In this document: positions 1 through 58,829 of the stretch, in pieces
Position numbering within the stretch: the stretch's first letter is position 1
Layout: each line of letters opens with the position of its first letter
Origin: Trichoplax sp. H2
Taxonomy: Eukaryota
Direction: 5' to 3'
NCBI GenBank assembly: GCA_003344405.1
Contig: NOWV01000115.1
Location: 186,001-244,829 of the forward strand
DNA length: 58,829 nucleotides
Program-made: the position numbers and the translations under genes
The notes under the pieces: generated by a model
The model's database searches: none
Told to the model about the DNA's origin: nothing
What the model saw: only the letters and a program-made list of their open reading frames with translations

Positions 1-1436
1 TCTGCAGCAGAATTAACATTAATTTGATGGTGCATCTAGGATGATAATAGCAGCGTTGGCAAAAATAGATTGGAAATTTCTGGTTTCGTGTTATGTCATA
101 AGTTAAGGATGGTAAACAGTAAAATAAATACACAGAAGGTGCATGTAATATATCCTGATTTTATCTATTAAATAAAGAATATAAATATTTAATTCGGCAC
201 TATCTGTCCATAGATTAAGAATACTCTTTTGGATACTCTCAAACTATGATAGTTCACTTTAAAGAAAATTCTAAACTTTAATTTGCATGTTTTACTAAAG
301 AGGCAACTAAAATTCAGCACAAATTGTCAATTTGACATTCAATCCATTACGTAAGCTGGCGACATCGGATACTAAAGTTTACACGGAAATTTTAAACTGA
401 CAGCGAAAAGTTATCATCACATTTTATTGATATTGAATTTACCTAGAGTAACATATTTTGTGAGATTACGTATATAATATAATCTTGCTATAAATTCTCA
501 TCAGTATCTTCTAATTGTAAAAAATAAATCGGGAGTTTTAATGTTGCAATCAGATACGATGAGTTTGCCGTACTAAAGCAATAGAAAGCCAGTACAGTAA
601 AATGTATCATATATCAATAACAACATTTAAGACGTACTTGTAGAGTCTGCAGATGCGTTTAAAGAGCCAACTCTTGCAATGTATAGCAAAAAAAGGATAC
701 TGCATTAACTACAGTACTAGATTCAAGATAATTACTGCAAGCACTTCTGTGTTACATTATTGAACGAAGATTATAAAGATGTCACTTAGTATTTCATTTT
801 ATTTACTGTATATATATATACATATACATCTCCAGTAATATTTAGAATTTGAGTGACCTGTGGGCAACTTGAGCTCTCCCATGCCATACTCTATCTAGTA
901 TATCGTCTAAATATATCATCTAGGGCATTTTTCTTATCATTCTGAAAATTTTAAAATTTGCCTTATTGTCGCCAATCAATTTATCCAATCTCGATAATAA
1001 TACCCACATTTTTACGGATTTACTTTTTTATTAGCATTATTGTTGTTGTGATTTCACAACCATAACAGCTTCGATAATACATTCGGTAGATTTCATTTTT
1101 CATCCGATCGGTAGCATGATTAATTGATTGGTGAGATAGAAATTTATGCGTTGGTAATTAAAGTTAAAATTAGATTATGACTTACATCGTATCATTTTTA
1201 TGAGTACAAACATCATAAGAAGGAGAAGAAAATGCTACTCACCTCAGATAACAGTAAGAAGGGGTTAATAAGCTAGATTAATTATCACCGAACATAACAC
1301 ATAGCATTGTAAAGATGGTATCAGCAATTTTTATAAATAAATAGGGAAAGCTTACGTTATAAGTTCTTCTCGTTCAATAATGACTTACCAACTACAAAAT
1401 GCATTCTCTACACGTAGTGGTCTGTTCTGTAATGGC

Positions 1437-2333
1437 TTAAGGTATCTGTATATCAGCAGAAAATACATGGAATGCAGGGCCGGAAACTTTGACCTCTAAA
1501 GGGTCTCTTCGAAGTATATAAACAGTTGTACGTCCAGGTCTTCCTACAAAATCTCCTTGTTCAGTGTTAACTTTGGCTAATGGTTGTGGAATCATTCCAT
1601 TTCGAACCATATAAGCAGTCAATGGACCTTGAGATGATCCAGTTACTGGGTCTTCTGCAATTCCTATTAAAGGTCCAAACACCCTACTATGTGCATGGCT
1701 GTTTTCATCGACACCATGAGGTGTTAATGCACAATAAAGTATAATATTATGTTGTTCGGCATGAACTTTAGCAGTCTTTTGATTGATATTGAGCTCTTTC
1801 AGCTGTTGCAATGATTTAATAGCAAAATAAACGTAGCGATTAGTTTTTTCCATCAAGATTGGTTTGGATTGATCGATAGCATCTAAATTAATGGCTAATG
1901 CTGCAGCAAGTTGTGCATGATTGAAAGGTAGAGGATCAAGATTAATAGAGAGAGGAAAGAAAGAAATAATCGGTTCTTTACCACTCCAATCGATTTCACC
2001 TTTGACTAAACCAGCATTAATTTCAATATCATATTGTTTCACGATACCCTGATCAGCACCAAATCTTTTCTCTTTAGCAATCGTGGCCAATGTTGCTAAC
2101 GTTACGTGACCACAAAATGTGATTTCTGCATCGCTAGGAGTAAAATAACGCAAGCGAAAATTGGCACGTTGACTTGTTAAAACATAACCAGTCGCGGAAT
2201 TATTCATTTCTCGAGCAATATTTTTCATATCTTTCTCTGTCAGATTATCGGCATCGAGTACAACTGCTCCTGGATTGCCACCAAATAATTGAGCTGAGAA
2301 TGCATCAAATTGATGAATGCGATTAGTTTTCAT
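1437..2333 (-). CDS. PhzF/YddE-family (DapF-fold) isomerase-like protein, 298 aa, intronless
   Basis: Family motifs FDAFS..FGGNP.AVV, M..IAREMNNS, LRYFTP..EITFCGH.T, SRVFGP..GIAEDPVTGS and EQG..GRPG in one uninterrupted ORF. Confidence 0.92.
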   Translation of the reverse strand: MKTNRIHQFDAFSAQLFGGNPGAVVLDADNLTEKDMKNIAREMNNSATGYVLTSQRANFRLRYFTPSDAEITFCGHVTLATLATIAKEKRFGADQGIVKQYDIEINAGLVKGEIDWSGKEPIISFFPLSINLDPLPFNHAQLAAALAINLDAIDQSKPILMEKTNRYVYFAIKSLQQLKELNINQKTAKVHAEQHNIILYCALTPHGVDENSHAHSRVFGPLIGIAEDPVTGSSQGPLTAYMVRNGMIPQPLAKVNTEQGDFVGRPGRTTVYILRRDPLEVKVSGPAFHVFSADIQIP

Positions 2334-2933
2334 GTTGATTTAGGTCAGTGTTGAATCAAGTGCTGTTGTAGAACGTTGGCAAGGTGAAATACGGATTCAT
2401 TTCTTGCTCGAATTCCTCCTTAAAGGTAATGCTCACACCAGATATAGAAAGATGGCATGATCATGTATACAAATCGATCAGGTGATCTTCAGCCTATTAA
2501 CAAACTTGATACGGTATTGTATAAGTTGAGCAAATTCATTTTCACTATCATGATGCAAATTAAATCGATGCAACATGTAGGAAATCGACAGCAGCATTTT
2601 GCTGTAATAGCAACAAAAATTGACTAATACACTGTCTAATAGCAGTGTACTGTAGACTATTGAATAGTCTCTTTCTTTCTAGAATCTCTTGTCTGCAATG
2701 CATTAAATCGATCTGATCATCTTCAGCTTTACTGAATATGACGATACTATGCAGCGATTTCGATATAATGAAGGAAAATGAACACATCTAGCTTTTTCGA
2801 AGGATATGCCCTAGACTGACGGTACTACTACTTTACTAGTAATACAGTTGCAATAATAATTCATTCACTATACTCTACTCCTACTTGAGTAAATGAAAAC
2901 TAAATTGTATATTTGAAGAGTACTGTACATCAA

Positions 2934-2953
2934 NNNNNNNNNNNNNNNNNNNN
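2934..2953. other. Assembly gap (20 N) between overlapping, probably allelic contig ends
   Basis: 2296..2933 recurs at 2954..4074 with a few SNPs plus a 483-bp insertion. Confidence 0.9.
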
Positions 2954-3139
2954 GAGAATGCATCAAATTGATGAATGCGATTAGTTTTCATGTTGATTTA
3001 GGTCAGTGTTGAATCAAGTGCTGTTGTAGAACGTTGGCAAGGTGAAATACGGATTCATTTCTTGCTCGAATTCCTCCTTAAAGGTAATGCTCACACCAGA
3101 TATAGAAAGATGGCATGATTATGTATGCAAATCGATCAG

Positions 3140-3619
3140 GGAGATGCGGGAAATTTCGAATTTATGGTACCAACGTACTGTACCAACAGAAAGTGGTCCT
3201 GGTCCTGTAGTACTGTACTGTACTGCACAGACTGTGTAACTAACCATGCATATCCCCCGTTATTAATAATGCACTACGTAACGACATGTAACAGTACTGT
3301 ACTGTATACATAAGTCTCATTTGTACTGTAGCGGAAACGCTCTTCAGAAGAAGAGTAAGAAGCATAGGGGCAAAATTGCTAAAGGACGAAATGACTTCCT
3401 TACTTTCTTGCCACTCTCGAGCTTCCGAATCCGAAGCCCTGTTCTTACTGTGCTGTACTGTACTGTATAATCTGTAGCCATCTGTAATGTACGATACCGA
3501 AGCGCCGTCATCGGTATGATAACGATAATACTGTACTGTACAGTACTGCACCGTAGTGCTGTAGATCAAACTGTGTAACTTTGCAGTTTGCACGTAATTT
3601 CGAAATTTCCCGTATCTCC
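3140..3619. mobile_element. 480-bp non-autonomous DNA transposon (MITE), PIF/Harbinger-like by its 3-bp CWG TSD
   Basis: Left end GGAGATGCGGGAAATTTCGAATTTA and right end TAATTTCGAAATTTCCCGTATCTCC form a ~25-bp imperfect TIR. CAG flanks both ends (3137-3139, 3620-3622). The empty site with a single CAG is at 2479-2481. The interior is rich in TACTG/CAGTA repeats and has no transposase ORF. Confidence 0.88.
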
Positions 3620-4778
3620 CAGGTGATCTTCAGCCTATTAACAAACTTGATACGGTATTGTATAAGTTGAGCAAATTCATTTTCACTATCATGATGCAAA
3701 TTAAATCGATGCAACATGTAGGAAATCGACAGCAGCATTTTGCTGTAATAGCAACAAAAATTGACTAATACACTGTCTAATAGCAGTGTACTGTAGACTA
3801 TTGAATAGTCTCTTTCTTTCTAGAATCTCTTGTCTGCAATGCATTAAATCGATCTGATCATCTTCAGCTTTACTGAATATGACGATACTATGCAGCGATT
3901 TCGATATAATGAAGGAAAATGAACACATCTAGCTTTTTCGAAGGATATGCCCTAGACTGACGGTACTACTACTTTACTAGTAATACAGTTGCAATAATAA
4001 TTCATTCACTATACTCTACTCCTACTTGAGTAAATGAAAACTAAATTGTATATTTGAAGAGTACTGTACATCAAGTTAAACCACTGCATCAGCATCAGTA
4101 AGAGTACTACTCCCTCTCGAACATATCGAAACCGGATAATTTACCGCATTAAATTGATTTTACACTGTATAGGATTAAACGCTATAAAATGTTTAATCCA
4201 AACTCGTAATATTAAAACAGGCATCTTACTGCATTAGATTAATTTTATGCGGTAAGCTGTATAAGATTGAACACTGCAAAGTATTCAATTCACCCTCGTA
4301 ATATCAAATCTGTATTGATATTGTTTTCGCAAATTTCATGCAAGTAACATAACAGCAATTACTAATTGTATTACGCATCGCTCTTTTAATTTGCGATTTA
4401 TTCCCTTCTTTCACCGATACTGCCCCAATATTTGAATGTATTATTATAGTATATTGTTCAATTATATTAAAATCAATCTAGTATACTGTAGTACTTTAAA
4501 ATTCTGCAATAAAAGCAGAATGCAGTATTATCAATTATACTGTCTTTAATTCAGAATAAGATGAAGAAGTTATTTTCCAGAATTTCATTCGCTAAGCTTT
4601 CATTTGACCGCGGTATGGGCTTGGTGATGGAAAAAGTTTCTATTTGTCTCCAAATAATATTTAGCAGCCTTTCTTTCACCAATACTTACAGCCATCCTAC
4701 AGTTGTAATGTTAACTTACAGTATTCCTCTCGCTAACTACGCATGAAATGTTTGAAACGAACTTTTTGATTTAGTGAC

Positions 4779-4902
4779 CATGAATTATTCAATTATACTA
4801 AATAGGCTTTTATTCTGATCTGCTGCTTGATAGTACTGATCATGAATTATTCAATTATGCTAAATAGGCTTTTATTCTGATCTACTGCTTGACATTACTG
4901 AT
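4779..4902. repeat. 62-bp tandem duplication
   Basis: CATGAATTATTCAATTAT.CTAAATAGGCTTTTATTCTGATCT.CTGCTTGA occurs at 4779 and 4841. Confidence 0.85.
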
Positions 4903-6192
4903 TCATATAGACGATAATCTCATATAATCTCAACCAAATAGTACCTTAAAATTGCCATAGTGCTAATTTTATCATGACTTCATCTTTAAGAGGATCTTTG
5001 AGGCAGAAAGAGAAGGATCTTGCCGTAGTCTACGCAGTATTTGCAGAAACGTAAACTATGTCGTCCATATGAATACTTCCAGGAGCATAAGCTTAACAGC
5101 ATTAGTCTGAAAAGTCTAATAGCTTAAAACAAAAATAGTACTCGTATTTATCAGCGGATTAGCGAAAACTAGAATGCATCATTAGCACCTGGGATGGTTT
5201 GCTTGTTTCCTATAAAGAAAGATCTTACGGTAAGATCAAATTTTGAAAATCACTTTTGCTCATGTTTTGAGCATCCATACCTCAACCAGCTTGCCAATTT
5301 GTAATTGCAAGCATTTTTGTTCGTTATACTCAATATGTTTATCAACGTCAAAAGTAGTCTATATTTAAATGATTTGTTATCTTTAACTATTGAAAACAAA
5401 CGATTAGATCTTACCTTTTTCATCATCATATGGTCAGTTAATTTATTTTGCATCGATGGTTGGTAATGAATGATGAATTATTCAGCCTAAAAGTGGTAAA
5501 GGACCTTTTAAACGTAATTGAAATCTATCTTATATGCTATTACAGACCGTACTGACCAGATTTTGAGTAGCATCAATGATTACCATAATTATTTAGTGCT
5601 TTAAGAAAATCTGTTTTAGCTAATAGAACATTTGGCGGTCAGAATTACAAGAATTATAAACACTCCATAACATTATAACGAAAATAGTGCAAAACAAGGA
5701 AGTTACTAAATCTGAATTTGTAATAAAGGTTTATCCCACGCTCAAATTATTTTGGCAATACTTGCGTAAAAGTGATTAGTATTTAGAGACCGACATCTCT
5801 TTATTACAAGGGAATTTACTATCGTTTTCACGTGATGAAAACTAAGTTTATTGAATTACATTGTAGATTGATTTGCTTTTTTGGTGAAATTATGACTTAT
5901 TCATAAATACAGATTATGGATTCATTGAGTATCTCAGTAATGAGCTGTCTTTTATACGTTGTATGGTTATGTTTTTTCAGATATATATCCACCGCCTTTC
6001 AGCCAATTTCGTTTAATTGAAGGCTTAGGAACATGCACCTATTTTCTAGCTTGGATATGACACAGACACAGCTTTTCTTCAATAGGTAAAGCTGTTATGT
6101 ATTATTTAAAATTGAAACAGTGTTACTTTTTATTTTTATTTTGCCAGCAGATGTCTAACGGGTAGCTAATTCCAAGCTCAGTTACTGAAAGT

Positions 6193-9100
6193 ATGTTACT
6201 ATCTCTATGTTGCGTTATTTCCTTATTAACTGCTATTTCGTCGGCATCCAATGGAACTGACTGCTTACAAACATGCTATCTGCATGTAAATCACCAAGAA
6301 ATTACTTATTTACAGTTTTCGAGAACAATCAACGACGGTGCAACGCGAGTAGTTTACTTTGATATATTGCGGGATCACTACTATAATGTTAACGCAACAC
6401 TGTATGCTTGGGTTCGAGATAATGTTGGAGAGCCAGTCTTCTCTTTACCCATTGACTATATTGCAACATCCTTTAGCTTACCGATGGTATTCATTGATTA
6501 TGTACAAGTCGAGTTTAATGAATCTACTTCACGTTGCTATATGCAATCAAGTCAGTTTTGCCAAAAGATTATGATTATGTCAGCATTAGCTAAAATGACC
6601 AGACTAGATAATCGATGTAATGGAACGAATTGTGGCAGCCTGTGTCGAAGACATTTTCATTTTCGAGACCAAGGTGATCTTGAACACAACACGTACTCAT
6701 GTTGTCCCGAAAATAGCCTGGAAAAACAAGTGGATTTAGTGAAATGTCTTCAGCCACAGCAATTGAAACCTTATATTCCACTGCTACGATCCTTTACTAT
6801 TATATTGGGAAGTTTGATAAGCTGTACAGTTTTATCTGCTATAGCAAATCGAGTTATAAAATCACTAGGAAGGTAAGCCACAGTAGCTGTATAAATTAAT
6901 TATTAGTTACAATTTATTGTTACAGTTAAGGTACTCCATTATAAATTACATTATCAGCTAAAAATATTTTATGATTGCACAGTCTTTAAGAACATATATT
7001 CTGAACAGTTTTCCTAAATCTTGATCAAGTATGAATGGCTTAGTAAAAAGGTTTTATGTAACCATAATCGCATAGTTGCAATAGGATGATAGTCTAAAAT
7101 GAAGATTATAAGTTCATTATTTAGAACATTGTCTTACGATGCTGTAGTTAGCAATAACATTTAAATTTGGACATGTAAAGATTCTTAGATTGTTCTTATA
7201 CAAGATTAATTGCTGCTTGTTTTAGAGTGTACATTAATTTAAAAGAATCACTATCATGACGTAGTAAGGTAAATGTAGTATTAAAGTAAACGTTGAGTAA
7301 AGGTTGCGGGGTGTTTCTTTGTTAAATATAGCTGGAATTTTTCCTAATACATACTGTTAATGATAACCGTACAGACATGTAAACTTAAGCTTAACAATCA
7401 TTAATTATAACATATCAAATATTCATCGCCATTATAGATAATATTTTCAACTATTTTATTTTTCTAGCACAATTACAGTTCAAAGTAATTCGTCTCCAAG
7501 CGTTGAGGATAATGGCGTTAAAGAAAGTGCTCTGAGAAAAATGTATATATTGTCACCAATTACTCGTCAAACTTCTATGTTTAATTATTTTAAAAATTTA
7601 ATGAGCGAAAATCAGTCACTACAAAGAATGCATTATATATGTTATACAGCCATAGGTATTATAGCTATCATCTTTGCTAGTTTGTCTCTTACTGTGCAAA
7701 CACAGCCATTACCTTTTGTCAGAAGTCTTAAGCTTGTGGCTTTGGAAATACCGTGGACAATTATAACCTTTGCCTCACTTCTTACAGTTTATTACATATG
7801 CAGCATTTTTTTTATTAGAATATATTTATCATGCATAGGACACAATCCGTCAAGTAAGCAGTATCATTATAAATCTCGACATGTAAGATCTTATTACCAA
7901 AATTCTATTTTAAATTACGTAGATATATGGCATCCAGTTCAATTTATAAGTCAATTTATCCGAATACAAATGTTTCAACGTGATCCATCACTAAGCAATA
8001 TTAATCGGTCTAATATTATTTTTATCATGTCGTGGATGCATGGTTTCATAACCATTGCCTCTATTTTTATTTCATTACAATGTATATTTCGAATGATTAT
8101 CAGTGCATCTTCCTTTATTGTAGCTTACTCCTTATATTTTAGTAATATTATAACCATTACTATTCCTTTTATATATTATATCTACATTACGATTGATGCC
8201 TATATTAATAGAATGGATAAACTCTGTGGTGATATTACTGCCACCTTGCCTCAGGTAGAGAATGAACTAACAAGTATTTTAGAAACTGACGAAGGTGAAA
8301 TAGAAATCTATTTTAAAATCGACCAGGATCAAAAAGTGGTTAAATATACTAAAACAAGAAAAGAAAATGACAAAACTAATGGCGATGCTAATATTACAGC
8401 TTCCAATAGAGAGTTGCAAGTGTTAAAAACTCATACTTCAAGCTCACCAAAACCTTATTTGTTATCGATGCTTGAAGATAGCGATGATAATGATAAACTA
8501 TTTGCAGATGAAACAGATGGGCTTCATGACTGTGGCTTGATTAATGAATTACATCAAGCTGCAATAGGCCATATTGATGTTCCAGAAATGCTTATTCCAC
8601 ATAAGGAAGAGATTCAAAAGAAACTGCAGCAGATTTTTGATTCTGGTACCATTCAGTTTGATAAGGGCACCTATAAAATTTTCTTTCATTACATAAGAAA
8701 TGATAATAATAAAATTCAGGTCGATTTGCCCCCTTGGAATGATCATCATTTGTATAAAGGTTGTATAATAGACTTGAAACCACTGGCAAATCAAATTGAG
8801 GAATATCTTCAAAATTGGAATATTGAACAATTTAAACAGAATTTAGTTAAAGTGTATGATCGGTTAGGTTATATCGATGAAGTTGAATGCGTTGCGATAC
8901 CGGAAGGATTATTCAATTGGATTCGTTATTATTCGCCGGAATTATCATTTACCGTTTGGTCGGTTGTATGGAAAATTACTGTTTCATCTGGTATTTATGC
9001 CGCTCTACTGTTAGCCATTCCGGCTTATTCTCACATTGATTCTTTTGCTGATTTCAATGCAGCTATCACTAAATTACCTGTTTCTCTAGTCACCATTATC

Positions 9101-9331
9101 ATTGCTTTGAAATGCTTTCAAGAATCTACTGTAGATCAGGAAGTAGCCAGAAAAATGTTATTATCCTATTTGATTCGATATAGAAGGGGCTATCAATTCT
9201 TTCATGAACAAGGCAATAATCCTGGGATATTTTCACTTCTTGGGAATTTTATAGCATCATTTTCTCATTCTAGAAAAGCTCGGCAATATATTCGGCTTCG
9301 TATGGGTAGTCATCATGATATTTCCATATAA
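6193..9331 (+). CDS. Uncharacterised multi-pass membrane protein, paralog A (~847 aa; exons 6193..6872 and 7468..9331)
   Basis: Signal peptide, then a Cys-rich domain with N-glycosylation sequons. A phase-2 intron (AG|GTAAG at 6873; TTTCTAG| at 7467) joins it in frame to the 596-aa ORF, which has about 6-7 further hydrophobic segments. Paralog B has the same intron. Confidence 0.85.
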
Positions 9332-12300
9332 TTAGATGAGATCAAATAATATAATTTCAGGTCATACTTATTAGCAGCAATTTACAATATCGAAGCATAT
9401 GGTATTTAGTTTACGGATCGATATTTTGAAGTAAAAATAAGTGTTTTATGCCTCTAGATATAAAATGATAAGTATGACGGTTATAAATCGCAGAATCGTC
9501 ACCTCACAATAAAAATATTGTGATAGGTTTAATAGATTATAATAGCGGTATAATGTTTAGAATGGGACCAGTAACTGCAATTTAAAGTAAATCGATTACA
9601 AAGTCTAAATATTTAAGAATTATTAAAAATATTTTTATCTAGATAATAACTAGCATAACAGCCAACTTGAAGCTCTTATCTTCTGTTTTATGCCATTGAT
9701 TTTTTTATTTACTATAAATACTATGACTACTTGATTGCATAATAAGAAAACAAATCTTATTATTATAAATTTTAAGTTAAAGCCAATAAACTTGTCATAA
9801 AATGAGTATTTCAGTATTCAAAGTGTGATGAACTCTTTCAGCGAGTAATATATCGCATGCAAAGTCTTAAAATACCTGTATCAAAATGTCAGTCTTGTTA
9901 TGTCAATCAAATGTTCTAAGATTACTTAAAACAAACAAAAAACGAATCAATTTTTAATCAAGCAATAACTTTAAAATACGTGCAACTGATGTTTTCCTAC
10001 TACATCTTGTATATCTTTAACAGTTAGCAGTATTTCATAAAATTTCAAGTTCATCTGAGTAGACGATATTTTACTTGAAAGTTCATCCAATTTTTTCTTT
10101 CCTGTCACCATCATTTTCAGTACTTTATCTTAAATATTGATATTCTGTAACGTCTATAACCTCGAATACTATTTCAAATAGGTGCAGGTAGATGCTGATA
10201 TTCGTAGAAAAACCCTTATTGACGTAGACATAATGTTGTCACTATTTCAAATACTCCTCTATGAGCGTTATTTATATTATGGAATAAGAGATTTAAAATG
10301 GAAATTAAATTTCGAGTAATGTAGGGAATATTAGTATTGCTGAAGATCCATTTAATTATGGGAACGATCGCTAGAAAATCTTCACGCAATACTTGTAGAA
10401 TAAATTTAGTTCTCTCGTGAAACGCACTCCATTTGAATGGAAAGAAGTCCTATTAGGGGCAGTGTTTAAGATTCTATTGAGATAGTATAGGTCTCAAGCG
10501 TTTATAGTTTGAATATTAACAGCGTTTAATTGACTCTATGTAGCTAAATCTCAGTACTACTTTGCGCCCTTGGATACTTAAACTTGACATAGCTATTCGC
10601 ATTTGTTCATATGAACTTATTTCTAATTATTGAGATTCTCATAGAATTAATAAAGCTTTGACATGAAAAATACTTTACTAAAGAATTGGAACTACTAGAA
10701 ACAGTACTTTGACATTATTTGGAATTCAAATCAACATCACGGTATATCGCTGATATCTATCTTTGGCAAACCTACGAGATTTCAGTAATTGATATACGTT
10801 CTCGGAATATGGCTATTGCTTTGATATAGTGTCACGATATGAACAACCTGAAATATCAGCTGACTAAATTCACGTTAGTAAAATCAAGTTCCTATATGGT
10901 AAACATAATTAATCCCTTACAGTAGGAATATAAGGTACTTGCTTAAGAAAAATTATGATTTTGACTTATTATAGTACGAAACCTTACGCTAATTCATTTT
11001 AAATCTACCATCTACGAGACGATCAAACTGATTCACTAGCTTTGATTAATTTACAAGCATTTCAGGTAACAATAGAGCTGACGCCATTGTCATTGTTAAA
11101 TAATGATATTACAAAGCTAGTTTTCAAAGCGAGGGATTTCCAATTTTAATATTTCTACATGTAAGATGAGTATAGTATTGGTCTTATATAATAAAACCTT
11201 ATGGTAAACATTATTCAAAATACTTTACATAAAATAGCACAGAGCTGAGATTATAGCTTGTTATACCGGCCCATTATTATTGCTAGCGTGGCGGTGCATT
11301 TCAGCTCATTATTCATCAGACTATATTGTATCCAATTTATTCAATGATTATAGAAATGTCAATAATTATAATAGGCTGCTCTTGTTATTCAAGCAGAATT
11401 GTTCTGCTTGATTAGTGTTATAGCGATCGTTGTAATGGAATATATGTGATGCGGTACTTTCTAGTTGCTATAGTACTAGATGCATTGTGCTGTCAATTTA
11501 ACACCAAGATTTGAATATATTAAGAGGTCTTTTTAATTGTAACGAAAATAACCATAGGCGTAAATAGCGATTATCGCTATTGTTAGTGCTTACGACTATT
11601 TAAGAAGGTTGTTGAAGGAGTGTTAATTCTTGTTCGAATCATTTATTATTTCATTACTATTGCGCTTAAAAGGCGCGTTCATCCGATGGATTAATTGGAA
11701 GATTTCAGTAATTGGGTAAAAGACGTGTCGTAAATTGCATTTAAATATTGATACAGCACCACAACGCTTTGAGTACGAATATATAAGGGTATAAGATAGA
11801 AGAATTCGTTCAAGGTTAGACTGCTCAAAAATAAGAAAGTAGCAATCGAATACGATCGTGAACTTTAAAACGGTGAATTTGTTGCTTCTAAAAAAGAGTA
11901 AACAACTGCTAGTAATACTAATATGCATAGCTTTATTGCAGCGGTTTCGTTTAGATTGATTTTTCTTGTTCAATACTAGACAGAAACCGTAGTTCACTTG
12001 TAACGATGACTTACAGGTTGTAGTTGAATAGATACAAAATATGACTTTAAAAACTTCCCTTTCATTGAACTACCGAAAGTAAAATTTTACTGACATTGTT
12101 TGTAGGAGTATGTCACGTTCTGTAATAGTTACATAATTAGTATGTTATCTTCTTTCTATATATGGTTAAATATCACGATGTTATCACGTCAGGCGTATAT
12201 AGATGTAGTTATGGTACTATATTAAGGTTATCTATATATGTATTCTCATGTTGCCATACTTGGCATGATAGTCTATTTGTAATGTCTAAACTAGGGAAAC

Positions 12301-13142
12301 CTTTCTGTTAGTGATGATCTTGTGATTTACGTCAGTAGATCAAAGGCCACAATAAAGAAAGTATATAAACTCTTCATTTTAACAATAAAGTTAGTTCTTT
12401 AACTTAATTACTGGGTCTCCTTGCTGAGTGCAGATCTAGTACTTGTTACAAAATTTAGAAGTTTTAACAGAGTGCTACGACTTTCTTAAAAAGGCGTTAA
12501 AATTACAATCGAAGTTTTTTCTTAATCAATTATTTGTAATACTTAGCGCTTCTTATCCTTTACTCGTCGGTGATTTTAACATCTTACTTGTGAATTAAAT
12601 AATTTCGTTTTCGCGAGTAATAAAACAGATCTTGGATAACTCAAATATAATTCCTTGAATAGAGTAAATAGATTTGTTCCTATAATAAATCTATCTGTAG
12701 GTGTGACATAGAATAGAAATATGTAGATTTCAAGGGATCAATGACTAATTGTTTGTTGTTCAAGTAATAATTCAATTTATTCGTTGATAAGTGATTATAT
12801 TAGGGTATTAGTGCCGTTAAATTAATTCTAATTGAGCTGGATATATTCATTCTAGTAGAAATACATGAATATGAGTATATCTCAGTTATGTAGTTCTGTA
12901 GCAAAAATATTATCTTCATTACCTATTTATGATCGAATACAAATTATTGCTTACTTTAGCAGTGAGCTAAATTTCATCATTACATTTTTTTTAGAAATCT
13001 ACCCCAACTTCACACAGATTTGACACTGGTAAGAAGTCAATAGCTCTATTAAAACTTTCTTTTAATATGTCGTATATTTGAGAAATTAATATTTTGCACA
13101 TACTTTTCATCATCTGCCAGCTAAAAACCTAGTAAATATCCA

Positions 13143-16100
13143 ATGCTTGCAAGTTCAGCCATGAGAAATACACTGCTATTCTTCTTTTTCGTTATTTTCT
13201 TATTGATTGTACCTTCACCGGCTTCTAATGTAACTAAATGCTTACAAACATGCCATTTGAAAGTAAACGATGATGAAATTGCCTATTTACGGTTTATTAA
13301 AACCATCAGTGATAGTGCAACTCGAGTAGTTTACTTTGATATATTACGAGATCGGTACTATAATGTCAACGCAACATTGTTTGCTTGGGTTCGAGATAAT
13401 GTTGGAGCACCAATTTTCTCTCTACCTATTGACTACATTGCAACATCTTTCAATTTACCGTTGGTATTTATTGATTATGTGCCAATCGAGTTTAACGAAT
13501 CTGCTCAAAGCTGCTATATACAGTCAAGCCAGTTCTGTCAAAAGATTATGATCATGTCTGCGTTAGCTAAAATGACTAGACTAGATAATCGATGTAACGG
13601 AACAAATTGTGGTAGCTTGTGCAGAAGACATTTTCATTTTCAAAACCGAGGCGACCTTGAAGACAATATATACTCATGCTGTCCTGAAGATAGCTTGGCA
13701 AAAGAAGTTGATTTGTTAAAATGCCTCGAACCAGATCAAATGAAACCATATATTCCCATTCTTAGTTCCTTTACTATCGTTTTGGGAGCTTTGATAAGCC
13801 TTAATGTTTTATCAGCTGCAACAAATCAAGTAATTAAATCACTAGGAAGGTAAGGCGCTGTACCTACATAAACTAATGACTGACATTCATTGTTACAGCT
13901 AGCAGTTCGCCTTCGTTAATTGCATTGCTAGCTAATGAATATTCCACGATCATACTTCTTTCGCGTCATATTGCAGATTTGCTCAATTTTATTAACTTAC
14001 ATTTAAGTTTAGTAGATTGCTGATCAATAGAATTACAAAACCTATTGATAAATTGATACTGTTACTAAATTTTTATTGAAGAAATAATGCATAGTAAAAA
14101 GCGCTGAGACTATACCGATATCTCACCGTTTCTGTCCTATGAAAGTCTAAATTGAAAGCTACTAGTGCTTCAGTCAGATTATTATTGCAACATGATGACG
14201 TAAGAAGTAAGGTTAATATTTAGAACACGCTAGTACCATTTGATGCTAGATAAACTTCAGCTTGATTTATGCGGCACATTAATAATTTGCATACATGAAA
14301 ACGCGAGTATAGTATTGAGTAAAAAATAGATATACGATCAAAGTAACTTAAACTAATAGTTTCTATATATTTCTTACTGAAATACGGGTTAAAAATTTCA
14401 TAATTACTATTAAACCATGCTGTTATAAGTAGTACATCTACAATTTTGTTACGGAAAGTAAATTTTAGTATGTTCTATATGGTACCTGATATTAAAAATT
14501 TACAATGATTTGCCCTCAATTTTTCTCACCTTGAAAGTAAAGTGTAGTACTAGTACCCATATACTGTATTTTTTGGCTAAATTAGCTTATTGATTAATCA
14601 ATCGATTAATACCTACATATTACTAATAGGGATACTTTTTAATCTTGAAATATTGAACATTTCGCTTAGTATACATAAATGTTTATTGCTAAATCGTAAT
14701 TATTATATCTACAATACTAACATCCTTTATTTTTGTAGTACAATGACAACCCGAAAGTATGATTCTGACAATGCTACGAATGATAATAGTGATTGTAACA
14801 CTCTAAGAAAGATTTATATATTGTCGCCATTAACCAGGCAAACCTATGTGCATAACTATTTCAAATATCTGGCGGAAGAAAGGCCGTCAGTGCTAAAAAT
14901 GCATTACATATACTATACAATTATTGGAATTACAGCCATCATGGGTGCTGGTTTATCTCTAACTATACAAACGTTGCCTTTACCTTTTGTTACAAGCCTT
15001 AGACTTGTGGTATCTGAAATACCATGGATAATCATCATTACTGCTATAAGTCTTGCTTTTTATTTGATAATCAGTATTTTTTTCATAAGAATATATTTAT
15101 CATGCATAAGACATCATAAAAACAGCAAACAATATCATTATAAATCGTGTCAAGTAAGATCTTTTTATCAATTTCCCATTTTAAATTACCTAGATATATG
15201 GCATCCAATTAAATTTATAAGCCAATTTATTCGAATACAGATATTTCAAGATAACTCATCATTAAGCATCATTAACGGTTCCAAGATTATTTATTTCATG
15301 TCCTTGGCCAATGGCTTCATAACAATCGCATCTCTTTCTATTTTATTGCAATGTATATTTCGAATGATCATCAGTGCGGCTGTCTTTATCATCGCCTATT
15401 CATTGCATTTTAGTAATATTATAACTATTACCATTCCGTTTATATACTATATCTACATAACGATTTATGGTTATAATAGTCATATAAGCAACCTATCTAA
15501 AGATATAGCAGCAGTTTTACCTAAAGTAGAGGATAAAGTGAAAACTATTTTGGAGGCTGATAAAGGTGAAATAGAAGTTTATTTCAAAGTCAATCAAGAT
15601 CCTACAGTTGTCGTTGCTCACACTGAGATAGAAATAGAAATGAATACGGCTCCAGAAAATACCGACGTTTCGGTATCATATAGTAGATTAAAGGATATAA
15701 GCCTTATTATCGATCTTCCAGAAATACTTATTGCACATGAAGAAGAAATCAAAAATATGCTATGCATAATATTCAATACTAAATGTGTTCAGTTTGGTAA
15801 AGGCATCTATAAAATTATATTTCATTACAATAAAAATGAAGGTGATACAATTCTGGTCGATTTGCCTTCTTGCAATGAACATTATTTGTATAGAGGCTGC
15901 TGTAAAGACTTAGAACAATTAACAAATGTAATTGAGGAATATCTTCGAGATAGGAAGATTTATCAGCTCAAAAAGAAGTTAGTTCAAGTTCACGATAGAA
16001 TTGGTAACATTGATGAAATTGAATGTGATACAATACCGGAAAGTTTATTTAACTGGATTCGTTACTGTTCACCAGTACTTTCCTGTAGCATTTGGACTGT

Positions 16101-16482
16101 AATATGGAAAATAATTATTTCATCTGGAATATATGCCGCTCTAATCTTAGCTATTCCAGGTTATTCGCAAGTTGATTCTTTAGCTGAATTTAATGCAGCT
16201 ATTAGTAAACTACCAGTTTCGCTAATAACCATCATTATTGCAGTAAAAAGCATTCAAGAATCTACAGTCGACGAGGAAGCGGCCAGAAAAATCCTTCTGT
16301 ATTATTTGATTCGATATAGAAGAGGCTATAAATTCTTTTATGAAGAAGGTCAAAAACTTGGAATATTTCGCCTTCTCATGAATTATATAAGATCGCTTTC
16401 ATCTTTTGGAAAATTTATGCAGCATAATTTGCAAAATATCCGGTTACCAAATGGTAGTCGTAATAATAATGATTGTTCCTAA
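13143..16482 (+). CDS. Uncharacterised multi-pass membrane protein, paralog B (~810-816 aa; exons 13143/13161..13849 and 14739..16482)
   Basis: Collinear homology to paralog A. Donor AG|GTAAG at 13850, TACTAAC branch point at ~14715 and TTTTGTAG acceptor at 14738 give an in-frame join. Confidence 0.85.
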
Positions 16483-18573
16483 TAAGATTTATCAAGCAGT
16501 TCAGTCTGTGAACTTTATTAACTTGCACCTAAAACGTCCAAAAATGGCGTTTAGTATAACATTCTGATTTGCGAAAAAATGGAAAAAATGTCTTCCTGAT
16601 ACAAGGACAGATAAATAGTTGAGAATTACTTTTGAAAATCACAGATTCATCCTATTACAAGATTGGGCATTTTGGTAATTTCAATAAAATTAAGACACCT
16701 ATTGAACATGTGATGAAGGTTAATTTTTAGAATTTTCCTTCAAGTTCTTATATAGTAATTATTCTAGCTTAGTTATTGTATCGTGATAAGTATTCTAGAA
16801 TTAAAAAAAAATATATCTTATTTGGTTAATTATAATGGGAGATTTTACTTAGTATCTTAGTATAATGTAAACCCGACTGCTTTATTCGGGTTAGAAGTTA
16901 AGATAATCCGTAGCATAATTTTTGTTAAGAATCAGATATTTTGATTTTGTAATTCAGGCAATATATTCAGTTAATAGAATATATGTGTGCTAATTTTGAT
17001 CATTAATTACAGTAGAAGTTAATGTTACTTTGTAATTTCATACAGTATGAACCCAAAACATTTGATCTGCGATTGTTATTTTGTCTTAGTGTATACTGCA
17101 GAAATGTACAGTTTCAAGCTAAACTGTACTTAGTATCAATTTTAGTAGTTTTCAGGAATCTAGGGTGCAATTTATCTTATCATGTGTATTTGATTGCTAA
17201 TTTGATTTGGAGTACTTTAGAATGATAGTGAGATAGTCTAACACCACCAATTGATCTGCGTAACATATAAAACGTGGCGTAGTGCGGTTATTGAGAGCAG
17301 TTGAAGTTAGAGAAGACGAAAAAAGTCTAGGATGATCGTGAGTTACCTCATTAATTGATAGTTTGGTAGGTTGAGGTAGTAGTTCTGCCCGTATTTTGTT
17401 ATCGATAGAAGCTTTTGCTAAGATTGTTGTTAAAGTAATAATAAAGTGGTGTTTTTCCCCTAATTTATTTTGTTTGGACTTCAATTGTTGGTAGTTTAAT
17501 TTTATATAGAATATTTTATTTTATTTTTAAATCCAATACTACTAATATTTGGTATGAGACCATCTACTCAAGCAGAAGTTTGAAAATTTTTAGATTAAAA
17601 TGTTTATCTTTGCATTCGAACTGTAGTGGACTCTTCTCAGCGATTAACATTCGTCATGGATTTGCATTAATGAAATGTGTACAGTACATTAAAGTCGTCT
17701 AGTATATGTGAAAATGGTACTATTCATTACTAAAATGCAGGTAGCTCACTTATAATAGTAATAATCAAAAACAAACTGTAATTCCCAGTTGTTTAGTAGA
17801 GCACGTTACCAAATTTAGTAAAGATATTTATATATGACTACCGGAAAAACTTACTAACTGATCTTTACTGTCGGATAAGGTCTTCTACTAGTATAATCGA
17901 AATAGTGATATTTACTAGCACTTAAGATAGTTATAAAATGAATAAATTGGGTTACCAACGCCAATATGCCAGAATTACTCTATAAAAAAATTAATACTCC
18001 TATACAGTTTCCGCTGATGTCTATCCATAATGTACCTGCTAAATCTTGATGCTTCATATAAGTGCAGGGTCTCGACCTCTAACTACGATATTGACCGTAA
18101 TAATGAGTCTACTCACTGAATTAATTAAGGGCTTTATTTGTGTAAACTAACCTTGATAGGGAATACGGTCTACTAAGGCTAGTGTTTCAATATCTTATTG
18201 GGATAATAATAATCGTATCCTTTATCAGCTATAATTAAATGTATATTATATGCGTAGAATTACAGTAATTCAATAGTAACTTTTACCACGTGATAATTCT
18301 CCTCTCCGCAGGTTATTATGGTCGCACTCTCCATGATCGATCAAGGTGAATAAATTACAATCCTGTTTATTCTGTAATTAAATTTTCCTTCCAAATTAAT
18401 GAGTATAGCTATCTTAAGAAGAGCTTGTAAGTACATCTCTTTATTTCTTGAATGATATTCGCTATTAATCGGATTTTGCTTAACTGCAAGGTGAAAACTT
18501 GTATCAATAATTAAACAGTTTTTCCTAATAACTCTGTTTATTAATCGTTATAGAATTTAGCTAGTTTACCAAA

Positions 18574-21500
18574 ATGGCGTCTTACCAAAGTGTACCATTA
18601 GATGTCCTTAAATCACAGTCATTAGTGGAATTTATTAAAGAAAAGACAAATGCTGCCAGTTTGCAAGTAAGTTACAGTCTGAAATTCTACTTTGAAAAAG
18701 ACTTTAAATGAAGTTGATCGATCAGTTAAATGAAAAACATTCAATAAAATTCACCAATAATAATTACATCATAGCTTTTAAAAAAATCAAAACTGTTACT
18801 TCTATAACATTGAATTAATCTTGTGTCCATTTGAAATTTATGTTTTCATTAATGCCGTACGTAAAATTTAAGAACGAAGATGATCCTTTCTACTTAGTGG
18901 ATATCAGCGATCTTATATGCAAGTACAAAACGGTGAGTAATCGTCATAAGCAGCTGCAAGCTCATCGTTCTTGTGTAAGAAACATTGCGGTTTATTTCTT
19001 TATATCTATCTATATAGTTCCATCTTGAAATGGTCTAGTTCAAGCTTTAATATAATTAGTAATAATGTCGGCAGTTCGAGTAGAGGAATAAAATGCTCTT
19101 AGCAAATAGTATTTCAATGGTACTTTCTAGTAGTTCCGAAAACTACAACACAGTGCCTTAAAGGACTATGTAGTTACTTATCATTGTAAAGAATTAAAGG
19201 TGTAATAGGCACCACAAAATAGCTTAAAAAAATGATGATAGATCAAACATTATTCCAATATTATTTTTAGAGTTGAACCATAAATGTACAGCATGTTATT
19301 GTCAGTCAAGTATTGAAAGTAGTCGCTCTAGAAACTATTCTATCAATGTTAGTATGCGTAATGTATTAAACACATTTTGTTGTATTAATTATTTATTAAA
19401 TCGTTCTTTTTAGATCTTTTCTTATATTCAAACATATTAGTAAACTATTCACTTAATGAGCAACGGTTTCTGTTATATTTTTACTTGATATGATGGTATC
19501 AATTTACTGGCTACCATTCTGTTCCTATTACGGTCTCTATTACTGGTTTTAGTGGATGTCTTTGCTACCTCGTATCAGGCCATTTTACGGTACATTTCCT
19601 TGATCTAGCGTTTTAAATTACAGCTGAGGGTTTGTAATTTAAGTAGCAATAATATCTACTGAAAGTTTGTCTTAGCGATTTTATATTTACTTTTGTAGCG
19701 ATGAAATGCAATCCGAATTTCCAAATGGTGGCAACTCTTTGCCGTTTAGGTGCTGGTTTGGACGTAGCAAGTGCAGTATGTTACGCTTGTATATATATAT
19801 ATATATAAGCTCTGATATATGTTAACGCCTTTAAAGTTAAGATTACATTTAAATCTTGTCAAATGTGATATTAAAAATAGGGAGAAATAGAGACTGCGGT
19901 AGCCTTGGGTCTCAAAGGCGAGGACGTCATCTATTCTAATACTTGCAAGGGGATTTCTCATTTGAAGTAAGTTTAAGATTAAAATGCTTCGCTTTACAGT
20001 AAGTAACCATAAATCGATTACCTATCAGGGTTATTGGCATTTACTTCTGATATATTATGCATTAGACAGTCTAAATGGAACTAACATTATATGTTCGCTT
20101 AAATTTAGGGTAGCTGCGAATGAAGGTATAACGCAGATGACATTTGACAGTGAAGAAGAACTGCATAGAATTAAGCGTATACTTCCCAATGCCCGGTAAA
20201 TGTTACTTATTTTCCTGGAAAATAAATTTATTGTTCCGTACATGACTTTAAGGACTAGTAATATTTACGCAGTTGAATTTATATAGACTGTTATTGCGGC
20301 TACTTGTGGATGACTCTGGCGCCCAGTGGAAGGTACAGCTTTGCGATAAAATGGCCATATATGCTTCTTTTGACTTTAGTCTAAATATCATTATTACGGC
20401 TCATATTAATACTAGCACGGAATAAATGCTGGAGCTCCTTTTAGCAGAGTATCTCACTTATTTAAAGTGGCCAAAAAGTTAGGCTTAAATTTAGTGGGAA
20501 CAAGGTAATGCTAAAATGGCAAGTGAAGAGACTTTATTATAGCCAATAAATTGGCTATAGCGCTGTATCAAATAGTAAATAGTAATAGATATACTATCAT
20601 AAATTGAAATGGAGAGAGAAGTCGAGATGTAAAATTGGTTATACAAATTTTAATATGAGATGAGATTTGATTTTACTCAACTTTCTATTCAACGTCTATG
20701 CTAACGCAATTCAAATTGTAACATTGCTGGTGGCTTTAATACAAGTTTTCATGTTGGTTCCGATTGCGGTGATCCTAGTGCATATTCTAAGGCAATAGAA
20801 AGGTGTAGAAAGGCTTTTGATATTGCGGTTAGTTTCAAATTTGTAGTAATATTAACTTTTATATAATTTAAATACTATAATTTTCGTTTTAATTCTCGAT
20901 GCTTAATCATAACAGAAAGGCTTAGGCATGGAACTCAGTATGTTAGATATCGGCGGTGGATATCCAGGACATGCAGATACATTATTTAAAAATGTAGGTG
21001 CTACTGTTAACACCTAATGATCTTGCACTTGCCTTATAAGTCTCGTTTCTTACTTCCAGATGTGTCAGTCTATAAATGAAGCAATAGATATCCATTTTCC
21101 ATCAGGCTGTGGAGTCAAAATAATTTCTGAGCCAGGTAACCTTTTAATCTTTCAGATTGGATGCACTACCGTTGATCCCATTGAATGTTGCTTAAGTCAG
21201 TTCTAGTATAAAAGATTCATAATTGAAATTATGAATTTAATTATGAAATTTAGGCAAGTACTTTGCGATGTCTTCTTCGATTCTATGTGCCAATATTATT
21301 GGTAAACGTCTAAGATACGAAGATGGCGATGTTCAAATCGAAGGTATTAAAGCCTTAGTAAACCAATTTATGATATTAGTCATCTAATACTTAATGGATT
21401 GAACAATATTGCTATAACTAACGACACATAGCTGATAACTCATTCTGAACTTAATTCTTTAATTTCAGGCAATCCAGATGATGCAAAAGACACTGTAAGG

Positions 21501-22202
21501 GTCTTATGTTGTGTTTACCGTTAGCTTAATTTTAAATCTTTCATATCTTTACGTTTCAGGAAGTTATGTATCACATTAGTGAAGGTATGGGAGGCTCTTT
21601 TCTTAGCGTAATTGCTACACATCAGCAGTATATCCCGAAAAAATTGTCGAATAACAACGAAAAATGCTACCGTAGCAGCCTTTGGGGGCCTTCATGTACT
21701 GCAACAGATTGCCTTTTAAGTGATTTTAATCTTCCAGAGGTAAAATTTAATTGAAGGAAATACTGATATAATTGATATTGCAAGTTTACATAACACGTTA
21801 CTACATTAAAAATACTTTACTCTGTTTCGCTGGGCAGATGGAAACTGGTGAATGGGTCTACTATGACGGTAAAAACAGCTAAACTAGTTCTTTATCCTTA
21901 ATAATATACGGTAAAAGCAATACCGGTGCTGAAATGAAATTGCTTTATTTAATAAAAGATTTAGGAGCATACACATCGAGTACCGCTACTAATTTTAATG
22001 GGTTCAAGAAGGCTAAGAGTAGCTATTTCATAAGTGAAGATTACTGGTACGACATATTTTTGCAAAAGCTGTAGAAAATTTGATTTCATCCTCTTTACAT
22101 GCAATCATATAGAGAAAATTCAAATTAATAAATTTTTAATTTATTTTCTATTGCGATAGGAATCAGTTCAAAAAAGAACTGTCGCCCATTTTCAATGTTT
22201 AA
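18574..22202 (+). CDS. Ornithine decarboxylase-like (fold-type III PLP) protein, copy 1, ~420 aa, 17 coding exons
   Basis: Spliced motifs PFYAMKCN (Lys codon 19704-19706), DVASAGE, MTFDSEEEL, SFHVGS, DIGGGYPG, SEPGKYF, WGPSCTATD, GAYT and FNGF. First exons are 18574..18666, 18873..18932, 19553..19589 and 19699..19775. Stop TAA at 22200-22202. Confidence 0.9.
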
Positions 22203-25200
22203 CGCATCGCATAACCATAACCTAAATTGTAGTAGAAACCGTAATCGCTATCTAGAGCACAGACTGTGCCTTGTTTGATATTTAGCAACATAATATCACT
22301 TTTTTAGGTTACATTAGCACCTACTTTAGTTCAATAATTTTAGTTTACGTGGTCTTGATAATCAAAAGGAGTCAGTGAAAGAAACTGAAATTCGAAAATC
22401 AACGTATAACATTAGTTTCCAATACTGAATCTACTACCAATCTTGAACATTGGAAGAATTTTCCAATCCCAAACCCATTTGATGCTACTCTCGTAATTAA
22501 ATTTTTACCCTGTCTGAACTAAAAATAAAAATTTCAAACAATCTATTTACTTTTATTTTTGTGTATTTATCACCGAAGTATGCAGCGTAATCATACAGCA
22601 TAGAGAATTGTCGCAGTCAGCCCCAATTATGTATAAATGTACTTTGATGACCACTTTTCAGTATTGCGGCGTAATGCATGAGTTATAAAAATTGGAATGA
22701 TCGATCAATGATTTGCTTACTAAGTAATATTTAAGGCTAAGATATCCAACTCTTATTATAAACTAGCATACACAGACCTTTTTAAATATTGTAATAAAAG
22801 CAGATTTTTATTTTAAGTTTGTAGGCCTAACTTTATTGTGGCGTAGTAAACTTATACAGAATAAGATATAGTTTGCCGTATTACAGTATTAAAATCATAA
22901 TCGCCATTTAGAATATAGATTGTGCCTCATTTGATATTTGGCCATACAATTTTTTTTCATAGGTTATACTAGTACCAGATAATGTTAGGGTTAGGGTTAA
23001 GCTTAGTAACTTTATTTGCCTGTTTTTGATAATTAAACGCAGTTCGTGAAAGGAATCTAAATTCGAAATCGACTTATAATATCAATTACTGACACTTTCA
23101 ACTACTGCAAATGTTGAATCTTTTAATAGATTTTGTAAATCTCAAGACAACTTTTATTCTTCAATCGTATATTAAATCCTTGCTCCGTTTCAAAGTTATC
23201 AGAAATAGTGATATTATCTTAGTAGACTATGAACTAACAATAAAAATTATGATATTGGAAATTTGTTTATGTTAGTGCTTTATATTTAGTACCATAGTGT
23301 GCACTGTAATAGCAGACCAGAGGGAATTGAAACATTAAGTCTCAATTATATATGCGTGCACGTTGACAACTTTGTTCCAGTAATGTGTTGTAGTAAATAA
23401 CTTAAAAATTTGGACTATTCAATATATGATTTGCTTATCACGTAATATTTGGCGAAAGTTATTACTTGCATGGACCGTGGTGTAACAGCATTACATTTTC
23501 ATTTATAAATAGGGCTAATGTGGTAAATCTTCAGTTGGTTTCAATTGGTGAGAAAGATCAAAATTCATTAACCCAATTTTAGTAGGGTATGCAGTATGTT
23601 GGAAATCTGAATTTCCAATATAGATTCCCATAGCTTTGAAATCAAAGTAATAGCTATGCAGGGTGTTTACTACAGTCTTTGTATTGACTAGCGGAATATT
23701 TATGGCATTGATAAATAGAAATTATAATACACTAAATGCGATTACGGTGCAAAAAAATGTATGGAAATGATTGCTTGTAAAAATAATCTATGTCCGTTTA
23801 TCCGGTTTATCTTAGTCGTTTTCGACAGATTATATGAGAGGTGAAAATTGAATTCACTCTCACGGACAGAAGGAATAATAAACGTAATTTTAAAACTACT
23901 CTCTCGGTTGTAACGGTTTATTGCATATCATATGGATTTGATCAACTTAAATAACTCAGATTAAGAGTTAGAGGTCGAGAACCGATAGTAATAGTAAGAG
24001 ATTATTACTAGGTCATTACAACCCTACTTAACCTATGCTATAATATTCCTTACGCTACTTAATACTTAATATGGCTCCTGCAAGTGAAAGACCCCTAACT
24101 AAGTATGATTGTCATAACTTACTCGAAGCCAATCATACCTAATTTACTGAGATTTGCTGATACCACTTACCGAAGCACCCTGTAGTCTCGCTTAATATTA
24201 CGACTAATATATCTAACATCATTTACTAACCATATGCGATGATTATAACACTTAATAGGGTGATTCTAACTCCGCTGGTCTACCATCTTATTTATTGCTA
24301 TTATGGCCTTACTATAACCGAGTTTCCTACATAGATTACCAGTATTTTTTAGCAATAAGGCAATACATTGCATTGCGAAATAATTATTAAAATCAAATAC
24401 AACATTAAACAATTTATCTGTAACAGAACTACTTTAAATTCGATCTTTAAGTAACTGCAATTGCTTCTAGTATACTAGTTTGCATGTAAACAGCGTAGAA
24501 TAATACTGTAAAAGCCATCTTACTTTCTTTCGAATTTTCTTGATTGCCTTAAAGCAGGTTATTACTGGAAGATTTCTATGAACTACTGTTTGGCAACACA
24601 ATATTATTACTCATGCCACATCATCACTCTTCTTTACAGTTAACATTGTATCCAAGTAAGATTTAATTCCTTCACTTCAGCCTGCAGTTTTCTGTGCTTC
24701 GTCACAAATTTCGCTCTCAGTAAATTCAACAACTTCCGATTATAATCCCAGTGATTCAGTATTTCTATCGGATGATACTAAGTATTCTAAAGGAAACCAT
24801 AATAAGACTCGTAATTTTATCGTCAAATTGCTCCGAATCAACGACAGCTGTTTTTTAAATTTATTATTTAAAGACAACAGGCGATTATACTATTTCATAG
24901 GGACAAATATTAATAGAGCGAGAAAAATATGTGATGACACCATTTAATCCTTTTTCTGCTGTGGACTAGACGAAAAGGATATAAAATGAAATTTGAACTT
25001 ATTAGAACGTCAAAGTATGTTGATCCAATATGAATTTTGATATCGATAAAAGAAAAATGCATTGAATTTGACGCTAAATTTATTAATAATTCATGCAAAT
25101 GCATATTTAATAAAGGTTGTGTCACGAAAAGTGCCCTACTGAAAGAGTAATTACTACTAAGCCAAGTAATTTTAAACTTTATGATAAGAGTAACGATGAT

Positions 25201-25451
25201 GATTCACGCTTAATTTAATTAAAGCTATAGAATTGTGTTTTATCAAACTTCTTTGCATTGGATTTATTCACCCAATTGGTATAGAATTTGTAAGTATTCG
25301 CTTTTCTTCTTTTCTCTCCAATACGTAATACTTTTCAATATTTTATTTAGTGATATTAAAAGAGTTATAACAATAATTACTGTAATTGAAAAATCCGTAC
25401 CTAATGCATGTTCGCGTAAATCGCATTGAAGGATCTAGTAAACTCAGCAAT

Positions 25452-28400
25452 ATGGCGTGCCCTCATCAGGTATCAATAGATGTTATTCGATCGAAATCTC
25501 TGCAAGAAATAATAACAGAAAAAACGAATGCAGCTAATATAGAGGTCAGCTTATCACAAAACTTTACATATAGATTTGAATTGGGTCAGTATTTGAGCAT
25601 TAAATTCTCAAATATATGCAGGTTTTTTGATTAATTTCAAGCCTACTTTGCACTTTTATGGTTTTAAGATAATGGCTCCATTTTGAAGTTTTTTCTTATT
25701 AATGAATTGCATTTTAATTAAAGAATGAGGACGATCCATTCTATTTAGTGGATATCAGCGATGTTATAAACAAGTATAAAACTGTAAGTAATGATACTCA
25801 AATGCGCTCTTAATATCTATATTTGAGATTTACATTGCAATATCCTACTTTATATCTTTTAAATGTTATAACTGCCTAATTTAACACTTGATAATAAGTA
25901 TCATTCTGTTTAAAGTACTTATTAATATATTGGTTCCAAACCGTATCATGCTATACCACATTAAGTGCAAAAGTATTTTACTAGCGAATATTTTTAGATT
26001 CTAATGAAATACAGAGCATAAAAAATATATTAGACTCTACCGATCATCAAAATCTCTTTGTAACTCCTGTATTTAAACTTGAAAGAGAATAAGCAATAAG
26101 CTCATATTGTTTAGCCAATTTGTATCAACTTAAGAAATTGCCCAAACTAAGATATTATCTATTAAATTGGCCTTATTTAGTCTTAGCATTAAGCGTTTCC
26201 TTTATATCATTTCTCGTAGCTAAATAGCGGTATCTGCACACTATTTCTTCAATGAATCACGCCAATTATTGTATTTTTCTCATTATGATGAAATAAATTT
26301 TCTGATCATACTTCATTTTCTTACTGTCTCCATTGAAAAAAAGTGGATTTCCATGATACCACGTGTTAAGCCATTTTACGGTACATTTCCACTATCAAAT
26401 ATATTGCAACTTTAAAATTTGCTGCAGCTATTTTTCAAAGTTTTCTTTATTACTCACATTTTCCTTACAGCAATGAAATCAAATCCAGATTTTCAGATAG
26501 CAGCTACATTATGTGGTTTAGGTACTGGTTTGGATGTTGCAAGTGCTGTAAGTTGTACTTATAATCTTCTATATTCAAAATATAGTTTCAGTTTAAATCA
26601 TTGAAAATATTGAAAATAGGGAGAAATTGAAACCGCTGTAGCAGTAGGTCTCAAAGATGAGGATGTTATATACTCTAATACTTGCAAAGGAATTTCTCAT
26701 TTAAAGTAAGTAAAAGATTAATTGCTTTCATTTTGGTAAAGAAATGTGCTAGCTAAATGTACGTTGTTATCGACGTGATGGTATTTGGTCAGAATTCTTT
26801 TCATTATTCTATTCTAGACTTGAAATTTGGAGTAGTACGACATTTAGTACAGTTTAATTTTTAAATTTGTAACAAAGATAAGTCTATTGATTTGTTTAAA
26901 TTGAAATTATTAGGGTAGCTGCTAAAGAGAATTTAACGCAGATGACATTTGACAGTGAAGTCGAACTGCATAGAATTAAACGTTTATATCCTAGTGCCAG
27001 GTATATATTTTAAATATGATTGGATAAGTAAATGTGATGTTAATGTTTTTAACTCTTATAAAAATAACTTTGAGGATATTTAATAAACATATGTAGACTA
27101 GTATTACGCTTACTTGTGGATGATTCCCATTCTGAGCTTAAGGTAGAGCTTTCAATATATTGTTATATCGACTCTCCTTTCGCCTTATTTAACTTGTTGT
27201 TACTACTTCATGTGTTCCCTAGCTTGGAGTAAAAGCTGGAGCTTCTTTCAGTAGAGTGCCGCATCTATTGAAAGTTGCTAAAGAATTAGGTTTAAATGTG
27301 ATAGGAACAAGGTAAGTGATTATTCTAATACATGAATCGGCGATAAAGTTCTATGTAGTAGATTAACACAAACATTTGCGTCGGTTTTCATAATTCGGAA
27401 GATGCAGTAAGCGCATAACTATCATTATCTATTTCGTAATCCAATATTAACCTAAAATTTAATTCGAGTTAATACTTATTTACGGCTTTAACACTTCATA
27501 ATAGTTTCCACGTTGGTTCTGAATGCGGTAGCCCTGATGCTTATGCCAAGGCAATAGAAAATAGCAGAAGGGTTTTTGATATCGCGGTTTGTTTAAAAAT
27601 TATCCTGTAATGTTGCTCAATTGTTATAATTTTGGTTGAGTATGGAGGCTTATTTACATTTATGCAATAGAAAGGGCTCGGTATGAAATTTAATCTGTTA
27701 GATATCGGTGGTGGATATCCGGGGCAAATAAACGAATTGTTCACAAATGTAAGTCATCGTTATCTCCCAAGGTATATAACAACCTTTTGCTAACTATGAC
27801 AGCCAAACTGCTATACTTTTAGATATCTCGTATTATAAATAAAGCATTAGACATCCATTTTCCTTCAGATAGTGGAGTCCGAATAATTTCTGAACCAGGT
27901 AATTCTCTGTGGCTATCTTATGAACGTTTAAAGTCAATTTAATTTCTATTAAATGTCCAGTTCGTTCACTGCAAGACAAAAATACTATGAATATATTAAT
28001 ATATATTTACATTAAAATTGAACACAAGGCCAATACTTCTCTTGTTCTTCATCAATTCTGGTGGCAAATATTATCAGTAAGCGCATAAGATTTGAGGATG
28101 ACGACATCCAAATTGAAGGTACGAGAGCTAAAATTTAGTACTGCATATTAGCAATAAGATGAGAGTCAAATTGTTGCCCCTTTTGCATCAATTTATATAA
28201 TTTATTAGTTAATACATGAAAACTGATAGTATTTCAAATTTAAATTTTTTATTGCTAGGCTATCCAAGTGATAAGGAAAATATGGTGATGATTGTGTTTA
28301 AATTTTGTAACCTTTTCAATTGATTCTACTTTAATCATTGAATGCTGTTATTTTTATAGGAAATAACGTATCATATTAATGAAGGTGTAATAGGCGCATT

Positions 28401-29002
28401 CATTAGTAAATTGATTATAAATTTGCTGTATATTCCGAAAAAATTGATAAAAAGCAACGAAAAATGCTATCGCAGTAGTATGTGGGGCCCAACATGCACT
28501 CCAGTAGATCAAATTTTAAGCGATTATAATATACCTGAGGTATATCTTCATTTTTGAAGAAATGCAATATTAGAAACTTTAAATTTCCTAAGCCCGCAAT
28601 TAATATATACTTTTTTTCCATTTCGATGGACAGATGGAAGTTGGCGAATGGGTCTATTATGAAAGTGAGTGCATTTATTATTTCTTAAAATGTATAAGAT
28701 AATTCTATCGTAAACAGAAAATCGTATAACGAAGCTATTTTATTGCAAGATCTGGGGGCATATTCATCCGGTTTAGCCACAGATTTTAATGGATTCAAAT
28801 GCAAAAAAAAATATTATTTTATAAACGAAAAAGATTGGTATGATACATTTATTGCAATACCCTCTTGTATGTGAAACTGTTATTTTTGAAATTCACTCCT
28901 CAGCAGAAATGCAGTTGCTTAACCGATAATAATAACTCAATTTGCTCTAATTTCGATAGGGATCAATACAAGAAAGAATTATCTCCTTATTTCAAAAATT
29001 AA
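25452..29002 (+). CDS. Ornithine decarboxylase-like protein, copy 2, ~422 aa, 17 coding exons
   Basis: PFYAMKSN, DVASAGE, SFHVGS, DIGGGYPG, SEPGQYF, WGPTCTPVD, GAYS and FNGF. All 16 introns are at the same positions and phases as in copy 1, and I found no frameshift or premature stop. Confidence 0.9.
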
Positions 29003-29328
29003 CAAATTGCAGTATATGATCATCAGCTGAGCAGTACTAGTACAAAACCCATAGATTTAAGAGCACACGTATACATTATTGAATACCCTGTAAGATTTAT
29101 AATTTTAAGCCTTAAATATTTCTGCAGTCGAGCTTTAGTCGACCAATTTTAGAAATTAAGATTAAAAATTAACAAATTGCAGTATAAGATCATCAGCCGA
29201 GCAGTACTAATACAAAACCCATAGATTTAAAAGCACATGGATACATTATTGAATACTCTGTAAGATTTATAATTTTAAGCCTTAAATATTTCTACAGTCG
29301 AGCTTTAGTCGACCAATTTTAGAAAATT
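28994..29328. repeat. 170-bp tandem duplication of the copy-2 stop codon and 3' UTR
   Basis: AAAAATTAACAAATTGCAGTAT...GTCGAGCTTTAGTCGACCAATTTTAGAAA is repeated at offset 170 with few substitutions. Confidence 0.9.
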
Positions 29329-30164
29329 GATAATTTCGTGTATAAGTAATCTCTTTTCTTCATACATACAGTTTTTAAATGTGTAACACGATCAGAAAAT
29401 GTTTGTTGAATTCATGTTTAATATTTAAATTAACTGCTGATACTAAAACTATTACGTTATTCATCAAGGATAAAGTGAAGTTATGCTGAAGATCAGAGTT
29501 CATTTCTATTATGATCCTACTACTTTTTCGTTATTTCAAAGTATGATTAGTAATCATAACAGGACTTCAATGCACTTTAATTTGCTCCTAATAAAATTTG
29601 CATTATTCGCGTGAGTTTTAGAAAATTGCTCTGAATCACTGAAAGGTATTAGCCATTAAAATCCTAAGATAATGTTACATGTGCACATACATCATAAGGT
29701 TTGCCATTGCTAGATAAAGTAGAAATTACTAAATTAATGGCGAATAAATATGCAGCATTAATACTCTAATGCTATTACTAAGCTCTACATAGCTATAGGA
29801 TTGGCTAAATATTTCATTTGAAAGCAATTGGCATTAGTACTACTACATTGCATTCATCTATTTACTACCCAAAATTTGTTATTCTAAGGTTTGTTTAATT
29901 TATATTGGCCAACTGACTAAATTACACTAAATAAAATTACGCAGCGTGTGATTGCTAGGTCTGCCGGGATAAATAGAGTTTCTGGATACTGTGCTTAACC
30001 ACTAGTATTTATTTTGATGCTTCCTACTACAGTCTTGACCTATCAATATCTAAATTTATTTTTATATTCTGTTATCATAGATTTTTTGAAACAAAGTACA
30101 GTACTAAACCAAATAATATAGATTGAACACTCAATGGTGCTGTAGCAATAACTTTAAACAGTTT

Positions 30165-31575
30165 AACGTACTAGCTTAACGTCTGATCACTTTGCTGACA
30201 GAGATACCGTAGCCTATTCCATTCTTTTAATCCATAAAAACCAGAATAGGTTAACGCTCGAATTCGCTTTAACTTTACTCGTTTAACGTCCTGTTACTTC
30301 GCTGATAGAGATGCTACAGTTTTATCCATTATTTCAATCCATAAAGAGAGAGTATGCTTATATCGCACAGTAATTAACTAGCTTAACGTATTGCCACTTG
30401 GCTGACAGAGATACTAAAGTCTTTTCCATGCATAAAAAGAGAGTAGGCTTAAAACTTAATACTACTCAGTAATCAGTTAGCTTAACGTTTTGCCACTTCC
30501 CTGGCAGAGATAGATACTATAGTCTTTTCCGTTATTTCAATCCATAAAGAGAGAGTATGCTTATGTTGCACAGTAATCAACTAGCTTAACGTCTTACCAC
30601 TTCGCTGATAGAGATACTACAATTTTTTCCACTATTTCAATCCATGAAACGAGAGTAGACTTAAACTTAGTACTGCTCAGTCATAAACTAGCTTTAACGT
30701 ACTAACTTAACGTCTTATTACTTCGCTGATAGAGATCCTACAGTCTTTTCCATCATTTCAATCCATAAAGAGAGTGCTGACTTATATTTAATAGTTAATA
30801 TTTAATATTGCTCTGTAATCAACTAGCTTAACGTTTTGCCACTTCGCTGACAGAGATACTAAAGTCTTTTCCATGCATAAAAAGAGAGTAGGCTTAAAAC
30901 TTATTACTACTCAGTAATCAGTTAGCTTAACGTTTTGCCACTTCCCTGGCAGAGATAGATACTATAGTCTTTTCCGTTATTTCAATCCATAAAGAGAGAG
31001 TATGCTTATGTTGCACTGTAATCAACTAGCTTAACGTCTTGCCACATCGCTGACAGAGATATTAAAGTCCTTTCAATCACTAAAAAGAGAGTAAGCTTAA
31101 GCTTAACACTGTTCAGTAATCAGCTAGCTTAATGGCTTGCCACTTCACTAGCAGAAATAGATACTACAGACTTTTCCATTATTTTAATCCATCAAAAGAG
31201 TATAGGCTTACACTTAATATTGCAAAGTACTCTACTAGCTTAACGTCTGCACTCGTCGCTGTCAGAAATACTACCGTTTTTTCCATCATTTCTGTGCATA
31301 AAACGGAAGTAACTTACGCTTAATATTGCACAGTAATCAACTAGCTTAACGTCTTGCCATTTCGCTGTCAGAAATACTACCGTCTTTTCCATTATTTCCA
31401 AGCATAAAACGAGAGTAGGCTTAAGCATAAGACTGCTTAGTAATCAACTAATTGAACGTCTTGCCATTTCGCTGGCAGAAATACTACCGTTTTTTCTATC
31501 CTTTGCATGCATAAAACGAGAGAAGGCTTAAGTTGAACACTGCTTAGTAATCAACTGGCTTAACGTCTTGCTACA
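30165..31575. repeat. Minisatellite, ~14 units of ~100-110 bp with higher-order structure
   Basis: Recurrent AACTAGCTTAACGTCTTGCCACTTCGCTGACAGAGATACTAC..TCTTTTCCATTATTTCAATCCATAAA.AGAGAGTAGGCTTA. The block at ~30380-30600 is nearly identical to ~30825-31045 (offset ~445). Confidence 0.92.
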
Positions 31576-31629
31576 AATCAATAAAGAGAGAGTAAGTTGA
31601 GGCAATTGGTTTTACAATAATTCTCAACT

Positions 31630-32038
31630 ACTTGTTCTATTTCCTGTCTCCCTTGCTCATCCAGAGTTTAATTGCAGGAAATTTTCACCAAGGTCGTTAG
31701 TTCAATTCGCTCTTCTAGACATGAATATTCAACACCTCGTAAACTAGTGTATCATGTACTCCATTGAGCCAAATAATCTGTATGGCATTCGAGCAAAGTA
31801 CAACGCAGTAAAGAACAAAGTTCAAGGTGCTCGTTGAGCATCAATTGCACTAGACTCTACGATATAGGCAAGCAATTGGCCATTTTTTTCCAGTCAAGCA
31901 TTGGGAGTTTGCCTTATCCTGCTCATCATAGCCACTACAAGTACGATACTTGATGCAGCCATTTGTCATGCAAATTATCTTATTCTTCATTTCCAATGCA
32001 ATTTGTGTTAGCTGATGTAATTGTTGATGAACGTATAC
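31630..32038 (-). pseudogene. Possible decayed coding fragment, death-domain-like
   Basis: One minus-strand frame reads GKLPMLDWKKMANCLPIS*SLVQLMLNEH...LLECHTDYLAQWST* with several stops. It resembles the death-domain DW..LA..L...W pattern by eye only. Confidence 0.25.
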
Positions 32039-32326
32039 TTATTAAGTATGATTAATTAATTCTTCATACTATGGTGTTGTTGTTAGCTTAAGGAATAGAC
32101 TTTCCGATCGATCCTTCTGAATACATTTCAAGTTGGACTGGTAGCAGTCTTCATTTTCCTTCCGTTTTGATTTGTATTTTTTGGTGCAGAAATTGTAAGT
32201 ATCTACTTGTTTCTTTCCTTGTACAAAGATATGATCTTGCTTGTAAGCAATCTTGAAAGGGATTTTACTAAGTGTACTATAACAACATCGATCTTGTAGC
32301 GTAGAAAAACCTACAGACTCAGCAAG

Positions 32327-35300
32327 ATGGCGTCTCATCGTGCTGCACCAATAGACATTATACAATCACAATCATTGCAAGAATTAATTCTGGAAAGAAC
32401 AAACGCAGCGAAATTAAAAGTAAGTCAACTTCTCCAGCATGCACATTTCAATTTATCCTGATTTGCCACTAGAAATTCTATTCAAAGGATCATTTGCAAG
32501 TCGGTTTATAGAATGTTCAACATTTCCACTTGGGTGATTTTACTTGAAAATGTTTCTGTTTTAATTTATATTATGGCGTTAATCAACACGTTGCAAAGAA
32601 TGATGATGAACCATTTTATTTAGTGGATATTGGCGACGTTATATACAAGTACGTAACTGTAAGTAAGCGGAATGGGATGTTTTTTTTACTGTCCTTACTT
32701 AAGATTGACGTTATACCACGGTACTATGTCTTTCTTCACATCTTTAAAATGTTTAACTGGCTAAATCGAAGCAGCTGCAATGTAAAAAGATGACCATAAC
32801 TGAAATTGCATTTCACTTACATTTCTTGTTCAACTCCGAAAAGTACTCTACCTTAGAACACTAAAGAGGTTTAGTTACTTTTTACCAGACAAAATACAAA
32901 TGGCCAAAATAATTTTAGAACAAACTCACAGTTACAGCTATTCTAGCCTCTGTACACCACGATTAGATTTGAGCAATCTTAAATAGCAAGTTCATGTTGT
33001 TACACTGTCTAGGCTTTTTATTTTAACTTATTGGTGCTCTATCTTTCATATCTATTATCGTACTTAGATTGAATGTTAAGTTGCTAACTTTACCTATAAC
33101 TACAATGTTGTTATTGATCACTAGTATAATTCTTTTTCTTATTTTCTGATCATGACGCTATTCTTTTCCACATCTCACGACTGAAATTAGTGGACGTCCA
33201 TGATGCCTGGTATCAGGCCTTATTTTGGTATGTTTCTTCTACTAGACTTATGACAGCTGTAGTACTTACCTTTCAGGTACGACTAGCAACTGAAGGTTTA
33301 TTCGATAATTAATTTTTCCCTTCAAGCTTTGAAATGCCACCCGGATTTCCAGATTATAGCCACTTTATGTAGTTTAGGTGCTGGTTTGGACGTAGCAAGT
33401 GCTGTAAGTTCTGATGTACAATAGTGATGAACAGGCAGAACTTGAGTTATAAAAATATCATTTTGATATTAGGGAGAAATAGAAATAGCTAGAGCATTAG
33501 GTCTCCAAGATGAAGATGTAGTCTACTCCAATACTTGCAAGGGAATTTCTCATATAAGGTATGCTTGCCTAAAATTAGAGCCGTGATTACGTATCGTCTA
33601 TTGCTAATCGCTGTGAATAGAATAAACTTTTATTTCTGAAAGTATCAATGCATAAGAACACTTCATGATCTGATATAAATAACATCCATCTTTATACGGG
33701 ATGATTCAATGGAATTCAAAATTGCTGACGAATTTATTACCTCGTGTTAATTTTAATCTATTAGGGCAGCAGCTAAAGAAGGTCTGACGCAGATGTCCTT
33801 TGATAGCGAGGTAGAACTACAAAGAATTAAGCTTACATTTCCAAATGCGAAGTAAGTAATTGAATGTGAATCCTACGAGTGGATTAGATGCCACTCTTTT
33901 CCGATGAATTAATAAATGATTTGGCTTTTACATTATGCAGACTGCTAATACGTTTGCTTGCGGATGACTCACATTCCATCCTTAAGGTATAGTAGAGCAA
34001 TAAGAGAGTTTAATGAGCTCTATTTTTACCCTATTTTTATGCATTTAATACGGTGCTATTAAAATAATAGACAGGTGCAAAAGCTGGAACTCCGTTCAGT
34101 AGAGTATCGCACCTGTTTAAGGTTGCTAAAGAATTAGGTTTAAATGTAGTCGGTACAAGGTAATCGAATGATTCACATAGCAATCACCTTAACATGTTCA
34201 ACTTATAATCAGTAAATTCGACTTTGATATATTGCTAGCAGTAAACACGGTATGCATGTATTTTCTCCTCTTTATTAGAATTTATGCTAGAAAGAGATGG
34301 TACTGCCATTAATAAGGACTTAATAGGCTTTCTTTTTGTTCTCTATTCAATATTATTTCAAATACATCACCCATTGTTAATACTGTGGACAATTTGAACT
34401 ATTCCAATAAGTTTTCACATCGGTTCCGGTTGTCATGACCCTAGTGCTTTTACGAAGGCCATAGAAAAGTCTAAAAAGGCCTTTGATATCGCGGTTAGTC
34501 CACTAGTTGTAGTGAAGTAGAACCCTTTAGCCTAACTTAACTACTTAAAATTTAATTTGATTGTTACAACAGAAAGAGCAAGGCTTGGAACTCAAGGTGC
34601 TAGATATTGGAGGTGGATTTCCTGGACATGCAAACACATTATTCGAAAATGTCAGTCCTGATGAATTATTTCAGTAAATTCAATGCTGCTTTTAAACGTA
34701 GAGCTTTTGATTTTCAGATGTGCCATGCTGTCAATCAAGCTATAGACATTCATTTTCCAGCAGATAGTGGAGTGAAAATAATTGCTGAGCCAGGTAATAG
34801 TCTAGATGTTGATACTGATCTCATGAAATCTGCCACATGAAATGATATCTTACAAAGCGTCAGAGATTCTAAGATGAAATATCATTAAATGACCTAGTTT
34901 GCTCATAATTTGAACATAGGCAGGTTCTTTGCCCATACTTCTTCAACTTTGGTTGCCAATATTATCGGTAAACGACTTAGATATAGTGATGACGACGTTC
35001 AGATTGAAGGTACGGTATTAAGTGCAATGAAACAGCTTCTAAAATTCGATAAAATAACAAGAATAAGATGGGCACGCGTTACTAAATAGCCAAATAACTA
35101 CACAGAGATACAAAACTGATATATACTCCAATTTTTAATATTCATTTTAGGGCACCCTAATGATACGGAAAATATGGTGATATTTTTTTTAGTTTTAATT
35201 ACCACCATGCATTAAGTTAATTTTAACACTTCTTATTCATATGATATCTTTTCAGGAAATGCTATATCACATCAATGATGGCTTAATCGGCTCTTTTCTT

Positions 35301-35874
35301 GGAACAATATTAGCACGTCAAAAATATCTTCCACAGCAATTGATACCTACTAAAGGAAAATCTTACCGCAGTAGTTTATGGGGACCATCATGTGGAGCAA
35401 TGGATTGCCTTTTAAGTGACTGTAATCTCCCAGAGGTATGATATATATTAATTTGTGGTTATAATGATAGCCTTTAAAGTTTACGGGCATCTTACTTGAA
35501 GTCACATATTTAATCGAGCAGATGGAAGCCGGCGAATGGGTCTACTATGAAGGTACCGTATAAATAACTTTCATCTTAAAATACCATTGCGATAATAATT
35601 AAAGAGTAAGAGAATTATTTTATTAATAGATATGGGAGCGTATACATCGTGCTTAACCACTAATTTCAATGGATTCAAGAACACAACTAGATACTATTAC
35701 ATAAATGAAAAATATTGGTACGACTTGCCATTTTCATCAATGTTGTAGCTTATCTTATTTACAAATTAACTTATCAGTTTATGATTAATGAATATCTAAC
35801 AGATATTTTTTTATTCCAATTGCGATAGGAATCAATACAGGAAAGAATTATCTCCGTATTTTAGTATTGAATAA
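32327..35874 (+). CDS. Ornithine decarboxylase-like protein, copy 3, ~420 aa, 17 coding exons
   Basis: PYFALKCH, DVASAGE, SFHIGS, DIGGGFPG, AEPGRFF, INDGLIGSF, WGPSCGAMD, GAYT and FNGF. Same exon structure as copies 1 and 2; stop TAA at 35872-35874. Confidence 0.9.
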
Positions 35875-37383
35875 TGAGATAAATAATCAACTGCTGGTTT
35901 GTTGTAGTGTGGGGTTTGATGTTTAAAATAACGATACTTCTTTTATATGATGTTAGTTTATATGGCGGGATAATAATAATTCAGATTTGCTTTTCCATTC
36001 TATAAAATGTTCTTTCAAAATTCGGTCATAGGATCTTAAACTTATTATTTAATCATATCAAAATAAAAAATTCTACTGTTGGTCATAAGATCATGATGTG
36101 AGCAAGTATGATTGCTGCACTTTGCTTCACTCTATCTGCAAATTAGCTTTACGGCTACGGTGCTCTGACAGATTATGTTCAAATACGACTTCAGATTACC
36201 GTGAAACAAGACAATATTAATCCTAATTAAAGTCGCTCACAACTGCTATTCTGATTCAAGTGCCAACTAACTTGCTTACTTACCAATTAACTCCTTAATA
36301 ACTAGGTGAAAATTTTCTGATAATACCAATTTAAGCATTGATCAATATGGCGTTGAGCTACATAATTTTACGGCTGCATGATTCGTTCGTAGACTGGGTG
36401 ATATATAACAAGAACTGATGCATCCAATTATAATTATTTTACTTTGTTGACTAATATGAAACTGTTACAACGACTATTATATATACGTATTAACCATGCC
36501 GCAATTTTACACACTAATTGTTATACTTTACGGAGTAGAAAGGTTACAATGATTGCAAATTTCAGGAAAAAAGCTCGAAATTAGTATTATTGAATATCGT
36601 ACTAAATGTAACTTATTCAATTTGAGTCTCTATTTATTCTGCTCACCGTTTTGGAGCTTTATACGGTATACTCATATTATATTCGACAATAATAAACCTA
36701 CCAAGCAACGCTATGCAGACACAGATCCTTTAAGAATTTCTCTACCTCTTTCAGGCACAGCTTTGCAAGTTGCAACGGTGCTCTTACAGTTTTATGTGAC
36801 AACTTTATTGCCATTCGTCACGGACTACTTCCTGACAAGTACAATTCTAACGTAAAGCATTTACATTAAGTTGCTTCTACAGATTCTACCCTAATCTGTC
36901 GAAAGATCTAGTAAGAATAAAGTGCTGATACTATAACGCCTAAGAACTACACTTCTAAAAGGCTCGCAACCAATAGACACACTGTACTATAATCTACAAA
37001 ATAGCTTTATACTATAATACTGAAATACTCTCTGCAACAATACCATCTAAACTCTATAATTTAGGCAACGTAGTGCCGCAATACCGTTTTAAAGTGACTT
37101 TCTAAAGTCTAGACACATTTAATAAGACACCAGGAATTAAGATTAAGACATTACTAGCAAAGGCTAGCTCAGATTACTCGGTGAGCATTTTAATAAATTT
37201 TCATGCCTTTGCAAGGAAAATGCGGCCAAGGTTCTGACTATAATGAGTGCACTCGAAAAACTTGCATTATGCAAATGTTAAATGAAGAAAAATCTCCTAC
37301 TTATATATTTTTATTGAACATAATTGTTTTACGTGCGAAAGATGCACGTAAGAACTGAACCAATTTAATTAGATGGCAGTGTG

Positions 37384-37403
37384 NNNNNNNNNNNNNNNNN
37401 NNN
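37384..37403. other. Assembly gap (20 N) between overlapping, probably allelic contig ends
   Basis: 35968..37383 recurs at 37404..39057, differing by a few SNPs, an 81-bp indel and a 319-bp tandem duplication. Confidence 0.9.
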
Positions 37404-38275
37404 GGATAATAATAATTCAGATTTGCTTTTCCATTCTATAAAATGTTCTTTCAAAATTCGGTCATAGGATCTTAAACTTATTATTTAATCATATCAAAAT
37501 AAAAAATTCTACTGTTGGTCATAAGATCATGATGTGAGCAAGTATGATTGCTGCACTTTGCTTCACTCTATCTGCAAATTAGCTTTACGGCTACGGTGCT
37601 CTGACAGATTATGTTCAAATACGACTTCAGATTACCGTGAAACAAGACAATATTAATCCTAATTAAAGTCGCTCACAACTGCTATTCTGATTCAAGTGCC
37701 AACTAACTTGCTTACTTACCAATTAACTCCTTAATAACTAGGTGAAAATTTTCTGATAATACCAATTTAAGCATTGATCAATATGGCGTTGAGCTACATA
37801 ATTTTACGGCTGCATGATTCGTTCGTAGACTGGGTGATATGTAACAAGAACTGATGCATCCAATTATAATTATTTTACTTTGTTGACTAATATGAAACTG
37901 TTACAACGACTATTATATATACGTATTAACCATGCCGCAATTTTACACACTAATTGTTATACTTTACGGAGTAGAAAGGTTACAATGATTGCAAATTTCA
38001 GGAAAAAAGCTCGAAATTAGTATTATTGAATATCGTACTAAATGTAGCTTATTCAATAAGCAACGCTATGCAGACACAGATCCTTTAAGAATTTCTCTAC
38101 CTCTTTCAGGCACAGCTTTGCAAGTTGCAATGGTGCTCTTACAGTTTTATGTGACAACTTTATTGCCATTCGTCACGGACTACTTCCTGACAAGTACAAT
38201 TCTAACGTAAAGCATTTACATTAAGTTGCTTCTACAGATTCTACCCTAATCTGTCGAAAGATCTAGTAAGAATAA

Positions 38276-38914
38276 AGTGCTGATACTATAACGCCTAAGA
38301 ACTACACTTCTAAAAGGCTCGCAACCAATAGACACACTGTACTATAATCTACAAAATAGCTTTATACTATAATACTGAAATACTCTCTGCAACAATACCA
38401 TCTAAACTCTATAATTTAGGCAACGTAGTGCCGCAATACCGTTTTAAAGTGACTTTCTAAAGTCTAGACACATTTAATAAGACACCAGGAATTAAGATTA
38501 AGACATTACTAGCAAAGGCTAGCTCAGATTACTCGGTGAGCATTTTAATAAATTTTCATGCCTTTGCAAGGAAAATGCGGCCAAGGTTCTGACTAGTGCT
38601 GATACTATAACGCCTAAGAACTACACTTCTAAAAGGCTCGCAACCAATAGACACACTGTACTATAATCTACAAAATAGCTTTATACTATAATACTGAAAT
38701 ACTCTCTGCAACAATACCATCTAAACTCTATAATTTAGGCAACGTAGTGCCGCAATACCGTTTTAAAGTGACTTTCTAAAGTCTAGACACATTTAATAAG
38801 ACACCAGGAATTAAGATTAAGACATTACTAGCAAAGGCTAGCTCAGATTACTCGGTGAGCATTTTAATAAATTTTCATGCCTTTGCAAGGAAAATGCGGC
38901 CAAGGTTCTGACTA
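38276..38914. repeat. 319-bp direct tandem duplication
   Basis: AGTGCTGATACTATAACGCC...CCAAGGTTCTGACT occurs at 38276 and 38595; the other copy has it once (~36921). Confidence 0.9.
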
Positions 38915-41244
38915 TAATGAGTGCACTCGAAAAACTTGCATTATGCAAATGTTAAATGAAGAAAAATCTCCTACTTATATATTTTTATTGAACATAATTG
39001 TTTTACGTGCGAAAGATGCACGTAAGAACTGAACCAATTTAATTAGATGGCAGTGTGCGATTCTTACTGCCAGAGCAAACTAAACTATTAATCTCGATAA
39101 ATCTACCGTCATGACGTACAATGGAATAGAAATAACGCAAACATACGAGTATATTAATTAAAAATGCGTTTTGCTACATATTTAGAATATAGCTCCTACG
39201 TATTAGGGCAATGGTTTTACAAATTGCAGGTTACTTTATCTCTGTCATAAATGAACTAGCTTTCAATGCTTGTAGCAAATCTTTGTCGAAACCTTGATAA
39301 ATTTCAGGTACGTTGCTTTGGATTCAGGTTTAACCAAAAGTACAGCTAGTAAATAATATCAGTAAAATTGATATATGATATGATACACGAAACAGTATAT
39401 GGCATTTTAATTTCACCATTAATCTATCAATTTGCTAATTTCTGGTATTATACTGTAAGATCAGTGAAAGTGATCGCGGCTTTATATACATGATAATTAA
39501 TTCTATTGCAAAAGGATGCTTAAAAGTTCAATCGTACTTGAAATTAATCTATTGAATCTAATTTATTGCAGTAGAAGTTAGTATAAAGTAAATCTAGTTA
39601 ACGTTCGTAAAAATTTTAATTCATTTCAACTGGTGGTCATGCAATAAAATAAAGTGTTAAAAAAATTCATTCATTCTTTTTAAAGATAGTAATGTGTGAT
39701 GATGGTATATTTAAGCCAGAGAGATTAAACTTAAAATATTTTCATTTAAATCCAATTAGATTTATTTTAAATTAAATTTATGCACCATATGGCACAATAT
39801 AGTGCTTTTTAATACTGTCTGCTTCAATCAGTTACAACTAGTCTGCTACCAGCTAATTCTCCTTTATTACCTAATTGATTCAATAAAATTTCAATAACGT
39901 CAACATTTAGAGGATATATGTCCTGTAAGGACTAAAAATTGTGGCTTAAAGTCTACGATAGCCTGCATGTTAATTTAGTTAGCTGTTGTAGTGCAGCCCC
40001 TAATAAGTTTAAGAATAAGATGATTGCAATTAGATAGTCTAGAGATAGTCCTTATTAGTAGTTAGATGAACCTAACTTATGCATCAAAGGGAAGTTTATA
40101 AGGAACTGTAGTTCTTGCTTCAATTTTAAGAAGACACTTTATCACAGCAGTTTATCATATATTATCCCTATAGTTCTTAATGCTATTTCTAGACCGATTT
40201 GACCTTGTTATCGTTGCCTTCTTGTGACAGATTTTGTTCATTAGAGATTACTGTAGGCACTATAACTGTTGTCGTCGCAAATAAATAAGAAGGTAAATAA
40301 GCATCAATTATCGTCGAATCGAGGTAGTTATCTTTACTGTACAGTAGGTATCTGTACTTCTCTCGAATTAAAACAACTTTGTACTTTTACAGATTCAGGC
40401 GCCTAACGAGATTAACCGAAAACCTCTTTATACTTCTGAATGATCTTCTCGTAATATGATGTAGTAGCCCTGAATTATTACTGAATCTACTCACTGTAAA
40501 TACTTGTATGCTAGGTAACAGAAAGACAAATTTAACTATGGGCTGCTATTATGCAGGACCATGGCACTACTCAACGAAAATTTTATCATGATCTAAATAC
40601 CTTGATTGGCCTCCTTTCACCTATTATTTTTGATTGTGCTATCCAAACTATTGCTCATAATTAATAAATGTTCATACAGGAACATAATACTGCTCGAAGC
40701 ATATGTTGGCTTTGATCTAAAAGCCTTGATTAGATTCTTTTCACTTACTGTCATTGATCATGCAATCTAAACATTCTAGTAATAATTGGTATTCATATAT
40801 CATACATTGACAGAAATACAAATGGAAATGTAAGCTTTATGTTTTCTATAACCGGCTAAAATGTATACATTTTGTTCCCTATGATTACATAAACACAGAA
40901 AAATGTAATCATATTAACTTGTTTTCTTAATTTTAAGCTAAATTAATTGGTAATAGAAATGTTAGCTCTTAGCGAGCAGTTCTTTGCTTCCACGACTGGA
41001 TTATTTTAATTACATTAACGGAGGTATGTTCAATTTAAGTGTGGTAAAGATTTTGCTCTCGAATTTTTCAGTCTATAGACTTGTTTTAAAATCTCAGTTG
41101 GTGGTAAGATTGAAAGTAATTTACTGTAATTCACGATAGGTATACAATTTTTACTAAATTCTATACCTAAAAATAGGCTTACTAACGCAACAGTTCTTGA
41201 CAAGAATATTCAGATGGTTTGTTAAATTAAGTCTATATCCAAGA

Positions 41245-44200
41245 ATGGCTTCCCATCATGTTGTACCATTAGAAGTCACCGAGTCGCAGTCTTTACAAGA
41301 AATCATTACTCAAAAAGCGAATGCAGTAAACTTAAATGTAAGTTTGATTTTTTATTGGATATTATTGGCCAAATGTCCGAATCTATCATTACTTCCTTGA
41401 TTGCTGCATTATTTTACTTTGCTCGCTGATTCAAGCCATAAGCTACTATTGCTTAAATATGGAAATTTATATATAATTTTTTTGTTTTACCGAATGTCAA
41501 AGAATGAAGATGAAGCATTTTATTTGGTGAATATTGGTGATATTATATACAAGTTTAACACTGTAAGCAAACTGTAGCTAATATAAAAGACTTAATAAAT
41601 AATATCGTTACCTAGAAAATATCAGACCTATATCAAATTTACCACTTTCTCGATTTATAGATGCAATGAATAGGTTTTATAACTCCTTAGGCTCGCTATC
41701 CATTAACTTGAAATTTGAGATTAAAATTGAGCCAACCTCTAGTCTCACACAACTTGTGTTACTGTTATTACTAAAATTAACTAAAATTACTACTGTAGAT
41801 TACCATGCAATCAATCATCGCTGAATTAACGATAGAATATGTAGCAATTAAAATAAACCAACGTAAATTGACGAAGAAGTGTTCTCGTTTAATCGTAAAA
41901 CTATCTTAAAATTATCGACAGTAGTAAGTTTGATAAGTTTACCCAACTTTCCTATGTAAAAGAAATATTTACTATCTCTATCTCCTTAAGACACCAGTCT
42001 TATAACCCCTTATTTCTAGTCTCTGTTAATCTGCCTGAATGCTATTTGAATATCATTTTGGTAGCGATAGAATTTTAAAATAATATGATATTCTGACGTT
42101 TCTTTTTGCTTATAATAAAATTAGTGGTTGTCCGCACTACCTCGTGTAAAGCCCTTTTACGGTAATTTCATGCTAGCGTTTGTTACAGTAGATGTAGAGT
42201 CGAGTTTAAATAAAAAGAAGCTTTCTAATATTTTATGTAATTTCGTCCTTAAGCTATACAATGCAATCCAGACTTTCATCTAGTAGCAGCTTTACGTAGT
42301 CTAGGTGCCAGTTTCAGCGTCACAAGTGCTGTAAGTGATAGAAGTCTAAGAGAAGTGTTTAAATCCTTTAGCCACATTAAATCAAATTTAATGTTATTGA
42401 GATAGGCTGATATACGGTTAACGACTGCGTTGGATGTCAAAAATGACAATATCATCTATTCAAATCCGTGCAAAGGATTGTCTCATTTAAAGTAAGTGAG
42501 ACAGAGTATTCTCGATCATTTTAATGATGAAATACCAAGCTAATTCCTTCATAAACTGTTAAGATTGTAACGATGTTTTATCTAATATTTAGTTCAAACT
42601 ATAGAGTTCAGGTATTAAAAGTTAAAGATTTTTCTATGCAAAATCTGATGACGAATATTCACCATGACTTATTGAGAAGCCAGTTTTGTTGCAGCGTTTT
42701 TGATTTTGGATACTTTATATTTAGGGTGGCTCTGATAAAAGGAATAACTCTGATGACTTTCGATAGCGAAGGAGAACTACAGCGAATAAAGCGTATGGTT
42801 CCACATGCAAAGTAAATAGTAGGGTTTAATTTTGAAATGATACTCATATTGGATAGATCGACAATTTTTTGAAATTATTGACTGGAATAGATTGCTGTTA
42901 CGACTGAAAGTTGATGATTCTAAAGCGGCTTTTCCGGTATGTACGGTCAAAAAATTTGAAATAAACTTTCATTTTTCTCTGCTTAGATTTCATGATACAA
43001 ACTAATCTACGTCCACTTTAGTTAGGGGCGAAGTATGGAGTACCCTTCTCTAGAGTGTTGCACTTATTTAAAGTTGCTAGAAAATTAAGTTTAAATGTAA
43101 TAGGAATAAGGTAAGAAAACTAGTAATTAACCATAATTTATTACTTGAAGTTGGACCGACGATGATTAGTTTGTTCTTATTTAAAATAATAAAAAAATAT
43201 ACTTGACAAATATGGTAAATAAATTTAAAATACAGGAATAAGTCCTTGTGTTAAAAGATAATTATGCTGATTTAGTTTCCATGTTGGTTCTGGCTGTGAT
43301 GACCCCGATTCTTTTACTAAAGCTATTGAAAAGTCCAAAAAAGCGTTCAATCTAGCAGTTAGCTTCCGAGTTGCTTTTTAAGATTATATGTAGTAAGACT
43401 GAATTAAAATAACGACTTTTTAATGCGAGTCGCAATATTTAATTACTTTAACAGAAAGAGATTGGCTTGGATCTCACATTACTAGATATCGGTGGCGGAT
43501 ATCCGGGGATTGAAGATACATTATTTGAAAATGTAAAAAGAGATTTACTTATTCCACGATTAATTATACTTATTTGTATGTCGGATTTGATGGCCAAAGC
43601 ACTTTATTTTCAGATTTGTGGAGCCATTACTGAAGCACTTGACAAATATTTTCCTACAGAATGTGGAGTTGAGATAATAGCAGAGCCAGGTAGAACCTTT
43701 TTGACTAAGGATAAATGTTACATAAAATTTGGCCGTCCTTATCACGGCAATGGATTAAAAGTCTAGATGAATCTTAGTCTATGATCGATGCTAAAGGTTT
43801 AACGTTATTACTTGTATTTTGGTGGCTAGGAAAATATTTTACTACCTCTTCAATGATTTTAGTCACGAATGTCATTGGTAAACGTCTGAGATACGATGAT
43901 AATGTGAAAACTGAACGTATGTAATCTATTAATAGAAAGACCATTTTTTCTGATACTATGCTTTCGACAGAGTCATTATGATCATTTAATATTGATGTAA
44001 AACTTGAACTCTAATATTACCAGAAAAAATTAAAAAATTGCTTTTCATCGTAATTGATAATTTCAGAGAATCAATCCCATAAGGAAAGCATGGTTAGGGC
44101 ATATTATTTGCATTACATTTTCGAAAATACTGGTTTCATTCTTTTTGTTTGCATGATTACTTTTATAGGAATGCATGTATCATATTAATGATGGCTTGCA

Positions 44201-44812
44201 TGGATCTTTCCTTAGAAGATTATTCACAAAAGAGCCATTCATACCTAATGTACTGAAATCGAAAAGTGGTCAATTCCATCGTAGCAGCATATGGGGGCCT
44301 ACATGTAATGGACTGGATTGTATTGCAAGTGGCCAAACTATTCCAGAGGTATACCATAGTATAGATTTTACATTTTAATGCAGAATGCTAAGGTTTACTT
44401 ACAATAAATATGAATGAACGCGGTAATACTTTATTTGATTAGATGGAAGCTGGTGATTGGACTTACTTTGAAAGTGAGTATATAGGTGATCTCGAAAGTA
44501 CTTGAATTTATACATTTGATGAAACTGTTCTTGTTTATAAGATCTAGGAGCATATGCATCAGCTGCGTCCTCCAATTTTAACGGATTTGCAAGTAAAGAA
44601 AGGCATTATTACATAAGCAAAGAACATTGGTGAGCCAAATTTGTTCTTGGACTATTTGCGCTAGTAACTGTATGATTCAATTCGCTCCTACTTTTAAAGC
44701 TAGATTAATTTTACCAATCAATAATTTATTCCAATTTAATAGGAGTATGACTAATAAAGAAGTCAAGCAAGAGTTATCTCGATATTTTGATATTCATTTT
44801 AATACACAATAG
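41245..44812 (+). CDS. ODC-like protein copy 4, lacking the PLP Schiff-base lysine (putative pseudoenzyme, antizyme-inhibitor-like)
   Basis: PFYAIQCN (CAA at 42259-42261 replaces Lys) and SVTSAAD in place of DVASAGE. It keeps NPCK, KYG, SFHVGS, DIGGGYPG, AEPGKYF, NDG, WGPTCNGLD, GAY and FNGF. All 17 exons are open. Confidence 0.88.
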
Positions 44813-47800
44813 CTAAGAAGATAATCGTACTTGATAAGAATTGACACCATTACGTAAAATACTGATTGTTGAGTGAATAAGTTAGTCTGCGTATTTTTGC
44901 TAAAGAGACGTTCAAGTATTCATAGTTAGTTTATGTTTTACCGAACGTTAATTAAAATATTTAGGATGATTATCGCAAATACTTTAGCCGATATTTTTAA
45001 CTAAAATATTCTGTTATCATATACAAGATTGCTATAATTTGATACTGCTCGTTGCACAATGCTGCTGAACTCTAAATTATAACTGTTAAGACTTATAATC
45101 ACTAGAGGTAAAAATATTATTATTGAAAAAGTTAAATTTCTTCAGTTAACGCCTAAAGCAGAAATTATCAAGAAATACACTTTTAGCTTGATAAAAAATC
45201 TTACGTATGGTGGCCACAATCATTTTACATGTTAGCAACAAAATCAATAACCATCTTTGGATATTGATGTTTGGAATAAGATTATGATCTTTTACTGTTG
45301 TTGTTTACAAATTAGACGGTTCCTGTAGAAACGGGAACATTTGAGTTGAGTGGTGTGGTAAAAAGTTGTAGATGTATCTTTGCTAATAAAAGTTTATCTT
45401 TACAGTATTTTGCTGTGTGTGTTTAACGTTAAGTAAAAGGGCATTTAAGTCAGTAGCTAATTATAGACTTTTACTGTACGTCACCTTGTCGCAGAAGTGA
45501 AATTGAGACACAAAACTACTGACAATAGCAATGCAAAAGAGTATAGAACTTATCTATTTGTGATGCCAGGATGTTATGAAATGGAGGATTAGTTTCGGAA
45601 ATATTTCAAATCCATGTCCCACCATGAAAAAGATTTATACGGTAAGGAGATAATGATATAGTTCAAATTTTCTTAACCGAGTTGAAATCGTGAAGACAGC
45701 GTTCATGCATCCATAAATGTTGAATTTTAGCTACTATTATACTGTGTTTTATTTCTAATCGAATTTATCACGTAAATACTATATTTAATGTATAATTGCG
45801 ATAGGAAAGTAGAAAACTCGAAAAGCTTGTTATAGTTCACACGTATTTGGATTTACTACAGAAGCTAATATAAAATATAAAATAAAAGCACAGTACGCGA
45901 AGTATAACGAAGGGGGATCGTCGAGTTCTTTACAATAGCACATATTCACAAAAATATGTAGTACAATATGTCAGTTACGAGTTAAAATTTGTAGCGAGAA
46001 AACTTGAACCAGATGAAAACCCAGAGTCTTCTGTTAGGTCTGTCTGCCCAACTCAGTCTACAAGACAACTCTAAATACTAACAATATCATCATCGACAGA
46101 AAGTTACGATAAACTACACGACTAAATGAGAAAAAAGAGTAAAATAATCTATATTCCGAAAAGAGAGAAATTTTTGATAAGGTACTACAATTTTTTAGTA
46201 TTACCATTATAGTGTTACCATCATAGTGTTGTATATATACAAATGATAAAGAATTATTTCGTTCTAAATTGCTAATTACCGCTAAATCTAAAAATGCACA
46301 TGGCGAAATGAAATAAATGCGCATCTCATCTTCAAATTTTCAAGAAAATACCTAACTTGTATCTAAAAGAAACTAGTCTACTATTTTTATTTATGTAGTG
46401 AATTAATTAATTTGCCTCAGCTAAAAAGATGATTAAATTACAAAGATGACTAAGGCCCTAGCGAGCTTAAAGTGGTAGATAAATGGCTTCGAAAGAAGCC
46501 AGAATGCTATGAAAGAAGAGGCGAGATATATAGAATCCTTATCAATTACATATCTTTAGAGATGAAAGTGGTTTCTTGAGGATAGGAAAAACTATCTGAA
46601 AATAGGGATATAAAGTCCGATGAATCATCATTAAAGCTAGAATCAAAAAGAGAAACAGAAAACAAAAGATAATAATGTAGTCTACTTAGTGTACACATGT
46701 TTTGTAAGATATGACAATAATCTGCGTTATAAAGTTAGATCCATGGTGCAATAGAAATATACAAGACGATTTCTAGCCCAGACACCAGGTAGTAAGAGTA
46801 TTTTGTGTAGCAAATTAAATATTTTTTTCAAGCAGTGACACATCGTAAGGTTAACCGTCTGCATCAACTAGATTTCGGGTATATCTCCCAGCCTAAAGTG
46901 TAGATCAATTACAATATAGTAGTAATTAGGTCGCAAAACACCTTTGTTCCATGTCAGTAATGGAGATTGTGATAACAGCAGTCTCGATATGCTATTTTTA
47001 TCGCCTTTACAGCGTCGTACAGGAATTGTATTATTAAGTCTTTAAACTGCATTCGTTTTTACTATTAAGTTTCAAAATTGTTCGATATGACTTCGTCCCG
47101 GGTCTGCTTGCTCATGAAAATTGAGTAGATGGTCAGCAAAGCAGTAAGTAGTTGATTGACGTACCATATTACCGTCTAATTTTTCATAAATTACTCTACA
47201 TCTGTATTTCGGGCAATTATTCATTTCACGCTAATTTAACATGCAAACTACGAATTAGGAAAATATCAGTAAAGCAAGAATACAAGTACAATTTCTTACT
47301 CTTTCATTCAAAGTGCCGCATCAATCCTAAACTTCGCGTTATATACGGTTTGATGCTCTCACAGATTGCAACCCTAATACGCAGCAGGATCACGCAAGAG
47401 CATTACTGTCAGGTCTAAGATCTCGTTTCTAAAAGACTTATAATTAGAATTTATTCTGTGCAGTTGTCTTTAAAGGACTTCATTCAGTGATTTTTCTATT
47501 CGATATTCTTCTCAAAAATCAGCTGAATTATGATAATGAATCTAATCTTAAATCAGATATAATTAACAATGGCCCAAAATGTATCTAGAGTAAAACACTA
47601 TATCGTAATCTTACTCGACATTTGTAGATATTTTCAATGCTTCTATTTATATGAACCTTTGGTAAGTTGGTTTTACGATACCGATAGTTACTTAGTTATC
47701 TGCAAGCCTTATATAACTAACTCAAAGACGTCTAGAAGACTTATATCAGATGTTAATTTATATTTTTGTAATTTACTATTTCATCCCTGTTCTAACACAG

Positions 47801-48823
47801 TCTCTCCAGGAATTATTTCCGTACTTAACTATACTAAAGAAACTTTTGTAATATTCTATGTAAACTATTTTGTAATATTTTATGTCGAAAAACTTTATTA
47901 CAGGTAAAAATTTTCTGTTGTTATAATCCTATATACGTGTATATGAAAATAATTATGTCCATATGTTCGTGCAGGCGTATAATTTTCGGTAAATATGGGA
48001 GCGATATACTAGATTATATAAATGAAATTTTTTATCTCAGTCTATGTACTGTAAATAGCTTTTCTATAATAATCTATATCAGGGACGCCTATAGTTAAAG
48101 TTTTACCGCAAGAAGCCAAAAAGTTATCTCAAAGTCAAAATTTAGCAAGAAGTCGTATGCGAGTGCAGATATATATATATACATTTTAGTACATACGGAG
48201 CGATATACTGGTTTATTTAAAGAAAACTTTAATATAGTAATCTACATAAACCCAGCGATTAAAACGAAGAAAAGATGGCAAAGTATCATCATCACGACAG
48301 GCTAAGATAACGATTGCGATTATTTTCTATGCTTTTGTATCTTAAAGTAACCTTGTTTTCACACAAAATGACCAGATAGGACTTTATTTTCAGCCCTTCA
48401 TAATATATGTATTTGGAAGCGATCGTTTCAAGAGAAAATTAATTTGGAGTTTTCTTCATGGACGAGTATAATTAATTCTACCACAAGCAATTGTTTATCA
48501 ATTCATTAAAAATACAAACACAAAAATTTATGCTTTAACTTGCTGTTAACATTCATAGCTTATAATACGTAAGAGTACGCCCTAAAGTCGATAATAAACA
48601 ATAACAGCTTGAATATACCGTTATTCCGGTTGATTATCGTTATTTAGGTTTTTTTTGTGTAATCATATCGCTATTGAAATCTATATTATTTAGGCTTAAA
48701 TATGCGCATGGTCATCGAATGATTAACGTAATTTTTGCAGTTGTAATTGTTCTTATTTAGACAATTGCACTACAAGAGGCTTATTTCATAAATCAGAAGT
48801 AGTTTACGTCTTTACTAAACAAA

Positions 48824-51800
48824 ATGGCAGTCGCCAACCAGGCTTTGGTTGTCTTGTTGGTCTGTATCTTTCTTACTCATTGCTTGGCATCTGAAATATC
48901 TATCTATCAAAAATCTGATATCAAGAAGGATTGTCCAAAGAACTGCTTGTGTAGAAGCTCTGAAATTATCTGCACTCGACTAGAAGAGAAATTTGCTGTT
49001 ATCCCGAATGATGTACATCGAATGTAAGTTAACTTAGGCTCTAGCATTCTTGGAAGGTAAGGTAAAGTAAATTAAGACTGTTTTGATGTTCTAGCTTATT
49101 CTTAAATTCTTAAGTACTAGTTCAACATACAGTTCTAATTCGCGTTTGGTATGGACTTGTAATTTTTGCTTTACAATTAGACACTATTTACCGTGTTCCT
49201 TATTATATATTGATTATTTTAGATTGTCTGGTTTAATATTGATTAAGCTCATCTAAAGCTCTTTCTACTGCCTGAAATCATTTACTAGTTTTTAGACGAT
49301 GATTATGGGGTCTGTATTTGATTCCATCGCATCTTTTCCGACATACGATGTTCAAAAAGCTATTGATTTCTTCCTTATATTTCAAACGTTACAGCTAGGA
49401 TAGTGATAATCGTTCTTGAGATAATTTGCAATGGTTTACAGAAGCTTACACATCCCTCTATAGCAGTTACCAATATTTCAATAGTAAAAATCACAGCTTA
49501 AGGCAAATATGAGATTTCTAAGAATCTCTTGTTTCAAAAGATTAAAATAGCAGCTGACTCAACTGATTCCAAATTGTTGGGTTTTCGTTCACAATTATGA
49601 ACATAAAAGCTTCCATATGACATAGTAGTTTGGAAGCACTTAGTTTACTAAAGAACTAGATTTCATTAAGTTAAGTCTTCTCAAGTAGTCTTTATAAATT
49701 AGAAGAAATGATTGAATTTTATGTTCATTGAAGGAAGCTACAAGGATGACCAATTCTATTAAATGCTAGATATTTTTAAAGTATTTACAAACTTCACTAA
49801 CATTAAATTGTTGATTAAAGCTGTTTAAACGAGTGTGAATGCGTAAATTCACGCATTCGTATTTGCACACCGAGAAATATTTACGATATTAACGTACTGC
49901 AACAAAACCTGTTTATTACTGCTATGATCACGATGGTGTTGCTCTTTATTTAATTGTTTACTGTAAAAAAATTATTCTATAGAGAATTTTAACAAGCTTT
50001 TGCTGACGTCTAAAAGCAGACTATGATACGATAATTCAAACTTGCTAAAAATTTTTAAATAGTAACTGCGGTTATTTGGTTTATTTATGGGCCACATTTC
50101 AGAGTTAATTTAGGCTGCATAGGTCCTACTTTATCGTTTTCAAGTTACATTAAGAATTAAAGATATTCTTAGAAGGTTAGTGCCGATTATGCAATTAAGA
50201 TTATTAATTGAGAATTATCATCCCATTATAAACAATTTAAAATTGTAAATACTTTACTTTCTTTCCAAATTCCAATTTGATTAGGTTTTTATATACCAAT
50301 AAGTGCGATAATTCTCATGAAGATATTAGAGTTCTCCTTTAAATAACGCATCTAATTTGTAATTAGTTTGTGACAATAATTATGAAATCAAGGGTACTAA
50401 GGCGTCAAGGTCTTTTTGATAGAATTGGCAATCTACAAAGTATGGTACGATATAATAAGACGTTATGCAAAATTTTAGACGCTATGGAGTTAAATTTAAA
50501 CATTCCAAAAATAAATTTATAATGTCTCATAAAATACTTTTTGAAATAATGATAACGATTCACACCGAGCTTAATTTTTTTTTTCCAAAATTGATACTCA
50601 GGATTAGTTTCAAGATTTTAACTGTACTACGTTCAAATCTGTCGTTTTAGAATTTTAGAGCAAGAGTTGGAATGTAGCAACCAGAACATAAAGCAGCTGG
50701 CCAAGTTATCTAATCAAAGACATATTCAACTTATCGGATATTGTATTCAAAACGATCTGAGAAATAAAATACCTTTAAATAAAGTACTAACAGTATCAAA
50801 AAGAGATCGACGAGGTACAATAAATATGACTTTTGGATAGTATGTAAACAATAATTTTTCACACTCTCATATTACAAGTCAGTGTCTTCTTTGCAAAGAT
50901 TCATACATTAAAGAGATCGAATGCTATAGATCATATAAGAAGGAATTCGATTCGATATTTTATAATTATATGTAACTGTACTGACGGAAAATTATCAATT
51001 CCATTACTTGATCTTAGCTCTCCAAACTCGTAGCACCAGTAAAACAGGTATCGGAAAAGATTAAACCTTAGCTTTACACGGTTGTTGACACCGGATTAAT
51101 ATTGAAACCTTTTAAAAGTTTCTGTCACTAGTTGATGTGAAAATTTAGCCTAATTGCATGCATAATTCTGCTATTGCAACTTACAGTTGTTGGCGATTCG
51201 TTTATTGGCTGCTATTTCACTGATGGATTTTGTTCTTGGACACAAAGTGGTAATAGACCGTTTCAAAGGCAAATTACAAGTGTTGGCAACTTTCCATTAT
51301 ATGGTATAATCAGTTTAATTATTTCAGCTTATTATTTTGCTAAACTTTTATTATACTGGAATTTTATATCAATTTTTGTATTATGTAGCTGGTCCATATA
51401 TATATTTTTTTAAAAGCTCATCAGATGGTTTAAGAACGTATAAGGCTATTCTGACCACTCCATCGCTAATATTGAAAAAAAATGCCAATTTTTCATATGT
51501 AAGTTCCTGCAATCTTAGATCTAACTATAAAAAAATATTCTAGAGCATTGAATCTTATCGCATAATAATTTTTATACTACGTAAATATTCATCTACTCGT
51601 ACAAGAATACTATCAAATTTAGCTTCTGTTCTGTAATTTATAATAACGAATGTTTAATAAAGTTAATTTAGCTATCATTTTTGACGTAGATAGAATGATA
51701 TTATTTTGTTAAAATAAAAATTGGGAAATAAGTTTGCCATAGCATTTTCATAGTAGAATAAGACTCAAACTATTAGTAAAGTATCTGTCGAGCTAAAAAT

Positions 51801-54071
51801 ATTTTGATTAATGTAATTTGCTTAATGAAGTAGATTAATTTATACAAGAGATAATCTTACTGGGAAATGATACTACTGAACTATAGAATCCAACATTAGT
51901 AGAAGGAATATGACTAAAAATCAACCGAAATTTTAACTTCGTGTTCTGCTGTACTTAGCTATTACAAAATCTACGTGTACATGATTTTCCTAAAATAGGA
52001 AGTGTGTTTTTGTCCTTTATTAGCATGTATGTAATTTCTTTAGTAGTCTTTATTTCAATTCTCAAATAGGTCAACTTCGATTTATTTTATATGCGCAACT
52101 TGTAATGGAAAATATCATATATTACTTGATTAATAGTACTATCATAGTTATTATAGCTATCAGCTGAATGTTTCATACTTTCCTATAATTTATAAATCTC
52201 TGGCTATGAAAAGTCTTCATTTATTTTACATTTAAACATTTGCGAATGCTGACTGTTTTACTTTAATAGGTGACATACACAGCAATAGCTCGGACCGATT
52301 TCTTGAACTCCTTTTCATTTAGCTATGCGAAAGGGAATAGCTATTTCGTGTTGAGGACACCTTCACTAATGCTTGATGGATGGTGGCATGATTATCGATC
52401 CTTTGATTTCTATGAAACATCTGCATTTCGAGTAAGTGCATTACAGATATGTAATATGAGTGTTAATTTGTCAATTATATACGTTACATTTAAATCTAAC
52501 TGTTGTATTTTGATGTATCAAAAATGGTATTTTAAAATTTTGGGCCTGGTAAGTATTCTGTAAATTTTAGAGCAATACAAGTAGAGCTGTTCTCAATCAT
52601 TTAGTATTGGATAACTAGGTTTAATTACCAATTTGATACATATTTTCTGATGTTAGACTTTTAGTAATGTCTTCATTTGCGTAGCAGTATGTAATTTAGC
52701 AATATGCTACGTGGAGTCTGGTTAAAAGCGATGTTTAGAAACTTTAACGAAATGCCATCTACTACCTGACCTTACGTATTTTTATTCATTAACTTAGTAC
52801 ACATTAAAAATTTATTGAATACAAGTACAATTATTCAATCTTACAGCTGAGAATATATGCAGAAACAAGATGGCAGTCGCATTCTAACGGAAATTTTGGA
52901 CTGGATAACATATTAATCCACAACGTTGAATTAGCTGGAAGTACGTAGCAATAATGTCAATAATCAGGTTTTACTGGCTAAGTATTTAACCTTATCGGTG
53001 ACGTAATTGAAATTGCAGTAATCCCGCTTCTTATAAGATGATGATCAGTAAACATTTTTTATAAATTTTAGATTCGACTTTCGCTACGCTTGGTCCCATC
53101 GTTGCGGTATTAAGCGCTGTCTTCGTTGTAATAGTAATCATTTACAAGCGTCAGATATGGCGTCGATTGAGGAATACTTCACAAGTTCAACAGCAAAATA
53201 ATAATGTTGCTCTAAAGAATGTCGACAATCATAATTATCCGCTTACAAATTCAACATTTAATATGGGTTCGCAAGCGACGTATGATCAGAATTCAATTCC
53301 TATGCCAAATCCATCTTTACCGTCTCAAATTCCGAGTGGTACCTCAACGGAAGTAGTAAGTTCACAATTTAAAGAGAAAAATAGCTGTGATTATTCAACA
53401 AATGTCGATAATTACACTTATCCACTTACAATCCCTACATTTAATACTGCTTCGCAGGCTACCTACAACCAGAATTTAATTCCTATGCCAAATCCATCTT
53501 TATCGTCTCAAACTCTAAGTGCTTTTTCAACTGGGCCTATAACTTCACGATTTGATGACAAAAATGACAACTTTACTTCAATGAAAGTCGATAATCATAA
53601 TTATCTATCTACAAGCTCAGCATTAAATGCGGATTCGCAAGCTACTTATAATCAAAATTCAATTTCTATGCCAAGTCCGTCTTTCACGAGCCCAGCTCTG
53701 AGCGGTACCTTAGAGGGAGGAGTAACTTCACAAGCTGGTATATTCGTATTAAAATAATTACAGTTATCTTGTTAATACATAAAATTTTATAAGAGAACTA
53801 ACTCACATTTACAAAAGCAGAACGTTATTAATGTAAATTACTTAAATGTGTACCGAATCAAACATTTCATAAAATTCGGTAATCCAACTCATACGCCGTA
53901 TAGTTGTCAGCCAGTTTTAAGTCTGCTGCACCATTTCACTTTAATTTAAATAGAAAATCGCTTGTACAGGCATTTCAATCTAATAATACAGTATCTTTAT
54001 CAATTTTTGCGTATATTTTAGGTCATTCAGATATCCCACCAGATTATGCAAAAGTGGTTTCAACATCTTAA
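48824..54071 (+). CDS. Type I membrane protein: signal peptide, LRR-cap-like Cys module, MAM-like domain, TM, repetitive Ser/Thr/Asn/Tyr tail with PPxY
   Basis: Phase-compatible exons 48824..49023, 50651..50814, 51187..51303, 51389..51498, 52270..52431, 52847..52940, 53072..53737 and 54022..54071. Motifs are CPKNCLC....IIC, CYFTDGFCSWTQ, AILTTP, FGLDNI, TM PIVAVLSAVFVVIVIIY and terminal PPDYAKVVSTS. Further small exons are possible. Confidence 0.72.
53218..53737 (+). repeat. Three 183-nt (61-aa) coding repeats in the cytoplasmic tail, third one slightly truncated
   Basis: Units beginning (N/K)VDN.. start at 53218, 53401 and 53584, each containing SQATY.QN.I.MP.PS. Confidence 0.9.
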
Positions 54072-56624
54072 AGGCCAACAAGTTCTAAATATATCAAGTG
54101 CACCATAAATTTTAATAATAAGATTTCATTTCTGTACGGAAAGACAATGAATAATGACACGGGTATTTAAAAAAATTTATATAAGTCATTAGTGAGGTGT
54201 AACAGTTCCTGAACTTTAAAGACTAGTATGCTGATAAGACATGATTGACTCTCCATATAAAAGTTTTATTATTATGTTGTATTAGTTTAAGTTTTTCAAT
54301 AGTTGCTTCGGCAAATGTCTAGATCATTAGAGCATTAAATCCTACTGTTGTGGACTACCATACTTCCTTAAAAATTAACTAGACTAGCATAAAACTTCTA
54401 CTTTCGGTTGCTCTCACAGATTATAACGCTAATATGTAGTAGCATCTTGTAAAAGCATCTTACTACTATGATACCCAGGTCATTTTTTCTATAAGGCTTG
54501 AAATTGAATATTTAATTTGCAAAATAGCCTTTGAAGACTTCATTCTGTGATCTTACTATCGGATATTCTTCCTAAATCAACTGCTTATGCTAATAAAATG
54601 TAATTATAAATTACGAATAGTTAACAATGATCCAAGATATTTCTTGAAAATTCTGCATCAATTCTTTCTCGATATTTGAAAGTCTTTACAGCGTTAGTAT
54701 TGATGTAAATGTTATGATTTTGTATTTGATATACTGTATCACCGAAATTACGATTGTTATTGTCGGTTAGTTTGCAGCTAATCATCCAAAGTAGCAGAGA
54801 TAGGATATATACAAGATTGTACTCGTTGCAATTATAAAGTATCTCTCTTAGCCGTGGGTTACTACAACTCAATAAAGCTAAATCGCAAGTGCATCTTAGA
54901 ACTGTAGTAGGAGTACCTCAAGGAATTAATCAGCAAGTTCTGTAGTAGATCTTCAGTTTTCGTACTTGCTGGCTCATGCATGCTCACTGTGTATAAAATT
55001 GTAATAGCGAATTCTATATTCGTTGGAAATAGCTTAGTTAATAAATTATCAGTAAGCCTTCATATAGCTAATAAAATTGCAGTGTATCTAGATCTCATTT
55101 TAAGTTCTAAACATATTCTTAATGATAGGCATTTTGCATTCTTCATATAGATATTTTTACAGTCTGTTACTGATATATGCAAATATAGCTATCAATAATT
55201 AGTTATTTATAGCACCTACAGTCTTTGCTATTTTTCATAATTATTTACTGTTACATAGTCTCTTATGTTATATCTTGGATCAAATTCTACAATCCGGTTT
55301 TCTGCATACGTTCTATCTCAAACGCTATAAATACTTATGATTTCTGTTTCAGATTTGTTAGTACAACTATTCTTCAGTTCACTATATTATTATAATTAAC
55401 AACAAAATATTATATGCACTAATAATTCGCCATGTAGTAACGTTATGTAAATTTTGAAGTGTATAATTGTGCTATGGCTGTGCTGTAGGCACTAGTGTCT
55501 GACGAATAACACTGATACAATGTGGAATGTATCGGAATGGGAACACTAGAGAAACATACTATATATAAGACGTCGAGATTAGAAATAAAGAGCAAATTAT
55601 ACAAGTGCATTCAAATGAAGTCTAAACGTCTTAACAATTAGTTGTATTTACTATTATTAGTATCTGCGCTCGTTACTTCATAACAGCTTAATTATGCCGA
55701 TCTAGTAGTAACTACCACACTGTACCTAATAATATCATTAATGGAGTATCTATTTTTGTCGTAAAACCTATCGTGTAAAGAATGGTGGAGTACAGTGATG
55801 TCAAGTGATATGTAATTAAAACGATTGAAATATCTTCTCTATACTGTACGTTTGTTTTGGAGTTTCTGTACGAATCAAGTCAGAAGTCATCGTTGAAGGG
55901 ATTTTCAGGACTCTACTTAACCGTAGGGCATGACGCAGCATATTCTATACCTGTGTCATCCTAGAAGAAAGTTATTATAGTCACCGTCTTAACATATTCT
56001 GCGATGCTGCGTTTACAGCGTTAAAATTCAACGTAGATATCATTTTATCACGAGTTATGTTATTATTAGGTAAAGTCTTAAATAATAGCTATTGGTAATT
56101 GTCAATTTAAATGTCAAATCATGTAAAATATTCCTTCTGATGATGGATTATCAAGACGTTCTTGAGGGCAATATTCCCTAGAGTTCTATCTATGATTTTC
56201 TTATTCTTTTACTTATTCACATTACCGTAGTCAACGAAAAATGTAACGGATAACCTTACTTTGGTACCCTTAGTCATAATATGCTTATTAAAAATTGAAA
56301 ACTGACATTACGAATCTACTATCAGGCTTTTCTTCTCTAACGTCTACATACAGTCAAAAACTACTCGACTTATATTCAGTCATTGTAGTGTGACCTAGCT
56401 GGGACTATGGGGTAGTCGTGAGTGAATATTTTATTGCAAAATCATTCAATTTATAGCAAATCTAGATAAGTAATCATTATCAGTTTATTGATAATACTAT
56501 GTATGCAAGTATGCATTTGTCTATTATAAAGATGTAAAACATCGTAGATAAATTAATATATAAGCATTCCTTGATAAGTTATCGTATAGACAACTATGCA
56601 TAAGTTACTACTAACAATGCTATA

Positions 56625-57090
56625 CAGTAAATAGTGTTAGAGAATAGGAAAAATATTTCCAGTTCTTTTGGCAACGACTATTGTGTAAGTATAGAGACCA
56701 GGATAAGAAATGGAATTTATTATTATAACAGCTATTGCTAAAATTTTCTCTACATAATAGTACTCGTATATAAGTACTTTTATCAACGCTACTATGAGCA
56801 GGGTGTTCCGTAATTTTTACTGGTAATAATATATAATCATTAGACCCCCCCCCCATCCCTTATCGGTACTTTACGGTAAATAGTGTTAGCAGATTGAGCG
56901 AAAAGACCGATTTGATTTGATAGAGACATAAATCTAAGTAAATAGACCACGATAAGAAATGGAATTTATTATGACAACAGTCACTGCTAAAATTTACCCC
57001 ATATTATGTATATTAGTACTTTTACGAGAGGGTAATAGGAGCAGGGCATTCTTCATTTCTAATAGTAACAATAATCATCAGACCTCTCCT
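56625..57090. repeat. Diverged ~250-bp tandem duplication immediately upstream of the last gene
   Basis: GTAAATAGTGTTAG, GATAAGAAATGGAATTTATTAT, GCTAAAATTT, AGTACTTTTA, GAGCAGGG and ATAATCAT.AGACC all recur at an offset of ~249-250. Confidence 0.75.
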
Positions 57091-57201
57091 CTCTTTGTTT
57101 GCATTACTGACTTTCTTGAATATTTATAAGTCTTATTAACTATAAAAGAACAATTATTAATCATGTGACTCGACTACCATAAATACAAAACTACATCCAA
57201 A

Positions 57202-58757
57202 ATGGCGAAATCTTCCAAAGTGCTGCTATATGTAGCACTTTTATACATTTTATGCAATAAGGTGGTAGTTAATGGCGATCACATAAAGCAACTATCATAC
57301 GTAGACTGTCTCAATGGCTGTTCCTGTAATCATACAGATGCTGTATGCTCTAATCTCGAAGAGGCTTTAGCTTCTGTAGCACTCCAAAAACGAACAGTGT
57401 AAGTCCTTTAACTAGTCTTAAAATGGTGTGAATTTACAGTTTAAAAATAGCATCCGACGTTCAAGTTATTTATTACTTTATTCTTGTACGAGTACAAGCA
57501 GCAGATGATTTAAAAGTACAGAAGTCAATCTTCAACAAGTAAATATCATTTTTTCAACTCTATTGCACTTACAGCCGTACACTTTACTGAATTATTACGA
57601 ATAATATCGTTACAAATCGAAATTTGCAACAAGGAAAAACTTATAACTGTTATAGAAAATAGCACCACGATCCTACTATCAGGTTTAACCTTCCTGATAT
57701 TTTCCTTACTACACGAAGATCTGCTATCTCCAGGAGGAACAGTAGGCATCGCCAGTTTCGAAGCTGAATCGAAATTTTATTAAAAAGCTAGTCAATTTAA
57801 AGTAAATCCCCATAAATATTAGTTGTCAGTACTTAGATAATATTATGAAACTATGCAGTTATCTACTTAAAGCATGTATACTGTCATGGATAATGGTATG
57901 CTATCTAACGTAAATAAAATAGACATTTTGTTGGAAAGTTCACTTCGTGACAAGCAATGATAACAAGTAAAAGGGGATTTTTGTAATTTAATTTAATCGG
58001 TAGTTAGCAGCCTTTTAATTAAGAGTAGAGGATTGATTATTATAATCAGCAAAATAGAGAGCAGTATACTGCAGAGTTTTTCTAACAAGGATAATTCAAA
58101 AGCTTTAGATCATGCAGCTGATGATTACATCAACATTAAACTATTTTCATATTGAGTTCCTATAGGAGCGATGTCTACTTTAACGAATGAATTTATATCT
58201 GTGCTAGCCCTCATCATTATTTTGTTGATAGGTATAATGTTTAATTGTACAGTAGATAAGCTAGAAAGAGGCTGTACTTGTTAATGTGCTATTTAGCGTG
58301 TAAATGAAAGCGTAATATGAGTATCGGGCTAATGACAGTAATCACATAAAATTATTTAATTGAATAGTATCGAAATTGCTTAATTTACGGTTAGTTTATC
58401 AGGAGCTATTTCTATTTTTATGTTACTGAATCTTTAGTACTTCTATGTAATTTTGTTACTACGACTTTAAAATTACTAGTGATCAAACTACCAGTAAACA
58501 GATCAATTTATTTTCTTGAAACTGAAAGACAGAATTTAAAATTTTTATGTACCTAATTTTTGATAAATTCTTTCTCATATATAGCACTTTATTACAAAAA
58601 TTGCCTTGTCGAGATCGTAGCTTAAGAGAACTCATCCAGCTCTCAAACAAGAGAGATGTTACGATAGTTTTTAGATGCTACGGATCGAAAGAGTACATGA
58701 ATCCAAAACGTAAGAATGGACTGGAACTGAAATCTAATATTGAAACAGCAAGAAGAG
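57202..58757 (+). CDS. 5' part of a paralog of the 48824 gene (exons 57202..57398 and 58585..58757; probably continues beyond the window)
   Basis: Signal peptide plus DCLNGCSC....AVCSNLEE, with the same phase-2 intron. Exon 2 LLQKLPC....LRELIQLSNKRDVTIVFRC aligns to ILEQELEC....IKQLAKLSNQRHIQLIGYC, and both end RR with a phase-1 donor. Confidence 0.75.
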
Positions 58758-58829
58758 GTAAGATCCACTAGCGGTACGGCACTTAAATATCTCTTATACT
58801 ACTGGCTAACAGAATCATAATAAGATCAA

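What the first reader, a model, noticed from the sequence alone, without database searches (positions are those of the whole stretch)
18574..44812. Four-gene ODC-like array in which every copy has lost the diamine-binding acids, each differently
Seen (human ODC1 numbering, aligned by motif): D361 in GPTCD becomes T, T, G, N. The specificity helix FNCILYDH (D332) becomes FLSVIATH, FISKLIIN, FLGTILAR, FLRRLFTK. Y323 becomes G, I, I, H and R277 becomes K, Q, R, K. The PLP and catalytic scaffold (K69 and D88 in copies 1-3; H197, GGG loop, E274, C360, Y389 in all) is kept and all frames are intact. Known: D332 and D361 bind the ornithine delta-amino group, and this helix sets substrate choice in fold-III decarboxylases; a mouse ODC paralog is a leucine decarboxylase. 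Inference: copies 1-3 are not ODCs but neofunctionalised decarboxylases for neutral or hydrophobic amino acids, a potential unrecognised route to biogenic amines.
Basis: partly seen in the sequence, partly recalled or inferred. Interest (0 to 1): 0.85.

Follow-up and report, generated by a model that had tools for sequence, protein, structure and literature searches.

The report
Four remodelled ODC-like genes in Trichoplax
A placozoan carries four neighbouring copies of the polyamine enzyme ornithine decarboxylase whose substrate pocket has lost both charge-binding acids, so they probably no longer make putrescine and may make other amines or act as regulators.

Summary
The window is a Trichoplax scaffold with four tandem ODC-family genes on the + strand. 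Each has 17 exons, GT-AG introns and an intact frame of 422-430 aa. RNA contigs show spliced transcripts of copies 1-3.

All four lack both ornithine delta-amino binders: D361 is T,T,G,N and D332 is T,I,A,T. Y323, Y331 and mostly R277 are also changed. Copies 1-3 keep K69, D88, E94, R154, H197, S200, GGG, E274, C360, Y389, F397 and N398. Copy 4 has K69Q, D88S and E94D. Only 3 of 231 other homologues lack both acids.

A canonical ODC (TRIADDRAFT_27475) lies elsewhere in the genome. The four copies form one long-stemmed clade with pairwise dN/dS of 0.16-0.23. The specificity helix is their most diverged family-conserved element.

An AZIN-like or regulatory role remains a strong rival, because positions 277/331/332 also set AZIN1's monomer state and the antizyme-binding residues are kept. 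Mouse leucine decarboxylase keeps D332 and D361, so it is not a precedent for this route. ODC paralogues with altered key residues are a known recurrent theme. I rate this a new variant of a known kind, of moderate interest.

The parts
18574..22202 (+). Copy 1 (TRIADDRAFT_31473-like), 17 exons, 422 aa. K69, D88, C360 kept; R277K, Y323G, Y331A, D332T, D361T, K169N.
   Evidence: Model. 15 of its 16 introns are among the 15 joints listed for RNA contigs of X8 and/or X9. 388 of 390 residues match P0001 over P0001's own exon chain.
25452..29002 (+). Copy 2 (TRIADDRAFT_60902-like), 17 exons, 422 aa. K69, D88, C360 kept; C70S, R277Q, Y323I, Y331I, D332I, D361T.
   Evidence: Model. X8 RNA contig record 19 (1140 nt) has pieces at 28359-28537 and 28959-29125, and there is a joint 27742>27823.
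32327..35874 (+). Copy 3 (TRIADDRAFT_31500-like), 17 exons, 423 aa. K69, D88, R277, C360 kept; N71H, Y323I, Y331L, D332A, D361G.
   Evidence: Model. Contigs X9 records 25 and 27 and X8 record 21. The 27 record letters between the two pieces of record 21 fit the 26-nt microexon.
41245..44812 (+). Copy 4 (TRIADDRAFT_60904-like; Trichoplax sp. H2 'Ornithine decarboxylase'), 17 exons, 430 aa. K69Q, D88S, E94D, R277K, Y323H, Y331F, D332T, D361N; C360 kept.
   Evidence: Model. Matches P0004 and P0015. Its expression was not examined because it lies outside the stretch laid.
21560..21739 (+). Copy 1 exon 14: Y323 position, specificity helix, C360 and the D361 position (codons at 21590-21592, 21614-21619, 21695-21700).
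   Evidence: Helix predicted at P0001 residues 297-302, block pLDDT about 90.
28360..28539 (+). Copy 2 exon 14 (pocket exon).
35256..35435 (+). Copy 3 exon 14 (pocket exon).
44169..44348 (+). Copy 4 exon 14 (pocket exon).
42259..42261 (+). Copy 4 codon CAA (Gln) at the Schiff-base lysine K69. The equivalent AAA (Lys) codons are at 19704-19706, 26476-26478 and 33332-33334 in copies 1-3.
21469..21494 (+). 26-nt microexon 13 of copy 1. Homologous 26-nt exons lie at 28259-28284, 35151-35176 and 44067-44092.
   Evidence: RNA joints 21341>21467 and 21494>21560; homologues found.

Best explanation
The array is a placozoan-specific radiation of the eukaryotic ODC family (fold-type III PLP decarboxylases). 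On its stem it lost the two acids that hold the delta-ammonium of ornithine.

Inferred, not shown: copies 1-3 are still PLP enzymes working as ODC-type dimers. K69 forms the Schiff base; H197, E274, D88, R154, S200, the GGG loop and Y389 hold the cofactor; C360 from the partner subunit protonates the intermediate. Their side-chain pocket is built from the 326-333 helix and residue 361' and is now uncharged. It differs in each copy: small and polar in copy 1 (G, A, T, T), aliphatic in copy 2 (I, I, I, T) and copy 3 (I, L, A, G). They would therefore decarboxylate non-basic amino acids to monoamines rather than ornithine to putrescine. Putrescine is left to the canonical ODC encoded elsewhere (TRIADDRAFT_27475).

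Copy 4 has no Schiff-base lysine (K69Q) and has also lost D88. It cannot be a decarboxylase on its own, yet it is conserved, so it is a pseudoenzyme. Most likely it is a regulatory partner: a heterodimer subunit that still offers C360, or an antizyme binder.
For: - Genes intact. All four models have 17 exons, 16 GT-AG introns and no internal stops.
- Expression. Spliced RNA contigs cover copies 1-3. For copy 1, 15 of 16 introns are among the 15 joints listed.
- Selection. Pairwise dN/dS is 0.16-0.23 in all six pairs, with dS 1.0-1.7, near saturation.
- Fold. P0001 carries PF02784 and PF00278. Its best solved relatives are ODCs (7odc, E 5.7e-98). The AlphaFold model has pLDDT 92.1 and TM 0.92 to human ODC, and the helix is kept.
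- Catalytic set spared in copies 1-3. Of 76 columns at least 93% conserved in 231 homologues, copies 1-3 together changed 21. Only 1 of those (R277) is among the 15 PLP/catalytic positions, against 4.1 expected (P = 0.036). Copy 4 changed 14, 4 of them in that set.
- Unlike AZINs. AZINs are reported to lack K69 and C360 (PMC6738921, passages) and to carry major changes at 5 of 16 PLP residues (PMC3543441). Copies 1-3 do not.
- Pocket diversified. The four 8-residue windows with the largest gap between family conservation and identity among copies 1-3 all lie on the specificity helix. Of the 12 windows (out of 393) with at most 1 identical column, 8 overlap it.
- Canonical ODC present. P0137 changed 0 of 76 conserved columns.
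- Precedents. ODC paralogues can be real enzymes with other substrates: mouse leucine decarboxylase (PMC6313458, PMC7671201) and Xenopus AZIN2, a lysine/ornithine decarboxylase (PMC6738921).
Against: - No activity, PLP binding or dimerisation was tested. The dimer prediction never ran.
- The statistical sparing of the catalytic set is modest (P = 0.036 for the union; P = 0.18, 0.18 and 0.043 for the single copies).
- Keeping catalytic residues does not prove activity. Gm853 with all 20 key residues showed no activity on ornithine, lysine or arginine, and was first taken for an AZIN (PMC5518511).
- R277 binds the PLP phosphate and is K/Q in copies 1 and 2. R277S cuts human ODC kcat to about 10% (PMC4139326).
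- Y331, D332 and R277 are dimer-interface residues whose AZIN1 states favour a monomer. K169, a 100% invariant interface residue, is N in copy 1. A monomer would have no complete active site.
- The antizyme-binding residues are kept.
- In another Trichoplax lineage (run X8), 4 of the 5 amino-acid changes seen in the copy-2 pocket exon fall in or next to the helix. This fits relaxed constraint as well as tuning.
Confidence: 0.45

Rival explanations
1. All four are non-catalytic regulators of polyamine metabolism. They would act either as AZIN-like antizyme sinks or as partners that heterodimerise with the canonical ODC and silence or modulate it. This is the kind of role Ivanov et al. 2010 proposed for altered ODC paralogues.
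For: - K115, A123, E138 and L139 of the antizyme-binding element are kept in all four copies, and K141 is a conservative R.
- Positions 277, 331 and 332, three of the four that make AZIN1 monomeric, are changed (3 of them in copies 1, 2 and 4; 2 in copy 3).
- Copy 4 has certainly lost the catalytic lysine.
- Each copy has changed 13-14 of 76 family-conserved columns.
- The best solved match of the copy-2 pocket exon is AZIN1 (E 5.7e-09).
- Recurrent origin of such paralogues is reported (PMC5574924 passages citing Ivanov 2010).
Against: - Copies 1-3 keep K69, C360 and 14 of 15 (copy 3: all 15) PLP/catalytic positions after a long stem of 0.68 changes per site. Known AZINs are reported to lose such residues.
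- Y389, the fourth AZIN1 monomer determinant, is kept, as are D134, D364, G387 and F397.
- Three maintained, divergent copies with different pockets are not needed for a simple antizyme sink.
- Whether Trichoplax has an antizyme was not established here.
Confidence: 0.3
2. Copies 1-3 are PLP enzymes of this fold but no longer simple decarboxylases. They might be racemases, decarboxylation-dependent transaminases, or enzymes acting on a non-amino-acid amine.
For: The cofactor site is kept while the substrate site is rebuilt. The fold also houses alanine racemase (the 'alanine racemase structural family' in the title of Kidron et al. 2007, seen only in reference lists).
Against: F397 and N398 (the CO2 pocket) and C360 are kept in all four copies, as expected for a decarboxylase. 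Nothing in the sequence points to another chemistry.
Confidence: 0.08
3. They are still low-affinity ornithine, lysine or other diamine-forming decarboxylases, like the divergent Entamoeba enzyme.
For: E. histolytica ODC has Y323H, Y331F, D332E, D361N and A111S and still decarboxylates ornithine with Km 1.5 mM (PMC3543441, passages). Copy 4 shares H323, F331, N361 and S111, and all four copies share A111S.
Against: The Entamoeba enzyme keeps an acid (E) at 332. Copies 1-3 have no acid at 332 or 361, nor anywhere in the 12 residues from F326. A canonical ODC is present. Copy 4, the one most like the Entamoeba pocket, lacks K69.
Confidence: 0.07
4. They are decaying duplicates with no function.
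For: Many family-conserved positions are changed (13-14 of 76 per copy). The clade has a long stem.
Against: - Four intact 17-exon frames with identical exon lengths, apart from exon 12 of copy 4 and the last exon.
- dN/dS is 0.16-0.23 in all six pairs.
- Transcripts of copies 1-3 are spliced.
- A 26-nt microexon is conserved in all four copies.
Confidence: 0.02

Closest known systems
Eukaryotic ornithine decarboxylase (human/mouse ODC1; in this genome TRIADDRAFT_27475)
   Same: Same family and fold: PF02784 + PF00278, 7odc E 5.7e-98, TM 0.92 to human ODC. Copies 1-3 have the same cofactor and catalytic residues.
   Different: D332, D361, Y323 and Y331 are replaced in all four copies and R277 in three. 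There is no long C-terminal tail beyond about residue 425; the proteins end in a short conserved ...W(N/D)Q(F/Y)(K/R)KELSP(I/Y)F tail.
Antizyme inhibitors AZIN1/AZIN2
   Same: They are ODC paralogues with altered key residues. Positions 277/331/332 are changed, as in monomeric AZIN1. The antizyme-binding residues are retained. Copy 4 lacks K69, as AZINs are reported to.
   Different: Copies 1-3 keep K69, C360, R154, Y389 and the rest of the PLP set. The array is a separate placozoan clade, not orthologous to vertebrate AZINs.
Mouse leucine decarboxylase (Gm853/ODCrp)
   Same: An ODC paralogue that does not use ornithine or lysine, does not bind antizyme, and makes an aliphatic monoamine.
   Different: It keeps all 20 ODC key residues, including D332 and D361. 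It is a vertebrate gene. Its specificity is attributed by modelling to a small non-polar cleft, not to loss of the acids.
Entamoeba histolytica ODC (DFMO-insensitive)
   Same: Substrate-pocket substitutions Y323H, Y331F, D361N and A111S, with PLP residues kept. Copy 4 has the same H, F, N and S.
   Different: It keeps E at 332 and K at 69 and is a proven, weak ODC.
Lineage-specific ODC-like paralogues of other animals (planarian ODC3-6; Ivanov et al. 2010 survey)
   Same: Several paralogues exist beside one canonical ODC, with substitutions in the 18-20 key residues. A putrescine-independent role was shown for planarian ODC5/6.
   Different: Here both substrate acids are lost in every member of a tandem array, with a different pocket in each. 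In my sample only 3 of 231 homologues lost both.
Chlorella virus PBCV-1 arginine decarboxylase (2nv9/2nva)
   Same: Same fold. Recalled from memory, not read here: Shah et al. 2007 identify the helix carrying the D332 equivalent as the element that sets substrate choice.
   Different: It keeps an acid (E) on that helix and still acts on a basic amino acid.

Membership tests
Fold-type III PLP decarboxylase, Orn/DAP/Arg decarboxylase family 2 | Both Pfam domains (PF02784 N-terminal barrel, PF00278 C-terminal sheet domain) | tested here: met
   Precomputed Pfam entries for P0001-P0004. P0001 model TM 0.92 to human ODC.
Fold-type III PLP decarboxylase, Orn/DAP/Arg decarboxylase family 2 | Schiff-base lysine (K69) plus PLP ligands D88, E94, R154, H197, S200, G235-237, E274, Y389 | tested here: met
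   Met in copies 1-3. Not met in copy 4 (K69Q, D88S, E94D).
Fold-type III PLP decarboxylase, Orn/DAP/Arg decarboxylase family 2 | Catalytic C360 and CO2-pocket residues F397 and N398 | tested here: met
   Kept in all four copies.
Ornithine decarboxylase proper (EC 4.1.1.17) | Acidic residues D332 and D361 that bind the substrate delta-amino group | tested here: not met
   T/T, I/T, A/G and T/N in copies 1-4.
Ornithine decarboxylase proper (EC 4.1.1.17) | Y323 and Y331 (substrate contacts; Y331 is in the interface aromatic zipper) | tested here: not met
   G/A, I/I, I/L and H/F. Roles as given in PMC3543441.
Ornithine decarboxylase proper (EC 4.1.1.17) | Decarboxylation of L-ornithine | not testable with these tools
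   Needs an enzyme assay.
Antizyme inhibitor (functional class) | Loss of PLP-binding and catalytic residues | tested here: not met
   Copies 1-3 changed 1, 1 and 0 of 15. Copy 4 changed 4 of 15, so copy 4 alone meets it.
Antizyme inhibitor (functional class) | Conserved antizyme-binding residues (ODC K115, A123, E138, L139, K141) | tested here: met
   K, A, E, L kept and K141R in all four. Active ODCs share these residues too, so the feature is not discriminating.
Antizyme inhibitor (functional class) | Binds antizyme more tightly than ODC; monomer in solution | not testable with these tools
   No Trichoplax antizyme sequence was in hand. The dimer prediction never ran.
Vertebrate leucine decarboxylase (Gm853) orthologue group | Orthology to the vertebrate gene, and all 20 ODC key residues retained | tested here: not met
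   The array is a separate clade (support 100) outside the vertebrate groups. Residues 277, 332 and 361 differ.

The most novel reading that the evidence does not exclude
Copies 1-3 are three amino-acid decarboxylases with different neutral substrates. They would give placozoans a second, unrecognised route to monoamines (aliphatic or small polar trace amines) beside the single AADC now assumed to be their only source. Their products would be candidate ligands for the orphan placozoan receptors closest to bilaterian monoamine receptors. Copy 4 would be a dead partner subunit that tunes them, prozyme-like.
Probability: 0.2. Interest if true: 0.8.

Novelty: new variant of a known kind. Interest (0 to 1): 0.5.

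Why it matters
Placozoans have no neurons but do signal with small molecules. A 2025 preprint (bioRxiv 10.1101/2025.04.18.649542, passages) deorphanised T. adhaerens receptors for tryptamine, phenethylamine and tyramine. [quoted passage not shown] It also leaves unanswered a whole receptor clade next to the bilaterian monoamine receptors. The word 'ornithine' does not occur in its main text.

If the array makes other amines, it would supply candidate ligands and show a second, independent recruitment of the ODC fold for monoamine synthesis, after mouse leucine decarboxylase. If instead the copies are regulators, Trichoplax would have an unusually elaborate control layer: four or more pseudo-ODCs for one ODC.

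Either way, the array is a clean natural experiment on how the 326-333 helix and residue 361 set specificity in this fold. It also shows that the public gene models of all four genes are incomplete.

Tried and rejected
- **Own genome.** None is held, so other ODC homologues could be sought only through protein databases.
- **First 15-exon models.** The models were replaced after the RNA joints showed a 26-nt microexon, a different exon 9/10 and 10/11 boundary, and a terminal exon.
- **TRIADDRAFT_53993 (P0023).** I first took it as the possible canonical ODC and rejected that. Its model lacks the C360/D361 segment and starts with a stray fragment identical to part of P0121. The canonical one is P0137.
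- **Runs X4 and X5.** They gave only short unspliced contigs, also over introns and spacers, and none of the 15 listed joints. I treat them as DNA-like and as no evidence of expression.
- **Copy 4 expression.** Copy 4 lies outside the stretch laid, so nothing can be said about its expression.
- **Missing copy 2 cover in X9.** This is not evidence of silence.
- **Dimer prediction.** It never ran and I dropped it.
- **Papers not held.** Ivanov et al. 2010 and Su et al. 2009. I know them only through citing papers, and cannot say whether Ivanov et al. already listed the Trichoplax genes.
- **Literature searches.** Searches for Trichoplax with 'ornithine decarboxylase' (4 papers, none on these genes), with 'antizyme' (4 papers), and for six locus tags (0 papers) found no description of the array.
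- **Supplements.** These are closed, so single-cell atlas tables that may list these genes could not be seen.
- **Other placozoan genera.** No orthologues appeared among the 120 hits listed of 508, so per-orthologue conservation of the pockets could not be tested.
- **Branch-site dN/dS.** Not attempted: there are only four sequences and dS is saturated.


Full report
**What the window is.** The window is AT-rich (GC 0.29-0.37) and carries small exons with short introns. The pocket exon of the first copy found one database protein, TRIADDRAFT_31473 of Trichoplax adhaerens, at 97% identity. Over that model's own exon chain the window gives 388 of 390 identical residues. Copy 4 matches both TRIADDRAFT_60904 and the Trichoplax sp. 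H2 protein named 'Ornithine decarboxylase'. The window is therefore a Trichoplax scaffold of the adhaerens/H2 lineage. No whole genome is held for it.

**Anatomy.** P0001 gives four colinear sets of tblastn matches on the + strand. The copies correspond to TRIADDRAFT_31473, 60902, 31500 and 60904. I built exon chains with a splice-site search and corrected them with RNA.

Contigs of run X8 (on record as RNA-Seq) and run X9 carry spliced joints. For copy 1, the 15 joints listed cover 15 of the 16 introns of the final model (31 further joints were not shown). They revealed three things that the public model lacks:
- a 26-nt microexon (21469-21494)
- different boundaries for exons 9/10 and 10/11
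- a terminal exon starting at 22160

The same 26-nt microexon and terminal exon exist in the other three copies.

Final models:

| Copy | Coordinates | Length |
|---|---|---|
| 1 | 18574-22202 | 422 aa |
| 2 | 25452-29002 | 422 aa |
| 3 | 32327-35874 | 423 aa |
| 4 | 41245-44812 | 430 aa |

Each has 17 exons and 16 GT-AG introns. Exon lengths are identical except exon 12 of copy 4 and the last exon. There are no internal stops. Protein identities are 63-68% among copies 1-3 and 53-55% to copy 4.

Transcripts are also seen for copy 2 (X8 record 19, 1140 nt) and copy 3 (X9 records 25 and 27; X8 record 21, whose 27 intervening letters fit the microexon). Copy 4 was outside the stretch laid.

| Position | Copy 1 | Copy 2 | Copy 3 | Copy 4 |
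|---|---|---|---|---|
| D361 | T | T | G | N |
| D332 | T | I | A | T |
| Y331 | A | I | L | F |
| Y323 | G | I | I | H |
| R277 | K | Q | R | K |

K69, D88 and E94 are kept in copies 1-3 and are Q, S and D in copy 4. R154, H197, S200, GGG, E274, C360, D364, Y389, F397 and N398 are kept in all four.

One pairwise alignment places a gap at D332 in copy 3. Copies 1-3 have no acidic residue in the 12 residues from F326, so the loss is robust to gap placement.

Among 231 other homologues, D332 is D/E in 214 and D361 is D in 223. Both are non-acidic in 3: a scallop, a frog and a sturgeon paralogue.

**Context in the genome.** A second protein search found more Trichoplax homologues.
- TRIADDRAFT_27475 (P0137) is a canonical ODC. 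It differs from the family consensus at 0 of 76 columns that are at least 93% conserved. Copies 1-4 differ at 14, 14, 13 and 14.
- TRIADDRAFT_62377 and 53993 are a further divergent pair that keep D332, and D361 where modelled.

In a tree of 53 sequences the four copies form a clade (support 100). Copy 4 is sister to copies 1-3 (98), on a stem of 0.68 changes per column. The canonical Trichoplax ODC sits among ordinary animal ODCs (quick search).

A tree forcing the array together with 62377/53993 had a log-likelihood 29.65 higher than the free search (p-AU 0.918). The group was named after seeing the shared C-terminal tail, and long branches are involved. This only suggests one placozoan radiation in which the array lost the acids after splitting from the pair that kept them.

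**Selection.** Pairwise dN/dS (Nei-Gojobori) is 0.16-0.23 for all six pairs, copy 4 included, with dS 1.0-1.7, near saturation. None of the copies is decaying.

Of the 76 conserved columns, copies 1-3 together changed 21. Only R277 is among the 15 PLP/catalytic positions, against 4.1 expected (P = 0.036). Copy 4 changed 14, 4 of them in that set.

Of 393 windows of 8 residues, the four with the largest excess of family conservation over identity among copies 1-3 all lie on the 326-333 helix. Of the 12 windows with at most one identical column, 8 overlap it.

In run X8, apparently a more distant Trichoplax lineage, I classified 12 listed differences in copy 2 exons: 7 synonymous and 5 amino-acid changes. 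Four of those five fall in or next to the helix (I->F, I->V, L->S, I->V). The residues at 332 and 361 show no listed change.

**Structure.** The AlphaFold model of P0001 is confident (pLDDT 92.1, pTM 0.90) and keeps a helix at the specificity position. Its best structural matches are human ODC chains (TM 0.92).

**How it most likely works.** The cofactor site is spared, the substrate site is rebuilt differently in each copy, purifying selection acts on all copies, and a canonical ODC is present. This combination is what one expects of enzymes that changed substrate. I therefore read copies 1-3 as PLP decarboxylases of non-basic amino acids (confidence 0.45). I read copy 4, which lacks the Schiff-base lysine, as a conserved pseudoenzyme. 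The chemistry is inferred from the family.

**Why the rival is strong.**
- Positions 277, 331 and 332 are also dimer-interface residues. The AZIN1 states at 277/331/332/389 make it a monomer (PMC6313458, passages). In human ODC, Y331S raises the dimer Kd about 11-fold and R277S cuts kcat to about a tenth (PMC4139326, passages).
- The antizyme-binding residues K115, A123, E138 and L139 are kept, and K141 is R.
- Against this, AZINs are reported to lack K69 and C360 (PMC6738921) and to have major changes at 5 of 16 PLP residues (PMC3543441). Copies 1-3 do not.

- That D332 and D361 contact the substrate is stated in PMC5518511 and PMC3543441.
- The mouse leucine decarboxylase is real (PMC6313458 and PMC7671201). 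However, it keeps all 20 key residues, including both acids, so it is an analogy of outcome, not of route.
- Entamoeba ODC (Y323H, Y331F, D332E, D361N) still uses ornithine with Km 1.5 mM. This shows that partial loss is tolerated when one acid remains. Here none remains.

**Novelty.** Lineage-specific ODC paralogues with altered key residues are known from a survey of over 200 eukaryotic homologues (Ivanov et al. 2010, not readable here; seen as described in PMC5574924 and PMC5518511). I cannot say whether that paper lists these genes.

In the searchable library no paper describes the Trichoplax array. The 2025 preprint on placozoan monoamine receptors considers only AADC as an amine source.

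What is particular here is the loss of both substrate acids in every member of a four-gene array, with the catalytic set kept in three members and a different pocket in each. I rate it a new variant of a known kind, with interest 0.5.

Noticed in passing
window 18574-44812 versus P0001-P0004 and P0015: All public gene models of the array are incomplete. P0001 and P0002 lack exon 1. P0001 and P0002 lack the 26-nt microexon. Of the five models only P0015 has the terminal exon. P0004 and P0015 skip exons 3-4 (the K69 region) and read through an in-frame intron (43533-43613).
   Followed up: yes
window 28402-28482 (copy 2 exon 14) in run X8: The X8 contig differs from the window at 14 letters in 179 nt of this exon. 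Of the listed differences, 5 change the protein, and 4 of those are in or beside the specificity helix. X8 seems to be a more distant Trichoplax lineage.
   Followed up: partly
window 28360-28539: The best solved-structure match of the copy-2 pocket exon is antizyme inhibitor 1 (3btn, E 5.7e-09), with a shared F-x-S-K-L stretch on the helix. This may be chance or convergence.
   Followed up: no
P0023 residues 1-100 versus P0121: The model of TRIADDRAFT_53993 begins with a fragment identical to the middle of TRIADDRAFT_62377. These two divergent ODC-like genes may be neighbours, or one locus assembled twice. Both end in a tail like that of the array (W-N-E-I-Q-G-K...L-P-F).
   Followed up: partly
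window 1437-2339 (-): An uninterrupted 300-codon frame matches PhzC-PhzF (PF02567, E 1.1e-48), a phenazine-biosynthesis-like isomerase family gene.
   Followed up: no
window 6166-9331 and 13125-16482 (+): A second tandem duplication lies upstream. Each unit is a roughly 240-codon frame followed by a roughly 630-codon frame (78% and 55% identical between units). They look hydrophobic and membrane-like by eye and have no Pfam match.
   Followed up: partly
window 30296-31571: A degenerate minisatellite (period about 106 nt, about 10 copies, 63-77% matches) lies between copies 2 and 3. It is covered by contigs of X4 and X5.
   Followed up: no
window 35968-38914, N run 37384-37403: 100%-identical direct repeats start exactly after the N run (35968-36267 = 37404-37703; 36921-37220 = 38276-38575 = 38595-38894). 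This is probably a gap-flanking assembly duplication between copies 3 and 4.
   Followed up: partly
window 32087-32419: X9 record 25 joins 32087-32194 to 32300-32419. Copy 3 therefore has a 5' untranslated exon and an intron upstream of its ATG.
   Followed up: no
window 35718 and 28962 (table 5c): An X9 contig of copy 3 was laid with a backward joint onto the terminal exon of copy 2. Copy 3's own terminal exon (35829-35871) lay outside the stretch laid and resembles that of copy 2. This is a mapping effect, not a chimeric transcript.
   Followed up: yes

What the first reader, a model, noticed from the sequence alone, without database searches (positions are those of the whole stretch)
41245..44812. 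Copy 4 is an intact ODC pseudoenzyme (K69Q, D88S, E94D): independent antizyme inhibitor or heterodimer partner
Seen: the Schiff-base Lys codon is CAA (42259-42261), and the two acidic positions near it are also changed (SVTSAAD vs DVASAGE). All 17 exons and splice sites are intact, and several motifs are more ODC-like than in copies 1-3 (NPCK, KYG, NDG, GPTCNGLDC). Known: K69 is needed for efficient catalysis; antizyme inhibitors are inactive ODC paralogs; ODC active sites are shared, taking K69 from one subunit and C360/D361 from the other. Inference: either a convergently evolved antizyme decoy, or a subunit that donates its C360 half-site to copies 1-3 and so retunes or dampens them.
Basis: partly seen in the sequence, partly recalled or inferred. 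Interest (0 to 1): 0.78.

Follow-up and report, generated by a model that had tools for sequence, protein, structure and literature searches.

The report
Lysine-less ODC-like paralog in Trichoplax
The fourth gene of a tandem family of ornithine-decarboxylase-like genes in the placozoan Trichoplax has lost the lysine that holds the vitamin-B6 cofactor but is otherwise very well conserved, so it is probably a non-catalytic partner protein of a kind already known from other animals.

Summary
Window 41245-44812 (+) carries a 17-exon, 430-codon ODC-family gene, the fourth of four tandem paralogs in a Trichoplax genome. All 16 introns are GT..AG. The codon aligned to Schiff-base Lys69 is CAA at 42259-42261 in the window and in contigs of two further runs under two organism labels.

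RNA contigs confirm 12 of 16 splice junctions, exons 5-17. Exons 1-4, including the Gln69 exon, have no RNA cover, and both public gene models skip exons 3+4 in frame.

Of 76 columns invariant in 14 canonical ODCs plus copies 1-3, copy 4 differs at only five: K69Q, G86S, D88S, A90T, E94D. All five lie around Lys69 (P about 7e-6). The other 67 are kept, and its branch is not accelerated. It therefore looks like a maintained Lys69-less subunit rather than a decaying copy.

All four tandem copies lack D332 and D361. The canonical ODC, P0008, lies on another scaffold.

The antizyme-decoy and heterodimer roles remain untested, and both were proposed in 2010 for recurrent inactive ODC paralogs. Verdict: new member of a known kind.

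The parts
41245..44812 (+). Copy 4 gene, start codon to stop codon: 17 exons, 430 codons
   Evidence: It corresponds to public models P0001 and P0002, which are incomplete.
41245..41337 (+). Exon 1 (aa 1-31)
   Evidence: ATG, GT donor and homology to exon 1 of copies 1-3. No RNA cover.
41503..41562 (+). Exon 2
   Evidence: AG/GT and homology. No spliced RNA cover.
42125..42161 (+). Exon 3 (about human 55-67); absent from public models
   Evidence: AG/GT. 10 of 12 residues identical to P0008 and to mammalian ODC. Recovered by 5 of 6 guides. No spliced RNA cover.
42254..42330 (+). Exon 4 (about human 67-92), holding Gln69, Ser86, Ser88 and Thr90; absent from public models
   Evidence: AG/GT. Recovered by 6 of 6 guides. 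It is the only match to this part of the protein in 40000-45500. No spliced RNA cover.
42259..42261 (+). CAA = Gln at the Schiff-base Lys69 position
   Evidence: Same letters in X16 and X2 contigs.
42310..42324 (+). AGT..AGC..ACA = Ser86, Ser88, Thr90 (canonical Gly, Asp, Ala), alternate residues of strand beta-2 and its C-terminal end
   Evidence: Strand assignment from the AF2 model of copy 3.
42406..42491 (+). Exon 5, holding Asp94 (GAT 42409-42411)
   Evidence: The RNA contig covers its last 61 nt and the junction to exon 6. Codon.
42725..42811 (+). Exon 6
   Evidence: RNA joints 42491>42725 and 42811>42891.
42891..42936 (+). Exon 7
   Evidence: RNA joints.
43022..43110 (+). Exon 8 (K169, G171)
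   Evidence: RNA joints.
43276..43357 (+). Exon 9 (H197, S200)
   Evidence: RNA joints.
43455..43532 (+). Exon 10 (G235-G237)
   Evidence: RNA joint 43532>43614 shows that the 81-nt intron read through by P0001 and P0002 is spliced out.
43614..43689 (+). Exon 11 (E274)
   Evidence: RNA joints.
43830..43916 (+). Exon 12 (Lys at position 277)
   Evidence: RNA joints.
44067..44092 (+). Exon 13
   Evidence: RNA joints.
44169..44348 (+). Exon 14, holding His323, Phe331, Thr332 (ACA 44226-44228), Cys360 and Asn361 (TGT AAT 44304-44309), Asp364
   Evidence: RNA joints.
44443..44473 (+). Exon 15
   Evidence: RNA joints.
44542..44629 (+). Exon 16 (G387, Y389, F397, N398)
   Evidence: RNA joints.
44743..44812 (+). 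Exon 17 and stop codon
   Evidence: RNA joint 44629>44743. The tail is present in P0002.
18574..35868 (+). Copies 1-3 of the tandem family (about 18574-22071, 25452-28853, 32327-35868), the candidate partners
   Evidence: Copy 1 = P0004, copy 2 = P0006, copy 3 = P0003.

Best explanation
Copy 4 is an expressed, selectively maintained member of a Trichoplax-specific tandem family of ODC-derived PLP-decarboxylase-like genes. It has lost the Schiff-base lysine (K69Q) and four neighbouring residues on the catalytic face of barrel strands 1 and 2 (G86S, D88S, A90T, E94D).

Shown: the substitutions, the intact 17-exon frame, splicing of exons 5-17, the clustering of the changes, and the absence of rate acceleration.

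Inferred:
- Its own barrel cannot form the internal aldimine, so it is catalytically dead or slower by orders of magnitude.
- It still folds, still holds a PLP-shaped pocket and still dimerises. R154, H197, S200, G235-237, E274, Y389, K169, D364, G387 and F397 are all kept.
- Its most likely role is as a partner subunit in head-to-tail dimers with its tandem paralogs (copies 1-3). In such a dimer its Cys360/Asn361 loop would complete the partner's Lys69 site, leaving one working composite site and one dead site. That would change the activity or specificity of the partner.
For: 1. Identity: Pfam PF02784 (E 6e-50) and PF00278 (E 7e-18) on P0001. The best solved relatives of copy 3 are eukaryotic ODCs.
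2. Substitutions: K69Q, D88S, E94D.
3. Clustering: of 76 columns invariant in 14 canonical ODCs plus copies 1-3, copy 4 departs at 5, all within residues 69-94, where 9 such columns lie. Hypergeometric P = 6.8e-6. 67 of 67 are kept elsewhere.
4. Geometry: in the AF2 model of copy 3 (pLDDT 83), the Lys69 equivalent follows strand 1, residues 86-89 form strand 2, residue 90 follows it, and residue 94 is in the first turn of the next helix. The changed positions are i, i+2, i+4, while the intervening F87 and V89 are kept.
5. Rate: copy 4 departs from 25 of 119 canonical-invariant columns, against 31, 31 and 33 for copies 1-3. Its branch from the family ancestor is 0.46, against 0.56-0.73 for copies 1-3. 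In 9 Tajima relative-rate tests it is never significantly faster and is significantly slower in 2.
6. Expression: contigs of an RNA-Seq run join exons 5 to 17 at exactly the predicted GT..AG sites, 12 of 12 junctions covered.
7. The same Gln, Ser, Ser, Thr, Asp letters occur in a DNA run of a second organism label (X2).
8. Precedent: K69 and C360 mutants of ODC complement in heterodimers, and planarian ODC6 is a natural K69S paralog with an RNAi phenotype (passages of PMC5574924).
Against: No RNA contig covers exons 1-4, so inclusion of the Gln69 exon is inferred only. Both public gene models skip exons 3+4, which removes 114 nt in frame.

Four of the five special changes lie in exon 4. Exon 4 also carries 3 of the 23 differences between the window and X2 (3 of 77 nt against 20 of 3491; Fisher P = 0.013). 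That is what an unused, decaying exon would also show.

Between the window and X2 the coding differences are 6 nonsynonymous to 4 synonymous (pN/pS 0.41). Neutrality is not rejected (P = 0.15), and exon divergence (10/1293) is no lower than intron divergence (13/2275).

No ortholog outside the two near-identical Trichoplax lineages was found, so the age of K69Q is unknown.

Heterodimer formation, PLP binding and co-expression with copies 1-3 were not tested. Retention of the cis PLP-pocket residues in a dead site is not explained by half-site donation alone.
Confidence: 0.4

Rival explanations
1. Antizyme decoy, working like an antizyme inhibitor. Copy 4 would bind the placozoan antizyme more tightly than the real ODC (P0008) and so protect ODC from inhibition and degradation.
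For: It is an ODC homolog that lacks Lys69. Xenopus AZIN1 is likewise said to lack K69 and C360 (passages of PMC6738921). Residues equivalent to the conserved antizyme-binding-element positions K115, A123, E138 and L139 are kept, with K141 changed to Arg (positions from PMC6313458 passages, shifted by one from AZIN2 numbering). Independent emergence of such decoys has been proposed for many lineages (PMC5574924 passages).
Against: The same antizyme-binding-element residues are kept in copies 1-3 and in P0008, so they do not single out copy 4.

AZIN1 is a monomer that cannot bind PLP and has S277, S331, E332 and D389 (PMC6313458). Copy 4 keeps Y389 and an aromatic 331, has Lys at 277, and keeps the whole PLP pocket and C360. 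A pure decoy would not need these.

Copy 4 belongs to a clade that had already lost ornithine-binding D332 and D361 and is only 46.5% identical to the real ODC.

Whether Trichoplax has an antizyme could not be checked. No genome is held, and no paper in the library links antizyme to placozoans in substance.
Confidence: 0.12
2. No Gln69 protein is made. Either exons 3+4 are skipped, as in the public models, giving a 392-aa protein without barrel strands 1-2, or the gene was disabled recently and is drifting towards a pseudogene while still transcribed.
For: P0001 and P0002 both join exon 2 to exon 5, and skipping both exons keeps the frame. There is no RNA cover of exons 1-4. No protein of 89 aa or more in the 5.8-billion-protein database carries the exon 4 peptide (weak evidence). 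Exon 4 carries 4 of the 5 unique changes and an excess of between-strain differences. pN/pS of 0.41 is not distinguishable from 1.
Against: The public models are demonstrably not RNA-based here. They read through an intron that RNA contigs splice out, and P0002 omits exon 12, which RNA contigs include.

Exon 3 is 10 of 12 identical to canonical ODCs. Exon 4 keeps an open frame, both splice sites, A67, C70, N71, L80, G84, F87, V89 and S91, in both strains.

The changes follow an i, i+2, i+4 pattern on one face of a strand rather than being scattered.

67 of 67 invariant columns elsewhere are kept, including PLP-pocket residues. These would have no purpose in a barrel lacking two strands. Copy 4 is the slowest-evolving member of its clade.
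Confidence: 0.2
3. Copy 4 is still a working protein in its own right. It would either be a decarboxylase that uses non-covalently held PLP, or a ligand-binding or sensor protein whose remodelled polar pocket (Gln69, Ser86, Ser88, Thr90, Asp94) binds something new.
For: All remaining PLP-contact residues and C360 are kept. All five changes are to polar residues, three of them hydroxyl-bearing, on one surface. This looks like remodelling rather than loss. The copy 4 substrate pocket (H323, F331, T332, N361) shares three of four substitutions with the weakly active Entamoeba ODC (H, F, E, N; PMC3543441 passages).
Against: Loss of Lys69 is described as loss of an essential residue (PMC5574924 and PMC6738921 passages). 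From my recollection, not a call, K69 mutants of ODC lose several orders of magnitude in rate. No natural Lys-less enzyme of this fold came up in any search made here. No ligand can be proposed from sequence alone.
Confidence: 0.15

Closest known systems
Recurrently evolved catalytically inactive ODC homologs (Ivanov, Firth & Atkins 2010, J Mol Evol 70:289). The paper is not held; it is known here only through passages of PMC5574924, PMC5518511 and PMC3543441.
   Same: A lineage-specific duplicate of ODC with substitutions in the key-residue set (here K69Q, D88S, E94D, R277K, D332T, D361N of 20), next to a paralog with the full set (P0008). The same two candidate roles, antizyme-inhibitor-like or heterodimer partner/inhibitor, were proposed there.
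   Different: I could not see whether that survey included Trichoplax. The public model of this gene lacks the Lys69 exon, so the substitution is not visible in the databases. Here the losses are confined to the Lys69 shell, with every other family-invariant residue kept.
Planarian ODC-like paralogs ODC5 (C360V) and ODC6 (K69S) (PMC5574924)
   Same: A natural loss of Lys69 in one member of a multi-copy invertebrate ODC family. A heterodimer with one working composite site was suggested there too. The RNAi phenotype was not explained by putrescine or by an AZI-like role.
   Different: The origin is independent: copy 4 groups with the Trichoplax copies at 100/100 support. No paralog with a complementary C360 loss exists here, as all four copies keep C360.
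Vertebrate antizyme inhibitors AZIN1 and AZIN2
   Same: ODC paralogs without decarboxylase activity. The antizyme-binding-element core residues are conserved.
   Different: Copy 4 is not orthologous. AZIN1 is monomeric, binds no PLP and has lost dimer residues 277, 331, 332 and 389 (PMC6313458). Copy 4 keeps the PLP pocket, C360, Y389 and an aromatic 331.
Trypanosomatid dead-paralog partners (AdoMetDC prozyme; DHSp, PMC3663545)
   Same: A catalytically dead paralog of a polyamine-pathway enzyme that is kept because it forms a hetero-oligomer with the active paralog.
   Different: A different enzyme family. There the dead subunit activates its partner by orders of magnitude. Here neither complex formation nor any effect has been shown.
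Entamoeba histolytica ODC (PDB 4aib; PMC3543441)
   Same: The substrate pocket has His323, Phe331 and Asn361 equivalents, as in copy 4.
   Different: EhODC keeps the Schiff-base lysine and is a weak but real ODC. Copy 4 has Thr, not Glu, at 332 and lacks the lysine.

Membership tests
Group IV (alanine-racemase-fold) PLP decarboxylases, eukaryotic ODC-like branch | N-terminal PLP-binding barrel domain plus C-terminal sheet domain (Pfam PF02784 + PF00278) | tested here: met
   P0001: PF02784 E 6.2e-50, PF00278 E 6.6e-18. P0002: 1.2e-46 and 4.6e-15.
Ornithine decarboxylase (EC 4.1.1.17), catalytically competent | Schiff-base lysine (Lys69) | tested here: not met
   Gln, CAA 42259-42261. No alternative Lys-bearing exon in 40000-45500.
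Ornithine decarboxylase (EC 4.1.1.17), catalytically competent | PLP-stabilising residues D88, E94, R154, H197, S200, G235-237, E274, R277, Y389 (list from PMC5518511 passages) | tested here: not met
   8 of 11 kept. D88S, E94D and R277K are changed.
Ornithine decarboxylase (EC 4.1.1.17), catalytically competent | Substrate-binding Asp332 and Asp361 | tested here: not met
   Thr332 and Asn361. Also lost in copies 1-3 (T/I/A and T/T/G).
Ornithine decarboxylase (EC 4.1.1.17), catalytically competent | Cys360 and Phe397 contributed in trans; dimer and structural residues K169, G171, D364, G387 | tested here: met
   All kept.
Ornithine decarboxylase (EC 4.1.1.17), catalytically competent | Decarboxylation of ornithine | not testable with these tools
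   Needs an enzyme assay.
Antizyme inhibitor (functional class) | Binds antizyme more tightly than ODC does | not testable with these tools
   Only the antizyme-binding-element core residues could be read: K115, A123, E138 and L139 are kept, K141 is Arg. The same holds in all four copies.
Antizyme inhibitor (functional class) | An antizyme exists in the organism | not tested
   No genome is held for the window, and I had no antizyme sequence to search with. Literature searches gave nothing of substance.
Antizyme inhibitor (vertebrate AZIN1/2 gene family) | Orthology to AZIN1/AZIN2 | tested here: not met
   Copy 4 groups with Trichoplax copies 1-3 (100/100). The AZIN2-like sequence groups with vertebrate ODCs (100/100).
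Antizyme inhibitor (AZIN1-type) | Monomeric, no PLP binding, dimer residues 277/331/332/389 replaced (S, S, E, D) | tested here: inconclusive
   Copy 4 has K277, F331, T332 and Y389, and an otherwise complete PLP pocket. The sequence points away from the AZIN1 state, but the oligomeric state was not measured.
Dead-paralog partner subunit (prozyme type) | Forms a hetero-oligomer with an active paralog and changes its activity | not testable with these tools
   Full-length copy 4 is a spliced product that the folding tools do not accept. No complex job was sent, because a pass would mainly reflect likeness to solved ODC dimers.

The most novel reading that the evidence does not exclude
The four tandem genes are a placozoan invention: an ODC-derived family of PLP decarboxylases that gave up both ornithine-binding aspartates and now make an amine other than putrescine. 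Copy 4 would be their dedicated dead subunit, kept under strong selection. As a heterodimer partner supplying a different residue-361 loop (Asn instead of Thr/Gly), it would set the activity or the substrate choice of copies 1-3. That would be a prozyme-like control of amine synthesis in an animal without neurons.
Probability: 0.15. Interest if true: 0.7.

Novelty: new member of a known kind. Interest (0 to 1): 0.42.

Why it matters
Inactive ODC paralogs are a textbook case of pseudoenzymes that regulate polyamine synthesis, and outside vertebrates their roles are mostly unknown. This one is unusually clean. The only family-invariant residues it has lost form the shell around the Schiff-base lysine, and everything else is kept at least as well as in its presumably active sisters. 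That makes it a good test case for what a Lys-less subunit of a shared-active-site dimer is for.

It also corrects two public gene models that hide the substitution. And it draws attention to a Trichoplax-specific ODC-like family without the ornithine-binding aspartates, whose products could matter for signalling chemistry in placozoans.

Tried and rejected
- RNA support for exons 1-4. The one read-laying run gave spliced RNA contigs only from exon 5 onward. X16 (labelled 'RNA?') and X18 gave unspliced, DNA-like contigs. A part without cover proves nothing either way.
- Database search for any protein carrying the exon 4 peptide. The 50-aa open frame around exon 4 found 71 word-sharing candidates, none with E <= 10. 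This is weak evidence.
- Orthologs in other placozoans. None appeared among the best 120 of 5388 hits to P0001. None appeared among the best 150 of a profile search of 1.84 billion representatives. The four high scorers I inspected out of those 150 (P0121-P0124) are multi-unit fusions. They are 35-39% identical to the Trichoplax copies, closer to canonical ODCs, and all carry Lys69.
- dN/dS between strains. There are too few differences: Nd 6, Sd 4.
- Amino-acid differences between the window and the named T. adhaerens proteins. The counts are 1, 3, 1 and 2 for copies 1-4, so there is no contrast.
- Alternative Lys-bearing exon in the long intron 2. None found.
- Own-genome search for an antizyme: no genome is held.
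- Ivanov et al. 2010: not held.
- Supplements of papers were not opened.
- Structure or complex prediction of copy 4 itself was not attempted. The spliced product is not an accepted input and the public models are wrong.
- RNA editing as a rescue of Lys was rejected on principle. No known editing type turns CAA into a Lys codon (my knowledge, not a call).
Full report
**What the window is.** Translating the largest exon of the reported gene and searching the protein database gave two exact matches. These are P0001 (uncharacterized protein TRIADDRAFT_60904, Trichoplax adhaerens, 397 aa) and P0002 (ornithine decarboxylase, Trichoplax sp. H2, 390 aa). Both carry the two ODC-family Pfam domains.

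tblastn of P0001 against the window shows four tandem copies on the + strand, at about 18.6-22.0, 25.5-28.8, 32.3-35.7 and 41.2-44.8 kb. Copies 1, 2 and 3 correspond to P0004, P0006 and P0003. A fifth Trichoplax ODC, P0008 (TRIADDRAFT_27475), lies on another scaffold. The window agrees with P0002 at the two residues where P0001 and P0002 differ.

**The observation.** Reading the sequence and assembling exons by GT..AG and frame gives 17 exons, a 1293-nt CDS and 430 codons, with canonical ends at all 16 introns.

A spliced protein-to-genome aligner that I wrote reproduces the model. It recovers exon 4 (42254-42330) with 6 of 6 guide proteins. It recovers exon 3 (42125-42161) with 5 of 6, including the canonical Trichoplax ODC and a mammalian ODC.

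In an alignment numbered on mammalian ODC P0062:
- codon 69 is CAA (42259-42261, Gln);
- codon 88 is AGC (Ser);
- codon 94 is GAT (Asp).

The exception is NDG, which is shared with copy 3.

**Reads.** One search for runs and one laying of four runs were allowed.

A run on record as RNA-Seq (X19) holds spliced contigs. They join exon 5 to exon 14 (record 10, 730 nt) and exons 14 to 17 (record 11). That gives 12 joints, all GT..AG, at exactly the introns 5-16 of my model. The gene is thus transcribed and processed. The 81-nt intron that both public models read through is removed in the RNA.

No RNA contig covers exons 1-4. X16 and X18 gave only unspliced contigs.

Contigs of X16 and of the DNA run X2 (a second organism label) cover the Lys69 codon and its neighbours and show no other letter there. 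The nearest differences are at 42283, 42295 and 42297.

**The public models.** P0001 and P0002 both pass from the end of exon 2 directly to exon 5. Exons 3+4 total 114 nt, so the frame survives. Skipping either exon alone gives a stop within 14 codons. The K69Q change is therefore not visible in public protein records. It also means the possibility of real exon skipping has to be taken seriously.

**Pattern of change.** I took 14 canonical ODCs (cnidarian, vertebrate, unnamed, and P0008) plus the four window copies.
- 119 columns are invariant in the 14 canonical ODCs. Copy 4 departs at 25 of them, against 31, 31 and 33 for copies 1-3.
- 76 columns are also unchanged in copies 1-3. Copy 4 differs at five of these: K69Q, G86S, D88S, A90T and E94D.
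- All five fall in residues 69-94, where only nine such columns lie (P = 6.8e-6). The other 67 of 67 are kept.

In an AlphaFold model of copy 3 (alignment of 43 sequences, pLDDT 83):
- the Lys69 equivalent sits just after barrel strand 1;
- residues 86-89 form strand 2;
- residue 90 follows that strand;
- residue 94 opens the next helix.

The changes thus lie on the catalytic face of two neighbouring strands. They occupy alternate positions, and the intervening F87 and V89 are kept. Passages of PMC5518511 list D88 and E94 among the residues that stabilise bound PLP.

**Rate.** In a maximum-likelihood tree of 20 sequences:
- the four copies form a clade (100/100) on a long stem;
- copy 4 is sister to copies 1-3 (100/99);
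- the copy 4 branch is 0.46, against 0.56-0.73 for the others.

In nine relative-rate tests (three outgroups by three copies), copy 4 has fewer unique changes in seven, slightly more in two, is never significantly faster, and is significantly slower in two. This does not fit long neutral decay.

**Between-strain differences.** X2 differs from the window at 10 exonic and 13 intronic places. By Nei-Gojobori counting this is 6 nonsynonymous and 4 synonymous, pN/pS 0.41. That is compatible with neutrality (P = 0.15) and with omega 0.2 (P = 0.21).

Exon 4 holds 3 of the 23 differences (Fisher P = 0.013). Two of those three lie in one codon. One of the two resulting amino-acid states (Cys) is the state of copies 1-3.

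Amino-acid differences between the window and the named T. adhaerens proteins number 1, 3, 1 and 2 for copies 1-4. There is no power here.

All four tandem copies lack both substrate-binding aspartates and two pocket tyrosines:

| Position | Copy 1 | Copy 2 | Copy 3 | Copy 4 |
|---|---|---|---|---|
| D332 | T | I | A | T |
| D361 | T | T | G | N |
| Y323 | G | I | I | H |
| Y331 | A | I | L | F |

P0008 keeps 20 of 20 key residues. Copies 1-3 keep Lys69, H197, E274, C360 and the glycine loop. They look like active PLP enzymes, but probably not ornithine decarboxylases. Copy 4 is therefore the Lys-less member of a diverged family, not a dead copy of the housekeeping ODC.

No member of this clade was found outside Trichoplax.

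**Mechanism.** ODC active sites are shared between subunits. K69 and C360 mutants complement each other, and the same idea has been raised for planarian ODC5 and ODC6 (PMC5574924 passages).

Copy 4 keeps every residue it would contribute in trans (C360, D364, G387, F397) and the dimer contacts, together with its own PLP pocket minus the lysine shell. I therefore favour a dimer-partner role with copies 1-3, giving one composite working site and one dead site. Confidence is moderate to low, because nothing about binding was tested.

The antizyme-decoy role is less likely. AZIN1 has lost PLP binding and dimerisation (PMC6313458 passages), whereas copy 4 has conserved the corresponding residues. 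The antizyme-binding-element residues do not distinguish copy 4 from its sisters.

The skipped-exon or young-pseudogene reading remains a real rival until cDNA across exons 2-5 is seen.

**Novelty.** Searches for Trichoplax or placozoa with ornithine decarboxylase or antizyme found no paper that treats these genes (passages read).

The general phenomenon and both proposed roles are in print: Ivanov et al. 2010, which is not held and which I saw only as cited passages. I cannot say whether that survey listed Trichoplax. Supplements were not opened.

I rate this as a new member of a known kind, with a tidy and somewhat unusual conservation pattern.

Noticed in passing
window 18574-35868 (copies 1-3) and 41245-44812: All four tandem ODC-like genes lack Asp332 and Asp361, the ornithine-binding acids, and Tyr323 and Tyr331. 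Copies 1-3 keep Lys69, His197, Glu274 and Cys360. They are probably PLP decarboxylases with a substrate other than ornithine. The clade sits on a long stem and has no member outside Trichoplax among the hits seen.
   Followed up: partly
public models P0001, P0002, P0006 versus window 41245-44812 and 25452-28853: The public gene models are wrong in places. P0001 and P0002 skip exons 3+4 and read through the intron 43533-43613, which RNA contigs splice out. P0002 also omits exon 12. P0006 (copy 2) replaces exon 3 and the last exons with unrelated sequence.
   Followed up: yes
window 20416-20504 (copy 1, codon for residue 169): Copy 1 in this window has Asn at the dimer-interface position Lys169. 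The named T. adhaerens protein P0004 has Lys there.
   Followed up: no
window 26471-26547 (copy 2, exon 4): Copy 2 has Ser instead of the otherwise invariant Cys70, next to Lys69.
   Followed up: no
window 1440-2339 (-): An intronless 300-aa open frame matches the PhzF-like family PF02567 (E 1e-48). It is the only Pfam hit among 40 open frames scanned outside the ODC copies.
   Followed up: no
window 6166-9328 and 13125-16479 (+): Two pairs of long intronless open frames (about 240 aa followed by about 630 aa) have no Pfam match. They are spaced about 7 kb apart, close to the 6.9-kb spacing of ODC copies 1-3.
   Followed up: no
window 41674-41719 (intron 2 of copy 4): A 46-nt stretch is matched by contigs of X19 and X2 that continue into unrelated sequence on both sides (tables 7 and 8). 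It is probably a short dispersed repeat.
   Followed up: no
P0121 (unnamed, 1170 aa): This is a two-unit ODC-like fusion model with a long acidic Ser/Asp/Glu repeat insert. It has Lys69 in both units but Ser or Thr at 361 and Glu at 332 in the C-terminal unit. It is another ODC-like protein with a changed substrate pocket and is not related to the Trichoplax clade.
   Followed up: partly
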